A DNA stretch of 64,000 bases from a virus: the IMG/VR virus record IMGVR_UViG_3300037520_002383, positions 1 to 64,000 of that record. The stretch is one strand, 5' to 3'. Each line of letters starts with the position of its first letter. Within the stretch, counting starts at the first letter, position 1. Of the stretch, positions 1-64,000 are shown one piece after another. The position numbers and the translations under genes were made by a program. Below the pieces are notes generated by a model. That model saw nothing but the letters and a program-made list of their open reading frames with translations. It ran no database searches and had not been told where the DNA came from.

Positions 1-2422
1 CAGCAATCTCCGCATTACCAAAAAAGGCATTAAGGCCTGTAGTGGTGTTTGCCATTGTGACGTATCGGACGCCAAAATCAGTTGTCACGACTCGGCAGTT
101 TGCTGCGCTGCCCGAACTAACCATCACGGATCCAACGTAACAGCGGCTAGTAGTTCCGTCGTGGCCATTGCGATTAGGAGCAGTAGTTGAACCCAGCAGG
201 GTACCGGCAGTGGTCAGATAAATATATCTTTGTCCGTTACCTGTAAAGCCCATTCCGGAGATTGGGGCGGTAATAGTAGTGGAGTTTGAGTATACTGTAC
301 CATCGGCAAATCGGAACGAGCCACGCGATAGAGAAAAGGTAGCGCCATTGAAGAATAGGCCGCCACCGCCGATGACCTTAGAGGATTCTGCGCTCAAGGC
401 GCTATTGAGCCACAACTGTTGAGCGCGAACGATCTGTGCTCCGGCGGCCGTTATTTGAGCGTTACTGTCTCCGGCCAGGATCAATGCGTCTGCGCTGGCG
501 TCGTATTGCATACGATCTGTGAGAGCACCACCATCGTTCATGGTACTAAATCTCAGATCGATATCGTTGTCCGCAACCCTGTTGGTGCGGATCATCCATC
601 CGTCTGGCGGGTCGGCGGCGTCTGCATGTACCATGGATATTGCTACGTTGGTAGTGCCGACCGTCGTATTGCGCAGCTGCAGGGCCTCGCTGGATCCATC
701 TACCGCCGGAACCGCAGTGCCTGAGACCTGCACTCGCATGCCGCCGCCGGAACCGCCAACCGCCAAAAGCGCGGCCCCGGTGCCCGCCGTCGCCCTGACG
801 CCGACTCCCGTACCAAATCCCGTGCCCTGAACGCCATCGCTATTTCCGCCGCTGGCAACACCGATAACCCCAGCGCCACCCGAACCGCCCCCTTCACCGC
901 GGACGCCGTTACCGCTTGAGCTTCCAATACCCAAAACACCGTTGCCGGTTCCGACGCCACGCACACCCGTACCGGAGGCAGCTGAAATGGCCTGACCTAA
1001 AACGGATACCGGAGTTCCTGTCGTGGCATTGTTGAGGCCTTGAATGCCATACCCAGTAGCTGATGTCGTCACGCCATATACACCGGCAGTAGCGCCAGTG
1101 CCGCCGGTGCCCTGAACACCAACTCCCGTGCCGTCAGCCGTGCCCTCTAGTCCGTTGCCGTTACTGGCTGCAATCGCGGTATTTGAAATGGTGCCGGTCG
1201 TGTTGGCTCGCGGAGCCACTGTCGGTGTGCCGGCAACGGCATAGGACAACTGAACCGTACCCAACGAGGCGTTGGTAGCGGCGGCCACGAACGTGCGCCC
1301 GGCCTCATACTGCTTGTCGCGGAAGAAGACCTCGTTGCCGCGGCGCCAGGCGATAATGAAGCGACTGCCGGGAATCGCAGGTGCTCCCAACGTCGCCAGG
1401 TTCGCTACCTGCATCGTCAACGTCGCGGCGTTCGTGCTGCGATTGACGTCCACATACAGGCATTGATTGTCGGCCAGCGTCGCCGTGCCGTTGGTGATGG
1501 TGTTGTAGACGGCCGTGGAGTTGGCAAAGACGAGGTAGAGCGAAGTCCACTCGATGAGGCTGGTGCCAAGGGTCCAGCGGAAGTTGTCGCCATTCGGAAA
1601 GAGGCCGGTGCCGCCAAGGCACAGCTTGGTGTCGCGGTCGCTGTTGGCTGTGAACCAGCGCTCGCCGCCGCCGAGTTCCCAGAGGCGGGTCATCACGGCA
1701 TCTTGCCAATCCTTGCTGCTACCAATCGCCCGATCGCCGCCCGTGAACGCGGCATCGACGGTGCTGGCCTCAACGCTGCGCCCCTGCGGCCAAATAAAGG
1801 CATTCAGGTTATTGGCGTTAGAGCCACCAGAGGCCAATCGATATGCCATCTGTCGCGCATCGCTGATGCTTGTGACGCCACCGCTTGGGGTAACATTGAC
1901 GACCGCCAAGGGGCAGAGATGAGGGGTAGCGGCAAACTCCGTGCGCGAAATAACGAATCTGTACTTGAGGATGCGCGCCAGTGGCACCAAACGCGGGTTC
2001 TCCGTCCAGGATACGGTGTCCAAAAATGTAACGGTATCGGCCGTGGAGTCGTCGGCTTCGCGTCGCAGGTCGATGCCGACATAGTTATAGCCGGCACTGA
2101 AGCTACCCTCTACGTTGGCGTTGCTGGTAGATAGCGTTTCGTTGGGCGCGGAATCAGCGACTGTGAACACCGAACCGGCTTCGGTAGCCAGAGGATGAAT
2201 CAGCATACCACCGCCAACGACCACCTGCAGATTGGCTGCCGGCTGCCCCGTCATGCCCGACGACGCTATTGCAAAACCACGAATAACCAACGCCCGACTA
2301 CCCGCCAGAACACCACCGGCCAGGGCGTCAAAATCGGCGGCGACCGCCGACTCCAACATCCGTAGATGCGGCGCGTCAATGCGTTGTTGACCCAAAACAT
2401 TCAGTTGGCGCTTGACAGCCAT
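1..2422 (-). CDS. Tail fibre protein (3' end runs off the window)
   Basis: Missing from the ORF track because no stop falls in the window. Manual reading from ATG 2422 gives MAVKRQLNVLGQQRIDAPHLRMLESAVAADFDALAGG..., later with Gly-rich GVxG repeats. Follows the baseplate genes; AATCTT lies 34 nt upstream. Confidence 0.75.
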   Translation of the reverse strand, partial: MAVKRQLNVLGQQRIDAPHLRMLESAVAADFDALAGGVLAGSRALVIRGFAIASSGMTGQPAANLQVVVGGGMLIHPLATEAGSVFTVADSAPNETLSTSNANVEGSFSAGYNYVGIDLRREADDSTADTVTFLDTVSWTENPRLVPLARILKYRFVISRTEFAATPHLCPLAVVNVTPSGGVTSISDARQMAYRLASGGSNANNLNAFIWPQGRSVEASTVDAAFTGGDRAIGSSKDWQDAVMTRLWELGGGERWFTANSDRDTKLCLGGTGLFPNGDNFRWTLGTSLIEWTSLYLVFANSTAVYNTITNGTATLADNQCLYVDVNRSTNAATLTMQVANLATLGAPAIPGSRFIIAWRRGNEVFFRDKQYEAGRTFVAAATNASLGTVQLSYAVAGTPTVAPRANTTGTISNTAIAASNGNGLEGTADGTGVGVQGTGGTGATAGVYGVTTSATGYGIQGLNNATTGTPVSVLGQAISAASGTGVRGVGTGNGVLGIGSSSGNGVRGEGGGSGGAGVIGVASGGNSDGVQGTGFGTGVGVRATAGTGAALLAVGGSGGGMRVQVSGTAVPAVDGSSEALQLRNTTVGTTNVAISMVHADAADPPDGWMIRTNRVADNDIDLRFSTMNDGGALTDRMQYDASADALILAGDSNAQITAAGAQIVRAQQLWLNSALSAESSKVIGGGGLFFNGATFSLSRGSFRFADGTVYSNSTTITAPISGMGFTGNGQRYIYLTTAGTLLGSTTAPNRNGHDGTTSRCYVGSVMVSSGSAANCRVVTTDFGVRYVTMANTTTGLNAFFGNAEIA

Positions 2423-2452
2423 GTGATCATCCTACTTTGACGGGGGAGTGAC

Positions 2453-2902
2453 TCAAAGATTGTTCGTGAATCCAGTAGCCTTCAGTTCAAGCTCGTTGTT
2501 CCAATGCAGGGCCGTGAAGGTGAAGGTGCCGGTCACCATGCCCCTGGATTCGGCGACAAACGACTGCTGTTGTACTGAACATTCGTCGGCTCGAAAAAAT
2601 ATAGTTTTGTCGCGGCGATTGAGAATCAACAAAGAAAAATAGCGCTCTTCTGGGATTTTTTCGGGCGGCGCAACAATACCACGACCCTCCAGACCACCTG
2701 TAGAGTGACGCCGCAGAAAGCCTACGGTACCCGAGATCTTCATGACCGTCGGCGCTAGTTCCTGCGCATGCATGACGTCAATAGCCATAACTTCGTCCCT
2801 CGGCGTTGCGGAGACAAAGTTGAAGGCCGTAACTTCGCCGAAAGGGTGTCCGTTTACGAAAACCAGCAGTTGAGCGCCGGTTATGTTTCTGGAGGCAGTC
2901 AT
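2453..2902 (-). CDS. Tail tube-like protein (paralog of 52975-53454)
   Basis: ITGAQLLVFVNGHPFGEVTAFNF...ISGTVGFLR parallels IVTGARAKVEI...VGIFTSISY...ISASGWR of the tube protein; 149 aa. Confidence 0.6.
   Translation of the reverse strand: MTASRNITGAQLLVFVNGHPFGEVTAFNFVSATPRDEVMAIDVMHAQELAPTVMKISGTVGFLRRHSTGGLEGRGIVAPPEKIPEERYFSLLILNRRDKTIFFRADECSVQQQSFVAESRGMVTGTFTFTALHWNNELELKATGFTNNL
2456..2462 (-). promoter_or_regulatory. Candidate late promoter CAATCTT
   Basis: 34 nt upstream of the tail fibre ATG. Confidence 0.55.
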
Positions 2903-5900
2903 GTGATGTCATCCTCCTCTTGCGCCGCTGCGACTTCGGCCGTCAAGCCATCTCCACCCCAAACCCTTACGGCATCAGATAGCTTCTGCGAACCAGCCAT
3001 AGGATACCCGGCATTTCCCAGCCCCACATCGTCTGGATACAACACTTTTACATTCAGACCAGGACCGGCGGCGACGGCCGACCGCACGGCAGATTCAGCC
3101 GCAACGCGACCGGCATTGGAGTTCGTGACGTAAAAGGAGCCGCGGGTCTGCGCGTTTTCGGGGAAGCCGGGTGATTGCTGTGACAGCAATGTTACTTTGG
3201 CGCCTACGGCGTACGCATACGGCCAAATATACCGATTGTCGATAGCCAACTCCGTATTCGAAATCCGCCTCAGATAGGGTATAGGGTAGGCGGCGTCTTC
3301 GTAGCCGACCCGGATAGCCAACCAGCCGGGGGCATCGGGGAAGCTGGCGGCGTTAGCTAGCGCCAAGACACCGATCTGGGCATTCTTGGAGATGGCCGTG
3401 GTGATGGTCGACTCCGTTGACGTCAACAGGGGGCTGGCTTTGTCATCCCAAACATATGGACCGATGGCGCGGGCCTGCGCGCTAGCCGTCGTGGTCTTGT
3501 TCAATGTGATTGTGGCGCCGGGCGCCATCTCCGATCGCAGCACGTCCCCCGTTTCTAGACCCGATATCGTAAAGGACGTCGACGATGGAACCGACGTAAC
3601 GCGATGAACGCCATTGACGCGATGCGCCGGCGCAGCGTAATCGGAACCGGGTACGAAGACAGCCGTCACTGTTTGGGGCGTGAATGAAGTGCTGGTGAGA
3701 GAGCTGTTGCCGGTAGTGGCGTCTTCGCCACCGAAAAAGAAGCCGACGCCGCCGCTGACCACAGCTACGCCGTAGTCATAAGCAAATCCCGCCGTGGCAA
3801 ATCCTTCTGCGTTACTGAACGGAGCCAAGCTCCATTTGCCCGTTGGAATATCATAGACTTCAGTGGGGAAAATGGAGCTGGTAGCGAATGATCCTGCTTG
3901 ACGCATGCCGCCAATAACATAAACCTTAGTTCCGATTCGGAAGACCACCGGATTATATCGGCCATAGCGCAAACGCCCAGCCGGCGTCCAGGCGCCAGTG
4001 GCGACATCAAACATTTCCACCTCGTCTACCAGACGAGATACGGTTTCATTAGCTAATACGCGCCCAAACCCCCCAATCGCCAGTGCCCTACCACCGCCGA
4101 TGTCCACCACTCGATGCCGAAAGCGCGCTACGGCCATTCGTCCGGGGGTTGTCCAGGTGGGGGTAATGAGATTGCTGGCGAAGTTCGTGGAATCCAGTGG
4201 CGTCGTACCGAAACCACCACACCACAAGGCCGCAACGGGTTTTGTGGCATCGTCGATAGCCGACAAAGCACAGCCGGCATGTTCACTGCGGGCATCGGTG
4301 TCAGTGTTTGATAGGCCGACGGTAGACGCCGCGGCCACAGCCAGACCGTTCACGGCGGGATTGAAAACCGAGATGACGTTGGTGCGCGAAGAAACTGTGT
4401 CTTGGCCGCCAATAATCAATACTTGTTGACGCTGTGAGGCATCGAGAATCGTCAGCGCCAGAGGGAAGCGGCAGGCGGGGTGGGTGGTATTGGCGACAGT
4501 CAAGAAGCTGCCCACATTCGCGCCGCCAGTCGCCGACAAAAAGAGACGAGCGTTTTGTGTGAAAGTGGGGGTATTAGCGGTCTGGCCGCAGACAATAAAC
4601 GCGCCGATCCCTAGAGACCCTCTGTAGGATGAGGCACCTGAGTACGCGGCGGCATATCCGGTATCGGCGGTGGAATAGTGATTGTAAGAATAAACGGGAC
4701 GAGATGCCGCATCCAATGTGGTGCCCAGAAAGCGCATGACCTTGTAGGTAGAATAATAGGTCGCGGTGGTCCGACCGCCGTGAATGAAGATGTCGCCGTT
4801 ATTCAGCGCTACACCGGCGGCGCCGGTGCGAGCAACAAAGGAATCTAGCGAGCGTACGAAGCTAACGAAAGATTGACGGCTGGCGCCCGTGGTGCCCGTA
4901 GCGCCGGCGGCGCCATCGATGGGCACGGTCGTCAGGGGGTGGGTATATGAGGTCGGCCGAACATTATCCAGCGTAACGAAATCATTGGCCTGTAGGCCGT
5001 GAGCGACACCCGTAGTTACGGTTAGGGATCCGTTGGGGCCCAGGGTTGCCGAGAGATCGCCGAGAGCCGATGTCGTCTGTGCCGGCACATAAGCAGCCTT
5101 ATAGGCTTCTCGCGTTACGACTTTTGTAGTCGTTGGCAGATGCAGACGAATGGCGTTGCCGACGCCAGAGACCATGGCGCCGTTACTCGATGGCGCTGTG
5201 TAGGTAGCTCGATATACTTGCAGGTCATTGGCAGCCACCGACAAGGGACCGGCTTGCGTTACGGCCACGGGATTCACGATCGTCAGGGTCTGCAGATAAG
5301 CGCTTCCGGTCCACGTCACGGTAACGTCAGTGATTTCAAATGTTCCGCGATTGGCAACGTTCAGGTCGCTATCGCGTGCCAACAAATAATCACCAACACG
5401 CACATTCATCGCCGGAGTGCTGGTTGTGATGGCCACCGCCGCCTTATCGTTGCCTGGAAGCGAAATGGCATAAGTGCTGCCGGCGACAACGTTGGCTACC
5501 AACTCCGGAAAACGAAGTGGGTATTGAGCCAGGCCACCGACGACACGGATCTTAGAAGCCAACCCCAAGGTGGGAGAGTAAATCGAAACCCGATACAGTC
5601 CCGTGTCGGGGTTCAGGTTTGTCGCCGCCCAGGCCCTGCTGCCGAGCTGACGCAACTGACGGCTGATAGACGCCGCGACTTCGATGGCCTGAGCCTGACC
5701 AATAATAGCGAAATCGGCCGTAGAAAACACAATAGGATATATTGTGCCGTCTATATCAATCTGCAACTGCATCTGATCACTAAGCGCGTATGGTGCATCA
5801 ACTTGAGTTTGAATGACGGCCCTAACGGCGCTACTGCCATAGAATACTTCTAAAATCTCCCAGATCGCCTTGTAGGTGATTCTGTCTGATGACAGGCGAA

Positions 5901-6507
5901 TGGCGAGTTCACGGAAAACGTCGTCGCGCATCCCCACGGCCGCGGGGCGAGTCACGCCGAGTTCGCGCGCCAAACGATCCAGGTACTTGCCTTCGGCCGT
6001 ACTCAAAAACATCTGATCCCAGGCGCCGCGAGCCGTATCCTGTAGATGCTGGTCGCCACGAGACAGCGCATATACCAACGCATCCCAGCCCTCACCCACG
6101 AAAGCCGGCGACAAAAACTGCCGCAGCACGGTTTCGGGCGTGACATCCTCCGCCCCGCCATTTCTCAGATCCTGAGGCTGTGTCGATACGACACTAAAAA
6201 TAGCCACTCGCGAGGATGCATCTAAAGCCTCACCCGTCACCGCCGTAACGCCAGAAGTCAGCAGACTCCAGCTACCGGCAGCCAAGAGGTTGGATGCAAA
6301 CAGCGTAAACGCCCGAGGATCATCGGGAACAGCTACGACGCGAATGATCCGCGACGATCCGGGGCCCGACAACTGATAGTTGACGGGATTCAAGGCATCG
6401 TTGCTGTTGACATCAGAAACGGCCTGAGCGGCGGCGCTGAATACCACGCGGATGGCCGCGGGGCCAACCGATGATACCGTTTGAATCGCAAAAACAGTCA
6501 TGGCCAC
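2899..6507 (-). CDS. Baseplate wedge protein (P2 gpI/T4 gp7-like N-terminal part) with Kelch-type beta-propeller
   Basis: FLSTAEGKYLDRLARELGVTRP...DDVFRELA wedge motif; Kelch repeats such as ALAIGGFG...VEMFDVATGAW and VYVIGG...TEVYDIPTGKW; directly downstream of baseplate J. Confidence 0.75.
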   Translation of the reverse strand: MAMTVFAIQTVSSVGPAAIRVVFSAAAQAVSDVNSNDALNPVNYQLSGPGSSRIIRVVAVPDDPRAFTLFASNLLAAGSWSLLTSGVTAVTGEALDASSRVAIFSVVSTQPQDLRNGGAEDVTPETVLRQFLSPAFVGEGWDALVYALSRGDQHLQDTARGAWDQMFLSTAEGKYLDRLARELGVTRPAAVGMRDDVFRELAIRLSSDRITYKAIWEILEVFYGSSAVRAVIQTQVDAPYALSDQMQLQIDIDGTIYPIVFSTADFAIIGQAQAIEVAASISRQLRQLGSRAWAATNLNPDTGLYRVSIYSPTLGLASKIRVVGGLAQYPLRFPELVANVVAGSTYAISLPGNDKAAVAITTSTPAMNVRVGDYLLARDSDLNVANRGTFEITDVTVTWTGSAYLQTLTIVNPVAVTQAGPLSVAANDLQVYRATYTAPSSNGAMVSGVGNAIRLHLPTTTKVVTREAYKAAYVPAQTTSALGDLSATLGPNGSLTVTTGVAHGLQANDFVTLDNVRPTSYTHPLTTVPIDGAAGATGTTGASRQSFVSFVRSLDSFVARTGAAGVALNNGDIFIHGGRTTATYYSTYKVMRFLGTTLDAASRPVYSYNHYSTADTGYAAAYSGASSYRGSLGIGAFIVCGQTANTPTFTQNARLFLSATGGANVGSFLTVANTTHPACRFPLALTILDASQRQQVLIIGGQDTVSSRTNVISVFNPAVNGLAVAAASTVGLSNTDTDARSEHAGCALSAIDDATKPVAALWCGGFGTTPLDSTNFASNLITPTWTTPGRMAVARFRHRVVDIGGGRALAIGGFGRVLANETVSRLVDEVEMFDVATGAWTPAGRLRYGRYNPVVFRIGTKVYVIGGMRQAGSFATSSIFPTEVYDIPTGKWSLAPFSNAEGFATAGFAYDYGVAVVSGGVGFFFGGEDATTGNSSLTSTSFTPQTVTAVFVPGSDYAAPAHRVNGVHRVTSVPSSTSFTISGLETGDVLRSEMAPGATITLNKTTTASAQARAIGPYVWDDKASPLLTSTESTITTAISKNAQIGVLALANAASFPDAPGWLAIRVGYEDAAYPIPYLRRISNTELAIDNRYIWPYAYAVGAKVTLLSQQSPGFPENAQTRGSFYVTNSNAGRVAAESAVRSAVAAGPGLNVKVLYPDDVGLGNAGYPMAGSQKLSDAVRVWGGDGLTAEVAAAQEEDDIT

Positions 6508-6510
6508 CCT

Positions 6511-9500
6511 TTACTCGCCGATGATAGCAACTGTGATGTCTTGTTCGGCGTCCAAAACGAAGGCCTTTTCGTAGGGCTGTACGGCAATCAGATCGTTATC
6601 GCCGTTGTAGCTGGGGGAGACAATAGACACAGCCAAAACGCCATTCACACTGGCGGCAGCAGATACGATATCGCTGATTACCACTGACTTGCCGACGCCA
6701 AAGGTATTGATGGCGCCCGCCACTGCCGATCGCACATAAGCTATAGCATCCTGCGGCAACACGCCAAGTCGTAGGCGAATGGCGAGGGAGACCTGAATCC
6801 TCTTGACCAGGGGGCCGCTGATGGCGATGTTGGTACCCGCAGCCACAACTCCCGGATAGGCCTCTGGTTCGCGCAAATCCCCCATGACAACTCGATTGAC
6901 TTCAGCCAACAGGCCCGTATTATACCGGTAAGCATCGATTCCTGGAACGATGCTAGTATCAAAATCCAGTTTATCGAGTGAAGCCAAAACAGCGCCATAA
7001 ACATCGGAAATCTCGTAATCACCTGGGATTGAACGAGAGTATGTGATTGCGCCCGTGGTGTCCGTGTCATGCACCATGTCCATCTTTACATCCACCAACA
7101 AAGGGTTGGTGGCATGAGGAGAAATGGATTCGATTCGACCGATATGTCGGACTTTGCTGGCGGCAATGAATCGATACTTGGAGGCGTTGAGTCCGAGGGC
7201 AACGGTCGGCGTCGTTTGCGCCACCCACGCCCTTTCGGAGGTGTCAAGTTGAATGGATTGTGTAGTATAGCTAACGCTTTGAATGCGCCAAAGTCCTTTA
7301 TTTGCCACACCCCATTCTTCACCATCAATAGCAAAGTAATCACCAGCCATAGGACCACTGGTAACGTATCTAATGCTGACGGTCTTACCGTCTTCTTCGA
7401 TGGCATTGGGGTTTTCGAACCACACGGCGTATGCGCCGGCTGTATTGGAGACAGCCGAGGCGATTATCCTGAAAGTGCCGGTATTTGCGGTTGAGACAGG
7501 CGAAGATCCGCCTTGAGTGATATTGATCATTTTTTCGGTGGCGCTGGGGGGGGTCGTAAAGCCAGCCATCATCACGAAGCGCCCTTGTTTACGCACCTGG
7601 ATTGTAGTAAGGGAGGTCGTGGCCAGTAATCCAGCGCTGATAATGCTGGTGCCGCCAAACGTCAAGTTGCCGGCAGCGTCGTTTGCCGTCAGCGTATTAT
7701 CGATCGCCAGCGCGCGACTAGGCGCTGCGGCATTGGCGACTTCTGCCATCATACCGGCGCTAAAGCCCAGAGACTGATCGGCGGGGATGGACACGACTAC
7801 CGGCCCTGACGATGCATTGAGGGCCGTTAGGGAGCCAACGATTGACGCCGACGCCGCGTTTGCCGTTCCCCCCTGGATCTGCACGGATCCGCCGCTACCG
7901 GGTGTGACGCTAGCGATCTGAGGTGCGCGGCCGTTAGCGGCCAGCCCCACCTCTGCCACCTGCGCAAGGCCGGAAATACCCAGGGTATTGAGCCAGCGCA
8001 CAACGTCGATGGCCGTGACGGGGGCAATACGGATCTCTTCGTTGATCCAATCGCTGTTGCTGGCTAACGCCGCCGTGATCGGGGCCTTGAACGCCAACGT
8101 GTAGTTGCCGGCCAATGTGCCGGGGCTCGTGGTCGTAGAGACCCAGTTCACGCCATCGATAAGTGCTGCGTACTCTACAAGCTCATTGACGGTACCGGGG
8201 CTTTCGTCGCGCGACGACAGCGCGATTGTGCCTGAACCCGTGCCCGTAACTGTAGCGGTTACGGGGCACGTCGCGCCCAAGGCATTCACTGAGGCAGCAA
8301 TCGCCGTCGCCGTGTTCGCTGTTCCATCTATGGGGAAAATAGAGAGATTCGAAGCAGAACCAAGCGATTGATACGTCAATGTCGTACCGGGTGTCCCCAG
8401 ATTGTCATCGTAGTCGGCGTACCCTTGAATGTAGCGATCTCCGAGATTGTTGATGCGGAAGCTGCGATTGCGCCAGGCCAGTGGAATGAAAGTAGAGTCC
8501 GCGAGTCGAATGATGTCACCGACGATAACCGAACCGGTGTTCAGACGCCGCTCAACGGTGTCCGTCGAGACGCTGCCGATGTTGGCAATGGGCCCAGCCG
8601 CCGTCCCGGCTTCGGCATATGTAATGGTCGTTGCTCCGACAGTCGTGATGACTTTCAGACCCGAAGAAAAGCTGCCCGAAGTCGAAGCTAGATAGATGAC
8701 GTCACCGGCAACCAATCCGTGATTGCTTACATTATAGAGACCCATGGTTAGGCCGAGTGTCAATGTGACGTCAGTGGTAGTCCGTGAGGCGCTGGTCACG
8801 GGAAAGCCGCAACAGATGGTCAATACGTCGAGGCCGCCGACTGTATTGTATCCATAGCCGATTCGCGTTGAGTCCCTGGGAAGATAGGTGTCGTCGACTC
8901 GCGCCGCGCCAGAAGGCAGCCTCACCGATACGAGGTTGTAAGCACGCAAGGCGGCTTGGGTCGGGCGATTATCCACGGTTACCTGAAGCGGCTGCGACGC
9001 TGCCAGAGGATATGCGTAACGCAATCGCGCCCAGTCGCCATCTGCACCAAATCGCTTCCAGCGCCAGAGAATACGCTTGTTGGCGTCGGCGCTGTGCGTC
9101 AACAGACGCGACTTCATGTACACCGCAAAATCATTGAAACTATAACCAAGACCGAAAGCGCCGGTAAGGCTTAGGTTGGAGTTGTCGGCATCCACCATGT
9201 CATTCGATGCACCATAGGTGGCGGTGGTGGGCTTCAATCGTCGATACATCGGCACAACAAAACGTTTGGAATCGATATCGCCGTCGATTACCGTCGTCAT
9301 CGTATCGTTGGGGCCAATCGCGTAGGCGCTGGCAAGATAAAGGGCATCGGACTGCGCCCAGAAGCGAGGGGCAGATGAGCGCAGCGTCAGGTCGGTATTG
9401 GTGACCGTGGTGATGCCCGTGATCATTGAATGAAAATCAGAGTTGTTGCCCCAACGCGGAGTTGTGCCAACAAAGTTTGGTGTTTTTTCGCCGACAACAA

Positions 9501-12153
9501 ACTTATTCCATGATCTAGCAACTTCCGAGCTACTGAAGACCTCAACGTTATTCAGGGCCGTGCTCGCACTGCTGGTGATACGATGAACGAAATCAATAGT
9601 GCCGATCTCGGTATTCCCAGCGACCACCGACGCTAAATGGCCAGTCAGATTTTGGGTAGCAGAAGTGGTTTCGCTGAAGCCCAGCAACTGCGCTTCAAGA
9701 TCCTGAGCCACCAGAGCAATGTCGCCATCCAACCCGAACGAGTTGGTTTTGACGCGGACGCGCGTCGTGCGATATACCGAAGCCGTAGCTCCCGCCAGCT
9801 GATTATTGATGATGGTAGCCAAAGACGATGCCGTATAGGTTCCGGCCACCACCTGCACATTCACGGGCTCATGTGACGAACGGATAACACGCAAGTCACC
9901 GACGGCAAAGGTAAATGAAGCGGTATCAGCCACGCCCGTGGCGATGGTGTCAAAGGCCAATGTGGCACCGGATGCCAATACCGTAGCCACGCGCCAGACC
10001 CCGCGAAGTCCGGCATTGACAGCCGTATCCCAGAGCACCAACCAGTCGCCGGAAACGACATTGGCAAATGGCGTGCCGGTTGCTGCCGTCAAGTGCCAGC
10101 GTTCGCCCCAGGCGCCGGTGGCGTTTTTCGTCAAACCGAAAGAAGTCAGGGTATCAACTGAAATCGTGACGCGACTGGCTCCTCCATCCACAACCCACCA
10201 CATATTGCCGGTAGTAGCGGTGGTGACTGTCGACAACGCCGCGCTCTGAACAAACCCACGGGTATTGAAAGTGCCGACTGTCAGGGAATCGCCCAGGCTC
10301 AAGGGAGTTGCCAGACGCAACTCGCCCGTGTTGCGATTCAGAGTGTAGTCTGCGTCGCGTCCCGTTGCCGTTTTGATAGCAAACATGCCCTTGTCGGTCA
10401 GGGTGCCGCCGGTGATGGCGATGCTGGCGCGGCTGCTACGATCGGCGTTCGAAATCAGCTGAATAGCCGATCCAACGGCGCTGGCCGTGATGCCGGGTAT
10501 CGTATAGTTCAACACCTTGACCCAGGCCTCAACGGTATTTTGACCAAAAGTGCTATAACCCGTTCCGGCGTTGACGAAGCTAGCGGCATTGAATGTATAC
10601 GTCACGGCTGGCGTACCATCAACTGACACGATCAGGGTCTCAGACGTTGAGCTAAACGGCAGCCAGCTGGACTTGATGGCGCTAATGATTGCGGCTTCGC
10701 GGCCATCTTTGCTCAGCAATACGTCGTTCTTGTACAAGCGAATGGTTTCGATTTTGGTAACGCCGAAGGCTAGAGCTGAGTTGGCATCAGAGCCAGTCGT
10801 CGCCGTCATCACCTGGATGTCTTCGTTGCTTTCTTCTTTGGCGAAGATGGCTACGCCCGTGCCGCCGTTGATGGTGCGCGCCGAGAAAGGAAGGGTGCTG
10901 TTGCGATTGATTGAGGCCGCAATCTCATAGGCGGTTGCCGCAACGACAGTGCGGAAATCTTGTGGATCAAAATAGTGATCATACTCAAAACCGCCAACAG
11001 CCACAGCTAAATGGCTATCGGTAGCCAAGACATAGGGGGCGGTGTTTTGGGTCGCTACATAAGCCTTGGCGACTGGTCGCAGACTCAGCTGGAAGAACTC
11101 TTCGCCGCCAGTGGCTGAATCCACTAGCGCTTCGATCGCCACAGAGCCATCGCTTTCTTCGAAGCCCGTGCCATCATCGATATACAGCGTCGTGGGCTGA
11201 TTTTCACGCCGCACTATCGCGGCCGACACGACGCTCTTGCTATCGATGTCACTTGAGACGCCCAGCGCCGCGTTTTGAACCGCCAGATCTGTTCCGCGAC
11301 TACGAGTGGATCGAGTAGCGATGATGCGGTCTCGGTAGTCGGCATCGGATTCAGAGTCACGACCAGAGACGAGCGCCGATGGATTGCTGACGGCAGCGCC
11401 AACAAAGGGGGTCGTATTGAGGCTGCTAATGGCCCCAGCAGCCACATTGCCTACTGTGCCCGGAGTCTGGCAGGCCACAAAGACGCCCTCGATGGAGGTC
11501 TCGCCATCCAAGATAGTAGCGGAAAAAATGGTATTGAATGATACGGGCTGTGTCGTCAGTCCACGGATCGTTGATGCCTGAGTGCCAGCTGGAATCTGAC
11601 GATTGCCACCCTGTGCCAAAATCACCGACTCGCCTTGTTGATGAAAGCGAGTGGTGGCGGTGCTGAGAGTCATCTGCCAGAAGCCGCCTCCGGTCGCAGA
11701 AAGGGCACTGTAGGCAACAGGGCCTTCGTAGTTTGCGGTGCCGCGGCCGATATAGACAGAACCTGTGGCGGGCCAGCCCGTGGCATCGGTGATGTAGATG
11801 GTTGTGGAGCCGGCTGTGGGCGCGGGTTTGGCGCTTGACAACGGAGTTGACTTCTTGGTGAAGCTGGTGTCGGTGATCGTCACCAGGCCCGTGGCCGCTC
11901 GCTGACTACGCCTCGACACTCCCTCGCCTGCGCCAATCCGATCCAAGGTCGATCCAGAACTGCGCTCCAGACTCACGGCGTTCATGGCCGCAAATACGTC
12001 TTGAGTCGATCGCAGGTCGCTTTGCGCCGCGGCCTCCAAAATAGACAAAATGGGCGAGGCCGGCTTCAGTTTTGGGACGCGCTTCCGCGCCAAGAAACCG
12101 GCGACCATGTCGCCCAGGATTGCATTGTAGGAGCGGGCTTGAGGCTGTGCCAT
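6511..12153 (-). CDS. Baseplate J-like wedge protein (T4 gp6/P2 gpJ family), 1880 aa with a large internal insertion
   Basis: LDRIGAGEGVSRR...ATGLVT, VACQTPGTVGNVAAGAI, GRDSESDADYRDRI; C-terminal INTFGVGKSVVISDIVSAAASVNGV. Confidence 0.9.
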   Translation of the reverse strand: MAQPQARSYNAILGDMVAGFLARKRVPKLKPASPILSILEAAAQSDLRSTQDVFAAMNAVSLERSSGSTLDRIGAGEGVSRRSQRAATGLVTITDTSFTKKSTPLSSAKPAPTAGSTTIYITDATGWPATGSVYIGRGTANYEGPVAYSALSATGGGFWQMTLSTATTRFHQQGESVILAQGGNRQIPAGTQASTIRGLTTQPVSFNTIFSATILDGETSIEGVFVACQTPGTVGNVAAGAISSLNTTPFVGAAVSNPSALVSGRDSESDADYRDRIIATRSTRSRGTDLAVQNAALGVSSDIDSKSVVSAAIVRRENQPTTLYIDDGTGFEESDGSVAIEALVDSATGGEEFFQLSLRPVAKAYVATQNTAPYVLATDSHLAVAVGGFEYDHYFDPQDFRTVVAATAYEIAASINRNSTLPFSARTINGGTGVAIFAKEESNEDIQVMTATTGSDANSALAFGVTKIETIRLYKNDVLLSKDGREAAIISAIKSSWLPFSSTSETLIVSVDGTPAVTYTFNAASFVNAGTGYSTFGQNTVEAWVKVLNYTIPGITASAVGSAIQLISNADRSSRASIAITGGTLTDKGMFAIKTATGRDADYTLNRNTGELRLATPLSLGDSLTVGTFNTRGFVQSAALSTVTTATTGNMWWVVDGGASRVTISVDTLTSFGLTKNATGAWGERWHLTAATGTPFANVVSGDWLVLWDTAVNAGLRGVWRVATVLASGATLAFDTIATGVADTASFTFAVGDLRVIRSSHEPVNVQVVAGTYTASSLATIINNQLAGATASVYRTTRVRVKTNSFGLDGDIALVAQDLEAQLLGFSETTSATQNLTGHLASVVAGNTEIGTIDFVHRITSSASTALNNVEVFSSSEVARSWNKFVVGEKTPNFVGTTPRWGNNSDFHSMITGITTVTNTDLTLRSSAPRFWAQSDALYLASAYAIGPNDTMTTVIDGDIDSKRFVVPMYRRLKPTTATYGASNDMVDADNSNLSLTGAFGLGYSFNDFAVYMKSRLLTHSADANKRILWRWKRFGADGDWARLRYAYPLAASQPLQVTVDNRPTQAALRAYNLVSVRLPSGAARVDDTYLPRDSTRIGYGYNTVGGLDVLTICCGFPVTSASRTTTDVTLTLGLTMGLYNVSNHGLVAGDVIYLASTSGSFSSGLKVITTVGATTITYAEAGTAAGPIANIGSVSTDTVERRLNTGSVIVGDIIRLADSTFIPLAWRNRSFRINNLGDRYIQGYADYDDNLGTPGTTLTYQSLGSASNLSIFPIDGTANTATAIAASVNALGATCPVTATVTGTGSGTIALSSRDESPGTVNELVEYAALIDGVNWVSTTTSPGTLAGNYTLAFKAPITAALASNSDWINEEIRIAPVTAIDVVRWLNTLGISGLAQVAEVGLAANGRAPQIASVTPGSGGSVQIQGGTANAASASIVGSLTALNASSGPVVVSIPADQSLGFSAGMMAEVANAAAPSRALAIDNTLTANDAAGNLTFGGTSIISAGLLATTSLTTIQVRKQGRFVMMAGFTTPPSATEKMINITQGGSSPVSTANTGTFRIIASAVSNTAGAYAVWFENPNAIEEDGKTVSIRYVTSGPMAGDYFAIDGEEWGVANKGLWRIQSVSYTTQSIQLDTSERAWVAQTTPTVALGLNASKYRFIAASKVRHIGRIESISPHATNPLLVDVKMDMVHDTDTTGAITYSRSIPGDYEISDVYGAVLASLDKLDFDTSIVPGIDAYRYNTGLLAEVNRVVMGDLREPEAYPGVVAAGTNIAISGPLVKRIQVSLAIRLRLGVLPQDAIAYVRSAVAGAINTFGVGKSVVISDIVSAAASVNGVLAVSIVSPSYNGDNDLIAVQPYEKAFVLDAEQDITVAIIGE

Positions 12154-12202
12154 GATCTATACTCTTGGAGGAAATGGGGCGGGTCGCAACCAGCCCGAGC
12201 CA

Positions 12203-12209
12203 AAGATTC
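12203..12209 (-). promoter_or_regulatory. Candidate late promoter GAATCTT
   Basis: 50 nt upstream of baseplate J. Confidence 0.6.
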
Positions 12210-12242
12210 GATCTGTGTCTCACGCCAATCGATAGCCTAAGG

Positions 12243-14834
12243 CTACCTAACGACATCAAACGACACGGGAATAAGCTGTTCTACGCCATTGACGCCAACG
12301 TGAATGATCTGACGAGCAACGGGGCCAACCTTTTGTACGGCAGCAAACTCAACTCGCGCAAAATCGCTGTCTTGTGACAACAACCCGCGAGTTGCTTCAA
12401 GCAGCTGTTCGGCGTCCAAATCAGCGGTGCTGATGCCCACCGGCACCTCGATGCCCACCGAGGGATGCTGAAGCAGGCTGCCACGAGGCGTTGACACCAG
12501 AATCCTCAGCCGCTGCAGGATGTTGTTGAGGCCCACGGCCCAGGGCGTGTCGCCATCTGCCGTTACGATGATATCGTTCGCAGAGGTAAGGGCCAAATCA
12601 ATGCCACCGGCATCCAAAAGCGTCTGAAAGCTAGGCACCCCCGGCACATCTCGATTGACGAGACTGGGGTCGACGGCTTGCGGGCTAGGAATAAAGATCT
12701 GTTGAGTGCTATTGACTGTATCCGGAAGATAAGTATGAAGATACGCGCCGGCCGTTGTGGTGTACAATGACATATCATTATTGCCGTCTACGTTGATATA
12801 ATAAAAGCCATCGCTGATCTTTTCGATAGATGTGATGCGGCGAGTGGTTTGCGTGATTGTACGACTTCCAATCTGAATCATCTGACCGACATAAAGATTG
12901 CTGGCGTCGCTGATAGCCAGAGTATTTCCGTTGCCATTGACGAGAAGGGACAACTCAAACCCCGTTTCATCGACATACGGCGCCCGCAAGCCATTCAACA
13001 CCGCAATCTCGTGCCAGCGGTTGGCATCGCCCAGGTATTGACGCGCTAGGGATTCGAGCGTCCCACCATAAGGAAAGGGGACGGCAAACTTCGACACCGG
13101 TTGCTGGAAGGCGACGCCGTTTCCGCGCGCCAGACCAGCTACATATGACAAAGCAATATTGGTATTGCTCTGATCCTCTTGACGCAGGATCAGCTTATCG
13201 AAAGCCATAACGGTGTTATTCAAGGCCCACAATATCTCAAAGTCGGCGTCAGTGGCCTCGCGAGTCTGCGGCTTTGGTACTCGGTCGGTCGTGGCGTCAA
13301 ATGTTGCCGAGCCCTGCCCAACTGCATCTGCAAAGTCCTGCATGATTTCACGCACAGCCATCTGTCGTTCCAACAAGTCACTGCGCCGCAGTCCGCGAAC
13401 GCGATTGACTTCATCTCGAATCTGACTGGCGATGTTGGGTGCGAAGTTGACGCGCCGTACGTCAACGGCGCTAAAGGCGGCGTGGGCCGACAAAGGGTTA
13501 TCGAAGAGCTTTTGAATAGCGAGTGGGCTTCGGGAATCGCCGGGCACGGATTCAAGGGTCTTGGAGCCGCCCTTGGTCATCGCCTGTTCAGCAGTCGATT
13601 GTCCTTCTTGAATCTGTTTGCCTTGTGACGACGAATCCTTGAACGTCAAGGCGTCTTGGGATCTTTTTAGGGCAGCAGTCGTCTGTTGGCGAGCCTCTAT
13701 GAGATTGGGGCCCAAGCCATCCCAGCTCTTTGTGATTGAGCCGGCCCCGGCTTTGATGACGTTGGCCGGAAGGTCGGCGACTGACACCGACAGGCCCGCC
13801 AAGTCTTTCACCAACAAAACGGTTTCGCGGAATATGGAAAAGAGTGCATTGTTGGCGGCATCGCCGCGTATGCCCGCCAGTAGATCCTTGCTTCTGATCA
13901 CGGTGTCTCTGGCTGCAGCCAATACTTCTAGGGTTTTGGTCAAGTTTCCAAGTCCGCCGGTGTCGATCTCCAGGGGATGAATGGGTCCGGGACCACTCAA
14001 CTCAATGCGTCGCCAGGCCTTGGCGGAAATACGATAGTTGTAACGCAGGGGCGACGCCGCCGAACGCTGAACCTCAAAAGACTGCGGCGTAATGAGATAT
14101 ACCGATTGATCTTTCCACATCGCCAAAGCCAAACGCATATTACGGCCAGTAGCCGTCATCTTGACGCGAGCGTATCGCTCAAAGAACTGCTGCAGCAGTC
14201 GCATCTGGTAATATCCGCTGCCGCGACTAATCGATCCAATCTCGTCCCTACCAAACTCCGTCGGCGTCATGAGATTGGCGCGGGGTACGAGTCGCGTGGC
14301 CGTCTCCGCCACAGCCAGAGTCGACAATACAGTGCCGCCGGCTAGCGCCAAAAGCTCTGGATTCAAGGCATCTGGACGCCCCTTAGTTGCTGAAGAGCGT
14401 AGAGGTACGACTCCCGTGGTGCCGGCGATGTTGATGAGGCGAAACGGCGCTCCGCCATGTTCCTCGACGATACCCTCTAGTGTCGCGCGGGTGTCGATGG
14501 CAAAGGGCGTGCTGATGGTCAGAGACTCAGGCGGAATCGGCAACGTAAAAGACCATTGACCATCAGGTAGCTGCACGGGTTCGTATCTTCCGTTCGCGTA
14601 TTGGACGACAATGAACTGATAAGGATATAGTTTGTTCCAGCGAACGGGGTCGATTGTATTATACGCTGGCTCCCATGCCGCATCGATCGCCGCCTCCATG
14701 CTCCATGGGCCACTGCGAACGGGAACGGCATTGGTGCGCGACGCTAGCTGGGCCATGGAGCTAATGGTGCCGGCACCCTGGAGGGCTCCGGCGGCGTTAG
14801 CGACTGCACCTTGAGTTCCCGCGACTGCACTCAT
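12243..14834 (-). CDS. Baseplate fusion protein: putative tube initiator, LysM-like and gp25-like domains
   Basis: LysM-like GGTLESLARQYLGDANRWHEIAVLNGL; C-terminal GLNNILQRLRILVSTPRGSLLQHPSVG resembles gp25/gpW. ATG 14834 chosen; the ORF is open to 14879. Confidence 0.7.
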   Translation of the reverse strand: MSAVAGTQGAVANAAGALQGAGTISSMAQLASRTNAVPVRSGPWSMEAAIDAAWEPAYNTIDPVRWNKLYPYQFIVVQYANGRYEPVQLPDGQWSFTLPIPPESLTISTPFAIDTRATLEGIVEEHGGAPFRLINIAGTTGVVPLRSSATKGRPDALNPELLALAGGTVLSTLAVAETATRLVPRANLMTPTEFGRDEIGSISRGSGYYQMRLLQQFFERYARVKMTATGRNMRLALAMWKDQSVYLITPQSFEVQRSAASPLRYNYRISAKAWRRIELSGPGPIHPLEIDTGGLGNLTKTLEVLAAARDTVIRSKDLLAGIRGDAANNALFSIFRETVLLVKDLAGLSVSVADLPANVIKAGAGSITKSWDGLGPNLIEARQQTTAALKRSQDALTFKDSSSQGKQIQEGQSTAEQAMTKGGSKTLESVPGDSRSPLAIQKLFDNPLSAHAAFSAVDVRRVNFAPNIASQIRDEVNRVRGLRRSDLLERQMAVREIMQDFADAVGQGSATFDATTDRVPKPQTREATDADFEILWALNNTVMAFDKLILRQEDQSNTNIALSYVAGLARGNGVAFQQPVSKFAVPFPYGGTLESLARQYLGDANRWHEIAVLNGLRAPYVDETGFELSLLVNGNGNTLAISDASNLYVGQMIQIGSRTITQTTRRITSIEKISDGFYYINVDGNNDMSLYTTTAGAYLHTYLPDTVNSTQQIFIPSPQAVDPSLVNRDVPGVPSFQTLLDAGGIDLALTSANDIIVTADGDTPWAVGLNNILQRLRILVSTPRGSLLQHPSVGIEVPVGISTADLDAEQLLEATRGLLSQDSDFARVEFAAVQKVGPVARQIIHVGVNGVEQLIPVSFDVVR

Positions 14835-14903
14835 GAGCACAACCTGTATAGGAGGGGGAAGTAGGTGGCGCTCGTTCAAGCGGCGCCACCGGTCACAGCT
14901 CCC

Positions 14904-14910
14904 AAGATTG
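14904..14910 (-). promoter_or_regulatory. Candidate late promoter CAATCTT
   Basis: 70 nt upstream of ATG 14834. Confidence 0.6.
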
Positions 14911-14947
14911 CGCTGACGACATGATAATCAAACGAGAGGCAGAGGAA

Positions 14948-15484
14948 ATGAGCAACATCCAACGACTGCTCTTGATCAACGCACTGTTTGTTTTGACGAT
15001 CTTGCCTCCGAGGTGTGCGTCATGGGGATTAGAAATCCACGACTGTAGTCTGGGCTTGGAGGCCATCGACGACGTCATAGACGCCGCCGCCGAAAAATGG
15101 CCGGAAGTTCACGACATCAGCCAGCGACTGGACATCATCTGCCTGCCGCCAGGCATTCGAGGCATCGCCAACTATAACAACTGCCAACAGGATGTCCTCG
15201 CATGCAGCCGACGCCCAGGATCAGATACCATGCGAGCCATTATCTTAGTTGCAAACGATGTGCCAGTTGATATCGTCTTGGGGCATGAGTTGTTGCATCT
15301 AGTAGCGATGCAACGCGGTGTAGTGGGCGGTTGCTATCGTCACAAGCCGGAGTGCTGGGATTGGAACGCCGTGGAAGAACTCCAGCAACTGGCCATGGAT
15401 GTCGGTGATTGTGTGCGTGGAGAGTGTGTATGTGTTGCCGAGGATGGTTCAAAGGATTTTGCCACAGAATGTGCCTCGCCGTGA
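14948..15484 (+). CDS. Exported Cys-rich putative zinc metallopeptidase
   Basis: Hydrophobic N-terminus, GHELLH (HExxH), many Cys; SD GAGGA. Confidence 0.55.
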   Translation: MSNIQRLLLINALFVLTILPPRCASWGLEIHDCSLGLEAIDDVIDAAAEKWPEVHDISQRLDIICLPPGIRGIANYNNCQQDVLACSRRPGSDTMRAIILVANDVPVDIVLGHELLHLVAMQRGVVGGCYRHKPECWDWNAVEELQQLAMDVGDCVRGECVCVAEDGSKDFATECASP

Positions 15485-15571
15485 TCACGCCGCCGATGCT
15501 TCTGGCTCTGGCGATAATCGTCATGGTTCATGGCGCCGGGAGACGTTTGAGGTAGACCTTAGGAGGATGCT

Positions 15572-15772
15572 ATGTCCGATATCCGCTTCGTCGTCGCGTC
15601 CATAACCATCGCCTTCTTCCTCGTGTCTCTGGTTTTGAGTCTACCCGGAACCCACCACCGCTTCCACTTCATTCGCGAGGCCTGCGATGCCGTCGTAGGC
15701 CTCGGCATCTTTCTCGTCTGCAGTCTATGGCTGCTGTCGTTTTTGATTGACGGAGCCCAGTCCATGATCTAG
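15572..15772 (+). CDS. Small two-TM membrane protein
   Basis: AGGAGG SD; two hydrophobic stretches. Confidence 0.6.
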   Translation: MSDIRFVVASITIAFFLVSLVLSLPGTHHRFHFIREACDAVVGLGIFLVCSLWLLSFLIDGAQSMI

Positions 15773-15798
15773 TCTGCCCAAAGACGGAGGCAGACATC

Positions 15799-16206
15799 AT
15801 GCAATCGCGGTTTTTTGAGGTTGGGGATCTGGTAACCCCCAAAACCACCATCGACGAGATTTTAGTCGCCGGCAAAGTCTTTACGGTCGAGAATCGCCTG
15901 TGCGATGGCTTCGTCATCACGCTCAAGGAAGTGGGCGGAACCTGGAGTCATTCTCGATTCGAGGCACTGAAGCTCAGTGATGGCCAAGAGACTCGGCGCG
16001 TGCGAATCGACGACCTGCTCTCGGCCAACAATCGCTATCTAGAAGAAGCTCGTGCGGCGCGTCGGGAAACCGAAAGCCTGCGATTGACGCTTGCGGCCGT
16101 CGAGGCGCAACGCGATCACTTGGCCGCCGTAGTTGCCCTCGCGGCATCGGGCAATCTCAAAGAGATCGTAAATCATCTCATCTCAACGAATAAGGATAAC
16201 AAATGA
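15799..16206 (+). CDS. Hypothetical protein (SH3-like N-terminus plus coiled coil)
   Basis: GGAGG SD; FEVGDLVT start; heptad-like C-terminus; ATGA-coupled to the next gene. Confidence 0.65.
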   Translation: MQSRFFEVGDLVTPKTTIDEILVAGKVFTVENRLCDGFVITLKEVGGTWSHSRFEALKLSDGQETRRVRIDDLLSANNRYLEEARAARRETESLRLTLAAVEAQRDHLAAVVALAASGNLKEIVNHLISTNKDNK

Positions 16207-16619
16207 AGTTAGATAAGTCAGCCATTCTCCAGGCGATTGATGTTTTGGAGGCGGAGATCGTTCTCGCTAAGCTAGGATGTCGGCGTCGCGGACTGCAGTC
16301 GTTGATGACGCCTTCCGAAGGCGTACACTGGATTCTCAAACAGCCCCATCATCAACGCAGCATAATGGACTTGAAGCAAGCCATTCACCCACTGTACGCG
16401 GCTTTGGCTCATGCCCGTGGTCGCATCCATGCAGCCGATAACAATCCACAGCTGCAGCCCAAGATCGACCAAGCAACACGTCGCCATCTACCCCTGCACC
16501 AACAAACACCCGAGTTTTGCCGTGCTTGGATGGCACAGGAATGTTATGTGCAGAAGATGGCTGCTAGCTTCATGCCAACACAAACGGTACGGGAATCGGA
16601 ATCGGTCCAGGTTGCGTAA
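16203..16619 (+). CDS. Hypothetical protein
   Basis: AAGGA SD; overlaps the convergent gene by 50 nt. Confidence 0.65.
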   Translation: MKLDKSAILQAIDVLEAEIVLAKLGCRRRGLQSLMTPSEGVHWILKQPHHQRSIMDLKQAIHPLYAALAHARGRIHAADNNPQLQPKIDQATRRHLPLHQQTPEFCRAWMAQECYVQKMAASFMPTQTVRESESVQVA

Positions 16620-17661
16620 TGATCAGGGCGCCAACCGAAACTGCGGCAATGGCGCTCGCCATCAGCGTCACATCCGCCTGAGACCGCAAAGAACTCCATC
16701 CAGCTCCCGGACCAACTGTTGGCACTAGGACGGTTGGTGCCATCGTGGCCATGATGATGGGGCCGGCGGCAAAGACGCCGGGCGGCGGCGCGGCGGTAGT
16801 GGCGGTAAGCGTCGGCCAGATGGTAGCCGCCGAGGCCGTCACTACACCCCAAAAAGCCAAAAGTCCCGCCGTCAGAGCCACAGCGCCCATGCCGGGCACA
16901 GCCGACATGCCGTCCATCGTCGTCTTCATTGCCTGCATTGCGGCGTCGTAGGATCCAGGCAGTGGAGCAGGCAAGCCCGCACCGAAGTAGGCGCCATATG
17001 CCGTACTCCAGGCTCCGCCGACTGTGAAGTCCGCGGCAGAGGGCGTGGGGCGAGGTGGCGTGACCAGATATCCACAACCAGCGGGGATTAGACTACTAAA
17101 GCGACGAAACTTGATGGTGATTTCATGTCCGACGGCAACTGCCGGAGTCATGGCGCCGATGCCAATAGATCCCATGGCTAGGTTGTGTCCCGGCACCGAG
17201 ACGTCTACCGCGCCGTCGCTCGCTGGCGATATGCGCTGAACAGACGTCACGAGGCTGACATTAGACGCATCTACCGAAAAAAGCCGTTGGTCTGCAGCCG
17301 TGGCTACGACCGTGACCGTCTGTTCGCCACTGCCGTCTTCTGCTGGCTGAGACAAGACGATTTGTGTCGGCGTACTTGAGGCAACAACAACACCCGTAGC
17401 CAACATCGTGGGGGGTGTGGCGCTAGATCCGGGAATGGTGGCATCGGCAGAGATACTGACCGTGCCGCCGGCCAAAGAACCACTGAAGCCCGAACCCACC
17501 AGGGTCGTGTTGCCGCTGCTGCCGGCAAGAGACAGTCCGGTTATAGACGCCGGCGGCCGATAACCCTCATCGGGCCAGCCCAGAGACGGGTCTTCCTGGC
17601 CAGTGGGGCCCACGGGCACCATGAACTTTGTCATTTCATCAATCAAAGCCGCAACCGTCAT
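16570..17661 (-). CDS. Baseplate/spike-associated virion protein
   Basis: 363 aa, Gly/Ala/Thr-rich; SD AAGGGG; lies right after the spike gene. Confidence 0.65.
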   Translation of the reverse strand: MTVAALIDEMTKFMVPVGPTGQEDPSLGWPDEGYRPPASITGLSLAGSSGNTTLVGSGFSGSLAGGTVSISADATIPGSSATPPTMLATGVVVASSTPTQIVLSQPAEDGSGEQTVTVVATAADQRLFSVDASNVSLVTSVQRISPASDGAVDVSVPGHNLAMGSIGIGAMTPAVAVGHEITIKFRRFSSLIPAGCGYLVTPPRPTPSAADFTVGGAWSTAYGAYFGAGLPAPLPGSYDAAMQAMKTTMDGMSAVPGMGAVALTAGLLAFWGVVTASAATIWPTLTATTAAPPPGVFAAGPIIMATMAPTVLVPTVGPGAGWSSLRSQADVTLMASAIAAVSVGALIITQPGPIPIPVPFVLA

Positions 17662-17673
17662 CTCAATCCCCTT

Positions 17674-18741
17674 TTAGCCGTTTGGAATCGAGACCTTGTT
17701 GCTCTTGATGGCTGGATCCCATGCCGGGGCCATGATCGTCGGCGCCGGTGGACCCGTTGGCCCCATGGCGCTGGGATGGATGTGGGCATCGAACAGATCC
17801 AGCTTCGCCTTCAGCTGATTATACAACACCTCTAGCGCCTCAACAATAGCAACATGCCTGGTGCCATCCCCTACCGTCATTTTTGTGTCGCCGTCCTTGC
17901 CGACGACCGCCAGTGTGGCGCCATCCTGCAATCTCACTGTCAGCTCGCCGTTGTTCATCGTCAACTGAAACTTGGGCGTTTCTCCGTCGGCATCTAGACC
18001 CGTAACTTCCAGGGCCGTATTCGCGCGCACCGAGATTTTGTTGTTTGTGTGATCGAGATGGATCGACTGTTGACCGTCCTTGGTCTGGAACCTAATCGAT
18101 CCATCTTTAGTTAGTGCCATTTGACTGCCGCTGGCATTGGCGTCCGCGGAATCCCGCAGCTGATCGTCGGCATCGGTGGCGCCACGAAACGATAGCAGAA
18201 ACTGGCCAGCGTCATCGACGTGCATCGTCACGCCATTGAAGCGACGAATCCAGTAGTGACCAGCATCGGCGGTCTCGGGCATCGACCGAAGGCCCTCGGG
18301 ATCCTTAGTTGCTTCGGTATGCGGTAGGCCGCCGACGATGATGCCGTATCGAGCGTTACCGGAGAGACACAGAACCAACACCTGACTGCCGGCCTCCAGC
18401 TTCTGAGAAGGCGATTTATCCTTGGGATTCAGGGCCATGGGGTCCTTGGCCGCCGGCCGCGGCGTCCAAGTCTCAAAATCTGCGACGCCACCAAACATTG
18501 ACGCGACGCGACAGCGATATATCAAAGTCGTGGACCTGATGCCACTACCGCGATTTTCATACTCAATCGCTACGTCGTATTCAATGTATTTTTTGTTGGC
18601 ATTTGTGTCTTGGTCAGGATAATGAACTGACCGAACCCTACCGACATAAAGAGTCGGAAAATCTAAAGGATTGCTGCGTGTGCCGCTGTCGGAAACTAGG
18701 CTGCTGGGAAGCACGGTCCCGTTGAACTCATAGACATTCAT
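17674..18741 (-). CDS. Central baseplate spike (gpV/gp5-like)
   Basis: N-terminal OB-fold-like GRVRSVHYP...GSQVLVLCLSGNARYGIIVGGL, beta-strand repeats, C-terminal HIH metal-binding tip; SD AAGGGG before ATG 18741. Confidence 0.8.
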   Translation of the reverse strand: MNVYEFNGTVLPSSLVSDSGTRSNPLDFPTLYVGRVRSVHYPDQDTNANKKYIEYDVAIEYENRGSGIRSTTLIYRCRVASMFGGVADFETWTPRPAAKDPMALNPKDKSPSQKLEAGSQVLVLCLSGNARYGIIVGGLPHTEATKDPEGLRSMPETADAGHYWIRRFNGVTMHVDDAGQFLLSFRGATDADDQLRDSADANASGSQMALTKDGSIRFQTKDGQQSIHLDHTNNKISVRANTALEVTGLDADGETPKFQLTMNNGELTVRLQDGATLAVVGKDGDTKMTVGDGTRHVAIVEALEVLYNQLKAKLDLFDAHIHPSAMGPTGPPAPTIMAPAWDPAIKSNKVSIPNG

Positions 18742-18753
18742 GAAAATCGCCCC

Positions 18754-18782
18754 TTGACGATGGCCTGGGACTATGCTACCAA
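18754..18782 (+). promoter_or_regulatory. Sigma70-type promoter, extended -10 (weak)
   Basis: TTGACG-N17-TACCAA preceded by TG; ATG 7 nt after. Confidence 0.45.
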
Positions 18783-18787
18783 GATTG
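18781..18787 (-). promoter_or_regulatory. Candidate late promoter CAATCTT
   Basis: 40 nt upstream of the spike gene. Confidence 0.6.
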
Positions 18788-18789
18788 CC

Positions 18790-19152
18790 ATGACCACAGA
18801 AATCTACCTTAGCACGTTCAACCGCTACATGCGGGGGCGTATGGCCGATATTGCTCAACAGCTGCAGGTCGACCATGACATTGCGGAAGTCAATCGATGC
18901 ATCAAGGCATTCTTTCCGCCGCTGTCTGGCGGCCGCCGCAATATGGCCACGGGATGTTGGGTGATTGCGCAGCCGCGCCTCAACCGCCATCCGCATGATC
19001 AAAACACGGGGATGGCGATCGCCATTCGTTTGCCCGAAAACTACCTGTCATTGGAAGAAGCCACGCAACAGGCGACGTTGCTTGTACGTCTACAGCCACT
19101 ACTGTTGCAGATCGTCAACGACTACCAAGATTTTCGAATCAAGGACGACTAA
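18790..19152 (+). CDS. Hypothetical protein (probably leaderless)
   Basis: ATG 7 nt after a -10 candidate; TAATG-coupled to the aminotransferase. Confidence 0.65.
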   Translation: MTTEIYLSTFNRYMRGRMADIAQQLQVDHDIAEVNRCIKAFFPPLSGGRRNMATGCWVIAQPRLNRHPHDQNTGMAIAIRLPENYLSLEEATQQATLLVRLQPLLLQIVNDYQDFRIKDD

Positions 19153-20129
19153 TGAAAACCGACATGCTCCTGGCCAAAAGCGATGAACCGGGGGTCATCA
19201 ATCTCGCCGTCGGCGAACCCGGCTGTCTTCAAGACGCATTCAGCCTCTACGGACTATACGAATCCACCGACTTTATGCCAAAACAGTCATATCCGCCGTT
19301 GGCCGGTACACAGCCTCTGCTGGAGGAGTTACGCCAACTGCACCCCCGAAGCCATATTGTAGTAGCCGTTGGCGCAAAACACGCCCTTCTCGCCGCCATC
19401 TACGCCTATCGCCTGATCAGGGCCTCCGGCAACAGCCACATGACCGTTGTCCATCGCGCCCCCTACTGGCCCAGCCACAAGACGCTGGCGGAGTTCGTTG
19501 GCTGCTCCTTTGTCGCCAGCAGACCAGGCGCCGTCAACGAGATCCGCGTCAACACCAGCCCCAACAACCCCGACGGATCCATCGACCACACGCCCTGTGA
19601 CATCTGGGATGCTGCCTATGCCCACGAAGTATACGGCTTTGACGCCAAGGACACGCCACTGCATGAAACCGCCGTCTACAGCGCCGCAAAGCTGTTTGGT
19701 ATGTCCGGCGATCGCGTCGGCTGGCTGGTTACATCCAATCCCGAAGTCGCCAGGATTGCCGCCGCCTATGTCGAGTCAACCACCAGCGGCGTCTCGATCT
19801 ACAGTCAGCAGCGCGTTGCCGATGTTCTGTGGCGGATCCATGAACACCCCCAGACGGCACAGGCGGCATACGAATACGCTAGTGGGCGTATGCGAGAAAA
19901 CGCCTTGGATCTTGAGAATGTTTTGGATCAGGTGATCTTCTTCAACCGCGGCATGTTTGCGTGGCTCAAGGTCGACGAGGCCCTGCGTCGTCGCTTCGCC
20001 GCCGCCAAGGTCCGCTACCTGCCCGGCGAGGCCTGCGGCAAGCGGGGGTGGGCGCGCATCAACCTCGGCGCCAGCGATTTTATCTTCGATGCCGCTATCG
20101 TGAAGTTGACCAAGACACAAATGGCTTGA
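19152..20129 (+). CDS. PLP-dependent aminotransferase, class I/II
   Basis: INLAVGEP, TSPNNPDG, DAAY, YSAAKLFGMSGDRVGW (PLP lysine), C-terminal RINLG. Confidence 0.9.
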   Translation: MKTDMLLAKSDEPGVINLAVGEPGCLQDAFSLYGLYESTDFMPKQSYPPLAGTQPLLEELRQLHPRSHIVVAVGAKHALLAAIYAYRLIRASGNSHMTVVHRAPYWPSHKTLAEFVGCSFVASRPGAVNEIRVNTSPNNPDGSIDHTPCDIWDAAYAHEVYGFDAKDTPLHETAVYSAAKLFGMSGDRVGWLVTSNPEVARIAAAYVESTTSGVSIYSQQRVADVLWRIHEHPQTAQAAYEYASGRMRENALDLENVLDQVIFFNRGMFAWLKVDEALRRRFAAAKVRYLPGEACGKRGWARINLGASDFIFDAAIVKLTKTQMA

Positions 20130-20154
20130 CGACCGCCGCAGTCTCCTGTAGGCT
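20126..20154 (+). promoter_or_regulatory. Early promoter, leaderless
   Basis: TTGACG-N17-TAGGCT-N7-ATG. Confidence 0.8.
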
Positions 20155-20161
20155 GCGTGAC

Positions 20162-20410
20162 ATGAACACCACCAAGACCCTCGCCATCACCCAGTTCATT
20201 AGCGGCATCAAGGCCGAGGCCGTCCGTCGCATCCACGACGGCGCCATCGCCCTCATCGTCACGCGCCCCGCCGGCAACGGCATGGTTGACATTCATCAGG
20301 TGCCGTTCATGTCCGCCGACAGGGGAATGCAGGCCTACTACGATCTCGTCCAGTCCATCCGCAAGATGGAAGACGAGTTGATGCTGAGCAAGCGTCCGGA
20401 GGTTGTGTGA
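20162..20410 (+). CDS. Hypothetical protein (leaderless)
   Basis: MNTTKTLAITQF...; ATG 7 nt after TAGGCT. Confidence 0.7.
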   Translation: MNTTKTLAITQFISGIKAEAVRRIHDGAIALIVTRPAGNGMVDIHQVPFMSADRGMQAYYDLVQSIRKMEDELMLSKRPEVV

Positions 20411-20649
20411 AGAGAGTCGGCCACTGCTTCATTGACAGCCGTGACGGCATCCGTCGCAACGAATACGAAATCCTGCGCGGAATCTACGGAGGGCTCTTCA
20501 TTCGCTACATCGGCTACCGCCAAGGCGATCTGATTGTTGGGTTGCCACTCGCCGGCCCCAACGCCGCCCATATGCAGGTATTGCTTCATTATGAAGAACA
20601 CCGCGGTCTGTTGTCTGATATCACATTTTTCGAAGAGGAAAAGCCATGA
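20407..20649 (+). CDS. Hypothetical protein
   Basis: GGAGG SD; GTGA overlap. Confidence 0.6.
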   Translation: MKRVGHCFIDSRDGIRRNEYEILRGIYGGLFIRYIGYRQGDLIVGLPLAGPNAAHMQVLLHYEEHRGLLSDITFFEEEKP

Positions 20650-21113
20650 CGCAAGCGCAAGTTGATACTTTCAAGATCATCAAGGATGAAATCAATCTGC
20701 AGTCGGTTATTGCCGTCGTAGATCGATATCCAGAGGGTATTACACAGCGACAGGTTTTTGAAGTCATCTATCGAGGGCGGCCGTTGATGGCCACAGAGAT
20801 CGGCGCCCTGTACCAGCTGGTGTCTCGCAATCTCTCGCTGGCGGCCAAAGAAGGGTTCTTGGACGACAGCGAGAGTATCCGCGTTGGCCGTGGGCGGCGC
20901 ACTCTTTATCGTGTACCGGCTCAGCCGCTGCCGCCGCGAAAGACGAAGACGCAGAAGCTGCGGGAAGAAAACCTGAGACTTCAGCTCATCATTCAGCAGA
21001 TGCGAGAGGATCAAGAAAAACAGCTGCTGAATCTCAAGGCAACGGCTGTAGAACTCGAATCCCTGTCCCGCAGCCTCAACACCATCAACTTCAACACCGC
21101 CTACGACGGATGA
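20646..21113 (+). CDS. Putative winged-helix DNA-binding protein with coiled coil
   Basis: GITQRQVFE...VSRNLSLAAKEGFL...GRGRRTLYR pattern. Confidence 0.5.
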   Translation: MTQAQVDTFKIIKDEINLQSVIAVVDRYPEGITQRQVFEVIYRGRPLMATEIGALYQLVSRNLSLAAKEGFLDDSESIRVGRGRRTLYRVPAQPLPPRKTKTQKLREENLRLQLIIQQMREDQEKQLLNLKATAVELESLSRSLNTINFNTAYDG

Positions 21114-21301
21114 GGCACGCCATGTTTCTGAATCCCGATCTCTGCGAGATTCTTCGACCCTTCACTTTCACTGACGTCTTCGCGGGTTGCCGCGAACTGA
21201 CGCAAATGACCGAAGCCTATGACGTTGAAACGGGCCTGGGCGATGCCATTATAAATGGCGCCGCTGCCGTCATCTGCCCCGAAGACGTCTGCCCGGCTTG
21301 A
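21110..21301 (+). CDS. Hypothetical protein
   Basis: ATGA overlap; followed by a terminator. Confidence 0.55.
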   Translation: MRHAMFLNPDLCEILRPFTFTDVFAGCRELTQMTEAYDVETGLGDAIINGAAAVICPEDVCPA

Positions 21302-21309
21302 GTTTCACT

Positions 21310-21351
21310 AAATGCGGCAGTTGCACACTACAGTCAACTGCCGCATTTTAT
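21310..21351 (+). terminator. Intrinsic terminator (possibly bidirectional)
   Basis: AAATGCGGCAGTTG / CAACTGCCGCATTT 14-bp stem followed by T-rich sequence. Confidence 0.7.
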
Positions 21352-21364
21352 TCAACTCGCCCTC

Positions 21365-21394
21365 TTGACAGCCGCCTACGTCGCGTTTTAGGAT
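21365..21394 (+). promoter_or_regulatory. Early promoter, leadered
   Basis: TTGACA-N18-TAGGAT, then SD. Confidence 0.75.
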
Positions 21395-21413
21395 GACGAG
21401 CAAGGAGACGACC

Positions 21414-21836
21414 ATGAACAAGATCACTACCTGCCTGCCTCTGAACGACAACAACGGCAATAGCGTCATCAACGCCGTCAATACCGTTACCGATACCTTT
21501 GGCGCCATTGCGCAACAACTGACGGGCTTGCCGGGGAATGGGCTGTGGCGGAATCAAGCAGGGGTCGTGTTCAGTGACCCCGTGTTGGTGCTTACCGCCG
21601 TATTGCCCGAGGCAGCTGATGTCAATCAAGCCCGAGCCTTGGCGGAGGCCGCACTTCTTCGCTATAAGGCAGAAGCGGCTCAGGAATCGGTAGTCATGGC
21701 CATCAACGACGATGGCATCTCCGGTGCCGTCGATGATTTACTGGCGGCGCACGGAGGCTGCACGCAGGTGACCATGGATGCAGAAGGCAATGACGTCGAC
21801 ATCGCCTTCTCCTTCAGCGCCCCCATTTTCCTCTAG
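21414..21836 (+). CDS. Hypothetical protein
   Basis: Own promoter and AAGGAG SD; its stop overlaps the stop of the convergent hub gene. Confidence 0.7.
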   Translation: MNKITTCLPLNDNNGNSVINAVNTVTDTFGAIAQQLTGLPGNGLWRNQAGVVFSDPVLVLTAVLPEAADVNQARALAEAALLRYKAEAAQESVVMAINDDGISGAVDDLLAAHGGCTQVTMDAEGNDVDIAFSFSAPIFL

Positions 21837-23821
21837 TCTTCGTTTCTTTCGACGGTCACGCCGTCATACACCCTGAAGCCAACGGCGTCGGCATCCTCCG
21901 GCGCCTTGTCTTTGGGCTCTTCGTGTTGCGGACCACCGCTAGCCAGATATGTATCGCTGCCCATGCCAAACTTCCAGCCCGGCCTATCGTCCTCTAAAAT
22001 CACTTCGGGAGTATCAATCATATACACATTGTCGTAGCTACCGACGTCATCAGACGCCGTGCTGATGCCGCTCGATACCAATAGCTCAGTGGTAAATGAT
22101 CTCATTCCAACGCCCTGAATGCCACCTGAGTGATTGATCTGTTCGATGTGATAGATGCCGCCATCATACTCAATATTTGACCCCACACAGATGGGTTCTT
22201 GGATTCCCGTGAGCGTCAGGGATCCACTGAATCGTAGGTGTTGGGTTGTCACGAGATCGGCCATCAATGCAGTATAGTAGCCGGCTGGAGAATGGTCCAA
22301 CCTAGCGAAGTTGGCGACATTCATGTTCGTGCTCAGGCCCTTAGTGTATACGCTCAGGCCGTTGCGTTCAATGTCCTTGCGATCGACAAACGGCGGCGCC
22401 AAAACATACAGGGCGTTTTCATTCATGTATGCGGAGTTGGAGGCTAAGGTAATGTCGGTTGCCGGCAAATGAATGTAGTTGAAGCGCACGGCGTCGCTTG
22501 ATCCCAGGTTTTCCGTCTCCACAAGTTTCGGAGAAATCACCCATCGCGGCAAATCGACGAAAGCCGTCTGTCCGGTCTTGATGTTGGTGCCGGCAGTGGA
22601 GTTGTGATTGTCAAAGTATCGGCTGCTGAAGGGGGACTGTCGTGCAACGATCGTGGGGCGCACACAGCCATCAGACCCAACGTGCAAAGTCGTGTAAATC
22701 TCATTGATGGGCGCATTGAGATAGGTGCCGAGTATCCGCCAGATCGGGGCCTCATTGAAGTCCAGCGCCTGAGGCACATAGAGCCCCTCCAGGAAGTTGT
22801 CGTCGCCGACCACCGGCACCAGCCCGCTTTCAGCCGGCACTACACCGGCTTGGCGCCGTACTACATTGTCGTTTGCGTAACTCTGCAGGCCAATGAAGGC
22901 ATGGGAGATGTCGCTGAAGTTGTAGCCCTCGGGCGACTTGACGCCATTCAGCAAAACGCCGACCGTCTGCGGCACGGCTACGCGCACGCCGCCCGTGGGG
23001 CTGGCTGTGGCGATTTGGTTTTCGGTGGGGGTGCTGGGTCGTAGACCAAACGTCCACTTCTCTCCCAACCCCCGCCCCAAACAGGCATTGAGCAGTGTCG
23101 CCACGGCCTTACCGGCGGGGATCGCTCCCTGACCGCCGGCCAAAATAAAATCATTGACCCCAGAAGCATCTAGGATGAACTGCAGGTCGTTCTGACCATA
23201 GGCGCCGCGGAAGGCGGGATTGAAATGCACCTTGTAGGCAACTTCCCGGAAGGAAATGGCCGAGATCGCGTATTGGCTGGTGACGATGCCGCTATCGGGA
23301 CGGCGCGATCGATATCGGCGAACCGACGCAACGCGGCCCACAAACTTCAAACCGTCGTGAAAGGAGTTGCAGGCGTTCTTTTGCTTATTCAAGCCATCAA
23401 AAGACATGGCATCATTCAGCACCGCATCTCGATCCTTGACTTGACGCAGAATACTGCGAATGCGAATGTAGTCTTCGCGGTTATCGAAGGCCCAAAACAT
23501 AATCCAATCGCCACCCGCGACCTTGCGGCGCCAATCTATGCCGGTATTGGATAACGACATCGTCAGGGTACCCTGAGGATTGGTTTTGGAGTGCGACGTC
23601 GACCACTGAAAGATTTCATGCTCCCAAAGTATCTTGGGGCCTTCTCTCATACCATCGATCGATGGCAATGAAATATCCTGCTTGTAGGCACTGTTCTGGT
23701 CCAGAATCCGCATGCGGTCTGCCGTGACGCGATAAAAGAAGGGGACCACCAGAGCCAGCCAATAGGGGGTGATCTGATGGCTGTCGCCGGAGTTGGGTTC
23801 GAGGACGTAACGGAAGGCCAT
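21833..23821 (-). CDS. Baseplate hub protein (T4 gp27/Mu gp44-like)
   Basis: Position between tape measure and spike; KFVGRVASV; C-terminal FSGSLTLTGIQEPICVGSNIEY...YHIEQINHS...FTTELLVS. Start uncertain (ORF open to 23989). Confidence 0.75.
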   Translation of the reverse strand: MAFRYVLEPNSGDSHQITPYWLALVVPFFYRVTADRMRILDQNSAYKQDISLPSIDGMREGPKILWEHEIFQWSTSHSKTNPQGTLTMSLSNTGIDWRRKVAGGDWIMFWAFDNREDYIRIRSILRQVKDRDAVLNDAMSFDGLNKQKNACNSFHDGLKFVGRVASVRRYRSRRPDSGIVTSQYAISAISFREVAYKVHFNPAFRGAYGQNDLQFILDASGVNDFILAGGQGAIPAGKAVATLLNACLGRGLGEKWTFGLRPSTPTENQIATASPTGGVRVAVPQTVGVLLNGVKSPEGYNFSDISHAFIGLQSYANDNVVRRQAGVVPAESGLVPVVGDDNFLEGLYVPQALDFNEAPIWRILGTYLNAPINEIYTTLHVGSDGCVRPTIVARQSPFSSRYFDNHNSTAGTNIKTGQTAFVDLPRWVISPKLVETENLGSSDAVRFNYIHLPATDITLASNSAYMNENALYVLAPPFVDRKDIERNGLSVYTKGLSTNMNVANFARLDHSPAGYYTALMADLVTTQHLRFSGSLTLTGIQEPICVGSNIEYDGGIYHIEQINHSGGIQGVGMRSFTTELLVSSGISTASDDVGSYDNVYMIDTPEVILEDDRPGWKFGMGSDTYLASGGPQHEEPKDKAPEDADAVGFRVYDGVTVERNED

Positions 23822-23873
23822 TGGCGGACTCGCGGCAAGAGAAAAAGGAGCTGGGTTGAGAAGGTTTTGCCCC

Positions 23874-23902
23874 TTGACCTCATAGCCGGGGCCTGCTACA
23901 AG
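23874..23902 (+). promoter_or_regulatory. Sigma70-type promoter, extended -10 (weak)
   Basis: TTGACC-N17-TACAAG preceded by TG. Confidence 0.45.
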
Positions 23903-23906
23903 ATTG
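23900..23906 (-). promoter_or_regulatory. Candidate late promoter CAATCTT
   Basis: 79 nt upstream of hub ATG 23821. Confidence 0.6.
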
Positions 23907-23948
23907 CAGGTCGCGGGTCTTCTGCTACCAATCGAGGGAGTGAGTATC

Positions 23949-24347
23949 ATGACAAACACGAAACCGCATGTGACTGACATCTGGTTCACGCAGCATTGCC
24001 AAGAACGACTGCGTAGCCGCTATCCGCGCGCCGGCATCCGCGGTGCCCAGTCGATTTACGAGGAGGGGCTGGTGCTGAGCGCCGAGCAGGCCCACACGCT
24101 GATGGTACGACACCCTGCGTCAATGGAAGGACGCCAAATCAAGTATGTAATCGATGCCGGACTCACGGGTGTCTTTGTTCTCGTAGCAAAATACGGAGAG
24201 CTGGAGGGCATGCTGCCCTATAGTGCCGTTACCTTCAAGCGCCTGACCGTGGATCAGAGCCAGCTGGCTAGTCAGATTTTGGGAGTAGAGCCGCGGCAAC
24301 CGCGTGTTGGTCGCCAGACCTCAGCCTACGAACAACACGTTGCCTGA
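23949..24347 (+). CDS. Hypothetical protein
   Basis: GGGAG SD; FTQHCQERLRSRY start, seen in RelE-like folds (weak). Confidence 0.65.
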   Translation: MTNTKPHVTDIWFTQHCQERLRSRYPRAGIRGAQSIYEEGLVLSAEQAHTLMVRHPASMEGRQIKYVIDAGLTGVFVLVAKYGELEGMLPYSAVTFKRLTVDQSQLASQILGVEPRQPRVGRQTSAYEQHVA

Positions 24348-24356
24348 GGAGCCGCC

Positions 24357-24872
24357 ATGCCCCAACCGCGTCCCCGACGTCGCCGCAAGGGCGAGGAAAC
24401 CTACTACCTGACCGTTACCAGAAAGCAGGCGCAGGTCATCCAGCAGGCCTGCGAGGTCATCATGCGGTTGGGGCTGGGTCAGCTGGACTACATCACTGAT
24501 CACATCCACCACCTGCCGCGGCTGAAGACGCCGAAGCAGCCGCATGACGAGGCACAGATGCAGGAGTGGTATGCGGCTAACCGCCGCGTCCGCGACCTGT
24601 TGGATGCCGTAACCTTTGCCGCCAGTGGATGGCAACCCGGCACCAGTTACGGCATCGGCAGCCCCGAACTGCCACCTGAAGCCACCATCGCCGCCGACAT
24701 CCGCGACGTCATCCGCCACCGACTGGCACACGACCGACTGCAGCCGGGCGAGAAACGTGGCTGGACGGTCGATTTCGATGACCCCATGCACTGGGGCGTC
24801 GAGCCGCTACTTGACATCCGCAGACCCAAGACGAGGAAAAAGACCAGTGAAGAAAAAACAAAGCCATCGTGA
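24357..24872 (+). CDS. Hypothetical protein
   Basis: GAGGAG SD; 171 aa. Confidence 0.7.
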   Translation: MPQPRPRRRRKGEETYYLTVTRKQAQVIQQACEVIMRLGLGQLDYITDHIHHLPRLKTPKQPHDEAQMQEWYAANRRVRDLLDAVTFAASGWQPGTSYGIGSPELPPEATIAADIRDVIRHRLAHDRLQPGEKRGWTVDFDDPMHWGVEPLLDIRRPKTRKKTSEEKTKPS

Positions 24873-25071
24873 AAAGTGTTTGGAAGCCGCTCAGGTCATC
24901 CGCGCCAAGAGGTATCCGGGAGTGCTGGACTTTGAGGCCCTTGAGGGGCTGAGCGCCGCCCGCACCCTCATCGCCCTCCTCGGCGTCATCGAGAAGCAGG
25001 GCGTTGAGATCAAGCGCCTGCAGCGTCAAATGGCGTCGATGGACAATCGCAAAAAGGCCAAGAAGACATGA
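24847..25071 (+). CDS. Hypothetical basic protein
   Basis: GAGGA SD before GTG; ATGA overlap with the next gene. Confidence 0.5.
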   Translation: MKKKQSHREKCLEAAQVIRAKRYPGVLDFEALEGLSAARTLIALLGVIEKQGVEIKRLQRQMASMDNRKKAKKT

Positions 25072-25472
25072 GTGGCATCCCTGACCCCTACCTCGTCCAT
25101 CTTACGTTATCCGTTGTTCGCGTAGACCTACGCGGCATAACGCCGCAGGGCCTAGAAGCCTTTCTGAAGAGCCACGACTGGAAAGCCGAGGAACCAGAAC
25201 GGAGGCTGTGGTGGGGTCTTGACGGCTCCCCCACCGGTGCCTTCCGTGTCTGGACCAAGGGCCAATGGGAGGTCATGGTGCCGCTGCGGTCATCTCATAC
25301 CGACTATTGCCGCCGTGTCCATGAGGTGCTGTTACGCATAGCTCAGGCCATGAATGTGACCGCAGGGCAAGTTTACTTTGACACGCTGATACAGCACATG
25401 AGCGACACGGCAAAGGAAGATGACTATGAATCACCGATGGTGGGAACTAATGGAAGCAATCAAAGACACTGA
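25068..25472 (+). CDS. Hypothetical protein (possible HicA-like fold)
   Basis: LEAFLKSHDW...VMVPL...DYCRRVHEVL pattern. Confidence 0.55.
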   Translation: MSGIPDPYLVHLTLSVVRVDLRGITPQGLEAFLKSHDWKAEEPERRLWWGLDGSPTGAFRVWTKGQWEVMVPLRSSHTDYCRRVHEVLLRIAQAMNVTAGQVYFDTLIQHMSDTAKEDDYESPMVGTNGSNQRH

Positions 25473-25794
25473 ACTGCCTCATGGCGCACTGGCATCGGCG
25501 ACGGTTTATCGGCCGCAAAAGAAAGCCATCAATCGTGAGTCAGTAGCCCTCATCGCCTATGTGGCGGCGAAGGCGGCGGGGGAAGCGGGGCTGACGCGCA
25601 CCGAGTTCATCGATCTCTGTAATGACGAGTTCAGCAAGGCCGTTCCGCCGCCACCGCCGCCGAAGCCGTCTGAAGACAAGGATTTCAGCGAGGCCGACAT
25701 CGTCAAGGCTCTCAGCGGCATGATGGCGCCGGCCGTAGCCAAGGCCGTCGTGTCGCGCCTGAAGAACAAAGAGGCGAAGGGAGCCGACAAGTGA
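25420..25794 (+). CDS. Hypothetical protein
   Basis: Start uncertain; poly-Pro linker; GTGA overlap. Confidence 0.6.
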   Translation: MTMNHRWWELMEAIKDTELPHGALASATVYRPQKKAINRESVALIAYVAAKAAGEAGLTRTEFIDLCNDEFSKAVPPPPPPKPSEDKDFSEADIVKALSGMMAPAVAKAVVSRLKNKEAKGADK

Positions 25795-26081
25795 CGTACC
25801 CCGTCGACACCGAGGCGCCCTTGGATAAGACGCTGGAGCTGGAGGCAATCGCCAAGGACCACGCCAATGCCCTTGCCCTTTGCCCTCCGGGGCTGCTGAA
25901 GGCCTACGGCGCCTCGGTGTCGCCGCTTTCTGATGCCGTGGCGGCCATGGCCGAGGTCCACAGACACCACCGGGAGTGGTCGGTGAATAAAGAACGCCGC
26001 CACGCCGCTGAGAAGCAGCTGCTGCGGGAAGAGATCGCGGTGCTGAAGAAGATGCTTGACGAAGCCAGTGGTGGCCGATAG
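25791..26081 (+). CDS. Hypothetical protein
   Basis: GGGAG SD; its TAG stop lies in the -10 of the next promoter. Confidence 0.65.
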   Translation: MTYPVDTEAPLDKTLELEAIAKDHANALALCPPGLLKAYGASVSPLSDAVAAMAEVHRHHREWSVNKERRHAAEKQLLREEIAVLKKMLDEASGGR

Positions 26082-26084
26082 AGT
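26056..26084 (+). promoter_or_regulatory. Early promoter, leaderless
   Basis: TTGACG-N17-TAGAGT-N6-ATG. Confidence 0.8.
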
Positions 26085-26090
26085 GGGCGC

Positions 26091-26501
26091 ATGAACAACA
26101 CCGCCGCCAAGAAAGTCGCCGTCACCGTCGTCACCAAGGGCATGTTCGGCATCCGCGTCACCGAGGGCTGGCTGCTGGACCACGGCACCCGCAAGTGGGC
26201 GCAGTACGACGCCGCGCCGTTCGTGATCTTCGTCCCCAAGGGCAAGCGCAAGGCCGTTAGCTTCATCGAAGGCTATAACCCCTACATCGTGATCCTCGCC
26301 GGCCACAACCTCGGCCTTCAGAAGGCCGTTGACGACCAGTTCGTGACTGAAGCCGGCGCCACTGCTGGTGTCGTTGTCAGCCGTAGCCGCTACCTGTCTT
26401 GTGACCCCCGCTATTCGACCGACTTCAACGCCGCCTTGGCGGCTCGCAGCGACCTGACGGTCATCGCCGACTACCGCCGAGAGAAGCGGCTGGCGGCCTG
26501 A
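26091..26501 (+). CDS. Hypothetical protein (leaderless)
   Basis: ATG 6 nt after TAGAGT; strong C-ending codon bias. Confidence 0.8.
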   Translation: MNNTAAKKVAVTVVTKGMFGIRVTEGWLLDHGTRKWAQYDAAPFVIFVPKGKRKAVSFIEGYNPYIVILAGHNLGLQKAVDDQFVTEAGATAGVVVSRSRYLSCDPRYSTDFNAALAARSDLTVIADYRREKRLAA

Positions 26502-26588
26502 CTCTCAACTTAGCCCCCTACGGCAGCCGCTTGTTTAGGCGGCGAGCGGCTGCCGAGAATCCCCATACCGCCACTAGGAAGATGATCC

Positions 26589-26837
26589 ATGTCCAAGAAG
26601 AAGCTTGCTGTCGCCATTTTTGTTGTCTCCTCTGCCCTCGTCGCCCTCTTGTTCGCCTCCAAGGCCACGGAGCCTCAGGCGGCGGAGGCGGCCCCGGCAA
26701 CGGCAGCCGTGACGCCAGTGGTCGACGGCGGCCCGGCGATTGTCGCCGAGGGCGAAGGTGACCCGAAGCCCATGGAGGCTGCGGCTACTACGGCCGCGGC
26801 AACAGAGGCTGCGGCTACGACGAATACACAAAAGTAA
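26589..26837 (+). CDS. Membrane-anchored/exported Ala-Thr-rich protein
   Basis: MSKKK plus hydrophobic helix; low-complexity tail. Confidence 0.65.
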   Translation: MSKKKLAVAIFVVSSALVALLFASKATEPQAAEAAPATAAVTPVVDGGPAIVAEGEGDPKPMEAAATTAAATEAAATTNTQK

Positions 26838-26859
26838 ACTCTAAGTTTACTTTTGTGTA
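26825..26859. repeat. Perfect 16-bp inverted repeat with 3-nt loop
   Basis: TACACAAAAGTAAACT-CTA-AGTTTACTTTTGTGTA. Confidence 0.95.
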
Positions 26860-26867
26860 AGCAATCG

Positions 26868-26897
26868 GGGGCGCCGCAAGTCGGCGCCCCTTATTTT
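26868..26897 (+). terminator. Intrinsic terminator
   Basis: GGGGCGCCG-CAAGT-CGGCGCCCC-TTATTTT. Confidence 0.8.
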
Positions 26898-26901
26898 ACC
26901 C

Positions 26902-26931
26902 TTGACACAGGCACCGGTTTCTGACTAGGAT
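26902..26931 (+). promoter_or_regulatory. Early promoter, leaderless
   Basis: TTGACA-N18-TAGGAT-N7-ATG. Confidence 0.75.
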
Positions 26932-26938
26932 GACGCCC

Positions 26939-27328
26939 ATGAATCCTCCGTTGTTTGTCAATCATCCCCAGCCCCTGACGCGCCTGCAGTATGCAGCCTG
27001 GCGTCGAGTCATCGATGGCCTCAAAGACATCCCCTGTCTCCTGATTCAGAGCAGCATGGGGGCTTATGGGCGACTGTACATCAGCGTTGCCGTTGGGCAA
27101 GACGCAGTTCACGTTCCTGACTTCAACACCAACGAGAGCCTGCAGGAGGGTACCGGCGTCTATCTCTTCTGGATCGGGCCGCGGGGCGCCGTCGAAAGCA
27201 ACCGCTGGGGCTTTTTATTGGATGACGCCCTGGGTCTGAAGGCCGAGGAGTATTTCTGCGCCTGCTTAGATGACATCGCGCAGACGGCCACGGAACTGTA
27301 TCATCGACTCAAGGAGATTGCACAATGA
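26939..27328 (+). CDS. Hypothetical protein (leaderless)
   Basis: ATG 7 nt after TAGGAT. Confidence 0.7.
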   Translation: MNPPLFVNHPQPLTRLQYAAWRRVIDGLKDIPCLLIQSSMGAYGRLYISVAVGQDAVHVPDFNTNESLQEGTGVYLFWIGPRGAVESNRWGFLLDDALGLKAEEYFCACLDDIAQTATELYHRLKEIAQ

Positions 27329-27642
27329 CTAAGGCTGCAAATATCTGGACAGAAGCATATGAATCGGCGCGATCCGTGATGACTATCGATCGCGCTCTGG
27401 AGCGCGCAGACGCCGTCCTGTTGCATCGCCTCAATCTGAGTCTGCAGTTCAGGGAGGAAAGCGGCTGTAGACTGCTAGTGACGCTGCGTCTACCCGATGA
27501 CCGCATCATCACCCACGCCTGCGTTGGCTATCTGACGCCCACGATTCGCGTGCGAGTCACCAAGGCTATTTTGAGGCTAGTAACGCCAGCGGTTTTGGCT
27601 GCCGCAATCCCTACAGCCAGCGAAACGGGGAGTGGGGAATGA
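27325..27642 (+). CDS. Hypothetical protein
   Basis: AAGGAG SD; ATGA overlaps at both ends. Confidence 0.65.
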   Translation: MTKAANIWTEAYESARSVMTIDRALERADAVLLHRLNLSLQFREESGCRLLVTLRLPDDRIITHACVGYLTPTIRVRVTKAILRLVTPAVLAAAIPTASETGSGE

Positions 27643-28238
27643 CCAACTCAAAGCCTCTGAGATTGATGATTTACGATGCCACCGATCGCAAGGGCCTTAC
27701 TCAGGCCTGGTTCTTGGGCGGCGCCTTGTATGAGGCCCTTCGGCGACTCGATACCTGCGCTGGCTTTGCGCGATGGGAAGACGCCCTGTCTTGGATCAAT
27801 ACGCAGGCCGAGCAAACGGGCCGTAAGATTGGTCAAATCCAATACTGGGGACACGGTAATCGGGGACTGGTGGCCATGAACGGCGCCGGCCTCAACGCCC
27901 ATGCCTGCAGCCATCCCTACTGGGGCGGCTTCTTTCGCGACATCAAACGCCATCTCACCCCAGACTCCCTGCTATGGTTTCGCACCTGTGCGACGTTTGG
28001 CGGCGCCGCGGGCCAGCGGTTTGCCCGCAACTGGAGCAACGCTTTGGGCTGTCGCGTTGCCGGCCACACCCACATCATCGGCCCCCTACAGTCGGGCCTG
28101 CACTCCCTGGCCCCCGGTGACGACTTCAGCTGGAGTCAGCAAGAGGGCTTAGATGGCCGGGACGGAGTCGCCGCCAGCAGCCCCTGGGCTCCCAACACCA
28201 TCACCTGCCTGCATGGAAGCGTTCCCGCCGGCTGGTGA
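27639..28238 (+). CDS. DUF4347-like / clan CD-like His-Cys fold protein
   Basis: IQYWGHG...LLWFRTCATFGG...GCRVAGHT pattern. Confidence 0.55.
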   Translation: MTNSKPLRLMIYDATDRKGLTQAWFLGGALYEALRRLDTCAGFARWEDALSWINTQAEQTGRKIGQIQYWGHGNRGLVAMNGAGLNAHACSHPYWGGFFRDIKRHLTPDSLLWFRTCATFGGAAGQRFARNWSNALGCRVAGHTHIIGPLQSGLHSLAPGDDFSWSQQEGLDGRDGVAASSPWAPNTITCLHGSVPAGW

Positions 28239-28262
28239 CGCGACGAAGACTAAGGAGAATCT

Positions 28263-28493
28263 ATGCCCTTCAAGAGTACGCTTGCGATCGAAAAACAGGT
28301 CATTGCCAGGGTGACGATTCGTGACTCAGATCCCCGCAAGGACTTATTGGCGGAAATCAACGATCTCGTGACTTCGTCGACATTCACCATCGAAGACTTG
28401 ACATATGTCCTGGCCTGTGTCGTGGCCGTGAGCGAGAACGTCAACGAAAAGGACGTAAAAGTCAAGATCAAAACCGATGACCTACCATTTTGA
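28263..28493 (+). CDS. Hypothetical protein
   Basis: AAGGAG SD; C-terminal DDLPF. Confidence 0.65.
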   Translation: MPFKSTLAIEKQVIARVTIRDSDPRKDLLAEINDLVTSSTFTIEDLTYVLACVVAVSENVNEKDVKVKIKTDDLPF

Positions 28494-28525
28494 GCCGCCC
28501 ACCCCAGTCGTCTTCGGTTTTTTAG

Positions 28526-28554
28526 TTGACGACCGGCGGCGGAGCCTGTAGGCT
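28526..28554 (+). promoter_or_regulatory. Early promoter, leaderless
   Basis: TTGACG-N17-TAGGCT-N6-ATG. Confidence 0.85.
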
Positions 28555-28560
28555 GTAGGC

Positions 28561-28902
28561 ATGAACTACTACGCCTCCTCCGCCGCCTTCAAGACCTTTT
28601 ACCGCCGCGACCGCCGTCTCCGCAGCGAGTGGCTTGCGGGCGTCCGCTACGGAACCTTCCGCGTCCGCATGGGCGACGACGTCAATGACATGGACACCGT
28701 CTACCGCCTGACGCTGGTCCACGGCGTCGTCCGCGAGCAGGTTGCGGAGGCCATGGGCGTCTACAGCGCCAACCTCATCGGCAAGACCGTCGAAGAACTG
28801 CGTGAGATGATGCAGGCGGAGTCGGAGCCGCCCTACTGCTTCGGCTACGACCTTGTCAACCGCCACCGCGACTACGGCAACGGCCACGTCGTTGTCGACT
28901 GA
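28561..28902 (+). CDS. Hypothetical protein (leaderless)
   Basis: ATG 6 nt after TAGGCT. Confidence 0.75.
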   Translation: MNYYASSAAFKTFYRRDRRLRSEWLAGVRYGTFRVRMGDDVNDMDTVYRLTLVHGVVREQVAEAMGVYSANLIGKTVEELREMMQAESEPPYCFGYDLVNRHRDYGNGHVVVD

Positions 28903-28909
28903 GGAGAGC

Positions 28910-29179
28910 ATGAACATCTTTGCCCGATTCATCCACCTGCTTGCTTCCTTCTTCGACGCCGATGGCCGCGAACTCTGGCGGCTGCGGCAGGAGGTCAAGC
29001 GCCTGCAGAAGCGCAACCGCCGGCAGCAGGCCATCATCGAAGACAGCCACCGCAACAACGCCCTTCTGCGGAGGGAGGTAGCGGCTCAGGGCAAGGCGCT
29101 GCGGCGCCTGAAGGCCGGAAAAAGGAAGCAGCCGACGCTGCTGGTCGTTCGCTACGACAACGCCGGAGGTCGCCAGTGA
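28910..29179 (+). CDS. Hypothetical coiled-coil protein
   Basis: GAGGAG SD. Confidence 0.65.
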   Translation: MNIFARFIHLLASFFDADGRELWRLRQEVKRLQKRNRRQQAIIEDSHRNNALLRREVAAQGKALRRLKAGKRKQPTLLVVRYDNAGGRQ

Positions 29180-29820
29180 CGCCCGAGGAGAAGCGCGAGG
29201 TCTGGCGGCGCGAAGTCGGCTACCTGCTGCCGTCGTACGATGCCGCGCTAGATCCTCAGGATGTCATTGACGCCGCCCAGCGACTGCTGGGTGTGGCTCA
29301 TGCGTTGGCCGGCGTTGGCTGCCGGCGCTGTGACGGCCGCGGCTACCGCGCCTATGGCAGCAGCTCAACGTGGCGCGGCGGCGCGGGTGGTCAGGCCATC
29401 ACCAGCGACGTCTGCGACCAGTGCTGGGGCAGCGGCCGCAGCGACAAGCCCCACGGCAGCCTCCGGCGCATTCTGCAGGCCGACGCCGCAGCCAAGGCGA
29501 TGTTGGACCAGCTGCGTGAAGACACCCGGCGTTGGCGTGACAGCGGCCTGTCGCTGGAGGCCATCCGCGACCTCGTCAACCGCTGGCAGTCGGAGGACAT
29601 CAGCTTCGGCAAGCTGGTGGAGGAACTGCGACTGGCGGCATCGGCGGCCGCCGCCGATCAGGCGCAGTCGGTGCTCGATGGCATCAGTCGGTCGCTGGTG
29701 GCTGCTGTCAAGGGTCACGAGCACTATGACGCGCCGCCCCTGCACTGGAGTCAGGCGTTGAAGCTGGCCTGCGATGAGATCGAGGATCTGCGGCGTCAGA
29801 TCAAGACGCGCCGGCGCTGA
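29176..29820 (+). CDS. Protein with DnaJ-type zinc finger
   Basis: CRRCDGRG and CDQCWGSG motifs. Confidence 0.7.
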   Translation: MTPEEKREVWRREVGYLLPSYDAALDPQDVIDAAQRLLGVAHALAGVGCRRCDGRGYRAYGSSSTWRGGAGGQAITSDVCDQCWGSGRSDKPHGSLRRILQADAAAKAMLDQLREDTRRWRDSGLSLEAIRDLVNRWQSEDISFGKLVEELRLAASAAAADQAQSVLDGISRSLVAAVKGHEHYDAPPLHWSQALKLACDEIEDLRRQIKTRRR

Positions 29821-29828
29821 TATTGCTG

Positions 29829-29856
29829 TTGCATTCCCCGGCAGACGTGGTACAAG
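29829..29856 (+). promoter_or_regulatory. Sigma70-type promoter, extended -10 (weak)
   Basis: TTGCAT-N16-TACAAG preceded by TG. Confidence 0.4.
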
Positions 29857-29882
29857 CGACACGGCCCAACCAAGGAGAAGAT

Positions 29883-30206
29883 ATGACGACTAAGAAGAAG
29901 CTGAAAGCCGGCGACTGGTACACCGACACCCTCAGCCAGCCCTGCGTGATGGTGGCCGACGGAACGGGTTACGGCAAGACGCTGGCTGTCGTTATTGGTA
30001 AAGACGAGCAGGCTATGGCTGATGCCCGGCTGATGGCGGAGGCGCCCAAACTCCTTGAAGCCCTCGTTCGTGTCCTCATGTGGCAGCCGCAGTCGACGGA
30101 AGCCGCCTGCGAACAGGACTACGCCTTCGCCCGCAAGGTGGTGATGAGGGCGCGCAAGGGGACTGGCTCCTTTGCCGCCGTCACTGGTGATAAGGAAAAG
30201 ACATGA
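29883..30206 (+). CDS. Hypothetical protein, HTPGPW/AAPDLL-related family
   Basis: KAGDW...ADARLMAEAPKLLEAL...ARKVVMRARKG. Confidence 0.65.
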   Translation: MTTKKKLKAGDWYTDTLSQPCVMVADGTGYGKTLAVVIGKDEQAMADARLMAEAPKLLEALVRVLMWQPQSTEAACEQDYAFARKVVMRARKGTGSFAAVTGDKEKT

Positions 30207-30478
30207 GCAATCATACACCCGGCCCATGGCTATTGACTGACTGTGGCAAGCATCGCCCCGGCGAAAAAGCATGGAAAAGCTGCGCCCACATCGCGACAAT
30301 CGATGGCCCACTACCAGTGACACTCGCCAATATGCAGCTGAAGGCTGCTGCGCCATTGCTTTTGGCTGCCTGCGAACAGGCTCTGCGGGAAAGCGGCTGC
30401 GATGGCGACTTGTGTTGTCATGAGTGGCATGATGTGGTGCGCAAAGCCATCGCCGTAGCCAAAGGAGAAGCCGAGTGA
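30203..30478 (+). CDS. HTPGPW/AAPDLL family protein
   Basis: MSNHTPGPW...ANMQLKAAAPLLLAAC...RKAIAVAKGE. Confidence 0.75.
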   Translation: MSNHTPGPWLLTDCGKHRPGEKAWKSCAHIATIDGPLPVTLANMQLKAAAPLLLAACEQALRESGCDGDLCCHEWHDVVRKAIAVAKGEAE

Positions 30479-30642
30479 AGCCCCATGCCATCCCCTTCCA
30501 GAGCCTCGGCATTGACGCCGCCATCGGCAGCGCGCCCTTGGAGCAGCACACGATCCAGCGACGTCTCCAAGCGAAGATGCTTCACGCCGTCGCCACCGCT
30601 TTCGAGGAACCCCGACACCTCTCGACCCACGGAGACAAGTGA
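30475..30642 (+). CDS. Small hypothetical protein (55 aa, not in track)
   Basis: AAGGAG SD; GTGA overlap; VKPHAIPFQSLGIDAAIG...HGDK*. Confidence 0.5.
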   Translation: MKPHAIPFQSLGIDAAIGSAPLEQHTIQRRLQAKMLHAVATAFEEPRHLSTHGDK

Positions 30643-31001
30643 TGCCACGCTACAGCGTAACCGGGGCCGTCCATGCCTCGACCTACATCGGCGAGTACGA
30701 CGCCAACACGCCCGAGGAAGCCATCGAGCGAGCCTACCGCGATGCAGGCGTCAGCCTGTGCCACGAGTGCGCCCGCGAAGTGAGCGATCCCGAAGTCTGC
30801 GAGCTGGTCGCCGAGGACGTGGAGACGGGCGACGCGACCAGCGAGGCGACGACGAACGATCAGATCGTGGAACAGGCTGCCGAGATCAAGCGCCTGCGCC
30901 GCGCCCTCACGCACATCGCGGATACCTGCGTGCAAGACCCCGACACCGCGCAGTTCGCCGCGCGCGTGCTCGACGGGAGCGCCGACGTGGGGGAGCCATG
31001 A
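30642..31001 (+). CDS. Hypothetical protein
   Basis: TGATG coupling; CHEC motif. Confidence 0.7.
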   Translation: MPRYSVTGAVHASTYIGEYDANTPEEAIERAYRDAGVSLCHECAREVSDPEVCELVAEDVETGDATSEATTNDQIVEQAAEIKRLRRALTHIADTCVQDPDTAQFAARVLDGSADVGEP

Positions 31002-31279
31002 AGCAAGCCGCCCCCGTCCGAGCGAAGCCGCCCAGCTCGCGCGCGGTCCTCGACTGCCCCGAGTGCTCGACGCCGCTCATCCCGGCGCACGGGCGCGGCA
31101 GGCACGACCAAGACGGCAACTACGTCGAGCACCGGGACGGCTGTCGCTGCCCGTGGTGTGACTGGGCGTGGTTCGACGACGCCGACCCCGTGACGTGCGC
31201 CTGCGGGGCCGTCGTCGGCGTGAAGTGCGACGAGGAGTACGCCTACGCGACCGTGATCGAGAAGAAAGGAACCCCATGA
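30998..31279 (+). CDS. Zinc-ribbon protein
   Basis: CPEC, CRCPWC and CAC motifs. Confidence 0.65.
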   Translation: MKQAAPVRAKPPSSRAVLDCPECSTPLIPAHGRGRHDQDGNYVEHRDGCRCPWCDWAWFDDADPVTCACGAVVGVKCDEEYAYATVIEKKGTP

Positions 31280-31506
31280 CCGCAGCATCGACGACCAGCT
31301 CCGCGCCCGAGCCTCGCCGTCTTTGGTGCCGCTGCCGCAGGAACACCGCTTGGCGAACCTCGCGGGGCTGGGTGCTCCGCTACCGCTGCGTGAACGGCGT
31401 GTGGGGCGGCGGCGGGGGCTACGGCAACGGCGCGAGCTTGAAAGAGGCGTACCGCTGGTGCGCTTCGTGTCGAGAGTGCCGCGACGCGGCGAAAGGAACG
31501 CCATGA
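31276..31506 (+). CDS. Small Cys/Arg-rich protein
   Basis: AAAGGA SD; ATGA overlaps. Confidence 0.55.
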   Translation: MTAASTTSSAPEPRRLWCRCRRNTAWRTSRGWVLRYRCVNGVWGGGGGYGNGASLKEAYRWCASCRECRDAAKGTP

Positions 31507-32144
31507 CCGAGTGGAATATCGAAACGGCGCTCAACCACCACGCCGGATGCAGCGTGTACGACGACGGTGCCTGCACCTGCGGCCTGCGGGCGCGGCGCGA
31601 GCAGATCGAACGCTCGCCGCTGGCCCCCGGCGAGGGGACGTGGAGTGTGTTCGCCCAGAAGGTCGTCGAGGAACGGGACGCGCTCAAGGAGGTCGTGCAG
31701 ACCCTCAAGGCGCGGCTCGTCGACGCGGAGCAAAAGCTGCTCGACGCCGAGTGCGAGCGTGACGCGAGCCGAGGCATGGAGAAGGCAGCCGAAATACGCG
31801 CTGAACGCCTCTACAGAGAGCGGGAGCGCCTGACCGAGTGCAACGAAGCCATGCGTGAGCCGATGCGAAGGCTGCGGGATGCGATGGGTATGCCCGCGCA
31901 AGGCGAAGGCTACGTCGTCGACTCGATCATCAAAGAACGCGACGAAGCCCTGCGCCTGTTGGCGACCCGCGTCGAGGCAAAGCGACTGGACGAGGCGCAA
32001 GAGGAGATCGAACGTCTGCGTGAAGCCGCGAAGCAGGCGCGGGAGGCGTTGCGAGACTGCTTGCGTTCGGCGTCGACCAATCGACTTGTCGACGTCATCG
32101 GTGACGCGATGACGGCGCTTGAACAGGCGGGGGTGAAGCCATGA
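31503..32144 (+). CDS. Coiled-coil protein with N-terminal HxxxC-CxCG metal site
   Basis: HHAGC...CTCG followed by heptad repeats. Confidence 0.7.
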   Translation: MTEWNIETALNHHAGCSVYDDGACTCGLRARREQIERSPLAPGEGTWSVFAQKVVEERDALKEVVQTLKARLVDAEQKLLDAECERDASRGMEKAAEIRAERLYRERERLTECNEAMREPMRRLRDAMGMPAQGEGYVVDSIIKERDEALRLLATRVEAKRLDEAQEEIERLREAAKQAREALRDCLRSASTNRLVDVIGDAMTALEQAGVKP

Positions 32145-32371
32145 ACACCAACAGCGCGACCACGCTCCCCTGCGCCGGATGCAGCCGCTACCTCGGCGAC
32201 GTCATGCAGCCGCTCGTCGTCGACTTCGACGGCTTTCGCTACCGGGTCTGCGGGCGTGGTTGCCTCGTCAGGCTCATGGCGCGGCTCTCGCAGTCGTCGA
32301 CGACCTCGACGAGCGCCACGAACGACACGGTGAACTACTACCTGCTGGACGGGTACAAGAGGTTTCCATGA
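32141..32371 (+). CDS. Small zinc-binding protein
   Basis: CAGC...CGRGC. Confidence 0.6.
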   Translation: MNTNSATTLPCAGCSRYLGDVMQPLVVDFDGFRYRVCGRGCLVRLMARLSQSSTTSTSATNDTVNYYLLDGYKRFP

Positions 32372-32796
32372 CCGACGAACGCCTCGACGAGATCAAGACC
32401 AAGTGGAACATCCCCGTGACGCTGCCCATGAGCGTGCCGTGGGGCAAGGACGACGTCGTGTGGCTGGTGCAGGAGGTCGAGCGCCTGCGCGAAGACCTGA
32501 AGAAGGCTCAGGAGAAGGCGGCCATCTACGAAAGAGACTGGTATGAGGCCAAGTCAGAGTTCGGGACCGCCATCGCCAAGCTGAAGGCCGACATCGCCCA
32601 AGAGCGCCTGAAGTGGGAAGCCACCCGTAGGTCGATGCTGCAGACGCGCGATGTCGCCGTGAAGGCTCGCGACGAAGTCTACGATCTCCTCCGCGGCCTC
32701 GGCTGGGAAAGCCACCTGCTGCAGGAAACGGCAGTGGAGTTCATCCAGCGGCTGCTGGCTTCAAACACTGTTGACAGACGTTGGGACTTGCCATAG
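32368..32796 (+). CDS. Coiled-coil hypothetical protein
   Basis: DDVVWLVQEVERLR; its TAG stop lies in the next -10. Confidence 0.7.
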   Translation: MTDERLDEIKTKWNIPVTLPMSVPWGKDDVVWLVQEVERLREDLKKAQEKAAIYERDWYEAKSEFGTAIAKLKADIAQERLKWEATRRSMLQTRDVAVKARDEVYDLLRGLGWESHLLQETAVEFIQRLLASNTVDRRWDLP

Positions 32797-32799
32797 CCT
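32771..32799 (+). promoter_or_regulatory. Early promoter, leaderless
   Basis: TTGACA-N17-TAGCCT-N6-ATG. Confidence 0.8.
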
Positions 32800-32805
32800 A
32801 TGGGG

Positions 32806-33162
32806 ATGAACATGACGCACACACCGGGGCCGTGGTTGTTCAGGGGCAAATCCAGCAGCGTGCATGCGCCGCCGCAGAACGGGCCGGGGCAGAACTACCA
32901 ATACGGCGATCAACTCTTCCGCTTTCGAGACGATGACGATGACGCAGCGAGCATCAGCGACGAGAATCTGGCGCTTGTCCTTGCTGCACCCGATCTACTG
33001 CAGGGGCTGGAGGACATGATCGGCCACTGTCAGGGCTGTAATGGCAGAGGGCGGTTCTACGGCCCCGTCCCCGGCAGCCCCGGCAGCTATGCGTCGAATC
33101 AGCCCTGCCAAGACTGCAACGACGCCCGCGCCGCCATCAAGAAGGCACGAGGAGAGCCATGA
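32806..33162 (+). CDS. HTPGPW/AAPDLL family protein with zinc-finger insert (leaderless)
   Basis: MNMTHTPGPW...LAAPDLLQGLE..CQGCNGRG...CQDC..ARAAIKKARGE. Confidence 0.75.
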   Translation: MNMTHTPGPWLFRGKSSSVHAPPQNGPGQNYQYGDQLFRFRDDDDDAASISDENLALVLAAPDLLQGLEDMIGHCQGCNGRGRFYGPVPGSPGSYASNQPCQDCNDARAAIKKARGEP

Positions 33163-33566
33163 CCGAGCACACACCCGGCCCATGGCGTTGGGAACTGAAC
33201 GTCAAGCATCATGGGCTAGAGCTATGCGGCGGCCGGCCACGATACGACCTGACGGTGCTTGACTTCAAGCGCTGGGGTATGTCGTCGGCCATCGCCCGCT
33301 TCCGCACAGACGCCCATGGTCCAAACACCCTGCAGAAGGCCACCGACTTCGCCCGCCCCATCCCCGGTCGCGAACACCACAGCAGCTGGCTGCAGGCCGT
33401 CGATCACCCGGATGCGCACTTGATTGCGGCAGCGCCTGACCTGCTGGAGATGCTGGAGGAGATGGCGGCTCAGCACCACTGCGGCTGCCGTCACCCGGCG
33501 TGCAAGCGCTGCAAAGACGATGATGCCTGCGCGGCCGTTATCGCCAAGGCAAGGGGTCGACGATGA
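33159..33566 (+). CDS. HTPGPW/AAPDLL family protein
   Basis: MTEHTPGPW...DAHLIAAAPDLLEMLE...AVIAKARG. Confidence 0.75.
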   Translation: MTEHTPGPWRWELNVKHHGLELCGGRPRYDLTVLDFKRWGMSSAIARFRTDAHGPNTLQKATDFARPIPGREHHSSWLQAVDHPDAHLIAAAPDLLEMLEEMAAQHHCGCRHPACKRCKDDDACAAVIAKARGRR

Positions 33567-33826
33567 TTCAGTTCAAGCCCGAGGACTTCGCCCGAGACTA
33601 CGTCTATGCCCCGACGACGGAAGACGAGCGACGCCGCAACGCAGACCTCGTCAAGGCGCTGGTGGCGGAGGTGAAGCGCCTCGGCGGCCTGACGACGCTG
33701 GAAGGCGGCAAGCTGCTGGCCGTCGCCATCAACCACCCCGCCTACTGCCCCATCTACGACGGCCAGCGCTGCACCTGCGGCTACGGGCGCAGCGCTGGCG
33801 CCTACTGGCCGGCTTCAGACTATTGA
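33563..33826 (+). CDS. Hypothetical protein
   Basis: ATGA overlap; HPAYC...CTCG; stop lies in TTGACA. Confidence 0.65.
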   Translation: MIQFKPEDFARDYVYAPTTEDERRRNADLVKALVAEVKRLGGLTTLEGGKLLAVAINHPAYCPIYDGQRCTCGYGRSAGAYWPASDY

Positions 33827-33851
33827 CAGGCGCTGATGCCGCTGCTAGGAT
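33823..33851 (+). promoter_or_regulatory. Early promoter, leaderless
   Basis: TTGACA-N17-TAGGAT-N6-ATG. Confidence 0.85.
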
Positions 33852-33857
33852 CGAGGC

Positions 33858-34121
33858 ATGAATACCCTCATCCCCCAGAAGCAGGTCCAAGTCGCAGTCG
33901 AATCCGACGACCTGAGGCGCGACAAATACATGGTCGTCATACGCGACTCCGATGGCAGCCTCATCGGCATCCCCCTGCGTGGCGTTGAGCTGCGTGACGC
34001 CCAATATGCAGCGGCGCCGTTGATGTATGCATTTGAATATGGCATGAGCTTTGCTCAGACCCATTTTCGGCGGCTGTTTTTAGCCAGCCACTTCAAGACA
34101 ACACAAAAGATTGAACCCTGA
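33858..34121 (+). CDS. Hypothetical protein (leaderless)
   Basis: ATG 6 nt after TAGGAT. Confidence 0.7.
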   Translation: MNTLIPQKQVQVAVESDDLRRDKYMVVIRDSDGSLIGIPLRGVELRDAQYAAAPLMYAFEYGMSFAQTHFRRLFLASHFKTTQKIEP

Positions 34122-34136
34122 GGCAGAAGAAGGGGC

Positions 34137-34166
34137 TTGACGGCGGCCGTGAATCAATGCTAGGCT
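34137..34166 (+). promoter_or_regulatory. Early promoter, leaderless
   Basis: TTGACG-N18-TAGGCT-N7-ATG. Confidence 0.8.
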
Positions 34167-34173
34167 ACGGAGC

Positions 34174-34419
34174 ATGAATACACCCAGCCTCCGGATGCCG
34201 CCGCACAACCCCTTCTCAATGATCATTCAGTCTTCAAGCAACGACAAGCTGCATCACGTCAAGGTCAGTGACGGCACAAAAACCATCGCTGAGTTTCTGC
34301 TGAAGGGCCAGCGGGTGCAGTCTTCTGTCGTCGCCGAGCCCCAGCGCATGCCGCGTTTCAAGCGGGCGGCGTTGAGCCTCATTGAGATGGGGGCTTGCGG
34401 CGGCAACTTCGACTTTTGA
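34174..34419 (+). CDS. Hypothetical protein (leaderless)
   Basis: ATG 7 nt after TAGGCT. Confidence 0.7.
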   Translation: MNTPSLRMPPHNPFSMIIQSSSNDKLHHVKVSDGTKTIAEFLLKGQRVQSSVVAEPQRMPRFKRAALSLIEMGACGGNFDF

Positions 34420-34433
34420 GGAGAAAACATACA

Positions 34434-34607
34434 GTGCGCGACCTCAAGATCGTTCCCGATTCATCGTGGTTCCAGGTATGGGAGGAGTCACGACACATCG
34501 CCACGTTCTACAACCAAGAAGACGCCTTGGCGTTTGTAGACGGCTTCGTATTGGTGGAAATGGTAAAAAGGTATCTGAAGTCGGATAAGGAAGGAGGCAG
34601 CCGATGA
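34434..34607 (+). CDS. Small hypothetical protein
   Basis: GAGGAG SD before GTG; ATGA overlap. Confidence 0.55.
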   Translation: MRDLKIVPDSSWFQVWEESRHIATFYNQEDALAFVDGFVLVEMVKRYLKSDKEGGSR

Positions 34608-34921
34608 TCACCCTCAACTTCTATACCATCGCCGAACGACGACCAAGGCATGGCCAGGAGCTGGTGTATCTGCGACGCGGCGACAGCTTTGGTTTCGTTG
34701 CATTCGAGCCAGTGGAGGGCACGGCAGAATACTGCTGGTTTGGCATGGACGAATATGGCGACTTTGACGGCAACCAACTAATATACGAAGATGATGGGCA
34801 GCCGCCACCACCCGGCTACCGGCTGGAGATCATGTTTGGAAACCGTGTGATCGACGAAGAGAACTACTGGTGGTGCCCCATGGACGAGTACGACGCCGCC
34901 TTTCCCCAGCAACGGGAATGA
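34604..34921 (+). CDS. Acidic hypothetical protein
   Basis: GGAGG SD; followed by a terminator. Confidence 0.7.
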   Translation: MITLNFYTIAERRPRHGQELVYLRRGDSFGFVAFEPVEGTAEYCWFGMDEYGDFDGNQLIYEDDGQPPPPGYRLEIMFGNRVIDEENYWWCPMDEYDAAFPQQRE

Positions 34922-34924
34922 AGC

Positions 34925-34951
34925 AGACCCTGGAGCAATCCGGGGTCTTTC
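34925..34951 (+). terminator. Intrinsic terminator
   Basis: AGACCCTGGA-GCAA-TCCGGGGTCT-TT. Confidence 0.6.
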
Positions 34952-34962
34952 ATTGATAGATG

Positions 34963-34991
34963 TTGACAACTACCGAGGCTTCAGGTATCTA
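34963..34991 (+). promoter_or_regulatory. Early promoter, degenerate -10
   Basis: TTGACA-N17-TATCTA-N8-ATG. Confidence 0.5.
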
Positions 34992-34999
34992 TGCAGACC

Positions 35000-35188
35000 A
35001 TGAACGACACCATCACCATACCCGCTCGCGCCCTATCCGTTGGCCACATCCTCTGCACCCACGACGGCCGCCGGCTGTCGATCACGGGCGTCATCGTCGG
35101 CGCCATCGTGCAAGCCCAGGCCCATCACGGCAACAGCCGCCACACCTTTTTCTTCCCCATCACCGCCTCTGTCACGGTGGCGGCATGA
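35000..35188 (+). CDS. Small hypothetical protein
   Basis: MNDTITIPARALSVG...; just after a TTGACA promoter. Confidence 0.6.
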   Translation: MNDTITIPARALSVGHILCTHDGRRLSITGVIVGAIVQAQAHHGNSRHTFFFPITASVTVAA

Positions 35189-35661
35189 ATATCTTCATCC
35201 TCGACAGCGACCCGGTGGCGGCGGCGTGGGCGACGGTCGACAAGCATGCCGTCAAGATGCCGCTGGAGACGGCGCAGATGGCCTGCACCATCGCCCGCAG
35301 TCTCGGCGTCGACGACGTCGCCTACCGCAGCACCCATGCAAGTCACCCCTGCACCCTCTGGGCGGCGGCCAGCGATGAGTCATGGCAGTGGCTGATGGCC
35401 CACGGCCTTGCCCTCTGCGAGACCTACAGCGCCCGCTACGGCCGCCAGCATGCGTCTGAGGCCATCCTGCGTCACGTCGCCGCCCTGAAGCTGCCGCTGC
35501 CTCGCCGCAGCATGCCCGCCTTCGCTCAAGCCATGCCCGACGCCTACAGGCGGCCTGACGCCGTCGCCGCCTACCGCGCCTACTACCGCGGCGACAAGGC
35601 GCGCTTCGCCGCTTGGCGACAGCCGGCTCAGACCCCCGATTGGTGGCAAGAGACTACTTGA
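35185..35661 (+). CDS. Pyrimidine-dimer DNA glycosylase/endonuclease V family protein
   Basis: MNIFILDSDP...DKHAVKMPLETAQM, THASHPCTLW, FAQAMPD, AYRAYY. Confidence 0.8.
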   Translation: MNIFILDSDPVAAAWATVDKHAVKMPLETAQMACTIARSLGVDDVAYRSTHASHPCTLWAAASDESWQWLMAHGLALCETYSARYGRQHASEAILRHVAALKLPLPRRSMPAFAQAMPDAYRRPDAVAAYRAYYRGDKARFAAWRQPAQTPDWWQETT

Positions 35662-35687
35662 CAGCCGCCTTTGACTTCGTATAGGCT
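35658..35687 (+). promoter_or_regulatory. Early promoter, leaderless
   Basis: TTGACA-N18-TAGGCT-N6-ATG. Confidence 0.8.
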
Positions 35688-35693
35688 GACGAC

Positions 35694-35885
35694 ATGATTT
35701 ACTACGCCTTCAATGACGACGATCGAGCCAATATCATGGGTAGATTCGAAGACGAAACTGAAGACGATTGTTATCGAGATGGCAGCCAAGATATTAGCCA
35801 CGATATCATTTATCCAAATGACACCGAAGAGGCGCTGACCCCGCAGCAGGCTCAGGACGAGATGCCTGACCTGCTGCCTTTCTGA
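35694..35885 (+). CDS. Small acidic protein (leaderless)
   Basis: ATG 6 nt after TAGGCT; Asp/Glu-rich. Confidence 0.65.
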   Translation: MIYYAFNDDDRANIMGRFEDETEDDCYRDGSQDISHDIIYPNDTEEALTPQQAQDEMPDLLPF

Positions 35886-35944
35886 GAGACTAAGCCAACC
35901 TTCTACGGGAGCCGGCAACGGCAGCCAGCAACCAAAGGAGCCCT

Positions 35945-37294
35945 ATGCCCCGCAAGCCCCGTTCGAAGGTCGCCCATCGCAAGATCTTTGTGCTCGATAC
36001 CAATGTATTGTTGCATGATCCAAGAGCCATATTCTCTTTTGGCGACAATGATGTAGTCATCCCCATCTATGTTGTCGAGGAAATCGATACATTCAAGAAG
36101 GATGCCAGCGAGCTGGGGCGGAATGCGCGGGAAGTTAGCCGCCACCTCGATGAACTGCGGGCCGCGGGCTCTCTGGCCAGAGGCGTGCCGTTGCCCAAGG
36201 GCGGCAGCCTGCGGGTGGCCACGACGCACCTTGAGCTGCCCGAAGAGGTGACCACCGACCGCGGCCAAGACAGCAAGATCATGGCCGTGGCGTTAGACCT
36301 CAGCAGCTGCAGCGACCAGAAGGTCGTCTTCATCACCAAGGATACGAACCTGCGTATCCGCGCCGACGCCGTCGGCATCTATACCGAGGACTTTGAGCCC
36401 GAGCAGGTGGTTGCCATCGATGACCTCTATCACGGCTGGCAGGAGATCGATGTCGCCGAGGAAGTCATCCACGACTTCTACACCGCCGGCGCCTGCCGCC
36501 TGCCTGATGCCGTCTACGGCCCCAACCAGTACCTGTGCCTGAAGGCGCGTGGCAACCCCGGCTACAGCGCCATCGGCCGCGTCAAGCCGGCTGAGGGCGG
36601 TGGTTGGCTGCTGGCGCCCTTGGCTGCACACCCCGGCGGCGTCTGGGGCCTGAAGCCCAAGAACCGGGAGCAGTCGTTTGCCCTCGATGCGCTGATGGAC
36701 GACGACATCAAACTGGTGACGCTCGTCGGCAAGGCGGGCTGCGGCAAGACGCTGATGGCCATCGCCGCCGGCCTCGCCAAGGTCACTGACAGCCACAGCT
36801 TCCAGAAGCTGCTGGTATCGCGCCCCGTCTTCCCGCTGGGCCGCGACATCGGCTACCTGCCGGGGACGGTGGAGGAGAAGCTGAACCCCTGGATGCAGCC
36901 GATCTTCGACAACGTCGAGTTCCTGATGGGGCTGACGACGAAGGAGAAGAAGAAGGGCCGCAGCCATAAGGAGTTGATTGATCTGGGTCTGGTGCAGATT
37001 GAGCCCCTGACATACATCCGCGGCCGCAGCATTCCGCAGCAGTACATGATCGTCGACGAGGCGCAGAACCTGACGCCGCATGAAGTCAAGACCATCATCA
37101 GCCGCGCCGGCGAGGGCACCAAGATCGTGTTGACGGGCGACCCCTACCAGATCGACAACCCCTACGTCGATCAGACCAACAACGGCCTCGTCCACGTCGT
37201 CAACCGCTTCCGCGGCGAGAAGATCGCGGCGCACGTCATGCTGACGAAGGGCGAGCGGTCGCCGCTGGCTGAGATCGCCACCAACCTGCTGTAG
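35945..37294 (+). CDS. phoH: PIN domain-PhoH family ATPase (PhoH2/YlaK-like)
   Basis: VLDTNVLLHDP (PIN), Walker A GKAGCGKT, IGYLPG, YIRGRS, DEAQN, GDPYQID, ERSPLA. Confidence 0.95.
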   Translation: MPRKPRSKVAHRKIFVLDTNVLLHDPRAIFSFGDNDVVIPIYVVEEIDTFKKDASELGRNAREVSRHLDELRAAGSLARGVPLPKGGSLRVATTHLELPEEVTTDRGQDSKIMAVALDLSSCSDQKVVFITKDTNLRIRADAVGIYTEDFEPEQVVAIDDLYHGWQEIDVAEEVIHDFYTAGACRLPDAVYGPNQYLCLKARGNPGYSAIGRVKPAEGGGWLLAPLAAHPGGVWGLKPKNREQSFALDALMDDDIKLVTLVGKAGCGKTLMAIAAGLAKVTDSHSFQKLLVSRPVFPLGRDIGYLPGTVEEKLNPWMQPIFDNVEFLMGLTTKEKKKGRSHKELIDLGLVQIEPLTYIRGRSIPQQYMIVDEAQNLTPHEVKTIISRAGEGTKIVLTGDPYQIDNPYVDQTNNGLVHVVNRFRGEKIAAHVMLTKGERSPLAEIATNLL

Positions 37295-37301
37295 AAACTG
37301 G

Positions 37302-37330
37302 TTGACGGCCGCCCCAGCCTCTTGTAGGCT
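37302..37330 (+). promoter_or_regulatory. Early promoter, leaderless
   Basis: TTGACG-N17-TAGGCT-N6-ATG. Confidence 0.85.
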
Positions 37331-37336
37331 GGGGCC

Positions 37337-37471
37337 ATGACGTATCTGCTGGCTGAACTCAAACATCTCAAGACCCATTGGTTTTCGTGCCTGATATCGT
37401 GTTTGGCCGCGCATATGGCCATGGAGGCGGCGGAATGGCTATTGGAAGTCATTCTTGGGGCAAAGATGTAG
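37337..37471 (+). CDS. 44-aa hydrophobic protein (leaderless, not in track)
   Basis: MTYLLAELKHLKTHWFSCLISCLAAHMAMEAAEWLLEVILGAKM*; ATG 6 nt after TAGGCT. Confidence 0.65.
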   Translation: MTYLLAELKHLKTHWFSCLISCLAAHMAMEAAEWLLEVILGAKM

Positions 37472-37479
37472 TGGATCAC

Positions 37480-37508
37480 TTGACTTTTCTTGTTGACCCC
37501 CATACACT
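37480..37508 (+). promoter_or_regulatory. Early promoter, leaderless
   Basis: TTGACT-N17-TACACT-N6-ATG. Confidence 0.8.
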
Positions 37509-37514
37509 CATCAC

Positions 37515-37769
37515 ATGACCAACATCATAACACTCGACGCCGACGCCGTTCACATCCTGCACATGATCGCCGGCGGTCTGCGTCATGAAAATACCCTACG
37601 CCAATATCTACAGGATGACGCCGAGGGTCGCGAGATCCTGGCTCGCGACCTCCGCGCCCCCGGACGTCAAATCGATGAACTGCAGCGTCGGGGACTCATT
37701 GAAGTTGACGACAATGAGGCAATCACGGTTGCGGATATCGTCAAATCTCTTATCATCATCGTTGAATAA
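37515..37769 (+). CDS. Putative winged-helix protein (leaderless)
   Basis: IDELQRRGLIEV; ATG 6 nt after TACACT. Confidence 0.65.
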   Translation: MTNIITLDADAVHILHMIAGGLRHENTLRQYLQDDAEGREILARDLRAPGRQIDELQRRGLIEVDDNEAITVADIVKSLIIIVE

Positions 37770-37791
37770 ACCTAAGCCCCAGGAACCCGCA

Positions 37792-38031
37792 ATGATTGAT
37801 ACCAATGAAATCCAACAGAAAGTGCAGTCGATCTGCGACGCCCACAGTGGTCCGCATCTGTTCGAGGGCGGCTACGGCCTATCTTGCTTCGTATCGGTGT
37901 GCGTTGATGCAGATGGCGAAAAGGTGACGGTACGCAACGCCGCCTACGGCAATGGCCTGCAGCTGGGCGCAGCCTTTTCTGATGCGATGAAGGCGGCCGG
38001 GTTCAACGAGTTCGATGTAGTTTTGGATTGA
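37792..38031 (+). CDS. Hypothetical protein
   Basis: AGGA SD. Confidence 0.65.
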   Translation: MIDTNEIQQKVQSICDAHSGPHLFEGGYGLSCFVSVCVDADGEKVTVRNAAYGNGLQLGAAFSDAMKAAGFNEFDVVLD

Positions 38032-38033
38032 GC

Positions 38034-38061
38034 TTGACTTTTGTGGTTTTTTCTCTAGGAT
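38034..38061 (+). promoter_or_regulatory. Early promoter, leaderless
   Basis: TTGACT-N16-TAGGAT-N7-ATG. Confidence 0.75.
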
Positions 38062-38068
38062 GCTTGTC

Positions 38069-38770
38069 ATGACCCAAACAATCACTGCCGAAACTCGCCA
38101 GAGACTCACCGAAATCGTCAACGCCGGCCTCGTCAGTGGGCTCGGCGAAGCCAAGGCTGGAAGCCTTTGCATCGAGGCTGCGATCTGCCTCGCCATGGGT
38201 GAGCCGCACTCCGATCGCCCATCGTGCGTTGCGGAGCCGGATAGGGAGTTTGCGATCAGGATCAATGACGCGAAGTGGTCGTCGAAGGAGGCGAGAACGC
38301 AAGCACTGCTGCCGCTCGCCCTCGCTCAGCTAGGCACGGCTGGCAGCGATCGCACGGCTTGGGTGCAGCGAGTAGCCGAGGGGACGATCCGCCGAATCCT
38401 GCCGATTGCGCTGCGCGCTGCGGCAAGCATGCATCCCCACGAGCGACACCGTGCAGCACTGGAGGATGCCGCGCTGCGATGCGAGCAAGAGGGCACGAGG
38501 ACCGCCGCCGCCTCCGCCGCCTCCGCCACCTACGCCGCCGCCTCCGCCGCCTCCTACGCCGCCCGCGCCGACGCCGCCTACGCCGCCGCCGCCCGCGCCG
38601 CCGCCTACGCCGCCTACGCCTACGCCGACGCCTACGCCGACGCCTACGCCGACGCCGCCGCCGACGCCGCCGACGCCGCCGCCGCCGCCTACGCCTCCTA
38701 CGCCGCCGACGACGTACTGCGACTTGCGGTGCAGATCGCGCTCGATGCCTATGCGGCTGAGGTGGAGTGA
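38069..38770 (+). CDS. Hypothetical protein with Ala/Tyr/Asp low-complexity tract (leaderless)
   Basis: CIEAAICLAMGEPHSDRPSCV...IRINDAKWSS; AAYA repeats. Confidence 0.75.
   Translation: MTQTITAETRQRLTEIVNAGLVSGLGEAKAGSLCIEAAICLAMGEPHSDRPSCVAEPDREFAIRINDAKWSSKEARTQALLPLALAQLGTAGSDRTAWVQRVAEGTIRRILPIALRAAASMHPHERHRAALEDAALRCEQEGTRTAAASAASATYAAASAASYAARADAAYAAAARAAAYAAYAYADAYADAYADAAADAADAAAAAYASYAADDVLRLAVQIALDAYAAEVE
38503..38712 (+). repeat. GCC-based codon microsatellite
   Basis: About 70 codons, almost all GCC/TAC/GAC/TCC. Confidence 0.9.
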
Positions 38771-39051
38771 TGGCTAAAAGGTCACCCGTCGACAAAGATA
38801 CATGGATCGAGTACGCGAGAGGCGGGCATTGTGGCCTGTGCGGAAACAGCGGCCTCATCAGCATGAGTGGCTTGACGACCCCTGCCGGTACATTATTGGC
38901 GGCGCTTGAGAAGGTTCCCTGCATCTGTCCGAACGGCAGGACCATCAAGTACGCAAGGGACAAGGCGGCGCCGCCGGCTTCAGCGACTTCGACATCACCC
39001 TTGACTGAGGGCTTGACGGCGGCGGCGGAAGGCTGTAGGCTGGGGGCATGA
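38767..39051 (+). CDS. Zinc-finger protein
   Basis: CGLCGNSG...CICPNG; GGAG SD. Confidence 0.65.
   Translation: MMAKRSPVDKDTWIEYARGGHCGLCGNSGLISMSGLTTPAGTLLAALEKVPCICPNGRTIKYARDKAAPPASATSTSPLTEGLTAAAEGCRLGA
39013..39041 (+). promoter_or_regulatory. Early promoter, leaderless
   Basis: TTGACG-N17-TAGGCT-N6-ATG. Confidence 0.85.
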
Positions 39052-39197
39052 ACCGCAACAGCACCTCCCCAAACTTCTTCACCATCGCCTTCCTCGCCGC
39101 CCGCAGCCTCATCAGGCACCCGCGGTCGCAGTTCGCCGCCAACTGGCGCCGCGACCTCGCCTACGGCCTTGAAGGCTTCGACTGCCTGAAGGCGTAG
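39048..39197 (+). CDS. 49-aa protein (leaderless, not in track)
   Basis: MNRNSTSPNFFTIAFLAARSLIRHPRSQFAANWRRDLAYGLEGFDCLKA*. Confidence 0.7.
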   Translation: MNRNSTSPNFFTIAFLAARSLIRHPRSQFAANWRRDLAYGLEGFDCLKA

Positions 39198-39309
39198 CCA
39201 CGTCCCGGCTATCTGGCGACAATCATCGCCACTCAAGCCGGTGTCTGGCGACAATAACCCGCACCATAGCCGGGGGCCGAGGCCTCCGGCGCCTCTTTTG
39301 GAGACCAAG

Positions 39310-39564
39310 ATGACTGCCAGAGAACGCCTGCGACTGAAGGGGCCGGGGATTGCCCTGAGCCTCCGCGTGCCCGAAAACACCGTCCCCAGCTACGACCACG
39401 CCCTTGTCTCGACCCTCGACGGCCGCGCCGAGGCCCGCTACTACATGGCCATCGATGAGGGCCTGCTGGTGGCCGGCGGCGCCGAAGTCGATCTGACGCC
39501 GCGGCAGCTTTTGTGGCTGCTGGCTCAGGGGCGGGTGCTGGATAACGCCATTGAAAGTGCTTGA
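39310..39564 (+). CDS. Hypothetical protein
   Basis: GGAG SD; stop lies in TTGACG. Confidence 0.65.
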   Translation: MTARERLRLKGPGIALSLRVPENTVPSYDHALVSTLDGRAEARYYMAIDEGLLVAGGAEVDLTPRQLLWLLAQGRVLDNAIESA

Positions 39565-39589
39565 CGGCTTGCGACGTAGCTGGTAGGCT
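39561..39589 (+). promoter_or_regulatory. Early promoter, leadered
   Basis: TTGACG-N17-TAGGCT, then AGGAG. Confidence 0.8.
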
Positions 39590-39611
39590 GCGACGCCATA
39601 GGAGTAGGCAT

Positions 39612-40169
39612 ATGCAAATCAACGAAGTCGTCGGTGACAAAAACACACGCACCTTCAGTATCGTCATCCGGCCCCAAGTGGGGGAGCGCCAGCGCCTACG
39701 CCACATCCGACTCAGCGAATCACTAGCCGACGACGACAGCCGCTGGGTCGTTTCCCGTTTCTGCAATGCACAGGATGCCGCATTCCGATGGCATACCCAT
39801 GGCCTTGAACAGACGTCTTTCAACAATGAAGAGGAGGCGATGGCGCTGTTCCAGTCTCTGGTGGCTGAGGCACAGGGCGGCAGCCAGCCGCGACTGGAGG
39901 TCATGCGCCGCCCCGTGGGAGTCGCCGATGATCGCGACATTGCCGCCTACATCCGCTGCCACCTGCAGCTGCTGGCGATGCGCGAAACCAAGCACTACCG
40001 CTGCCTCACCGTCACCGACGCCGTCTACCGGCGCCTTGATCGGCAGCCGCTGACGGAGACCGACATCAGGGTGCTGCGGGGCCTGCGATGGGGCCAAATC
40101 CACAACGTAGGCGTCGCCGCCGACGGCCTGAAGGCCAACGTCCACAGCCAGTGCGACTCCGGCGACTGA
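39612..40169 (+). CDS. Hypothetical protein
   Basis: Promoter plus AGGAG SD. Confidence 0.7.
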   Translation: MQINEVVGDKNTRTFSIVIRPQVGERQRLRHIRLSESLADDDSRWVVSRFCNAQDAAFRWHTHGLEQTSFNNEEEAMALFQSLVAEAQGGSQPRLEVMRRPVGVADDRDIAAYIRCHLQLLAMRETKHYRCLTVTDAVYRRLDRQPLTETDIRVLRGLRWGQIHNVGVAADGLKANVHSQCDSGD

Positions 40170-40182
40170 TGCAGAACGATAC

Positions 40183-40211
40183 TTGACAACCGGCGACTCA
40201 GCCCATAGACT
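40183..40211 (+). promoter_or_regulatory. Early promoter, leaderless
   Basis: TTGACA-N17-TAGACT-N6-ATG. Confidence 0.85.
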
Positions 40212-40217
40212 TTGGTC

Positions 40218-40448
40218 ATGAACAAAAACATCGTCCTCGCCATCGGCACCAAGATCCACTACACGGGCGACATCGCCAATGACGCCGGTGAAGGCGAGAT
40301 CACGGCCATTCACGCCAGCAAGTGGTATGGTCATGTCTTTGACGTAACACTCAATGACGGCCGGGTCTGTGCGGGTCTCACCGCCGGTTCCTTTGGGCCG
40401 CTGCGCCCCGGCAACTGCAGCGACCGCTTTCAGGTTATTGATACTTGA
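40218..40448 (+). CDS. SH3-like small protein (leaderless)
   Basis: IGTKIHYTGDIAN; ATG 6 nt after TAGACT. Confidence 0.7.
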   Translation: MNKNIVLAIGTKIHYTGDIANDAGEGEITAIHASKWYGHVFDVTLNDGRVCAGLTAGSFGPLRPGNCSDRFQVIDT

Positions 40449-40473
40449 CATCCAGCTCGTATTCACTATACAT
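40445..40473 (+). promoter_or_regulatory. Early promoter, leadered
   Basis: TTGACA-N16-TATACAT, then GAGGAG. Confidence 0.6.
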
Positions 40474-40493
40474 CAAGCAAGAGGAGCAAACAC

Positions 40494-40853
40494 ATGAAGA
40501 CGACCATCAAGATGACCATCGGCCTTAGCGAAGTTGCCAGCCAGCGCCTCAGTGGAAGGCGCTTCAGCATGAGCACGCCCTCAGGCGACGATGCCGTCCG
40601 CGAGGCCCTGAAGCGGGTCTTGGCTGAAGGCGCTATGGTGACCATCGGCGCCAGCGGCTTCCACAGCGGTAACCTCGCCGAGGCCATGGCCAGTGGCGTC
40701 TGCGGGGTCGTGGAGCCTATTCACTCCGAGGTCTGGGATACGGACGTGCGTGACGGCATTCGCGGCTTCATCGAGGGGCTGCTGGATGGCCGCATGGAGA
40801 AGCCGCTGGGTGACAACCAGTGCCTGCAGCCGGGGCAGGCGGTCGTCATCTGA
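40494..40853 (+). CDS. Hypothetical protein
   Basis: GAGGAG SD. Confidence 0.7.
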   Translation: MKTTIKMTIGLSEVASQRLSGRRFSMSTPSGDDAVREALKRVLAEGAMVTIGASGFHSGNLAEAMASGVCGVVEPIHSEVWDTDVRDGIRGFIEGLLDGRMEKPLGDNQCLQPGQAVVI

Positions 40854-40895
40854 ACCCAGGGGGAATCTGTATGGGGAGCGCGCCGGGAGGTATTC

Positions 40896-41054
40896 ATGTT
40901 CCCCATCATTCCCCTTATCTTCGCCCTCCTCTTCAGCAGCCCCGTGGAAAGCGTCGCCTTTGCCCTCGCTGACTGCAAGATCCTGGTGACGCCCATCGAG
41001 GGGCCCATGGCTACGCCCAGGCCCGCGTCGGCCGTCAAATGGGTCTGTGACTAA
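40896..41054 (+). CDS. 52-aa exported/membrane peptide (not in track)
   Basis: GGAGG SD; MFPIIPLIFALLFSSPVESVAFALADC...WVCD*. Confidence 0.55.
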   Translation: MFPIIPLIFALLFSSPVESVAFALADCKILVTPIEGPMATPRPASAVKWVCD

Positions 41055-41145
41055 TGCGCCGCCGTTTCGTCTGCGCCCTTCAGCCCCCCACAATAAACCA
41101 CTTGACGGCCGCCGCCAATGCCCAAAAGACGACGATGCCGCGGCT

Positions 41146-41706
41146 CTAGTCGCTGGCCATCAGGCTCTCGATTTCCGGCGGCACCTTCCCCAGCTGCTGC
41201 ATGGTGATAAGGCGCCGGGGACCGACGATACCCGAGCCGATGATGTCGGGCCAACGACCAAGGCGTCGTGCCATCTCGTATTTCCAGAGGTAGGCGTTGG
41301 CGCGGCTAATGTAGAGGTCGGCGTCTCCTAGGCCCAGGGCCTTCACTAGCCTCAAACCGCTGCGTTCGGCATCCAGTTCACAGCGCTGAATGTAGCGGAC
41401 GGCCGTCAGCAGTCGCCGAGCCGATACCCTCAGGCCCCCTAGCCAGCCCTGAAAGGTATCCCAATGCTGGCTATCGCAGAAGTCACCGCGCAGGGTCTGT
41501 TCAACGTGTCCAATCTCATGCGCCAGTATCTGGGCCCAATCGCGGTGGTCCATGGCCACGCGCAGCGTCATCTCCGCCTCATCCCACTCTCCGAGGTTGC
41601 TGCCCTCGTCGTCAACATAGTCATCGGGCACCAGCTGTAGGCTGGCGCCCAGTGGCTGCAGGCGACTTAGGGCGTGCTCGATCAGCTGGCTCTCGGCTGG
41701 CGTCAT
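41146..41706 (-). CDS. Zincin-like metallopeptidase (ImmA/IrrE-like)
   Basis: ILAHEIGHVEQ...CELDAE; GGAGG SD. Confidence 0.75.
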   Translation of the reverse strand: MTPAESQLIEHALSRLQPLGASLQLVPDDYVDDEGSNLGEWDEAEMTLRVAMDHRDWAQILAHEIGHVEQTLRGDFCDSQHWDTFQGWLGGLRVSARRLLTAVRYIQRCELDAERSGLRLVKALGLGDADLYISRANAYLWKYEMARRLGRWPDIIGSGIVGPRRLITMQQLGKVPPEIESLMASD

Positions 41707-41830
41707 CGGGGCCTCCGGGGCACACCACTAAGGTACGGTGGCCCCTTCGGCTGCGAAATCTTCCGCAGACCAGTTCCCCAAACGGCTTCCTGAAGCCATT
41801 GCTTTGTCGTCAACTTTAGCGGCGGCGCCG

Positions 41831-42631
41831 TCAGTCAATAGAGTATTGGATGATGGCATCAATCGTCGAGTTGATGATCCAGATTCTTCGCCCGTCTGGA
41901 CGCACAAAGACGTTGTTGTTGTTGGAGCCGATGGCAAGCTTTCGGTCATCATATGCCTGATTGCCGCCGCTGGTAAAGACATAGGGCGTAGACAAATAGA
42001 GCGAAGCCAGGCTACCAACGGTGGTATAAAATAGTCTCCGCCCTTCATCGGCCACAAACTGGCCACCCATATTGTATCCGGATATAGAAGTCCCCGCAGA
42101 GGCAGAGGATAAGTCAAAGGGGCGGCTCATGACGACGGTGCGCAGCAGGTTGCTGCCATTCGCCGCCACAGTCATCAGCCTTCCGTCTTCATGCAGCCAA
42201 AGACCGCCGTTATTGGAGCCCGTGCTGTAGATGTTAGTGGGCGTAGCGGTGAGGGTCGTGACATCCCAGCGCGTCGTCAGGAGATGCTGAGTGACGTAGC
42301 CGCCGGTGGAAAACGACAAAAAGGCCCATGTGCCGGTGGGATCGAAGGCCACACTGCGGGCGCTACCGTAGCCGGTGATGACGGGCGAAGAAGCGCCGAT
42401 GGAACCCGTCGATAGATCCCAGGGCGTGGTGCAGGTAACCGTCCAGACCCTATTGCTGGCGGCGCCGGTATAGTAGAGACGCAGGCCATCAGCACGCCAC
42501 CACAAACCCGTCGGATTTGTTTCTTGGCCCGCCGGTGAGACATCGAAGAAGGTTGCAGCGGCGGTGTATCGCGAGGGATACCAGATGCCGGCGGGGGTAG
42601 CTGCGTATGCGGCAGAGAGTTGTTGCGGCAT
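41831..42631 (-). CDS. Virion beta-propeller-like repeat protein
   Basis: Repeated (P/R)WD(L/V)(S/T)T and DG(L/R)R motifs; follows the tape measure gene. Confidence 0.65.
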   Translation of the reverse strand: MPQQLSAAYAATPAGIWYPSRYTAAATFFDVSPAGQETNPTGLWWRADGLRLYYTGAASNRVWTVTCTTPWDLSTGSIGASSPVITGYGSARSVAFDPTGTWAFLSFSTGGYVTQHLLTTRWDVTTLTATPTNIYSTGSNNGGLWLHEDGRLMTVAANGSNLLRTVVMSRPFDLSSASAGTSISGYNMGGQFVADEGRRLFYTTVGSLASLYLSTPYVFTSGGNQAYDDRKLAIGSNNNNVFVRPDGRRIWIINSTIDAIIQYSID

Positions 42632-42648
42632 TGTCGTATCCTAATCCC

Positions 42649-45189
42649 CTACTTGGTGTTGACTTCAGATATCGGCCTGCCCTTTTGCAGGGGGCCCGAC
42701 ATCACCTGCACCACATACTGGTTGCCGGGCTGAAACTCGCCAGTGGCCATAGGCACGTTCTGCATGAACTTCTCTAGGCCCTTCTCAAAGCCGCCTTCTT
42801 TTTGGACTTGCCGATAAAGTTCCCTGATGTCTTCTTCGCCGCCCTTGCCCAGGAACCGGAGGATGGCCTTGGCCTGATTACCGACTAGTGACTCGGCGAA
42901 GTCGCCGTATTGCATCTTCTTGATTTCTTCCGGATTCAGCTCCCTGGCCTTTGTAAAGACGCCGGCTTTGTTGAACTCCAGCATCGCCACCATCTGCCGA
43001 GAGACGTCCATCGAGTAGCCGGTGTTGGCAGTAATCGCCGCCGCCTTCTGCTCCAGGGACATCTGGCCGCCACCGCGGGCATAGGTGCTGAGGATGCCGC
43101 CGGCGGTATTTTGGAGCGTCTCCATGCGCTGCTGGCTGGTAACGCCGGCTGCCGTCAGGAACTCATTGCCACCCAAGAGATCTGACATAGACGACATCTG
43201 CAGGGCGCGGGCCGCCAAGCCACTGCCTCCGGGCCCCAGGGCCTTCATCGCCGAGGCCGTTTGCAGCATATTGATGTAGGGGTTCTGTTGCGTCAGCTGA
43301 TTGAGAGCACCCTGGGCCTGCGCGGCATTCTGGACATCGCGCATCGTCGCCTCTCGGCCCAAGGCATTGAAGCCGAGGCCCGAGGTGTAGGCTTCCAGGC
43401 GCTGACCGAAGCCGCCGACGGCACCGCCGACGCCAAAGGCGCTTTCGTTCATGCCCTTGGCAATGGCTTCGCTAAATAGCGCCAGGGTCTTTTCGCTCTG
43501 AAAGCCCTTCTCCGTGCCACGGGCGAAGACCTCCATCAGCTGACGATAGGCGACCGAGGGCGCTGTTTCGCCTTTTTGAATGCCACCCGACATGATAGCG
43601 GCTTCACCTAAGCCCGTCAATGAGCCAATGGCTGCACTCTGGCTGAAGCCCATGCGCATGAGTCGATTGGCGTAATCCATGTAGCCGGATTGAGCCTTTT
43701 GGGTCTGGACTCTCTCCATTTCCACCGGCTTCTTTGGAAAGGTGGTGCTGAACATCTCCGTCGCCTTTTCGGGACTGAAGATCGATGCTCCGGCGCCAGC
43801 CGCAATGGCCTGACCAAAGGCCTGCATTTGCATGACATCGTATCCGGAGTAGCCACCGGTGCCGGGCTTAGCGCGTTGTCCGAACTTAGCTCCGACGCCA
43901 AACGTCGCTTCCAGGTTACCGGTGGCTCTGAGGATCGATTCCGCCTGCGATACGGATTGACCGAAGTCAAGGCCATAGCCGGCGCCGATGCCCATGGCTC
44001 GAAATGCGCGACCCTGCAGAGCCTTTGCGCCGTGAATGCGTGTGCCGGCATGGGCCATGAGGCTCTGCATGGCCATGGTGCGGCCGGGACTGAACTGATT
44101 CTCCAACTGCAGTGCGGCTTCAATCTGTGCCGCTTTCGCCGCGTCGATTGTACCCGCATCAACTGCGCCATATAGAGCATCGGCGCCATTTATGGCACCG
44201 GGTACCGCACCAACCACGCCGCCGACGACGGCCCCCGGTACACCGCCGACGGCGCCGCCCACAGCGGCTCCCGTGACCGCGCCCTGCAGGGTCTGACCGG
44301 CGGCGCTCAATACCCTCTGCCCCGTCTGCAGGCCCGCTGGTACCCCCGTGCCGTAGCGGCCGAGAATGCGTTGGGCATTAGGCGTATACAGCTGCAGGAG
44401 GCCGCTGTAGTCGCCTTGCGCCATTTGGCCCAGGATGCGGTTGCCCGTCATCATGGTCGTGGCTGTGCTGATATCGGCTCCGCGCATAACCGTCGTGGCT
44501 AGCCCCGCGCCGGCACCCGCGATGCGACTCAGGCCCTGAGCAACGCCGGCGGCAATCATCGCTACATCAGCGGCGTTTGGACCACCAAGTCGGCGCTCAG
44601 TGCGCTCCAAGTCAGCAATAGTCGCGCGCTGCTGTCCGGCCTCACCCAGGCGCTGGGTCAGCTGACCGAGGGTGCGTGCCTCGTATCTGCTCGCCAAATC
44701 CGCACGAGCACTTGCCTCGGGGTCACCGCCGACGGCCGCGGCACGAAGCCTTGCTGCTTCGCGTGCCATATTATTATATCTTTTAGCTAGATCATCAATA
44801 TCCTTGCCTGCATTACTCAGTTCCCGGCGCTGGTCCGCCAGGGCCATTTTGGTCACATTGACCATGGCCTTCATGGCATCTTTGGATCCCGAAGAGATGG
44901 CGGTTAGTGCCATCTGTTGACTGCGCAGGTTCTGAATGATGCCACCGCCGAGACCGGCGGCCGCACCTAAACCCGCTGCGGGAGCCGATGGGCGTCCGAA
45001 GCCGCCACCGCCACCGCCCATTGAACCCGGAAAGAAAACTTGATTGCCGCCGACGCCCGACATCTGCTGTAGGGCCCGCGCCAGCTCTTTGACCTTGGGA
45101 ATCAGGGACGAAAATGCGCCATCGACTTGACGAAATGATGCCTGGTCAAGCCCCGCGCTAAATCGTATTTCCTTGTTTCCGTTGGCCAT
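42649..45189 (-). CDS. Tape measure protein
   Basis: About 846 aa, Ala/Gly/Gln-rich and helical; downstream of the chaperone pair; SD AAGGGG. Confidence 0.75.
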   Translation of the reverse strand: MANGNKEIRFSAGLDQASFRQVDGAFSSLIPKVKELARALQQMSGVGGNQVFFPGSMGGGGGGFGRPSAPAAGLGAAAGLGGGIIQNLRSQQMALTAISSGSKDAMKAMVNVTKMALADQRRELSNAGKDIDDLAKRYNNMAREAARLRAAAVGGDPEASARADLASRYEARTLGQLTQRLGEAGQQRATIADLERTERRLGGPNAADVAMIAAGVAQGLSRIAGAGAGLATTVMRGADISTATTMMTGNRILGQMAQGDYSGLLQLYTPNAQRILGRYGTGVPAGLQTGQRVLSAAGQTLQGAVTGAAVGGAVGGVPGAVVGGVVGAVPGAINGADALYGAVDAGTIDAAKAAQIEAALQLENQFSPGRTMAMQSLMAHAGTRIHGAKALQGRAFRAMGIGAGYGLDFGQSVSQAESILRATGNLEATFGVGAKFGQRAKPGTGGYSGYDVMQMQAFGQAIAAGAGASIFSPEKATEMFSTTFPKKPVEMERVQTQKAQSGYMDYANRLMRMGFSQSAAIGSLTGLGEAAIMSGGIQKGETAPSVAYRQLMEVFARGTEKGFQSEKTLALFSEAIAKGMNESAFGVGGAVGGFGQRLEAYTSGLGFNALGREATMRDVQNAAQAQGALNQLTQQNPYINMLQTASAMKALGPGGSGLAARALQMSSMSDLLGGNEFLTAAGVTSQQRMETLQNTAGGILSTYARGGGQMSLEQKAAAITANTGYSMDVSRQMVAMLEFNKAGVFTKARELNPEEIKKMQYGDFAESLVGNQAKAILRFLGKGGEEDIRELYRQVQKEGGFEKGLEKFMQNVPMATGEFQPGNQYVVQVMSGPLQKGRPISEVNTK

Positions 45190-45300
45190 CGCCTTTTCTT
45201 TCCCCTTCGTGATTCTCAAAGAATCATGGGCAGAGGCTCCGATTGACAACCTAGTCAACGCAGGAGCCTAGAGGCGCCAGCAAGCACCTCCGGCAGGCGG

Positions 45301-45307
45301 AAGATTG
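45301..45307 (-). promoter_or_regulatory. Candidate late promoter CAATCTT
   Basis: 112 nt upstream of the tape measure gene. Confidence 0.55.
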
Positions 45308-45310
45308 GCA

Positions 45311-45339
45311 TTGACCACTGTCCCCTTGCCTGATAGCCT
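45311..45339 (+). promoter_or_regulatory. Early promoter, leaderless
   Basis: TTGACC-N17-TAGCCT-N7-ATG. Confidence 0.7.
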
Positions 45340-45346
45340 TAGTCGC

Positions 45347-45670
45347 ATGTCGATGCCAAGTATCCTAGCCACCAAGTACCTGACGGCTTTTGACGTCATT
45401 ACCCTCATGTCCCTGCCCTCGGGGCGCGATCTTATCGGCCTACAAACCGACTACGGTTTTGACACAGCCTATGGCTTCATGTTGTATTCCGTTGCCGGCA
45501 TCAGGTTATATTGGGTGTCGGGTGCGGCAACGGATGCGTTTGTGGTTGTACGTCACCACCTGGGCGTCGACGTACAGCTAGCCACGGCATCGACGGCCGC
45601 AGATGCCGCAGATGCCTTCAATGTCGCCGTACAGGCGGCGAGTAGTGCCACGGCCGCCTACGACTTCTGA
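45347..45670 (+). CDS. Hypothetical protein (probably leaderless)
   Basis: ATG 7 nt after TAGCCT. Confidence 0.6.
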   Translation: MSMPSILATKYLTAFDVITLMSLPSGRDLIGLQTDYGFDTAYGFMLYSVAGIRLYWVSGAATDAFVVVRHHLGVDVQLATASTAADAADAFNVAVQAASSATAAYDF

Positions 45671-45679
45671 TAGGGGAGA

Positions 45680-45994
45680 GTGAGATCCATGAAGACCAGC
45701 GATGAACCATTTGTCATCTTTTTGCCCCGCTACGGCTTTGCCATTAGTAAGCGGCGGAAGTTCGTGTACACAACCGATGTCAGTGAAGCCAGTATGTGGA
45801 TCGATGCGCGGCTAGCGACTTTGGCTCTCGGCGACATCCGCCCCGAGGCCACTGACGAGCGGCGGGCGGTGGCTGAGGCGCGGGTGCTGCCTCTCTCCCA
45901 GGCCGTGGCGGCCTACGGCGAGTGGCGGCGACAGCTGGAGCTGATGCGCCGCGGCGCCCCGATTTCCTACCGCGACCGTGTCGAGGGCAGTTGA
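45680..45994 (+). CDS. Hypothetical protein
   Basis: GGGGAG SD; stop lies in TTGACA. Confidence 0.65.
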   Translation: MRSMKTSDEPFVIFLPRYGFAISKRRKFVYTTDVSEASMWIDARLATLALGDIRPEATDERRAVAEARVLPLSQAVAAYGEWRRQLELMRRGAPISYRDRVEGS

Positions 45995-45998
45995 CAGG

Positions 45999-46541
45999 CT
46001 AGCCCTCGTCCCACTTCTTCATCAGATCCTCGATCTCCTTTGGATCGTTGACGAAGTTGACGGTGAAGCCCTCGATGGGTTTGTTGCTGGATGGCGGTAG
46101 GTCGCCAGCCTGAGGCGGAGGCTTGACAGCGGGTTTGGCGACCGGCGTTTCTTCTTTCTTCGCCAGCCGCTCCTTTTCCTGCTGCTCAACGCGCCTCAAC
46201 CAAGCCTCATCGGCATCGGCATCGGCTGCATTCTTCATCTCACGCAGTGCGCGCTCTTCTTCGGTCTCCACGAGACGCTTGATGACGTGCTCGCGTTCAT
46301 CCGCCTCCATGTCCTCGTATTGACTCTCCCAGTAGTGAGTCAATACGTCTTCAAGAGGCAGTTCATACACCTCATGTAGCGGCGTAGCGAAGTTTTTGCT
46401 ATACCATCTAAATATGCGCCGTAGGTGATAATCGCCGTCGATGTCCAGTTTGCCATCAAACTCTGGCTGCGAAGCGGCGACGGCGCGCATGGCCGACACC
46501 TGCAGGCCGCGAAACCAGCCGATGTCGCTTCGCCGCTTCAT
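45999..46541 (-). CDS. Tail assembly chaperone (second, pre-tape-measure)
   Basis: IFRWYSKNFATPLHEVYELPLEDVLTHYWE; position. Confidence 0.6.
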   Translation of the reverse strand: MKRRSDIGWFRGLQVSAMRAVAASQPEFDGKLDIDGDYHLRRIFRWYSKNFATPLHEVYELPLEDVLTHYWESQYEDMEADEREHVIKRLVETEEERALREMKNAADADADEAWLRRVEQQEKERLAKKEETPVAKPAVKPPPQAGDLPPSSNKPIEGFTVNFVNDPKEIEDLMKKWDEG

Positions 46542-46552
46542 AACATGCGCCT

Positions 46553-46960
46553 TCAGGTTTGGTCGTCGCCCAGGGTTCCGAGGCTACGCAAGTCGTCTTG
46601 CGCCTGCTGGGTCTTGGCTTTGTTTTTGGCTTCCGCCTTTTTGTCCATGTCAACGACTACTTCATAGAGAGCCTTCAGGGGCGTCATGTCCTCCAGATCC
46701 TGGCCATTACTCTTAGCCGTCCACCAGTCGGGAGCCTTCAGGATCCTCACCCGCAGCTGAGAAAGGACCTCGGCGATCTCGATGACGCGCTGTGACGCAT
46801 ATTGAGGATTGGATTCACCAATATAGAAGCGAAAGTAGTTATCCAGCTTCAAGCGATCCATCATCGACAGGCGCGTTTTGAAAACAAAGTCGCCGGTCCA
46901 TGTTTCGCCCGTGACGTCGCCAATGGCATGCAGGTGAAACGGAAGGGTATCGGGGGTCAT
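46553..46960 (-). CDS. Tail assembly chaperone
   Basis: TGETWTGDFVFKT...LSQLRVRILKAPDWW; lies between tube and tape measure. Confidence 0.65.
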   Translation of the reverse strand: MTPDTLPFHLHAIGDVTGETWTGDFVFKTRLSMMDRLKLDNYFRFYIGESNPQYASQRVIEIAEVLSQLRVRILKAPDWWTAKSNGQDLEDMTPLKALYEVVVDMDKKAEAKNKAKTQQAQDDLRSLGTLGDDQT

Positions 46961-47006
46961 TGCTGCTCCATTCTGAGGTACTTAGGCTGACGATAGCATT
47001 TTGCGC

Positions 47007-47035
47007 TTGACGCTCGTAAAAACTTCCAGTAGACT
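47007..47035 (+). promoter_or_regulatory. Early promoter, leaderless micro-ORF
   Basis: TTGACG-N17-TAGACT-N6-ATG. Confidence 0.8.
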
Positions 47036-47041
47036 AGGCGC

Positions 47042-47071
47042 ATGAATCAAACGCGAGCGGTTCTGTGCTAA
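47042..47071 (+). CDS. Leaderless micro-ORF MNQTRAVLC
   Basis: ATG 6 nt after TAGACT. Confidence 0.35.
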   Translation: MNQTRAVLC

Positions 47072-47095
47072 GATGGTTGTCAGGAGGACAGTACC

Positions 47096-47332
47096 GTGAC
47101 ACTGAAGAGCTTTGAAGGCGATGACGCCGAGACTAACCGCCGCCGACAGCGAGTAGCCGGCAAGCGGCAGCTGCACAACCTGCTTGAGGACCAAGAAGAG
47201 GAAGAGACTCCGGAGGAACGAGAGTATCGCCTCGAACAGGAAGAACTGCGGCGCCTCGATACTGACCTCAAACGCCTGCAATGGGTCGAAGCCGCCGTCG
47301 ACATCTTAGCCCACGATGAAGAGGCGGCCTGA
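47096..47332 (+). CDS. Acidic coiled-coil protein
   Basis: AGGAGG SD before GTG. Confidence 0.6.
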   Translation: MTLKSFEGDDAETNRRRQRVAGKRQLHNLLEDQEEEETPEEREYRLEQEELRRLDTDLKRLQWVEAAVDILAHDEEAA

Positions 47333-47424
47333 AGATAATCAAGGGAACTTACTTTTCCCGGCAGGGAAATAAAGGGGGCTTTACTAGCCTCCTTTTCCTT
47401 TTCGGGAAAACGCAAAGATGGTGC

Positions 47425-47453
47425 TTGACGGTTGCCGCCGATTCTTGTAGGCT
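47425..47453 (+). promoter_or_regulatory. Early promoter, leaderless
   Basis: TTGACG-N17-TAGGCT-N6-ATG. Confidence 0.85.
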
Positions 47454-47459
47454 GAGGGC

Positions 47460-48140
47460 ATGAACAACACCAACGCCGTCGCTGAAACCACCACCGCCAC
47501 CTTCTCCGTGCCCGAGAGCCGCCTTGAATGGCTGAAGGCCGAGCTTGCCAAGCTGGCAAAGCGCGCCAACAAGATCGGCTGCATCGCTCCGACGATGGTC
47601 GTCGGCGACAGCACACTGGTGAAACACGCCAACGGCGACGGCGACGGCGAGAGCGTTGCCACCTTCATCCGCCATTTTGCCGTCACCGTCACCGGTCAGG
47701 CGCCGCGCATCAACGGCTGGACATTCGTGGCCACCCTCGACCACGCCGACGGCGAGGTGGTCCTGCGCACGCACCCCAGTTTTGAGGGCCAGCTGCCGCC
47801 GCGCTTCCGCTGCGCCGACCCTCGCAACTGCGACCACTGCCACATGGTGCGTCAGCGCACCGAGACCTTTGTGCTGCGCAACGACGCCACCGGCGACTTT
47901 CAGCAAATCGGCCGCCAGTGCCTGCGCGACTTCCTTGGCCACGAGAACCCGATGTCGGTGGCCGCCACGGCCGAACTCCTCTGGGACCTGTGCGAGACCG
48001 CCGAGGCTTCGGAGCACGAGGCCGGCGGGAGTCACGCTGGCAACTACGTCGACGCCGTCGAGTTCCTGTCCTTTGTCGCCGCCGCCATTCGCATGGAAGG
48101 CTGGACCAGCCGCAAGGCGGCGCGCGAAGCCACCTTCTGA
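47460..48140 (+). CDS. N-terminal half of an apparently split phage protein (Cys/His zinc-like motif)
   Basis: CDHCHMVRQRTETFVL...QIGRQCLRDFLG; leaderless start. Confidence 0.75.
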   Translation: MNNTNAVAETTTATFSVPESRLEWLKAELAKLAKRANKIGCIAPTMVVGDSTLVKHANGDGDGESVATFIRHFAVTVTGQAPRINGWTFVATLDHADGEVVLRTHPSFEGQLPPRFRCADPRNCDHCHMVRQRTETFVLRNDATGDFQQIGRQCLRDFLGHENPMSVAATAELLWDLCETAEASEHEAGGSHAGNYVDAVEFLSFVAAAIRMEGWTSRKAAREATF

Positions 48141-48202
48141 GGTAGGCCCGGTCAATACCCGCAGGAAGTTACGCTGGGCGTGACTTTCGGCGGGCTTTGT
48201 GC

Positions 48203-48231
48203 TTGACAGCCTTGGCCGTCTCCTGTAGGCT
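48203..48231 (+). promoter_or_regulatory. Early promoter inside the 100-nt insert
   Basis: TTGACA-N17-TAGGCT. Confidence 0.8.
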
Positions 48232-48255
48232 GCCTTCATCAACACGGAGTCGCAT

Positions 48256-48936
48256 ATGAAGACCGCCACCGCCGACCTCGCTATGACCGTCATGTTCAGC
48301 CGCAGCAAGGAGCGCCGCGAATGGCAGGAGGCCGGCTTCTTCCCCACCGACGACGACACCCAGATCGCCATCAAGGCGCTGGAGTGGGCGCGCGAGACCT
48401 TCGGCGCCAAGACCGCCGAGGAGCGCAGCGACTTTGAGCACAACATGTACGTCGCCAGCAAGGGCAACGTCATGAACCTCAAGAACAGCGGCCTCGCCGC
48501 CTACATCGTCGCCGGCTACCTCAAGGAGCAGGAGCGTCTGGCCCGCGCCAAGGCCTTCCGCGGCCGCGACATGACCGCCAGCCAGCACTTCGGCGTCGTC
48601 GGCGAGAAGCTGATGCTGCAGGCCGTGGTTGTGGGCGTCAAGAAGATCGAGGGCTTCTACGGCACGACGACGATCATCAAGCTGCTGACCGAAGACGGCA
48701 ACGTGGGCGTGTGGTTCGCCAGCAACGCCCCTGAGGCAATCGAGAAGGCTATGGAGACTGAGGAGCCGACGACCTTCACCCTCGTCGCCACCATCAAGGA
48801 CCATGATGCCTATCAAGGTATCAATCAGACCCAGCTGACGCGCTGCAAGCTGGTTGATGTCGCCGACATTGAGAAGGAAACCAAGAAGCTGGCCAAGGAG
48901 AAGGCGAAGAAGATGAAGGTGGCTAACGCCGCATAA
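48256..48936 (+). CDS. C-terminal half of the apparently split protein (OB-fold-like)
   Basis: SQHFGVVGEKL...GFYGTTTII...GNVGVWFAS...ATIKDHDAYQGINQTQLTRCK. Confidence 0.75.
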   Translation: MKTATADLAMTVMFSRSKERREWQEAGFFPTDDDTQIAIKALEWARETFGAKTAEERSDFEHNMYVASKGNVMNLKNSGLAAYIVAGYLKEQERLARAKAFRGRDMTASQHFGVVGEKLMLQAVVVGVKKIEGFYGTTTIIKLLTEDGNVGVWFASNAPEAIEKAMETEEPTTFTLVATIKDHDAYQGINQTQLTRCKLVDVADIEKETKKLAKEKAKKMKVANAA

Positions 48937-48963
48937 TCCGCGAGACTCCCGCCAGCAGCAAAG

Positions 48964-48985
48964 AGCCGCCCGAGGGCGGCTTTTT
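48964..48985 (+). terminator. Intrinsic terminator
   Basis: AGCCGCC-CGAG-GGCGGCT-TTTT. Confidence 0.85.
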
Positions 48986-48988
48986 ACT

Positions 48989-49017
48989 TTGTCTTCTGGC
49001 TATGGGCGTGCTATCAC
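48989..49017 (+). promoter_or_regulatory. Sigma70-type promoter, extended -10 (weak)
   Basis: TTGTCT-N17-TATCAC preceded by TG. Confidence 0.45.
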
Positions 49018-49051
49018 TAGAACAACAAAGCCGTCAAAGGGGAGGCAGGAC

Positions 49052-49651
49052 ATGAGTAAGAAAAAGACTTCCATCCGAAAGGTCATCATCGTCAAAGACC
49101 TTTCATTCAATCTCGTTGTAGCAATGGAACGTGAGTTGTTGTACTATAGCGATCAGATTTTATACAATGCCGCAAAGCTCGCCGCACTCCGCGAGGACCT
49201 TGAGACGAAGCTGATGGCCTGGGAGGAGCTGGCGGAGATGGCGATTCGACACCAGGCCCTGCATCAACAGATCCTCGGCAGCATGCACATGGTTCAGGAG
49301 GAGCAGAAGGAAGTCGACGAGAAGGATCGCGAGAGCGCCGACAGCCGCAGCCTCGTCTGCCAGTTTCCTACCGAATACTTTGATGTCATTGCCCGAGCCT
49401 TCAATAGCCCCTTTCTGGCTCTGGAATCCAGCGATCATGAAATGAGCTATTGGCGGCACCTCAGGGAATCCGACCAGGAGCGGCAGGCGATGGAGGAACA
49501 GCATCGCATTCTCGTGAAGTGTCTGAAGGAAGGAGTTCAAAGGCAAGTTGAGGTAGAGGAAGACGAAGAAGACGAAGAAGACGAAGAAGATGCCCCTGAT
49601 GCCTCGTTTGCCCGCCTCGCCACAATGCCCATGCCCAGAATCCGGCATTGA
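49052..49651 (+). CDS. Helical protein with acidic tract
   Basis: GGAGG SD; (EED)n encoded by a GAAGAAGAC repeat. Confidence 0.7.
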   Translation: MSKKKTSIRKVIIVKDLSFNLVVAMERELLYYSDQILYNAAKLAALREDLETKLMAWEELAEMAIRHQALHQQILGSMHMVQEEQKEVDEKDRESADSRSLVCQFPTEYFDVIARAFNSPFLALESSDHEMSYWRHLRESDQERQAMEEQHRILVKCLKEGVQRQVEVEEDEEDEEDEEDAPDASFARLATMPMPRIRH

Positions 49652-49677
49652 CAACAGGCGCATATTTGCTGTAGAAT
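49648..49677 (+). promoter_or_regulatory. Early promoter, leaderless
   Basis: TTGACA-N18-TAGAAT-N6-ATG. Confidence 0.85.
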
Positions 49678-49683
49678 GCGGAC

Positions 49684-49998
49684 ATGAACACCAAGATAAT
49701 GCACACGGCGTTTGCAAACTCCATTGCCGGCTTCGCCATTCTCTTCCATCTACAGAAACATGGCCCCGATTCTCGAACCAATATCATCGATGCCGTATCG
49801 CGGCGGCTGGCGGGTATGGATCAGACGTCGATCGCCGATGTGACGCGCGTCACATCGGCGGCCATTCAGTTGGCTATCGACTGTCGCTACGTCGATGGCC
49901 TTAGTGGCTATCGCCTGAGGATCACAGAAGAAGGCGCGGCGATGTCAGAAAAACTGCAGTTTTTTTATGCTAGCATTTTGAAACCGACCCAACCTTGA
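49684..49998 (+). CDS. Putative winged-helix protein (leaderless)
   Basis: YRLRITEEG wing-like motif; ATG 6 nt after TAGAAT. Confidence 0.65.
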   Translation: MNTKIMHTAFANSIAGFAILFHLQKHGPDSRTNIIDAVSRRLAGMDQTSIADVTRVTSAAIQLAIDCRYVDGLSGYRLRITEEGAAMSEKLQFFYASILKPTQP

Positions 49999-50039
49999 AA
50001 ATATGGCGGCGTTTTGCCGCCGTGAAAGGGGTGGGTATC

Positions 50040-50756
50040 ATGCAGCGACTGTGGTTTGCTCTGTCACTTCTCTCGACATCTCCTTCCCTAGATCACGAAG
50101 TGCCTTTGGTTCCGCCGCAGGCTGCCGCAACGGCAGCCGCCGCCGCCGCGCCGCCGGTCATTGACGCGAGTCCGCAGCTGAAGTCTTTGGTAATCGTGGA
50201 TCGACCCACCAAGGTGGCTCAAGTCATCTTGGATGTTGCGCTGAATGACCGAACGACAGAGGCGCTGGAAAATACCTTGGAGTCGCTTCCCGCCGAAACT
50301 GAGTTTGTCGTGCTGGTGATTGACAGCCCCGGCGGTTTGTTGACGGCCAGTCGCGATATCTCTCGTATCATCGAAAGCAGCCACAAAAAAATCGTCTGTG
50401 TTGTGGATGGCCTGGGGGCTTCCGGCGCTTATTATCTGCTGCAGAGCTGTGGTCTACGATTGATGACGGCGCGCAGCAATCTCATGCTTCATGAGGCATT
50501 CGTTCCCAGCCCCCAGGAGCCGGAGGCCAACGAGGCGCTGGCACTTTCTGCCGTCAACTCGTCCATGGCCTGGCAGCAATGTCATCGCCTGCGCATCTCC
50601 ATTCCCGAATGCCATGCACAATACAGCAACGGACGGGAGTGGTGGCTGACGCCGCAAGAGGCCGTGGCCGTGGGTGCCGTCGATGGCATTGTCGAGACGC
50701 CGATGCAGGTGATGCTGGATATAAGCGGCATAAAGCCCGAGGCGACCAATAAATAA
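50040..50756 (+). CDS. ClpP/crotonase-fold serine protease with signal-like N-terminus
   Basis: IDSPGG, VDGLGASGAYY (Ser), NLMLHE (His), WWLTPQEAVAVGAVDGI. Confidence 0.8.
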   Translation: MQRLWFALSLLSTSPSLDHEVPLVPPQAAATAAAAAAPPVIDASPQLKSLVIVDRPTKVAQVILDVALNDRTTEALENTLESLPAETEFVVLVIDSPGGLLTASRDISRIIESSHKKIVCVVDGLGASGAYYLLQSCGLRLMTARSNLMLHEAFVPSPQEPEANEALALSAVNSSMAWQQCHRLRISIPECHAQYSNGREWWLTPQEAVAVGAVDGIVETPMQVMLDISGIKPEATNK

Positions 50757-50807
50757 GCCTTTGGCGGATGCTATTCAGCTACCTGACGGCAACACAGGAG
50801 GCCTTGC

Positions 50808-51140
50808 GTGGTGATGACTAGCATCTTTGGTTGGCTGACATTGAAGCTGCGGCAACTGAGACACCTGCTGTCTCCTCAGCTGCCGTCGCTCTTACCCGTG
50901 GCGGCCGTAGCACAGTTGCCGCTTGTGAAGTGGAATGAACGCTGTGAACGAGAGGGCGATGTCGTGCGTTCCTGCTCTGTTGTGGAGGCTGTGGCGCGAC
51001 AACGAGCCGCGGCGGCACGGCACGGTCACTGGTATGTCACAGATGAAGAGGCGCTGGAGGACTTTCTGGTGGTCCACTGGGCTTGGATAGAGAACCAGCT
51101 AGCGCCCTCAAAGCCTACCGACCCAATCCCTGGCCTCTAG
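50808..51140 (+). CDS. Hypothetical protein
   Basis: AGGAGG SD; overlaps the convergent gene. Confidence 0.55.
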   Translation: MVMTSIFGWLTLKLRQLRHLLSPQLPSLLPVAAVAQLPLVKWNERCEREGDVVRSCSVVEAVARQRAAAARHGHWYVTDEEALEDFLVVHWAWIENQLAPSKPTDPIPGL

Positions 51141-51326
51141 CGTCGTATGGCAGTTGCCGACTTTTTCCCAGTAATCGTCGTTCCAGGCCGTGGCGGGCTT
51201 CATCTCCCAGCAAGTGAAGGAGCCGCCAAGGAATGAGCGAATGGCCATGCGCCGCCGCCCTTCGTCGCTGCACTGATGCACTTCAACTGCACTGAAGGCC
51301 ATTTCCATCATCTCGCGGTCACTCAT
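51108..51326 (-). CDS. Small hypothetical protein
   Basis: MSDREMMEMAF...; overlaps the end of the holin-like gene. Confidence 0.5.
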   Translation of the reverse strand: MSDREMMEMAFSAVEVHQCSDEGRRRMAIRSFLGGSFTCWEMKPATAWNDDYWEKVGNCHTTLEARDWVGRL

Positions 51327-51567
51327 CGTCTGCCGCCGCCTTCGACTGTCGCCGGCCGCCGACGAACTTGGCTCCAACATTCGATCCACTGTAAATCGCC
51401 AATGCCCCCAGTTGGCCGCCGACAAAGACTTCGTAGTTGGCGGCAAAGGCTGGGTAGTGAGCCGACAAGAGCCCGCCGCAGAGAATCAACACGGCTGTAC
51501 CGACGGCGAACCACATTTTGCGGCTTTTGACACCGCCATCAAACGCAGATGACTTGACGTTGGCCAT
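51319..51567 (-). CDS. Putative holin
   Basis: KSRKMWFAV start of TM1, two TM segments, charged C-terminus; 82 aa. Confidence 0.6.
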   Translation of the reverse strand: MANVKSSAFDGGVKSRKMWFAVGTAVLILCGGLLSAHYPAFAANYEVFVGGQLGALAIYSGSNVGAKFVGGRRQSKAAADDE

Positions 51568-51584
51568 GGCCGCACTCCATCGGA

Positions 51585-51992
51585 TTATTTGCTGATTGCC
51601 GCCCAGAGAGCGTCACCAAACTTAGACGAAAAGGTACCGACAACGCCGCCGACGATGAACACGATGCCGGCGATGACCTTACGCTTGAAGGCGGCGATTG
51701 CGTGATCGCTTTCTTCCTTGACTTTTTCCAGATCCGCAACGCGCGTCGTCAAGGCCCTCAGGCCGACGTCCACGGACGCGAAGCCTTCGCGCGTCTTGTC
51801 GCCCACGCCCGCAACCATCAACTTCAGTTGCTGCAGGTCACGATAGACTTCTTCCTGCGACTCCTGTACATGCTGCATGTCGCCTTGCAATCGCGACAAG
51901 ATGGCCTGCGTTTCCGTGCCCTGTGACTCCAGACTCTGAATCCGTGTCTCATGAGCCTCTAGGAAAGAAGCGGCAGTTACGTTAGGTGGCAT
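51585..51992 (-). CDS. Coiled-coil protein with C-terminal TM (lysis-cassette-like)
   Basis: Heptads plus VIAGIVFIVGGVVG; AATCTT 33 nt upstream. Confidence 0.6.
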   Translation of the reverse strand: MPPNVTAASFLEAHETRIQSLESQGTETQAILSRLQGDMQHVQESQEEVYRDLQQLKLMVAGVGDKTREGFASVDVGLRALTTRVADLEKVKEESDHAIAAFKRKVIAGIVFIVGGVVGTFSSKFGDALWAAISK

Positions 51993-52024
51993 TGCTGATC
52001 CCCCAGCTGCTGATAGGCTACCCA

Positions 52025-52031
52025 AAGATTG
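52025..52031 (-). promoter_or_regulatory. Candidate late promoter CAATCTT
   Basis: 33 nt upstream of the lysis-like cassette. Confidence 0.6.
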
Positions 52032-52033
52032 TT

Positions 52034-52828
52034 TCAGCAGCCAACGCAGTCAACGCAGCTGTCCATGACGCGATCGGCGATCGGCATCAGACTTTGGCGT
52101 AGATCTTCTAGACTGCCAAGGTTGTCGATGACCGCGCCATTGCGGCTGCAGAAATCCAACATCTCTGGCGTCTGCTGATCCTTCTCCGAGGCATGGCTGG
52201 GGGTAGTAGAGACGAGACCGGGGCGGCGAATGAGGAGAGGGAAGCCACGGGACTTCTCGGCTTCGTTGAAGAAGCGAGCGTCCGAAAGCACGATGACGTC
52301 GAAGTCTGAATCCGCGACCTGACGCTTGAGGCAGTTGATCCAGACATCGGCATCGAGCGCACGGCCCCACTCAGTGCCGAGAGTCTGCAGGGCTCGACGA
52401 GCACTAAGCCCGCGTTGGCGTTGCAGCTGACGCCGGCAGTCGACCATCTCCCACGACCACGGCACCTCGGCCATCAGTTCGTTGAACCAATGGTCCAGCT
52501 CTCGACGCGCCCTGAGCCAGAACTCGGGTGTGGCGTCGGGCCAGCACTCGCCGACGAAGGCGCTGCCGCAGACCTTCAGATATTCGCGAGCCGACTCCCA
52601 GGCCTCCATGTTCAGATAGGTCGGCATTTCTTCTTCACGCGCCGATGACGGGCCATAAACATTCTCAAAGCTGAAACCAAAGACACCGCGACAAAAGCGC
52701 TTGATGGGCGTCGCGAAGGCGGCTTGAGTCACTCTCAGGCCGCGTTTGTCCAGCAACTCGCAGAAGATGTTGGCGGCCGTTGACTTGCCGGCACCGGCAG
52801 TACCAATCGGAACGATGAGAAGGGTCAT
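52034..52828 (-). CDS. Deoxynucleoside monophosphate kinase (T4 gp1-like)
   Basis: GTAGAGKST, AFATPIK, RRALQTLGTEWGR, SDARFFNE, HASE. Confidence 0.9.
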   Translation of the reverse strand: MTLLIVPIGTAGAGKSTAANIFCELLDKRGLRVTQAAFATPIKRFCRGVFGFSFENVYGPSSAREEEMPTYLNMEAWESAREYLKVCGSAFVGECWPDATPEFWLRARRELDHWFNELMAEVPWSWEMVDCRRQLQRQRGLSARRALQTLGTEWGRALDADVWINCLKRQVADSDFDVIVLSDARFFNEAEKSRGFPLLIRRPGLVSTTPSHASEKDQQTPEMLDFCSRNGAVIDNLGSLEDLRQSLMPIADRVMDSCVDCVGC

Positions 52829-52853
52829 GATAAGCGCAGCCTCCTTGCGGCCG

Positions 52854-52882
52854 ATGATAGCACACACATCGACAATAGGCAA
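52854..52882 (-). promoter_or_regulatory. Sigma70-type promoter of the dNMP kinase gene
   Basis: TTGCCT-N17-TATCAT with TG extension. Confidence 0.6.
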
Positions 52883-52901
52883 CTATCACGCGCTTCTGCA
52901 G

Positions 52902-52936
52902 AAAAACAGCGGCCCTCCGGTGTAGGAAGGCCGCTG
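52902..52936 (-). terminator. Terminator after the tail tube gene
   Basis: CAGCGGCC...GGCCGCTG stem followed by TTTTT on the minus strand. Confidence 0.7.
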
Positions 52937-52974
52937 CTCAAATGACGCTAAGCGTTAGGCTGCTGACGTAGACG

Positions 52975-53454
52975 TCAAGGCAATCGGCTTGCCGTGCCAT
53001 CTTCAGACAAGTCGTTATCGGCCGTCTCGTCGCTACAGAGGATGCCCATAAAGCTGAAGCTCTGCTCAGTCAACTGTCGGCTAGCAATCGGCGTCTGGTA
53101 GCTCGTGGGGCGAACGTTCGAAATCTTCGCAATCACCTTGTCGGGGTTCTGCCGATCGGTGATCACGAACTGCAGGTATTCATGGGTCAAAATCTCAGCC
53201 AGGGTCGGGAAAAGGGCCTGGACATGGGGCCCTTGATCGATGATACGCCAACCGCTGGCGCTGATGCTCACTGGCTCCTGAGCCGTGTACTCGATGTCAC
53301 GCGGCGCGTACGCCCCCAGAGTATATACGGGCGTAGCGTCATAGGCGACGCCATAGCTGATGGACGTGAAAATACCAACGGTCACTTTACGGCCATCATC
53401 GCTCGTGATCTCGACCTTCGCCCGCGCACCGGTTACGATCTTTGGAGGTGCCAT
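52975..53454 (-). CDS. Tail tube protein
   Basis: 159 aa, directly after the sheath gene; strong SD; beta-rich pattern. Confidence 0.8.
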   Translation of the reverse strand: MAPPKIVTGARAKVEITSDDGRKVTVGIFTSISYGVAYDATPVYTLGAYAPRDIEYTAQEPVSISASGWRIIDQGPHVQALFPTLAEILTHEYLQFVITDRQNPDKVIAKISNVRPTSYQTPIASRQLTEQSFSFMGILCSDETADNDLSEDGTASRLP

Positions 53455-53503
53455 GTTGATTTCTCCCTTTTATTGAATGCCCTTAGAATCTCGGGTGGCG
53501 GCA

Positions 53504-56050
53504 TCACGCCGACTGTTGAACCTGTGAGACGACGAAGCTGATGGGAATGAAGTAAATCGCACCCGCCAGCTTGATCTCAAGGCTAACGAGCATCACCGGT
53601 CCCGCAATCTGAACGACAGCATTCTTGTAACCCTTTGGGGCATCGCTGCTGGAGGCAATAAGCTTCAATCGCGAGAAGTCGGCCATGATGCTGTCCAGCG
53701 TCGCCTTCGCAATGGCCGCCGAGACATCGGCGGTCGATTGACCGAGGAAGGCGATCTCCATGCGCTGAGCCGTCGACAAGGCAATCAGATCCGCGGCATA
53801 CGTCGCCTGGATGCTGTTGTAGACGAAGTTGTTGTCACGGCTGTAGGTTGTCTGATCGCTGACCCAAGCGAATCCACCCGTGGACTTGCGGGCCATCACC
53901 AAGAGACCCGAAGTCAACGCCTGCTCAGTCGCCGTCAGGTCGCGATCGTCGAAGTCGCGCGCCGCCTGCAATACGCCACTGCAGTTGACGCCCTTGTTGA
54001 CAATCGCGCGATAGAAGCCGGCGGCCTGCATGCCGGCGGCCAACACCGAGGCCATCCAGGGCTGATACTGGGTGATGACGCCGGCGCCCGAAACCAACTT
54101 GACGTCTTGGAAGGCCAATGAGCAACGGTAGGCAGCCAGGTTGGCTGCCGACTCACGCGCCGCAGCAAAGGTCGTGCGCTTGCTCAGGAAGCCCTGGCGG
54201 TGGCGACGGCGCTTCAGCGTCGACATCTTATTGACATGCGTCTTGACCACGGCATTCAAGCCATCGATGGTGTACGTCGAAGTTGCTTCCGTAAGGCCAT
54301 CGGTGATGTCGGCGCCGACGGCATCGCGGCTGAAGAGGGGGACGATGAAGTTCGTCGACACTTTCTCCAGGGCGTCAATCGCCGACGTCAAGTTGGCCGA
54401 CGTCGTGCCGCCTTTAGTGCCACCGGCCAGGAAGCCGGCGGCTTGCGTCGCCGGCAATCCAGCGTTGGCGCGTACCACCGTTCCGCTGGTGTTCTGCAAC
54501 TGCACCAGAGCCGATTCCTCGCTGATCTTTTTGAAGAAATCGTAGGCGTCAACCTTGATGCGGCCGGCGCGCGTGCCATGCGTCGTGCAGATGCCAATCG
54601 TCGAAACGCGATCCAGCGCCGTAGAAGGCAACTGCCCGACAACCGCCGACTCGACGGAAGCAGAGTAGCCGGTTTGCGTATTGATATAAGCCGCCAAGTC
54701 TGCAACCGTAGCGAAGTCACTGAGGTTCAGGGTCAGGTTGGAGCCAGAACCACCAGACACCGTCGCCGTAAATACGCCGGCGCTGGAGATCGTCAGGAGG
54801 GCCAAGGTGCCGGTATAACCGACATTCAAGACCACGCGGCCGCCAGACACCAAATCCTCGGAGATACCATCGGACTGACGACTAAGCGACAGCTGGGCGA
54901 TGTACTCGGCAACCGATGTCAATCGAGCCGAGGCGGTGGACTTGGAAATCCAAGTCACTGGGGTGCTCGTGCCAAGCACATAGGCACAGCGCTCCAGCAA
55001 GTCCGTGCCGGTGGTCAACTGAGCAATCTCGATGACCTTGCCGACGCCGTCGATTGGGTTACCAGCCTCAAGTGTGATGACCGCCGGAGAGTACACAACC
55101 AAGTTATTGGCGGGAGTACCGCCGACGGCAACCGAAGCGACATCGACGCAGTTGACTGGTCCGCCAACAACAGCGCCGGTCTGACCCGCATCCGAAAGTT
55201 TGGTGGCCGAGATGCTGTTCGATGAGGCGGCGGTGACGACATACGCACCGACGTTGTCGCCCGAAGCACCGCCGGCGCCCGTGAGGACCGAAGATACGCC
55301 AATCACCAACGTATCTCCTGCCGTCGGCACAACAGGAAAAGTCGCGGTCGTAGTGATGGTGATGTTTCTGCTAGTGCCAGAACCGCCAACAACACCCAAC
55401 GCCAAGTTACCCGTCGTTGGGTGGGCTACGCGATCGACGCCACCGGTCGCCAAAGGCCCGGCGAGACCGTTGACTGTCGACACAAACGCCGTGGGTGTAG
55501 TGTTGGCAGTCAACGCCACCGAGATGGCGGCACCGCCATTGACGCGCACTTCAAAGTTCACCGTTCCCACGCCGGGAATATAAGTAAACGAGCCCGTCGT
55601 CGGCAGGCTCTCGGCCTGCGAGGCCAAAAGCTGGCTCTGGATGAGGTTACCCAAGCGGCCATACGACTTATCGGCAATCACGCCGTAGGTCGTAGCGGCA
55701 AAGTTCACCAGGTTGCGCGTGGCCTTCGTCGAGGCGTTGGTCTTGACGAGGATGACGCGCGACGGTCCGCCGCTGATGTTGATGTCGTTGGCCGGCGAGG
55801 CGATTGCGCGCATGGCATCGACCAAGTTGCCGCTGCGGTACTTGGCGACGACTGCCGCCACCTGATCGACACCGAAGGCGTTTGCCTCCAGGTCATCTTC
55901 CAATGACCAGTCGGGACCGGCATCGGCTTCGCCTACCAGCGTCACGACGCCATTGGCCGCCAAGCCGCTTGTCTCTGCCGCCACCTTGACGGTAGAATAG
56001 GCGCCGGGGATGATGAGAGTGCCTTCGGTGGTGGTGTAAGAGAGAGCCAT
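53504..56050 (-). CDS. Contractile tail sheath protein
   Basis: IIPGAYSTV...VVTLVGEADAGP N-terminus; C-terminal SDQTTY...NSIQATYAAD, AIYFIPISF. Confidence 0.9.
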   Translation of the reverse strand: MALSYTTTEGTLIIPGAYSTVKVAAETSGLAANGVVTLVGEADAGPDWSLEDDLEANAFGVDQVAAVVAKYRSGNLVDAMRAIASPANDINISGGPSRVILVKTNASTKATRNLVNFAATTYGVIADKSYGRLGNLIQSQLLASQAESLPTTGSFTYIPGVGTVNFEVRVNGGAAISVALTANTTPTAFVSTVNGLAGPLATGGVDRVAHPTTGNLALGVVGGSGTSRNITITTTATFPVVPTAGDTLVIGVSSVLTGAGGASGDNVGAYVVTAASSNSISATKLSDAGQTGAVVGGPVNCVDVASVAVGGTPANNLVVYSPAVITLEAGNPIDGVGKVIEIAQLTTGTDLLERCAYVLGTSTPVTWISKSTASARLTSVAEYIAQLSLSRQSDGISEDLVSGGRVVLNVGYTGTLALLTISSAGVFTATVSGGSGSNLTLNLSDFATVADLAAYINTQTGYSASVESAVVGQLPSTALDRVSTIGICTTHGTRAGRIKVDAYDFFKKISEESALVQLQNTSGTVVRANAGLPATQAAGFLAGGTKGGTTSANLTSAIDALEKVSTNFIVPLFSRDAVGADITDGLTEATSTYTIDGLNAVVKTHVNKMSTLKRRRHRQGFLSKRTTFAAARESAANLAAYRCSLAFQDVKLVSGAGVITQYQPWMASVLAAGMQAAGFYRAIVNKGVNCSGVLQAARDFDDRDLTATEQALTSGLLVMARKSTGGFAWVSDQTTYSRDNNFVYNSIQATYAADLIALSTAQRMEIAFLGQSTADVSAAIAKATLDSIMADFSRLKLIASSSDAPKGYKNAVVQIAGPVMLVSLEIKLAGAIYFIPISFVVSQVQQSA

Positions 56051-56085
56051 TGTGTTTTGCCCCTTGCAAAGCCGTTACGGGTCCG

Positions 56086-56092
56086 AAGATTC
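56086..56092 (-). promoter_or_regulatory. Candidate late promoter GAATCTT
   Basis: 36 nt upstream of the sheath gene. Confidence 0.65.
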
Positions 56093-56108
56093 AGTCACTT
56101 GTCGAAAG

Positions 56109-57437
56109 CTATTTCTTGTCTGCCGCACTAATCATTGCCGCCGACGACTTAGGCTTCAGTTCGCCTGCGGCCCCTCCCTGATTCTTCGGTTCTTCCGCCA
56201 CAGTCGCGGGAGTAAAAGCTGATTCAGCCGCCAAGGCGCGTGCGGCATCTTCCGGCGAGGTACCCTTCTTGGCTTTTGCTGCCATCGCCATAATCGTCTC
56301 CGCGATTCCGGCCTTCATCAACGACGGCGGCGAGATACGCTTCGGCGCGGCAGAAGGAAGAGACGCGCTGGGGCGCGACGATGCGGGCGGCGGCGTGGGC
56401 GGCTTGGGTTTGGCCGTCGATGGAGGTGCGGTCGGCTTCTTGCCGCTAGGCGGCTTGGCTTCCGAAACGCCGGCTTTTTGAAGCTCATCCTTGTTGACGG
56501 TCGCCCAGGCCCTCGACTCGGCTTCCTTCGGCGAGACGCCCTTGGACTCGTAGGACTCCTTGATGTGGGCAGCCTGCCGCTTTTCCTTCTCCGTGTGCGA
56601 GCCGGGCTTCTGCAGCTTCTCAGCCTTTTTGGTTTCAGACCAGGCAGCCTTACGGATTTCTTCCAGCTTACGGCTGTTGAGCTGACCGCCGCTGCCCGTC
56701 TTCTTGTCCGTCAGGTCTTTTGACTTCTTGTCGCTGGGCAACACGGAATCCTTGTCGGCGGCATCAGGCACCGCCTTTTGATCAGGGACGGTCTTGCGGT
56801 CCTTCAGAGGCGCCGGATTCATCTTCGGCTCCTCCTTCTTGACCTCAGACTTGCCGGCGGCCATCTCGCCACACTTCTCAAGCGGCTGATGCATGTCGCC
56901 GCATTTCTGGCAGGCCTCGGCCTTCGCCAGACCCTGGTCACCCTTCATGTGCTGAAGGGCATACTGCGAGTTACGCCACATAATCCAGTCCAGATGCTGA
57001 TTGAAGGCCTGGTGGGCGGGGCTTTGGCCCGATGATTCCATTTGTCGGCGCGACAAGGTTTCGATGTCTTTTCCATCGGATCCAATGTGGTGAACATCGA
57101 TGGTTTTGAACTTGTTGGGCTTCATATCGTGATTCACCATCAGCTTCTCACCCGCCTGCCGGGCTTGGGGAGAAAGAAGGTGGCTGTAATCGAATGACTC
57201 TTTGCCCTCGGCAGCCGGCATGGGTTTGCCAGAAATCGGTTCGGGACGCGCCGCTGCTTGTTCGGTATGAGCCATCAGCCGGCGATGCAGATCCGCGTAC
57301 GGATCGCCTTCGGCCTTGCGAAGTTCACGCTCACGCAGATCCGCATAGTGCCCTTCCAGATCTTCAATGGTCTTTTTGAGCAGTGGCACGAGCCCCTGGC
57401 GAAGCTGAACTACCAAGTCCTGAGGGTTTTTAGGCAT
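56109..57437 (-). CDS. Lys/Pro-rich late protein with repeated [LIV]xK[A/C/E] motifs and a ChaB-like segment
   Basis: HTEKEKRQAAHIKESYESKGVSPKEAESRAWATVNK; GGAGAGG SD; AATCTT 32 nt upstream. Confidence 0.65.
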   Translation of the reverse strand: MPKNPQDLVVQLRQGLVPLLKKTIEDLEGHYADLRERELRKAEGDPYADLHRRLMAHTEQAAARPEPISGKPMPAAEGKESFDYSHLLSPQARQAGEKLMVNHDMKPNKFKTIDVHHIGSDGKDIETLSRRQMESSGQSPAHQAFNQHLDWIMWRNSQYALQHMKGDQGLAKAEACQKCGDMHQPLEKCGEMAAGKSEVKKEEPKMNPAPLKDRKTVPDQKAVPDAADKDSVLPSDKKSKDLTDKKTGSGGQLNSRKLEEIRKAAWSETKKAEKLQKPGSHTEKEKRQAAHIKESYESKGVSPKEAESRAWATVNKDELQKAGVSEAKPPSGKKPTAPPSTAKPKPPTPPPASSRPSASLPSAAPKRISPPSLMKAGIAETIMAMAAKAKKGTSPEDAARALAAESAFTPATVAEEPKNQGGAAGELKPKSSAAMISAADKK

Positions 57438-57468
57438 CGTACTACCTCTCCAAAAGCGATTTAGGGCA

Positions 57469-57475
57469 AAGATTC
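57469..57475 (-). promoter_or_regulatory. Candidate late promoter GAATCTT
   Basis: 32 nt upstream of ATG 57437. Confidence 0.6.
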
Positions 57476-57733
57476 AGCAGCCGTCGTCTGATAGCTCATT
57501 GCAGCATGCAGAAACCGGGCTCGTCGCCCGGCAACTTGATTGCGCCTTATCTGTGGCCGGGCGCCTAGCCCTTCCAGATACCCGTTACCTTGAAATACAA
57601 GCGACAGGTCTTCCACGTCCCAGCGACTTTGAGCCAGACTACACACTGCTTCCACACTCCACCGACACGCAACCAGGTGACGACCGGCGGTGGCGCTGCG
57701 CCCTGATTGGATAAGAGAGTTAGAAGCATGGAG

Positions 57734-57898
57734 TTAGACTAATGTTCGCAGTTGATCGAGAGTCGTTTGAGTCAGGATGATCTGTCCGTCCAGAAACACG
57801 ATCTGATTCAGATCGCCGATGTTCGTAGCCGAAGTCCGCGCTACATTTAGCGTCGTCAACTTCCTTTCCATCAAAACAATCAGCTCTTCCACCGTCAT
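57734..57898 (-). CDS. Small coiled-coil protein of the fibre module
   Basis: MTVEELIVLMERKLTTLNVAR...TQTTLDQLRTLV. Confidence 0.65.
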   Translation of the reverse strand: MTVEELIVLMERKLTTLNVARTSATNIGDLNQIVFLDGQIILTQTTLDQLRTLV

Positions 57899-57954
57899 AC
57901 AGCCACCGCCGTTTCCTAAGCGGCTCCGACTAGCGAAGCCACAAAAGCTAAAAA

Positions 57955-57989
57955 CCACTTCGACTGAGATGTCATCTCAGTCGAAGTGG
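57955..57989. repeat. Perfect 16-bp inverted repeat with 3-nt loop
   Basis: CCACTTCGACTGAGAT-GTC-ATCTCAGTCGAAGTGG. Confidence 0.95.
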
Positions 57990-57999
57990 CCATCGATTA

Positions 58000-59607
58000 T
58001 TATACCAAAGGAATCAGTTCCTGCGAAATGGTTGACAAGTGCGATTGCAGCAGGACAATGCTATATTTATCGGTGCCGTCGATAGCACAATATGACGCCA
58101 TTCTCCCCCCCAAAGCCGCAGTACCAGCTTGGATGAAATCTGTTGGAGTATACGGCGAGAACACACGATGTTTTGCATCAAAGCGATAGATTTGATTGAT
58201 TTGAGAAGCAACGTACACATTGATATAAGTATATCGCCCTTCTTCACTAAACGGCGAACAACAGCCCGTTGTTCCAGCACCAAATGAGGTGACGTTACCG
58301 TCATATGCCACTGCGCCAGTCCAGAGCCCCGTGGTTCCGCCCGCGATGTCGAGAACATCCAACGTCACCGCACCGCCGCGGAAAAAGAAGTTGAAGCTGT
58401 GACGGGCGTTGCGTGACGGATCGGGCTGGATGCCAAAAGACGGTGCCCAAAGGCAGCCGGCGGCATTGGCGGCCGGCGCAGTACCAAAAAATGTCGTACT
58501 CCAGGCATCGGCGGCAATCGTATTCGTGCCGTTGTTGATGGAAGCGTCGGTGTAGTTGTAGGTGTAGGTAGTGGTGTTGGCGGTTGTACGCAAGATAATG
58601 ACATTGGGTTGTTCAATGACATATTTTGCGGTCGCCGATGGCTGTGTCGTCCACGCGGTGCCGAGTGTATAGACGGGCGAGGCACCAGCAGTGTGACTGG
58701 CGATGATCCTACGTTGTCCAACTGCCGCCGGAGTGCCGGTGTCTTGTACGATTCTGATCTGAAAGTTGCGGTATTCATTGACGGCAACTACAGCATCGCC
58801 CCCCGTCGCCTGACCCGTAAGCGAGGAAGCGCCAGTTGCCGTAGCCGTCAGGCTGTTGAGGCCCGTATCATAGAGGAATGACCCCTTTACCATACCCTCG
58901 CCCGGCGCATGGTTATAGGGCACATACAGCTCATCCAACACAAGCATCGCGGAATCGGTGCTCAGCGTCGCCGGCAAGCTGGTAGTGGTACGGTTGGCGA
59001 GTGTATTGCTGGCCGGCTCAAAGGTACGAAAAACGCCGGCGGCCACGGTACCCGAACCCAACATAAACAAGCGTCCGCACAGCAGCTCGTAACGGGCGCC
59101 GGTTGCGGGCGTAAATGTAAATGCAGCATCAACAGTAATAGTAGGCGTGGTGCCGGCAGTATTGCCAACAACCCAACGCTCTTCAACTTTGCCCGCCGTA
59201 GTATCGATGATACGGACTCGGAATCCAAGCTCTCCGCTGCCGCCGCGATTCGCCAACATATTCACACCGACGGCTGTCGGCAGGGCGGTGCTAAGCGTAA
59301 AAGTCGTTGTCGTGGCACCGGCGGCGATCGTACCCACGGCACCAAAGCTAGGAGCAAAGGCGATAGCGGCGCCGGCGCCGAAAGTGCCGGCCGTCAACGG
59401 GTTAGCAACAGCCAACTGCCATGACTTAGTAACGATATTGAATCGATTCAAGACCGCGTTGCTCACGAGAGTGTAAACGAAGGGATTCCGCGTCGAATCG
59501 TTACGCATATCTGCGCACATCTGCGTAGCCGCGGCATGGGCGTTGGGGGATGGTGCGATCTGAACCCACATCATCCTATCGATAACTTTTTTGAAGGTAT
59601 TGGCCAT
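58000..59607 (-). CDS. Virion/receptor-binding beta-rich protein
   Basis: 535 aa, Thr/Gly/Ala-rich; two internal RI(I/V)xDT...(E/Q)R..(G/S)(N/H)TAG.(T/S)P repeats. Confidence 0.7.
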   Translation of the reverse strand: MANTFKKVIDRMMWVQIAPSPNAHAAATQMCADMRNDSTRNPFVYTLVSNAVLNRFNIVTKSWQLAVANPLTAGTFGAGAAIAFAPSFGAVGTIAAGATTTTFTLSTALPTAVGVNMLANRGGSGELGFRVRIIDTTAGKVEERWVVGNTAGTTPTITVDAAFTFTPATGARYELLCGRLFMLGSGTVAAGVFRTFEPASNTLANRTTTSLPATLSTDSAMLVLDELYVPYNHAPGEGMVKGSFLYDTGLNSLTATATGASSLTGQATGGDAVVAVNEYRNFQIRIVQDTGTPAAVGQRRIIASHTAGASPVYTLGTAWTTQPSATAKYVIEQPNVIILRTTANTTTYTYNYTDASINNGTNTIAADAWSTTFFGTAPAANAAGCLWAPSFGIQPDPSRNARHSFNFFFRGGAVTLDVLDIAGGTTGLWTGAVAYDGNVTSFGAGTTGCCSPFSEEGRYTYINVYVASQINQIYRFDAKHRVFSPYTPTDFIQAGTAALGGRMASYCAIDGTDKYSIVLLQSHLSTISQELIPLV

Positions 59608-59617
59608 CTTAGAATCC

Positions 59618-60034
59618 TCAGGTGATTCGAGCGCGATGACAATCTGCCCACGCGCTAATGTTGGTTTGATTTATTAGCATTGCGCCGGGGCGGCTATCGA
59701 TATTAGTCAATCCCGTGACTGTGGTGCACGTCGTAACGGTTGTAACAGTCGTAACAGCCGTAACGGTGCCAGATTCAACGATTACCGTACCCCTTTGACG
59801 ACCAAGAGAACGGTCAAAGCCCATGGGCGACATCAAGACCGACAAAATGCGATTGAGCAGCGACATTGCTCCGCTGCTTTCCTGCACCGGCAGTGGGTTC
59901 GTGCATGCGACGTCGCCTTCGTTGATTCCATCGGCTCCTTGTACCAACTTCACCCTTTGATATAGGACGCCGCCGATGTCATCGGCGGCAACGCTGGCTC
60001 CAGAACCAGGAGTGTAGCCTACGTTATCGGGCAT
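59618..60034 (-). CDS. Fibre-module virion protein
   Basis: MPDNVGYTPGSGASVAADDIGGVLYQRVKL; VTT repeats. Confidence 0.7.
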   Translation of the reverse strand: MPDNVGYTPGSGASVAADDIGGVLYQRVKLVQGADGINEGDVACTNPLPVQESSGAMSLLNRILSVLMSPMGFDRSLGRQRGTVIVESGTVTAVTTVTTVTTCTTVTGLTNIDSRPGAMLINQTNISAWADCHRARIT

Positions 60035-60045
60035 ACAACGACCTC

Positions 60046-63030
60046 TTATGTGTATTGCAAGTAAATGTCGCCATCGTTGCCGCCGCTTGGCGCCGCGGTT
60101 CCACTCGTCACAAGATTAGACCAAGTACCGTCGGCGCGCAGGAATGCCGTGGTGCCGCCACCAGAGGCTGGGGCCAAACCCTTCAGGCTGCTGGTGAAGA
60201 CATCAAGGAGCGCCGTGGCCTGAGTTCCAGTCAAGTCCTCGGGTGAGCCGCTGCCGGCAGTCGTTCGCCCCTTGATTGTAGCCGTAGAAACATTAGCGAG
60301 TTTGGCATTGGTGACGACCGTGTTGTCGATTGTCCAGACGCTGCCGCTGGAGCTGACTGTGATATCACCCTTGTCGCCATCAGCAACGCTGGCGCTGGGG
60401 GCCGCCCAAGTGCCGTCAGCACGCAGGAAGTTGGCTGTGCCGCCACCAGAGGCTGGGGCCAGCCCCTTCAAGCTGCTACTAAAAACATCCAGAAGTGCCG
60501 TGGCTTGAGCACCAGTCAAGTCCTCAGGTGAGCCGCTGCCGGCAGTCGTTCGCCCCTTGATTGTAGCCGTAGCAACGTCAGCCAACTTGGCGTTGGTGAC
60601 GACCGTGTTGTCGATTGTCCAGACGCTGCCGCTGGAGCTGACTGTGATATCACCCTTGTCGCCATCGGCGATAGTAGCCGTAATCGTTTGCCAAGTTACT
60701 GATCCCGAGCCATTGGTTCGCAGAACTTGATTGGCTGTGCCATCGGTAAGTGGCAGGGTGAACGCACCAATAGTGAATCCCGTGCTCGTTACCAACAGGC
60801 GCTGCGCGCCGGCAGTAGCAATCGCCAACTGATCTGCGGCGGGTCGATATACACCAGTACCCACGCTATTGATAAAGGCCAGGGATGGATTGGCTGCCGT
60901 ACCGTCGGCTACCAGCGTCTGACTCAATCCATTGAGCCTCATGATATCGCCGGTATTATTGGTGACGCGGAAGGCGAATCTATCGGCTGCCGTACTTACG
61001 GGCGTTGAGACCAAAACCGACGTGCGATTGGCTGCCGCCGCCGCCGAACCCGTGATCGTGATGCCGTTGTCGGTTGATGTAGCAGTGGCGCTGGAAATAA
61101 AAAAGCCGCGGCTGCCGGCGCCACTGGCCGCAGAGATAAACAGGTCGTTTGCCGAGGCAGTAGTCAGGGTCGGCGCAGTAAGCGACGGCGTGGTCTTGTT
61201 GATAGTCAGGGTATTGGTCAGCGGTCCATTGCTTGTGTCGAGCTTGAGATACAGCAGATCGGCGGCGGCTTGCGTGAATGATCCAGGAGGCGCCGCCCAG
61301 GTGCCGTCAGCGCGCAGGTAGTTGGCGGTGCCGCCTCCTGATGAAGGCGCCAGCCCCTTGAGGGTACTGGTGAAGACGTCAAGGAGCGCCGTCGCCTGCG
61401 TACCCGTCAAGTCTTCGGGTGAACCACTGCCGGCAGTCGTACGACCCTTGAAGGTTGCTGTAGCAACGTTAGCTAACTTGGCGTTGGTGACGACGGTGTT
61501 GTCGATTGTCCAGACGCCACCACCGGAACTGACAGTGATATCACCCTTGTCCCCATCCGTGACGCCGCCGCCACCGGGTGGTACCGCCCAGGTGCCGTCA
61601 GCGCGCAGGTAGTTGGTGGTACCGCCTCCTGATGAAGGCGCTAGGCCCTTGAGTGTCGACGTAAAGACATCCAACAGCGCCGTCGCCTGAGCCGTAGTCA
61701 GGTCTTCGGGCGATCCCGTGCCGGCAGTCGTTCGCCCCTTGATCGTGGCCGTAGCGACGTTAGCCAACTTGGCGTTGGTCACTGCCGCGTTATCGATTGT
61801 CCAAGTGGCGCCGCTGGCCGAAACCGTAATATCGCCCTTGTCGCCATCCGTAACGGGAATGATGTTGTCTAGGGCGTCCAGGGCAGATTGTACGGTGGTA
61901 TTGGCCGACGACAGGATGTTATTGAAGTTAGTCGTAGAAGTATAGATGGCCGAAGCGGGGTGATCTAAGGCATCAAGATCCGAGAGATTGCTGTGGCTAG
62001 AAACCGACCCAAGGGGCAGCTCCCCCAGAGGCCGAAAATCCACATACGGCTGCCCCGTATCGGTGCTGCGAATGCGGGCATTGGGCACGTTGGTGTAGGA
62101 ATCGGTTTGAAATATGACCGATCCCAGAGGCACGAACTCGCTAAAAGGCAGCCCCGTAACTGAAGAAATCTCGGAAGACGCACCGGTTCTGGCGTCGCTA
62201 ATGCTGTTATATGAAGTAATGCCGTGGATGCCAACGATTGGCTCATTGATGTTGTTGGTGGCAAAGTAGTGCACCAAAACGTAGTTGAAGTTAGGCAACT
62301 CAGCAAGCGACCAAACGCCGCCGCTATTTTGATTGAATGGAAGTCGCCCATTGGGGCCCGTGTAACCGGCCGTGCCGCTATAGATCACGGGATAGGTATC
62401 AGCTGCTTTACGACGCCAAACGCCGGCTCCGCTGCCTGTTCGGTAGTAGATCGGAATCTGAGCTATCGGCGACAGGGTCTGCGGGGAGCCATTGACGGTG
62501 GTGTGCTGAAGATCTTCATCGTAAAACGTACCATTGGCGCATGACAACTGCGCATGCGACGCCAGACTCCCATTGTCGTCCACAGTAAAGTCGCCGAGCG
62601 CGTATCCCGAAAGATAAACGGCACCAATGCTGTTATGAAGATATGAATGCGTAGCGCCATCCATCGTCAGGCCATGGCGCTCTTCTGCAAAGTAGATGGC
62701 GGCGGCGTTAGTCGCATCCCAATAGAGTGCAGCCACAAACGCATATTCTCTGATGATTGCTGAGGTAAAAACATTTGTGGCCTGAAGCGTGCCCGTGTTG
62801 TCAAAATAAAAATACCACAACCCTTCGGTGTTGGTGATTACGACGCTTTGTGTGGTTGATTTGATGTATTTTACGCCTACGACAAAAAACTCAAAAAATG
62901 ATCCAGTCGGGGCGATGGAGAAAGTGCGCGAGCCGTTATTGAATGAAATGGTCGAATCAGTCCTATTGGGAAAGCCCGTGGGCTCCTTGGACATTCGACG
63001 TTCTTCGCGTAGAGTAGGATCGTATGTCAT
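60046..63030 (-). CDS. Tail fibre-like protein with four ~90-aa repeats
   Basis: DGDKGDITVS...LRADGTW x4; C-terminal SGTAAPSGGNDGDIYLQY. Confidence 0.8.
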   Translation of the reverse strand: MTYDPTLREERRMSKEPTGFPNRTDSTISFNNGSRTFSIAPTGSFFEFFVVGVKYIKSTTQSVVITNTEGLWYFYFDNTGTLQATNVFTSAIIREYAFVAALYWDATNAAAIYFAEERHGLTMDGATHSYLHNSIGAVYLSGYALGDFTVDDNGSLASHAQLSCANGTFYDEDLQHTTVNGSPQTLSPIAQIPIYYRTGSGAGVWRRKAADTYPVIYSGTAGYTGPNGRLPFNQNSGGVWSLAELPNFNYVLVHYFATNNINEPIVGIHGITSYNSISDARTGASSEISSVTGLPFSEFVPLGSVIFQTDSYTNVPNARIRSTDTGQPYVDFRPLGELPLGSVSSHSNLSDLDALDHPASAIYTSTTNFNNILSSANTTVQSALDALDNIIPVTDGDKGDITVSASGATWTIDNAAVTNAKLANVATATIKGRTTAGTGSPEDLTTAQATALLDVFTSTLKGLAPSSGGGTTNYLRADGTWAVPPGGGGVTDGDKGDITVSSGGGVWTIDNTVVTNAKLANVATATFKGRTTAGSGSPEDLTGTQATALLDVFTSTLKGLAPSSGGGTANYLRADGTWAAPPGSFTQAAADLLYLKLDTSNGPLTNTLTINKTTPSLTAPTLTTASANDLFISAASGAGSRGFFISSATATSTDNGITITGSAAAAANRTSVLVSTPVSTAADRFAFRVTNNTGDIMRLNGLSQTLVADGTAANPSLAFINSVGTGVYRPAADQLAIATAGAQRLLVTSTGFTIGAFTLPLTDGTANQVLRTNGSGSVTWQTITATIADGDKGDITVSSSGSVWTIDNTVVTNAKLADVATATIKGRTTAGSGSPEDLTGAQATALLDVFSSSLKGLAPASGGGTANFLRADGTWAAPSASVADGDKGDITVSSSGSVWTIDNTVVTNAKLANVSTATIKGRTTAGSGSPEDLTGTQATALLDVFTSSLKGLAPASGGGTTAFLRADGTWSNLVTSGTAAPSGGNDGDIYLQYT
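60121..61852 (-). repeat. Two tandem pairs of ~270-290 bp intragenic repeats
   Basis: Approximate copies at 60121-60381, 60406-60666, 61297-61558 and 61588-61849. Confidence 0.9.
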
Positions 63031-63045
63031 CGCGCAGACTCCCGA

Positions 63046-64000
63046 TCAGATAATCCAGTATGCACTACCGTCGGACTGCACGCGAACGGCTTCGTGCTGA
63101 GAATATAGCACATAGTTAGTTGTACCATCGATGGTACCGGCGATCGTTACGGTATTGGAAGATGTATCGATTTTTTTGATGGTAAAATGATATTCATTCG
63201 CAGAAGCCGCCGACGGCAAAGTAATGGTTACGGCCCCGGAAGCGGCATTGACCAAGATTGTTCCATCGAATGTAGTGACGAGGTAGTTGGCGGTTTTGGT
63301 TGAGATGGGCGTCTTGAGGGCCTGAGGCACTACCCAAGAGAGGTTGCCAGAAGCATCATTTGATAGGACTTGGCCATTCACGCTGGCCTGAGACGCCGGC
63401 CAGCTATAGGCAATATTATTGATGCGCGTCAGATTGCCAGAAGAGCTGACGCGAAACTGCGACGATGAGCCGACGGAAAAGAAATCAGTGGGGTTGCTCG
63501 TGCCAATACCGACGCTACCGCCTGCCGTAATCCTCATGCGTTCGGTGGCGGCGCTGGCGGCGCTGGTGGTGCCGAACGCCAAGTCCGCGGAAAGAGTTGA
63601 AACTCCGTGATTGGTAAATACCCCCCACAATGCCGCGCCTTGAACCAAGGAGCCGCCAGTGCCGTTGGAGGCAAGCGTCAGCGTGTAGTAGTTGTTGTTC
63701 GTTGTGTCGGTATTTGCGAGCACCACGCCAGACGCATCGGCATTCAGCGTCGTGTTGCTTGACGCCTTTGTCGCGCGCAGGCCGTGAACGGTGTTGTCAC
63801 CGACAATATGCGCGGTGGCGGCGGGCGTGTTGGTATTGATACCCAGCCGTTGATTCTTCGTGTCGATGCCGAGGATCGTGGTGCCCGTCGCGTTCTGCAC
63901 CTGAAACGCGGTGGTGCTGTCTGATGTGTTTCTCGCCGTAACGTAACCGCCGTCGGCGATCGTGAAGGCGGCCGTGCCGTTGTCGCGGGCCAGGAAAATC
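63046..64000 (-). CDS. Tail fibre/adhesin protein (5' end outside the window)
   Basis: Frame open to 64000; ERMRITAGGSVGIGTSNP; C-terminal KTANYLVT...VTITLPSA...TIKKID...SDGSAYWII. Confidence 0.8.
   Translation of the reverse strand, partial: IFLARDNGTAAFTIADGGYVTARNTSDSTTAFQVQNATGTTILGIDTKNQRLGINTNTPAATAHIVGDNTVHGLRATKASSNTTLNADASGVVLANTDTTNNNYYTLTLASNGTGGSLVQGAALWGVFTNHGVSTLSADLAFGTTSAASAATERMRITAGGSVGIGTSNPTDFFSVGSSSQFRVSSSGNLTRINNIAYSWPASQASVNGQVLSNDASGNLSWVVPQALKTPISTKTANYLVTTFDGTILVNAASGAVTITLPSAASANEYHFTIKKIDTSSNTVTIAGTIDGTTNYVLYSQHEAVRVQSDGSAYWII

Follow-up and report, generated by a model that had tools for sequence, protein, structure and literature searches.

Late transcription in phage T4 depends on the sigma factor gp55, which reads a -10 box, together with the co-activator gp33 and the sliding clamp gp45. 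Phages phiKZ and AR9 carry their own multisubunit RNA polymerases, and their late promoters consist of one short element near the transcription start. The consensus of the T4 late promoters is given as TATAAATA in a passage of PMC5587285. We describe here a six-letter box, AATCTT, in an uncultured relative of Myxococcus phage Mx1, for which gp55 with TATAAATA appears to be the closest analogue; the two would work alike, the AATCTT system not being a member of the T4 system. From the comparisons below we consider it probable that AATCTT is a single-element, -10-type phage late promoter box, recognised by a phage sigma factor without the -35-reading part.

The window analysed is a stretch of 64,000 nt, positions 1 to 64,000 of IMGVR_UViG_3300037520_002383. 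The whole contig (G000) is 82.9 kb long and ~51% complete, i.e. about half a genome. It was compared with two uncultured relatives, G001 and G002 (both larger), and with Mx1, the sole cultured member of a family whose clade is almost wholly uncultured and in which most genes have no known function. Gene models (102 in the whole contig) and start codons were taken from our own heuristic caller and not from a validated one.

It may be noted that the first-pass annotation had placed exact AATCTT, on the minus strand and preceded by C or G, 32-112 nt upstream of nine late-type genes. All nine sites were recovered (Table 1). By our own start calls the distance to the start codon is 31-111 nt, matching the earlier range, and these starts have Shine-Dalgarno sequences; for three of the sites (14904, 18781, where the start is inferred from the onset of homology, and 45301) the distance depends on the choice of start. 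The estimate of about seven other copies was too low, as the window holds 11 (8 minus, 3 plus).

Table 1. AATCTT boxes upstream of genes in the window, with distances to the start codon by our own start calls.
Box	Position	Strand	Distance (nt)	Start codon	Downstream gene	Predicted transcription start	Context
CAATCTT	2456..2462	-	33	ATG 2422	807-aa distal tail/fibre-like	near 2449	overlaps last codons and stop of upstream 149-aa gene
GAATCTT	12203..12209	-	49	ATG 12153	1880-aa baseplate-J-like (Baseplate_J match)		
CAATCTT	14904..14910	-	69 or 24	ATG 14834 or TTG 14879	863/878-aa tail-tube-initiator/baseplate fusion		starts late block left of island at 14921-16619
CAATCTT	18781..18787	-	39	ATG 18741 (probable true start)	'spike'		starts late block left of island at 19152-21836
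CAATCTT	23900..23906	-	78	ATG 23821	662-aa hub-like		starts late block left of large early island
CAATCTT	45301..45307	-	111 or 42	ATG 45189 or TTG 45258	846/869-aa tape-measure-like		
CAATCTT	52025..52031	-	32	ATG 51992	135-aa (weak PHROG 'hemolysin' match)		
GAATCTT	56086..56092	-	35	ATG 56050	848-aa tail sheath (phrog_279)	near 56079	
GAATCTT	57469..57475	-	31	ATG 57437	442-aa		preceded by strong terminator-like hairpin at 57991-57953
TAATCTT	60112..60118	-	77	ATG 60034	138-aa		within 3' end of upstream 994-aa gene; possibly a weaker or internal box, additional to the nine earlier sites

As a whole the window shows no excess of the word (20 exact copies against a dinucleotide-shuffle mean of 19.2), and this chance-level total is what could be said for the pattern arising by accident or from base composition or codon use. 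The copies are however unevenly placed: the minus strand has 17 and the plus strand 3, and all 14 copies of [C/G]AATCTT are on the minus strand. Within 100 nt upstream of the 102 gene models of the whole contig, sense AATCTT occurs 12 times against 1.6 expected, so the strong enrichment reported near the nine late genes is real, positional and strand-specific, and the word ranks first of 4096 hexamers in the G000 upstream scan. In an unbiased scan of positions -90 to -1 of late-strand genes it is the top hexamer in G000 (12 against 0.65 expected, P 7e-12), G001 (14 against 0.81) and G002 (19 against 1.36), and it is second in Mx1 (12 against 1.92) after the overlapping CAATCT, which gives 57 sites against 4.74 expected for the four genomes pooled. 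A Markov-1 control on identical upstream windows also gave low expectations (0.91 in G000; 0.9-1.7 across the genomes), and AATCTT was again the top pooled hexamer in 28 further independent loci. These counts, with the conserved orthologous sites described below, refute the chance or composition reading, to which we give practically no credence. Enrichment upstream of structural genes had been expected to hold beyond the window, and this was borne out by four further intergenic sites in the rest of the contig (66674, 68919, 72867 and 80235) and by the three related genomes. By our own reading of the upstream scan, about 7 of ~20 late-strand genes with an upstream gap of at least 28 nt have no box. 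Every one of the six letters matters; no single-mismatch variant is clearly enriched in the upstream windows. The preceding base is T in 6 of the 57 family sites.

The box is kept at orthologous genes across 47-50% protein identity. For the tail sheath, all 8 related loci have AATCTT 20-38 nt upstream of the start, and 7 of them have 47-49% sheath identity and differing flanks. In Mx1, AATCTA or AATCTC is found at three genes, namely the sheath gene, its downstream neighbour (probably the tube gene) and the one at 18321, so that the last letter, the equivalent of the strongly conserved T at -7 of sigma70 promoters, is not obligatory. G001 has the box before its orthologues of the fibre-like gene (33 nt), the spike gene (41 nt), the hub-like gene (69 nt), the 135-aa gene (32 nt) and the 57437 gene (31 nt); Mx1 has TAATCTT before the fibre-like orthologue at 139197 and a box 29 nt before the orthologue of the 57437 gene at 37603. 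Genes of baseplate-J size are preceded by it in G001 (53 nt), G002 (2265 aa, 10 nt) and Mx1 (36 nt). Also the Mx1 'baseplate assembly protein' gene at 121405, which by gene order and without alignment would correspond to the fusion gene at 14904, has CAATCTT-N6-ATG. The homology helps with the start codons as well: the long ORF of the spike gene resembles G001, G002 and Mx1 from residues 77-94 onwards (Met88 is the ATG at 18741), and the hub-like gene resembles Mx1 and G002 from residues 56-57. The probable late timing is read solely from such gene kinds, namely sheath, baseplate J and tube initiator here, and portal and tailspike in Mx1.

The spacing in the relatives suggests where the box would sit on the promoter. 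In G002, AATCTT-N6-ATG is found in 13 of the 46 late-strand copies, whereas each other spacing between 0 and 20 nt accounts for 0-3, a count that needs no gene model; Mx1 has it in 5 of 55 copies with a second peak of 5 at N16, and it is absent from the late-strand copies of G000 (0 of 23) and G001 (0 of 26). The early promoters of G000 are of the sigma70 type, TTGAC-N17/18-TAGGNT-N6/7-ATG, and 11 of the 32 early-strand copies of TAGG[CA]T have an ATG at N6 or N7. The N6 spacing of AATCTT is that of TAGG[CA]T, hence both boxes would occupy the same place. AATCTT at -12 to -7 would then be the recognition element of a phage-specific promoter class for structural genes; in G000 the assignment draws on the N6 spacing of the relatives and on a purine at the seventh nucleotide downstream. 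This nucleotide is a purine in 46 of the 57 sites and T in just 1 (36 of 47 purines when the N6 sites are excluded, P 2e-4), and the sixth is C in 31 of 57. Transcription would most likely start at this purine, giving G000 messages with leaders of ~12-105 nt that carry Shine-Dalgarno sequences, and leaderless messages where the box of a relative lies exactly 6 nt before the ATG.

We suggest that the box acts alone, with no -35 element. Over the 57 sites, positions -45 to -12 have an information content near zero, and TTGACA matches at a spacer of 16-18 are no better than in shifted controls. A sigma70-like scan of 1-20000, 20001-26000 and 40001-60000 gave no minus-strand site at or within ~130 nt upstream of the nine boxes. 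The earlier statement that the sites have no sigma70 -35/-10 therefore holds, with the nuance that the box at 52025, alone among the nine, has a -35-like TTGACT 17 nt upstream, and a canonical sigma70 promoter was rejected. AATCTT does share with TATAAT the A in second place and usually the T in sixth place, equivalent to -11 and -7; the predicted position at -12 to -7 would be that of bacterial -10-only and extended -10 promoters, the purine at +1 and pyrimidine at -1 of the predicted start would be sigma70-like too, and the leaderless geometry of -10 box, N6-7 and ATG is common to the early promoters of G000. It differs from TATAAT at positions 1, 3, 4 and 5 (a score of 3/6, which fails the sigma70 scan), is far less degenerate than host -10 boxes, and in place of the TG at -15/-14 of extended -10 promoters its extended form is G-n-C-n-[C/G]-AATCTT, with G at -17, C at -15 and C/G at -13.

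The arrangement of the genes also bears on how the box may act. Early-strand genes are enriched for TTGACA, CTTGAC and TAGGCT/TAGATC, not for AATCTT, and plus-strand islands, which would be transcribed from TTGAC-N17/18-TAGGNT, split the tail and baseplate genes into blocks, so that each block would need its own box. As the first-pass annotation had said, four of the five late blocks left of such islands begin with one (14904, 18781, 23900 and 45301); the fifth, at 46960, has TGCTAT instead, possibly a promoter class of its own. It could be asked if AATCTT acts in RNA rather than DNA, either marking a site of endonuclease processing or serving translation or message stability 5' of late cistrons, since such a signal would likewise be strand-specific and upstream of cistrons, and cleavage at a fixed distance downstream could in principle yield leaderless messages. 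The only RNA run found gave four short contigs, one of which (56004-56185) crosses the sheath box, so that box-containing RNA may exist; this means read-through transcription or DNA in the library. Yet the four boxes at the block starts follow opposite-strand islands, and unless a promoter lies there, no late transcript should arrive from upstream. The leaderless early genes have their sigma70-type -10 box at the same N6 spacing, the preference for a pyrimidine and then a purine at positions 6 and 7 downstream points the same way, and no conserved structure or second element was seen in the flanks. On this evidence we regard an RNA signal as very improbable and keep to a promoter box.

If AATCTT is such a box, its most likely reader would be the host core RNA polymerase with a phage-encoded, divergent sigma70-family protein. 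A phage factor encoded outside the window had been proposed earlier, and this stands for the relatives, where Mx1 WNM70309.1 is annotated as a putative sigma factor and has homologs in G001 and G002 that lie outside the region matching the window; in G000 no sigma gene was found in the ~51% complete contig, and it would sit in the missing half of the genome. At E<=0.001 the Mx1-like clade has 732 homologs of this sigma, and the contigs that carry them reach about 200 kb. The family protein (~340-365 aa) matches phrog_351 'RNA polymerase sigma factor' at E 2e-10, with Pfam Sigma70_r2 below the cut-off (E 9e-4), and was aligned to regions 2 through 4.1 of RpoD/SigA (profile-to-PDB search, RpoD E 1.3e-7 with 3 sequences and SigA E 6.7e-6 with 18 sequences). 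Its AF2 model has a pLDDT of 78.7, and every Foldseek match listed is a sigma chain at a probability of 0.99-1.00, with a TM of only ~0.2-0.4. The alignments end at positions 336-337 of the 341-343 in the profile, leaving 5-8 phage residues, opposite residue ~562 of E. coli sigma70 (helix ~551-562) and residue 281 of 332 of the T. aquaticus SigA fragment, and about 50 residues of the solved sigmas have no match in the phage protein. With the residue ranges that we take for region 4.2, the phage protein appears to be a divergent sigma70-family member that ends before the region 4.2 helix-turn-helix, the reader of the -35. It would comprise regions 2, 3 and the first helix of region 4, which fits promoters without a -35.

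The enrichment of the box also varies with the sigma in further loci. Among 54 further loci encoding this sigma, AATCTT is the top pooled hexamer in those with a sigma at least 45% identical to that of G002 (44 against 9.3); it is still enriched where the identity is 38-44% (17 against 4.8) and is not enriched below 38% (11 against 7.2). In G001 the word before the sigma operon is TGCTAT and not AATCTT, an arrangement that a regulatory cascade would need. Sigma and box are linked by a correlation among related phages, and any other factor common to these would give the same pattern. Hence the promoter may instead be read by a host alternative sigma, of which myxobacteria carry many, or by host holoenzyme recruited by a phage DNA-binding activator; besides the correlative link, the absence of a sigma gene from the G000 contig and the many phage genes of no known function, among which other factors could exist, speak for such readers. 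But the box is invariant in phages that come from many samples and have G+C contents of 41-65%, a constancy suggesting that the phage brings its own reader. A sigma without region 4.2 and promoters without a -35 match each other, and a short asymmetric word of 6-7 bp, set at a constant 6 nt from leaderless ATGs, bears the mark of a -10 box and not of an activator site. We judge these other readers unlikely and favour the phage sigma.

Read in this way, AATCTT would resemble the T4 late system in relying on one short -10-type box that hardly varies and has no -35 partner, placed before head, tail and baseplate genes, in having many late promoters scattered among oppositely oriented early genes, and in a putative phage-encoded sigma70-family reader unable to read a -35. 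It differs in the word itself and in the size of the sigma, gp55 being far smaller and confined to region 2; also many leaderless messages would occur in the Mx1-like relatives. The likeness to phiKZ and AR9 is that of a short single-element late promoter near the predicted start; in contrast to these, Mx1-like phages carry a sigma-type factor; the Mx1 annotation lists no gene for an RNA polymerase subunit, and none was found by Pfam or PHROGs in G000.

The finding offers a testable regulatory code for a widespread and nearly unstudied phage family, and the Mx1 / M. xanthus laboratory system allows a direct test. The code would comprise three candidate classes, the early sigma70-type TTGAC/TAGGNT (leaderless), a possible TGCTAT and the late AATCTT, and it would explain how tail and baseplate genes dispersed among opposite-strand islands are switched on together. 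In metagenomic relatives the box may serve annotation as a mark of late transcription units and true start codons. A short invariant box paired with a sigma lacking the -35-reading domain would be a second, independent example of the gp55 logic, and if this sigma needs no co-activator or clamp, the two would form a minimal, portable and orthogonal sigma/promoter pair. More tentatively, and with less confidence than in the promoter itself, the whole structural programme of a very large Mx1-like clade may run from this one box through a 'three-quarter' sigma that needs no -35, the same box serving leadered and leaderless messages. Should the sigma work with neither co-activator nor clamp, it would also offer a natural experiment in the passage between leadered and leaderless late translation.

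The window contains 20 copies of AATCTT, where shuffled sequence gives 19.2, and 17 of these copies lie on the minus strand, as do all 14 of the copies preceded by C or G. The first-pass annotation had placed nine such boxes upstream of late-type genes, and all nine exist, at 31-111 nt from the start codons by our own start calls (see the table). It may be noted that the spike box lies upstream of its gene only if translation starts at ATG 18741, a choice favoured by the long spike ORF, whose homology to Myxococcus phage Mx1 and to the uncultured IMG/VR relatives G001 and G002 starts at residues 77-94. How far the box lies from the tape-measure-like and from the initiator gene varies with the start codon chosen. 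The boxes were also said to stand at four of the five island borders, and 4 of the 5 late blocks that follow an island do open with AATCTT, the fifth (46960) having TGCTAT in its place. The claim that they lack a sigma70 promoter is borne out as well, since none of the nine coincides with a minus-strand site called in a sigma70 scan. Of the roughly 20 late-strand genes preceded by a gap of at least 28 nt, about 7 have no box, as read by eye. The large plus-strand early island itself contains two CAATCTT copies in late-strand orientation, and the one at 34107 stands 42 nt upstream of the ATG of a 111-aa minus-strand ORF that overlaps plus-strand genes; this box may be a late promoter, antisense or internal, or a chance occurrence. 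Upstream of the 57469 box, directly after the gene 58000-59607, there is a strong terminator-like hairpin whose 18-bp stem leads into a T run.

Positions of the boxes, other promoter elements and genes discussed in the text
Feature	Position	Strand	Remark
AATCTT, fibre-like gene	2456	minus	
AATCTT, baseplate J gene	12203	minus	
AATCTT, initiator-fusion gene	14904	minus	
AATCTT, spike gene	18781	minus	
AATCTT, hub gene	23900	minus	
AATCTT, tape-measure-like gene	45301	minus	
AATCTT, 135-aa gene	52025	minus	
AATCTT, sheath gene	56086	minus	
AATCTT, 442-aa gene	57469	minus	
AATCTT, extra intergenic	66674, 68919, 72867, 80235		past the window
CAATCTT in early island	34107-34113, 27825-27831	minus	
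111-aa ORF	33729-34064	minus	
TTGAC-N17/18-TAGG[CA]T (or TAGAAT)	before ATG 28561, 33858, 34174, 35694, 37337, 39048, 47460, 26939, 38069	plus	ATG 6-7 nt later
TGCTAT	before starts 52828, 46960, 6501, 63030	minus	
TGCTAT	before contig start 81165	minus	past the window (L001)
Terminator-like hairpin	57953-57991	minus	
Truncated 807-aa fibre-like ORF	1-2422	minus	left contig end
Baseplate-J-like giant	6511-12153	minus	Pfam/PHROGs
Tube-initiator/baseplate fusion	12243-14879	minus	Pfam/PHROGs
Tail sheath	53504-56050	minus	Pfam/PHROGs
Kelch-repeat protein		minus	Pfam/PHROGs
PIN-PhoH, Clp-like protease, small unknowns		plus	Pfam/PHROGs
1322-aa and 697-aa protein genes	72876-78934	minus	L001 (contig beyond the window) 8876-14934

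The contig (82,924 bp; 58% G+C), which opens with the 64,000 bases of the window, has a CheckV completeness of 51%, and few genes are recognised by Pfam and PHROGs. Its nearest cultured relative is Mx1 (169,621 bp; 50% identity across the entire sheath protein), which shares the layout of the window, with structural genes on one strand interrupted by islands of small opposite-strand genes. G001 (131,625 bp) has a sheath 80% identical; that of G002, whose 182,279 bp are rated complete and include terminal repeats, is 47% identical. The fibre-like ORF is truncated at the left contig end; the right end falls just past a ThyX gene, before the place of the Mx1 capsid, portal, terminase and sigma genes, and roughly half of the genome is absent from the contig. 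Beyond the window, on the structural-gene strand, the gene of a 1322-aa protein with an N-terminal NUDIX and a central GNAT domain precedes that of a 697-aa protein whose match is PI3/PI4-kinase-like; the two are syntenic with the 'NUDIX hydrolase' and 'kinase' genes of Mx1.

Each hexamer was counted in the 90 nt preceding the genes and the count compared with its genome-wide frequency; the gene models (102 in the contig) were heuristic and home-made, combining codon-usage log-odds with a ribosome-binding-site score. AATCTT ranks first of the 4096 hexamers in the contig (12 vs 1.3 expected; 0.91 from a Markov-1 model of the identical upstream windows), and first again for the minus-strand genes alone (12 vs 0.65, P 7e-12), whereas plus-strand genes have TTGACA, CTTGAC and TAGGCT upstream instead. 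The identical procedure gives it rank 1 in G001 (14 vs 0.81) and G002 (19 vs 1.36), and in Mx1 it is second (12 vs 1.92) to the overlapping CAATCT. Pooled over the four genomes there are 57 sites against 4.74 expected, and in every genome the enrichment falls on the structural-gene strand, so these counts confirm the proposed late-gene enrichment in the contig and in all three relatives. At the sheath gene, a box precedes the start at 20-38 nt in 8 of 8 loci that contain the start (L007, a locus from which the start is absent, was excluded), and in 7 of these 8 the sheath is 47-49% identical and the flanks are unrelated to those of the window. Our literature search on the box and on myxophages found no description of it: the Mx1 genome announcement holds no promoter analysis (PMC10720576), the accessible part of a myxophage CRISPR preprint does not mention promoters, and in the accessible part of PMC5587285 the word AATCTT stands solely within an unrelated consensus.

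In the 57 pooled sites the six core letters are fixed. The preceding letter is C or G in 51, T in 6 and A in none; further out, the fifth letter upstream of the box is G in 35 and the third is C in 34. No single-mismatch variant is clearly enriched, the best being AATCTA (3.2x) and AATCTC (2.1x). In Mx1 the sheath gene is preceded by AATCTA and its downstream neighbour, probably the tube gene, by AATCTC (L011, the Mx1 locus; 39290 and 42215 region), and the gene at 18321, which lies upstream of the capsid genes, has one of these two variants, not AATCTT; of the six letters the last is therefore the most tolerant. The sites carry close to zero information between -45 and -12, and TTGACA at a 16-18-nt spacer does no better than shifted controls; there is accordingly no -35 element. 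An ECF-type reading with GAAC as the -35 was rejected, as by eye GAAC or GAAAC directly precedes the box in just 2 of the 12 contig sites. GCTATC as an upstream partner was likewise rejected for its variable spacing (12-25 nt, manual count), and is read as belonging to a separate TGCTAT promoter class.

The spacing from box to ATG was counted independently of gene models. In G002, 13 of the 46 late-strand copies of AATCTT have an ATG at N6, and each other spacing of 0-20 nt has 0-3 copies; in Mx1 the N6 spacing accounts for 5 of 55, with a second peak, also of 5, at N16. Boxes at N6 stand before the Mx1 genes at 36563, 75289 and 121405. Of the 32 copies of the plus-strand -10 of the contig (TAGGCT/TAGGAT, 17-18 nt after TTGAC), 11 have an ATG 6-7 nt downstream, which is the classic leaderless-gene arrangement. 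The spacing of AATCTT is thus that of a sigma70-type -10, which would put it in the place of the -10 hexamer, at -12 to -7, and the same spacing in the island genes points to leaderless early messages from host-type sigma70 promoters. At the seventh nucleotide after the box, 46 of the 57 sites have a purine (36 of 47 when N6 sites are excluded) and one has T, consistent with a predicted transcription start 7 nt downstream of the box; the sixth nucleotide is C in 31 of 57. No N6 box was found in the contig or in G001. The contig distances are 19-111 nt, with GGAG- or AGGGG-type ribosome-binding sites in the leaders, from which AATCTT is predicted to serve leadered messages in this phage.

A second motif upstream of minus-strand genes is TGCTAT(CAT) (5 vs 0.47 in the contig, 7 vs 0.60 in G001). 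It resembles an extended -10 (TGnTATnnT), precedes among others a dNMP kinase gene and may mark a middle promoter class. G002 has enriched upstream words of its own on both strands (TCGATA/CGATAG and TAAGGA/GTAAGG), with one example before its helicase-sigma operon, and these may represent another promoter class.

The first-pass annotation had further proposed that a sigma factor or RNA polymerase encoded outside the window reads the box. A candidate for this role, a sigma gene, is present in all three relatives; in the contig, Pfam, PHROGs, tblastn with the Mx1 sigma and a genome search found neither sigma nor RNA polymerase. The absence is uninformative because the contig is only about 51% complete; the homolog is also absent from a 28%-complete fragment. 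In Mx1 the protein (WNM70309.1; 335 aa) is annotated as a 'putative RNA polymerase sigma factor' and encoded beside a helicase, upstream of the terminase, with homologs in G001 (E 2e-58) and G002 (E 2e-66). Pfam gives a sub-threshold Sigma70_r2 match and PHROGs assigns phrog_351, 'RNA polymerase sigma factor'. Profiles of 3 and 18 members match PDB RpoD/SigA chains (E 1e-7 and 7e-6), and an AlphaFold model (pLDDT 78.7) retrieves sigma chains throughout among the Foldseek matches listed. The profile alignments run from region 2 through the helix equivalent to about 551-562 of E. coli sigma70; past this end the phage sigmas have 5-8 residues and the solved sigmas about 50 more, which we take to be the helix-turn-helix of region 4.2, responsible for reading the -35 element. 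A putative promoter without a -35 box would then be matched by a sigma that appears to have no -35 reader. The family counts 732 proteins at E<=0.001, the best 120 of which are mostly 338-382 aa long and come from contigs of up to about 200 kb.

From 59 IMG/VR loci encoding this sigma we analysed 54 that were at least 8 kb and did not duplicate G001 or G002 (three of the 59 were excluded as shorter than 8 kb). Sense AATCTT upstream of same-strand genes numbers 72 against 21.4 expected. On dividing the loci by identity of their sigma to that of G002, AATCTT is the top pooled hexamer at 45% or more (28 loci; 44 vs 9.3), is still enriched at 38-44% (14 loci; 17 vs 4.8) and is unenriched below 38% (12 loci; 11 vs 7.2). 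The predicted link between sigma and box is thus a correlation among relatives, not proof. GCTATA and CGCTAT are also enriched in the 28 loci. Some loci, L057 for one, have the variant AATCTA as their first-ranked hexamer. The G001 operon that holds the sigma gene has TGCTAT upstream, not AATCTT, which would be compatible with a regulatory cascade.

Only one RNA run was found to contain part of the stretch, an aquatic metatranscriptome (5% of the sampled words). Four of its contigs (155-202 nt, at least 99% match) lie at 55355-56547, over the start-proximal part of the sheath gene and the last part of the gene preceding it; the box and start codon of the sheath gene fall within one of them, though such assembled contigs cannot show transcript starts.

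Taken as a prediction from sequence comparison, AATCTT is a well-supported late-promoter box of the whole family. As in T4 late transcription, a single invariant -10-type word stands without a -35 and the phage sigma is truncated; unlike T4, the word, the sigma architecture and the family are those of Mx1-like phages. The special interest of the window is that here the box would drive leadered rather than leaderless messages and, as a predicted promoter, would restart the scattered blocks of tail genes.

Follow-up and report, generated by a model that had tools for sequence, protein, structure and literature searches.

Two adjacent phage ORFs correspond to the N- and C-terminal halves of the phrog_2319 family and probably result from an old gene fission

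Are the two adjacent ORFs at positions 47460 to 48936 of the virus record IMGVR_UViG_3300037520_002383 two genes, or are they the parts of a single one? The window that was analyzed comprises the first 64,000 nucleotides of this record, and within it ORF1 (47460..48140, plus strand, 226 aa) and ORF2 (48256..48936, plus strand, 226 aa) are separated by a spacer of 115 nt. The 3' end of ORF1 reads ...GCC ACC TTC TGA (peptide end ...GWTSRKAAREATF), with the TTC at 48135-37 and the stop at 48138-40, and ORF2 starts with MKTATADLA, its own N-terminal peptide being MKTATADLAMTVMFSR, or the same minus the Met. An earlier note on this DNA had described the end of ORF1 in this way, and had pointed out that a second TTC (48235-37) lies in the frame of ORF2 and that removal of the 100 nt from 48138 to 48237 fuses the two frames. 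Direct reading bears out all of this, as it does the presence of GTAGGC near both ends of the presumed insert (48142-47 and 48225-30). The removal joins the frames because ORF2 is shifted to the +1 frame with respect to ORF1; frame joining is in that sense unspecific, as any deletion of 3n+1 bases would do the same.

A profile search connected both ORFs to one protein family. Residues 12-225 of ORF1 matched positions 3-210 of the 399 positions of phrog_2319 (E 5e-40) and residues 17-201 of ORF2 matched positions 227-398 (E 7.6e-33), so that the first represents the N-terminal and the second the C-terminal half. The earlier note had stated that the two regions usually occur in one phage protein of ~400-450 aa and had suggested a search for full-length homologs; these were indeed found, the single chain normally measuring ~430 residues, and the two halves are collinear with them. 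All 60 of the longer ORF1 homologs (397-1187 aa) carry both halves in a single ORF, and the same holds for at least 39 of the 44 loci recovered from IMG/VR. The others comprised three full-length ORFs of which the C part was missed by tblastn, one locus cut by a contig end and one split locus (L002; see below). Among the best 150 representatives matching ORF2, 121 were at least 355 aa long. The family of phrog_2319-type proteins counts 5076 representatives (E up to 0.001), and the single-chain forms are found in a diverse set of phages, namely those of Vibrio, Aeromonas, Rhodobacter, Ruegeria, Ralstonia, Streptomyces and Tunturiibacter. Every tblastn match among cultured phages was below 60% identity and blastn against the phage records gave 0 matches. 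The records of RsoM2USA and Tunturi_5 contain one long CDS each, and in two others the N and C matches abut on the same strand. The match in RsoM2USA was flagged '(x2)' as a possible split, which was rejected since an overlapping annotation on the opposite strand is the cause. Whereas the family has both domains in one polypeptide, here they are kept apart by the stop at 48138-40, the 115-nt spacer and the change of frame, and what the window contains is a split form of phrog_2319.

The position of the break can be specified further. In the alignment with single-chain homologs (A1) the end of ORF1 and the start of ORF2 both fall at a gap-rich, variable linker, and a Met of the closest single-chain homolog (P0001) aligns with Met1 of ORF2. 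The break costs no conserved residue, the conserved columns all being present in the two halves. The conserved C-D-H-C ... G-R-Q-C motif sits in ORF1, and ORF2 appears to consist of a helical part and an OB-fold-like region, as judged by eye. Pfam returned nothing for ORF1 and for ORF2 only a sub-threshold match (PF21469, E 0.16). Likewise, 51 of 52 single-chain members gave nothing in Pfam and the remaining one an unconvincing DUF6319 match (E 0.0058), and the profile of these 52 members retrieved nothing better than E 0.38 from the PDB sequences. In this last search the CDHC stretch weakly resembled ribosomal protein L36 (E 0.51), which should be taken as a lead only. The named clusters suggested by the protein atlas (DUF6011 at 0.88, ExoX-like_C and QSregVF_b at 0.82-0.83) were at chance level and were discarded; for the rest the atlas yielded unnamed viral clusters. 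One homolog of 453 aa carries the putative label 'RecT-like ssDNA annealing protein' in one GenBank record.

As the family normally occurs as one ORF, an interrupted copy could represent a decaying gene, or an assembly error that introduced a false stop or frameshift, and the short homolog P0070, which has a seemingly out-of-frame tail, suggests that the data may include broken copies. Nevertheless, the spacer is bridged by contigs of three public runs, fully in X5 and X8 and up to 48227 in X12, and the same spacer is present in contigs obtained independently from runs on lake, aquaculture and soil samples, with no indels listed there. The spacer-free form (the joint) was found in none of the four runs examined. 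Furthermore, the halves are of full length and both are under purifying selection (dN/dS <0.5; 0.42 for ORF1 and 0.37 for ORF2 in comparison with L002), ORF2 has its own Shine-Dalgarno sequence and ATG, and the arrangement has lasted across a diverged clade. Considering these observations, a broken or misassembled gene is highly improbable.

The spacer itself is built from recognizable elements. A stem-loop is found at 48158..48194 (plus strand), with 5 + 11 pairs, the loop TGG and one bulge per side, and it is followed by CTTTGTGCTT. The pairing involves CCCGC (48158-62) with GCGGG (48190-94) and GGAAGTTACGC (48164-74) with GCGTGACTTTC (48178-88). The fold (-25.9 kcal/mol, z -5.0) was equaled in stability by 0 of 200 shuffled sequences, and the variant observed within it, G>T at 48189, lands on a bulge. 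The hairpin announced in the earlier note thus exists, but the arms given there (GCCCG-GTCA/TGAC-CGGGC) do not hold, as folding supports the CCCGC/GCGGG pairing instead. We propose that the stem-loop may act as terminator, attenuator or 3'-end stabilizer of the ORF1 transcript. It was not called in a simple terminator scan, and the T-run that follows is poor (CTTTGTGC); downstream of ORF2 (48960..48985, plus strand) the same scan identified a hairpin with a T-run that resembles a canonical intrinsic terminator. None of the Rfam models matched 48138-48255 at E up to 1 and the three weak matches that were obtained all lie outside the spacer and far under the gathering scores; self-splicing introns and other RNA families described so far were therefore dropped as candidates for the spacer.

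Downstream of the stem-loop lies a putative promoter, CTTGAC-N17-GTAGGCT (48202..48231, plus strand), with -35 TTGACA (48203-08), a 17-nt spacer and -10 TAGGCT (48226-31). It fits, with 0 mismatches, a motif that is repeated in the window (11 copies, with 0.94 expected; a count of 11 was reached in 0 of 100 shuffles), in agreement with the full promoter that had been noticed before inside the insert. The TAG within its -10 shuts the frame of ORF2 upstream. The predicted mRNA leader of ORF2 (48238..48255, plus strand) would measure 18 nt and includes the Shine-Dalgarno sequence GGAG (48246-49), which is separated from the ATG by 6 nt. Another perfect copy of the motif (47424..47453, plus strand, 0 mismatches) precedes ORF1; the ATG of ORF1 is 6 nt past its -10 and a leaderless mRNA is therefore predicted, on the basis of the presumed transcription start.

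The same layout was encountered in the split locus L002, the one diverged relative in which, next to near-identical variants, the conservation of the spacer could be compared. Its two halves are 74% and 84% identical to those of the window at the amino-acid level, and stop, stem-loop, promoter, Shine-Dalgarno sequence and ATG follow each other in the same order in a spacer that is 7 nt shorter (108 vs 115 nt). The stem-loop occurs at the same place, carries paired changes (CCCGC/GCGGG to CTCGC/GCGAG) and is again predicted to be stable (-32.8 kcal/mol, z -8.6). The internal promoter reads TTGACA-N17-TAAGCT and the leader AAGGAGAG-CCGCAT-ATG, which differs from that of the window by a 1-nt indel. 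Other features were not kept: ORF1' ends in AGTTC where the window has CCTTC, so that the CCTTC repeat is absent, and the first GTAGGC is missing. The downstream GCCTTC is present, but its TTC is out of the frame of ORF2' and runs into a TGA after 7 codons. Finally, ORF1' and ORF2' lie in one common frame, which is closed twice by stops in the stretch that separates the ORFs.

These differences bear on the proposal in the earlier note that ribosomes might bypass the spacer as they do in gene 60 of phage T4, with take-off at the TTC at 48135 and landing on that at 48235. One fused protein would result, with the junction peptide EATFINTESHMK (...EATF-INTESHMK...). As described for gene 60 (10.1101/2022.08.31.505936), matched codons flank a non-coding gap and a stop follows directly upon the first of these, a likeness that is found in the window alone; in addition, a GGAG is located downstream and a small local stem-loop can take in the take-off codon. 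However, a stop after the take-off codon (TGA 48138-40) is a property of any ORF end, and an in-frame TTC before the ATG was present in 31-34% of simulated spacers. The local stem-loop is not significant (-9.2 kcal/mol, z -1.06, 24 of 200 shuffles as good; z +0.32 in L002), and the strong hairpin does not start until 21 nt past the take-off codon. The gap measures 100 nt rather than the 50 nt of gene 60, and, unlike in gene 60, an independent promoter, a Shine-Dalgarno sequence and a conserved ATG lie between the ORFs, the latter being the point where ORF2' and 6 of 6 stand-alone C-halves start. Within the stretch that would code for INTESH, L002 shows the 1-nt indel, and runs X8 and X12 a T>C change (48239). 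The frame relation in L002 (0 vs +1), its spacer length, its leader indel and its out-of-frame landing TTC together argue against bypassing of the gene 60 type and contradict the proposal, which we hold to be scarcely credible. Its dismissal removes a candidate that would have been rare and valuable.

The other proposal in the earlier note was that a mobile terminator-promoter cassette split the gene recently, with a 5-bp duplication (CCTTC), and that the locus provides a snapshot of the spreading of the promoter array. In fact, the spacer is built as a regulatory unit with stem-loop, promoter and Shine-Dalgarno sequence, the internal promoter belongs to a repeated set, CCTTC brackets exactly 100 nt, and the cassettes of the same build found in T4-type phages have been described as recombination-prone modules (PMC2839356). 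Yet the first CCTTC (48133..48137, plus strand) is made up of the last sense codon TTC and the two preceding bases and is judged to be there by chance, and the second (48233..48237, plus strand), being located downstream of the -10 and ahead of the predicted start of transcription, probably is part of the promoter discriminator, without a coding role. In simulated spacers CCTTC recurred by chance in frame in ~3% and anywhere in 15%, and the fact that it is not repeated in L002 argues against a target duplication. With up to 3 mismatches allowed, the 82.9-kb record contains a single copy of the hairpin core, and only the 30-nt promoter recurs; no similar hairpin was seen upstream of the other 8 plus-strand promoters. 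Elsewhere in IMG/VR the hairpin was recovered only at the orthologous site in L002 and in one further match (L067), which was rejected as a chance hit in an RNA-virus contig that contains an RNA-dependent RNA polymerase-like ORF. An IS- or MITE-like insert was discarded as well, as the GTAGGC repeat is direct and not inverted and lacks its first copy in L002, CCTTC is unduplicated there and the hairpin is single-copy. Since, moreover, a diverged clade has the same split, a recent cassette insertion is very unlikely. What stands of the proposal are the collinear halves of a normally single chain with a stem-loop and a promoter between them; the recent insertion and the 5-bp duplication do not.

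The age of the split can be derived from the stand-alone halves among the homologs. The N-halves showed 93, 74, 73, 72, 62 and 46% identity to ORF1, and the C-halves 91, 84, 76, 75, 75 and 38% to ORF2. The start Met of ORF2 coincides with that of all 6 homologs of near-equal length and of ORF2' of L002, and eight representatives with ~40-76% identity start at most 3 residues from it. In the tree of the N-domain the window and five N-halves form one clade (SH-aLRT 97), and in that of the C-domain 13 stand-alone C-halves and P0124 are found on one side of a branch with an SH-aLRT of 93, which is below 95; both trees are unrooted and come from quick searches. The divergence within the split clade goes down to 62% (N) and ~40% (C) identity. 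As the split is common to a diverged clade it is not recent, and it appears to have been inherited across this clade, related lake phages included, as an old and stable trait.

Further searches for split relatives added little diversity. A metagenome scan returned the L002 contig again and otherwise single-chain or truncated forms, two scans of genome contigs recovered 0 relatives, and the distant stand-alone C-halves, when used as queries against IMG/VR, retrieved only the L002 contig and one single-chain locus. The metagenome scan also contained a relative with 57% identity (L047), which is cut at the contig end. P0072 (267 aa), P0073 (281 aa) and L064 were considered as a second example of a split and rejected, as they represent a lineage with the N-domain alone, in which the downstream gene is unrelated. 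The absence of a neighboring C-half next to the N-domain protein of L064 implies that the halves need not always work together. P0122 (316 aa) starts at the ATAD motif yet groups with the single-chain forms, and might be an independent fission.

The trees being unrooted, the two-gene state could in principle be ancestral, the single chains having arisen by fusion, or the halves could be independent domain genes that happen to lie side by side. The existence of N-only proteins (L064) fits with this, as do the many unnamed viral clusters of 170-260 aa in the protein atlas that resemble each half, although these are leads only. On the other hand, single-chain forms greatly outnumber the split ones and are spread over widely differing phages, and the split clade was grouped in the N-domain tree with the single-chain proteins P0001, P0012, P0037 and P0069 (support 82). 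With the single-chain state this common, a single fission is a more parsimonious explanation than repeated fusions at one and the same linker. We infer that the direction of change was fission, and regard an ancestral two-gene state or independent genes as unlikely.

Taken together, the locus is best explained as an old, fixed gene fission, by which a two-domain phage protein came to be encoded as two separately initiated adjacent genes, an explanation that we hold with considerable confidence. The cut falls in the variable linker between the N-domain with the Cys/His motif and the C-domain. ORF1 would be read from the leaderless-type promoter and stop at the TGA, after which the stable stem-loop may end, attenuate or stabilize its transcript. 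The second copy of the sigma-70-like promoter of the phage would then start the short GGAG leader, with ORF2 beginning at its own ATG, and the separate products presumably come together to form a counterpart of the single-chain protein.

Parts of this organization have been described for other phages. The gene 43 of the Aeromonas phages 44RR and 25 is split into 43A and 43B by an intercistronic untranslated sequence, and other splits involve nrdA of Aeh1 and the T4 genes 39/60; several of these contain a homing endonuclease gene and, where tested, the two polypeptides of split phage genes reassemble into an active enzyme (PMC2988022). As in 43A/43B, a gene that is contiguous in relatives has been cut into two cistrons, the spacer of 44RR being described as untranslated and without an endonuclease gene. 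In contrast to these cases, which concern known enzymes, the spacer studied here holds only a hairpin and a promoter, and reassembly is putative. With respect to the spacer, the closest likeness is to the PeSLs (promoter-early stem-loops) of T4-type phages, ~100-bp intergenic elements with a stem-loop, a sigma-70-like early promoter and a Shine-Dalgarno sequence/start codon. Their stem-loop can terminate upstream transcription, and they flank whole small ORFans in hyperplastic regions, with ~100 bp being conserved between copies (PMC2839356, PMC4122927). On the level of sequence, the spacer has the same composition (stem-loop, sigma-70-like promoter, Shine-Dalgarno sequence and ATG), and similar promoters are arrayed in the early-gene region. 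Unlike a PeSL, however, it is located inside what elsewhere is one gene, and it is only the 30-nt promoter that recurs, the hairpin being unique in the record. As to the phage itself, T4-type leads are limited to a match to phrog_279 (tail sheath) and a PhoH-like gene.

It is conceivable, though for now only tentatively so, that a PeSL-type stem-loop-plus-promoter module itself caused the fission, by landing in the linker of an early gene and becoming fixed through the uncoupling of the halves. If true, the N-half would be made from a leaderless mRNA and the C-half from its own promoter, by way of an mRNA led by a Shine-Dalgarno sequence, so that timing, dosage or translation would differ, and regulatory cassettes would create new gene boundaries in phages, beyond the shuffling of whole genes. 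For annotation, old fission means that ORF1 and ORF2 are to be listed as the probable subunits, N and C, of one family (phrog_2319), rather than as a pseudogene or as hypothetical proteins without relation to each other. The locus would constitute a clean and conserved example of how just a terminator-like hairpin and a promoter divide a gene at its domain linker. The split thereby indicates where the domains of a widespread protein family meet, and may offer a natural two-piece version of the protein for expression and interaction studies.

ORF1 (47460-48140, last codons ACC TTC TGA) and ORF2 (48256-48936) are adjacent plus-strand genes of 226 amino acids each. Because ORF2 lies in the +1 frame relative to ORF1, excision of 48138-48237 (100 nt) fuses both frames; this layout, with plus-strand CCTTC copies at 48133-37 and 48233-37, had been described in the earlier note and is borne out by direct reading of the sequence. 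The spacer carries, likewise on the plus strand, a hairpin spanning 48158-48194 (-25.9 kcal/mol; z -5.0; none of 200 shuffles equally stable), a promoter at 48202-48231 (CTTGAC-N17-GTAGGCT, 0 mismatches to the repeated motif) and, read in the sequence, a Shine-Dalgarno GGAG 6 nt upstream of the ORF2 ATG. The TAG within the -10 hexamer closes the ORF2 frame on the upstream side. Both the promoter, whose motif has 11 copies in the window (0.94 expected; 9/11 on the plus strand), and a stable hairpin had been recognized before, although the arms of the latter differ from those originally written. The spacer matches no Rfam family. With an estimated completeness of 51%, the 82.9-kb record represents a myovirus-type fragment, and its sequence is present in lake-water runs; the window also encodes a PhoH-like gene (35945-37294), a ClpP/S49-type head-maturation-protease-like gene (49995-50756, plus strand; phrog_94, E 1.4e-15) and a tail-sheath gene (53504-56050, minus strand; phrog_279, E 1.9e-32).

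The two genes represent the halves of one family: ORF1 matches positions 3-210 (E 5e-40) and ORF2 positions 227-398 (E 7.6e-33) of the 399-position profile phrog_2319. The homology check of each half recovered full-length collinear single-chain homologues, and in a search limited to longer proteins all 60 ORF1 homologues measured 397-1187 aa. Among 44 IMG/VR loci scored by script, 39 had the N and C parts in a single ORF, three had a full-length ORF (418-448 aa) with a C part undetected by tblastn, one was interrupted by the contig end and one, the diverged relative L002, was split. A single ORF with both parts was found in 10/16 metagenome loci; one was the L002 contig again and five were too short or lacked a detectable C part. 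An exhaustive ORF2 search (E up to 0.001) yielded 5076 representatives; the best 150 comprised 121 of at least 355 aa and 29 of <330 aa. Matches in cultured phages were all below 60% identical, and the two records opened contained one long CDS each (RsoM2USA_104, 1173 nt; Tunturi_5 gp318, 1362 nt). Since homologues and loci mostly carry both parts in one chain, the statement in the earlier note that these regions usually occur in one phage protein of ~400-450 aa is correct. The gp318 protein of Tunturiibacter phage Tunturi_5 (locus L063, 1201-2562), a 453-aa single-chain homologue labelled 'RecT-like ssDNA annealing protein' in GenBank, adjoins a gene flagged 'DefenseFinder protein'; a RecT domain was absent from 52 family members by Pfam.

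In the protein alignment A1, the end of ORF1 (...GWTSRKAAREATF) meets the start of ORF2 (MKTATADLAM...) in a stretch rich in gaps and variable in length, flanked by the conserved motifs GW.SR and T.DLA, and conserved columns are neither lost nor duplicated at the break. P0001, the closest single-chain homologue, has ...GWMSAGRARDLE-MQSTKDLAL at this point, with its Met aligned to Met1 of ORF2. The junction proposed earlier would add six residues (INTESH) that none of the alignments requires. ORF1 (48135-48140 region) and 4/5 close stand-alone N-half relatives (among P0061-P0065) end in Phe (...ATF, AGF, NQF, ADF, RAF; the fifth relative ends ...VGG), preceded by variable residues; this conserved Phe might have a role in docking to the C-half.

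The spacer of L002 was compared within a 6.6-kb stretch of a 131,625-bp IMG/VR contig, in which the N-half (ORF1') ends ...CAG TTC TGA at 3657, followed by a 108-nt spacer, the C-half (ORF2') from 3766 and a gene homologous to that downstream of ORF2 in the window. The order of parts is identical. The hairpin shows paired changes (outer stem CCCGC/GCGGG to CTCGC/GCGAG, inner stem also re-paired) and folds at -32.8 kcal/mol (z -8.6); 3' of it follow TTGACA-N17-TAAGCT, GCCTTC, AAGGAGAG, CCGCAT and ATG. Identity across the spacer (83/115 positions) resembles that at third codon positions (75% and 82%), so that conservation is concentrated in the hairpin, promoter, GCCTTC, leader and ATG blocks. 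The dN/dS values were 0.42 (N-half) and 0.37 (C-half).

These data bear on the proposal that ribosomes bypass the spacer as in T4 gene 60. In L002, ORF1' and ORF2' share a frame and are separated by two TGA codons in that frame, the stop of ORF1' and one inside the -35; as the spacer is 7 nt shorter than that of the window and a 1-nt indel lies between -10 and ATG, the downstream TTC is out of frame and reaches TGA after 7 codons. A non-coding leader tolerates indels and frame changes and a translated junction does not, which argues against bypassing. Moreover, one feature given for gene 60 in the cited text is that the take-off codon lies on the 5' arm of a stem-loop (10.1101/2022.08.31.505936), whereas the small local fold possible in the window is no better than shuffles. 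The alternative proposal, recent insertion of a cassette with a 5-bp CCTTC duplication, is argued against as well: ORF1' ends in AGTTC and not CCTTC, and simulated spacers contain an in-frame CCTTC before the ATG in ~3% of cases (an in-frame TTC in 31-34%). The first of the two GTAGGC copies described near the insert ends is missing from L002.

The hairpin-promoter unit was also examined for signs of mobility. The 82,924-bp record has a single copy of the hairpin core at up to 3 mismatches, and elsewhere in IMG/VR the core is present only in the L002 contig and in one RNA-virus contig, the latter a chance match. The eight remaining plus-strand promoters have no similar hairpin within 90 nt on their upstream side, and the repeated part is the 30-nt promoter only. 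A spacer-free joint was not reported among contigs of four public runs (two lake-water, one aquaculture, one soil) compared with this stretch. One contig (run X5) is identical over 48103-48358, and those of X8 (48054-48912) and X12 (47867-48227) show 43 and 12 differences, respectively. Among the differences listed, beyond which there are 52 more, three fall in the spacer, none of them an indel: G>T on the hairpin bulge (48189), C>G between the -35 and -10 of the promoter (48217) and T>C in the leader (48239).

Near-length searches recovered stand-alone N-halves of 219-238 aa (93, 74, 73, 72, 62 and 46% identity) and C-halves of 222-248 aa (91, 84, 76, 75, 75 and 38%); P0064 (N-half) and P0077 (C-half), each from a 4267-nt contig, are probably a pair. 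The start Met is identical in 6/6 near-length C-halves and ORF2'. Of the 29 short representatives (<330 aa) among the best 150 of 5076, eight start within 3 residues of ORF2 Met1 (MAKATADLA, MVQSTADLA, MRQATADLA and others); the starts of most others fall within the N-domain, and these resemble truncated calls. For the N-domain, an unrooted maximum-likelihood tree from a quick search (74 rows, 213 columns) united the window and five N-halves in one clade (SH-aLRT 97) and left P0066 in an unresolved group with single-chain P0001, P0012, P0037 and P0069. In the unrooted C-domain tree (62 rows, 193 columns), which is limited to proteins of <800 aa and to the first 51 new representatives, a branch with SH-aLRT 93 separated 13 labelled stand-alone C-halves and P0124 from 48 others. 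Judged from these comparisons, the split is inherited. In a separate lineage (P0072, P0073 and L064, IMGVR_UViG_3300038405_000130, 2270-3996) the N-domain stands alone and terminates ~20 residues beyond the cut point of the window; an unrelated 217-aa ORF is next downstream, and a C-half was undetectable across the 5.8-kb locus of L064.

Stem-loop terminator, sigma-70-like early promoter and SD plus ATG are also combined in the PeSL cassettes of T4-type phages, as described in the cited passages (PMC2839356; PMC4122927). The spacer unit shares this build at the sequence level but lacks the whole-unit conservation among copies that characterizes PeSLs. Within the cited account, gene 43 in the Aeromonas phage 44RR comes closest as a precedent at the gene level, with an intercistronic untranslated sequence dividing 43A from 43B. 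The split nrdA of Aeh1 and T4 genes 39/60 are further precedents; both the Aeh1 NrdA pieces and 43A with 43B from phage 25 have been shown to reassemble (PMC2988022).

The ATG follows the promoter by 6-7 nt in 7/9 plus-strand CTTGAC-N17-GTAGGCT copies (window 20125-48231), that of ORF1 included, mostly as ATGAAC (Met-Asn), which suggests leaderless mRNAs. At the short-gap promoter at 47006, the ATG 6 nt on opens just a 9-codon ORF (ATG AAT CAA ... TGC TAA), and an ORF of some size first appears downstream of it (47096-47332, 78 aa, with a GTG start). A 22-24-nt leader with GGAG is confined to two promoters, at 39560 and 48202; for ORF2, the -10 lies 24 nt from the ATG, with ~18 nt predicted to be transcribed and the SD present. 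ORF1 would be transcribed from the promoter at 47424-47453, and the hairpin would terminate, attenuate or stabilise its transcript. Transcription of ORF2 would begin at ~48238, with read-through as a possible second source, and translation would use the SD and ATG of ORF2 itself; the two 25-kDa products may then associate.
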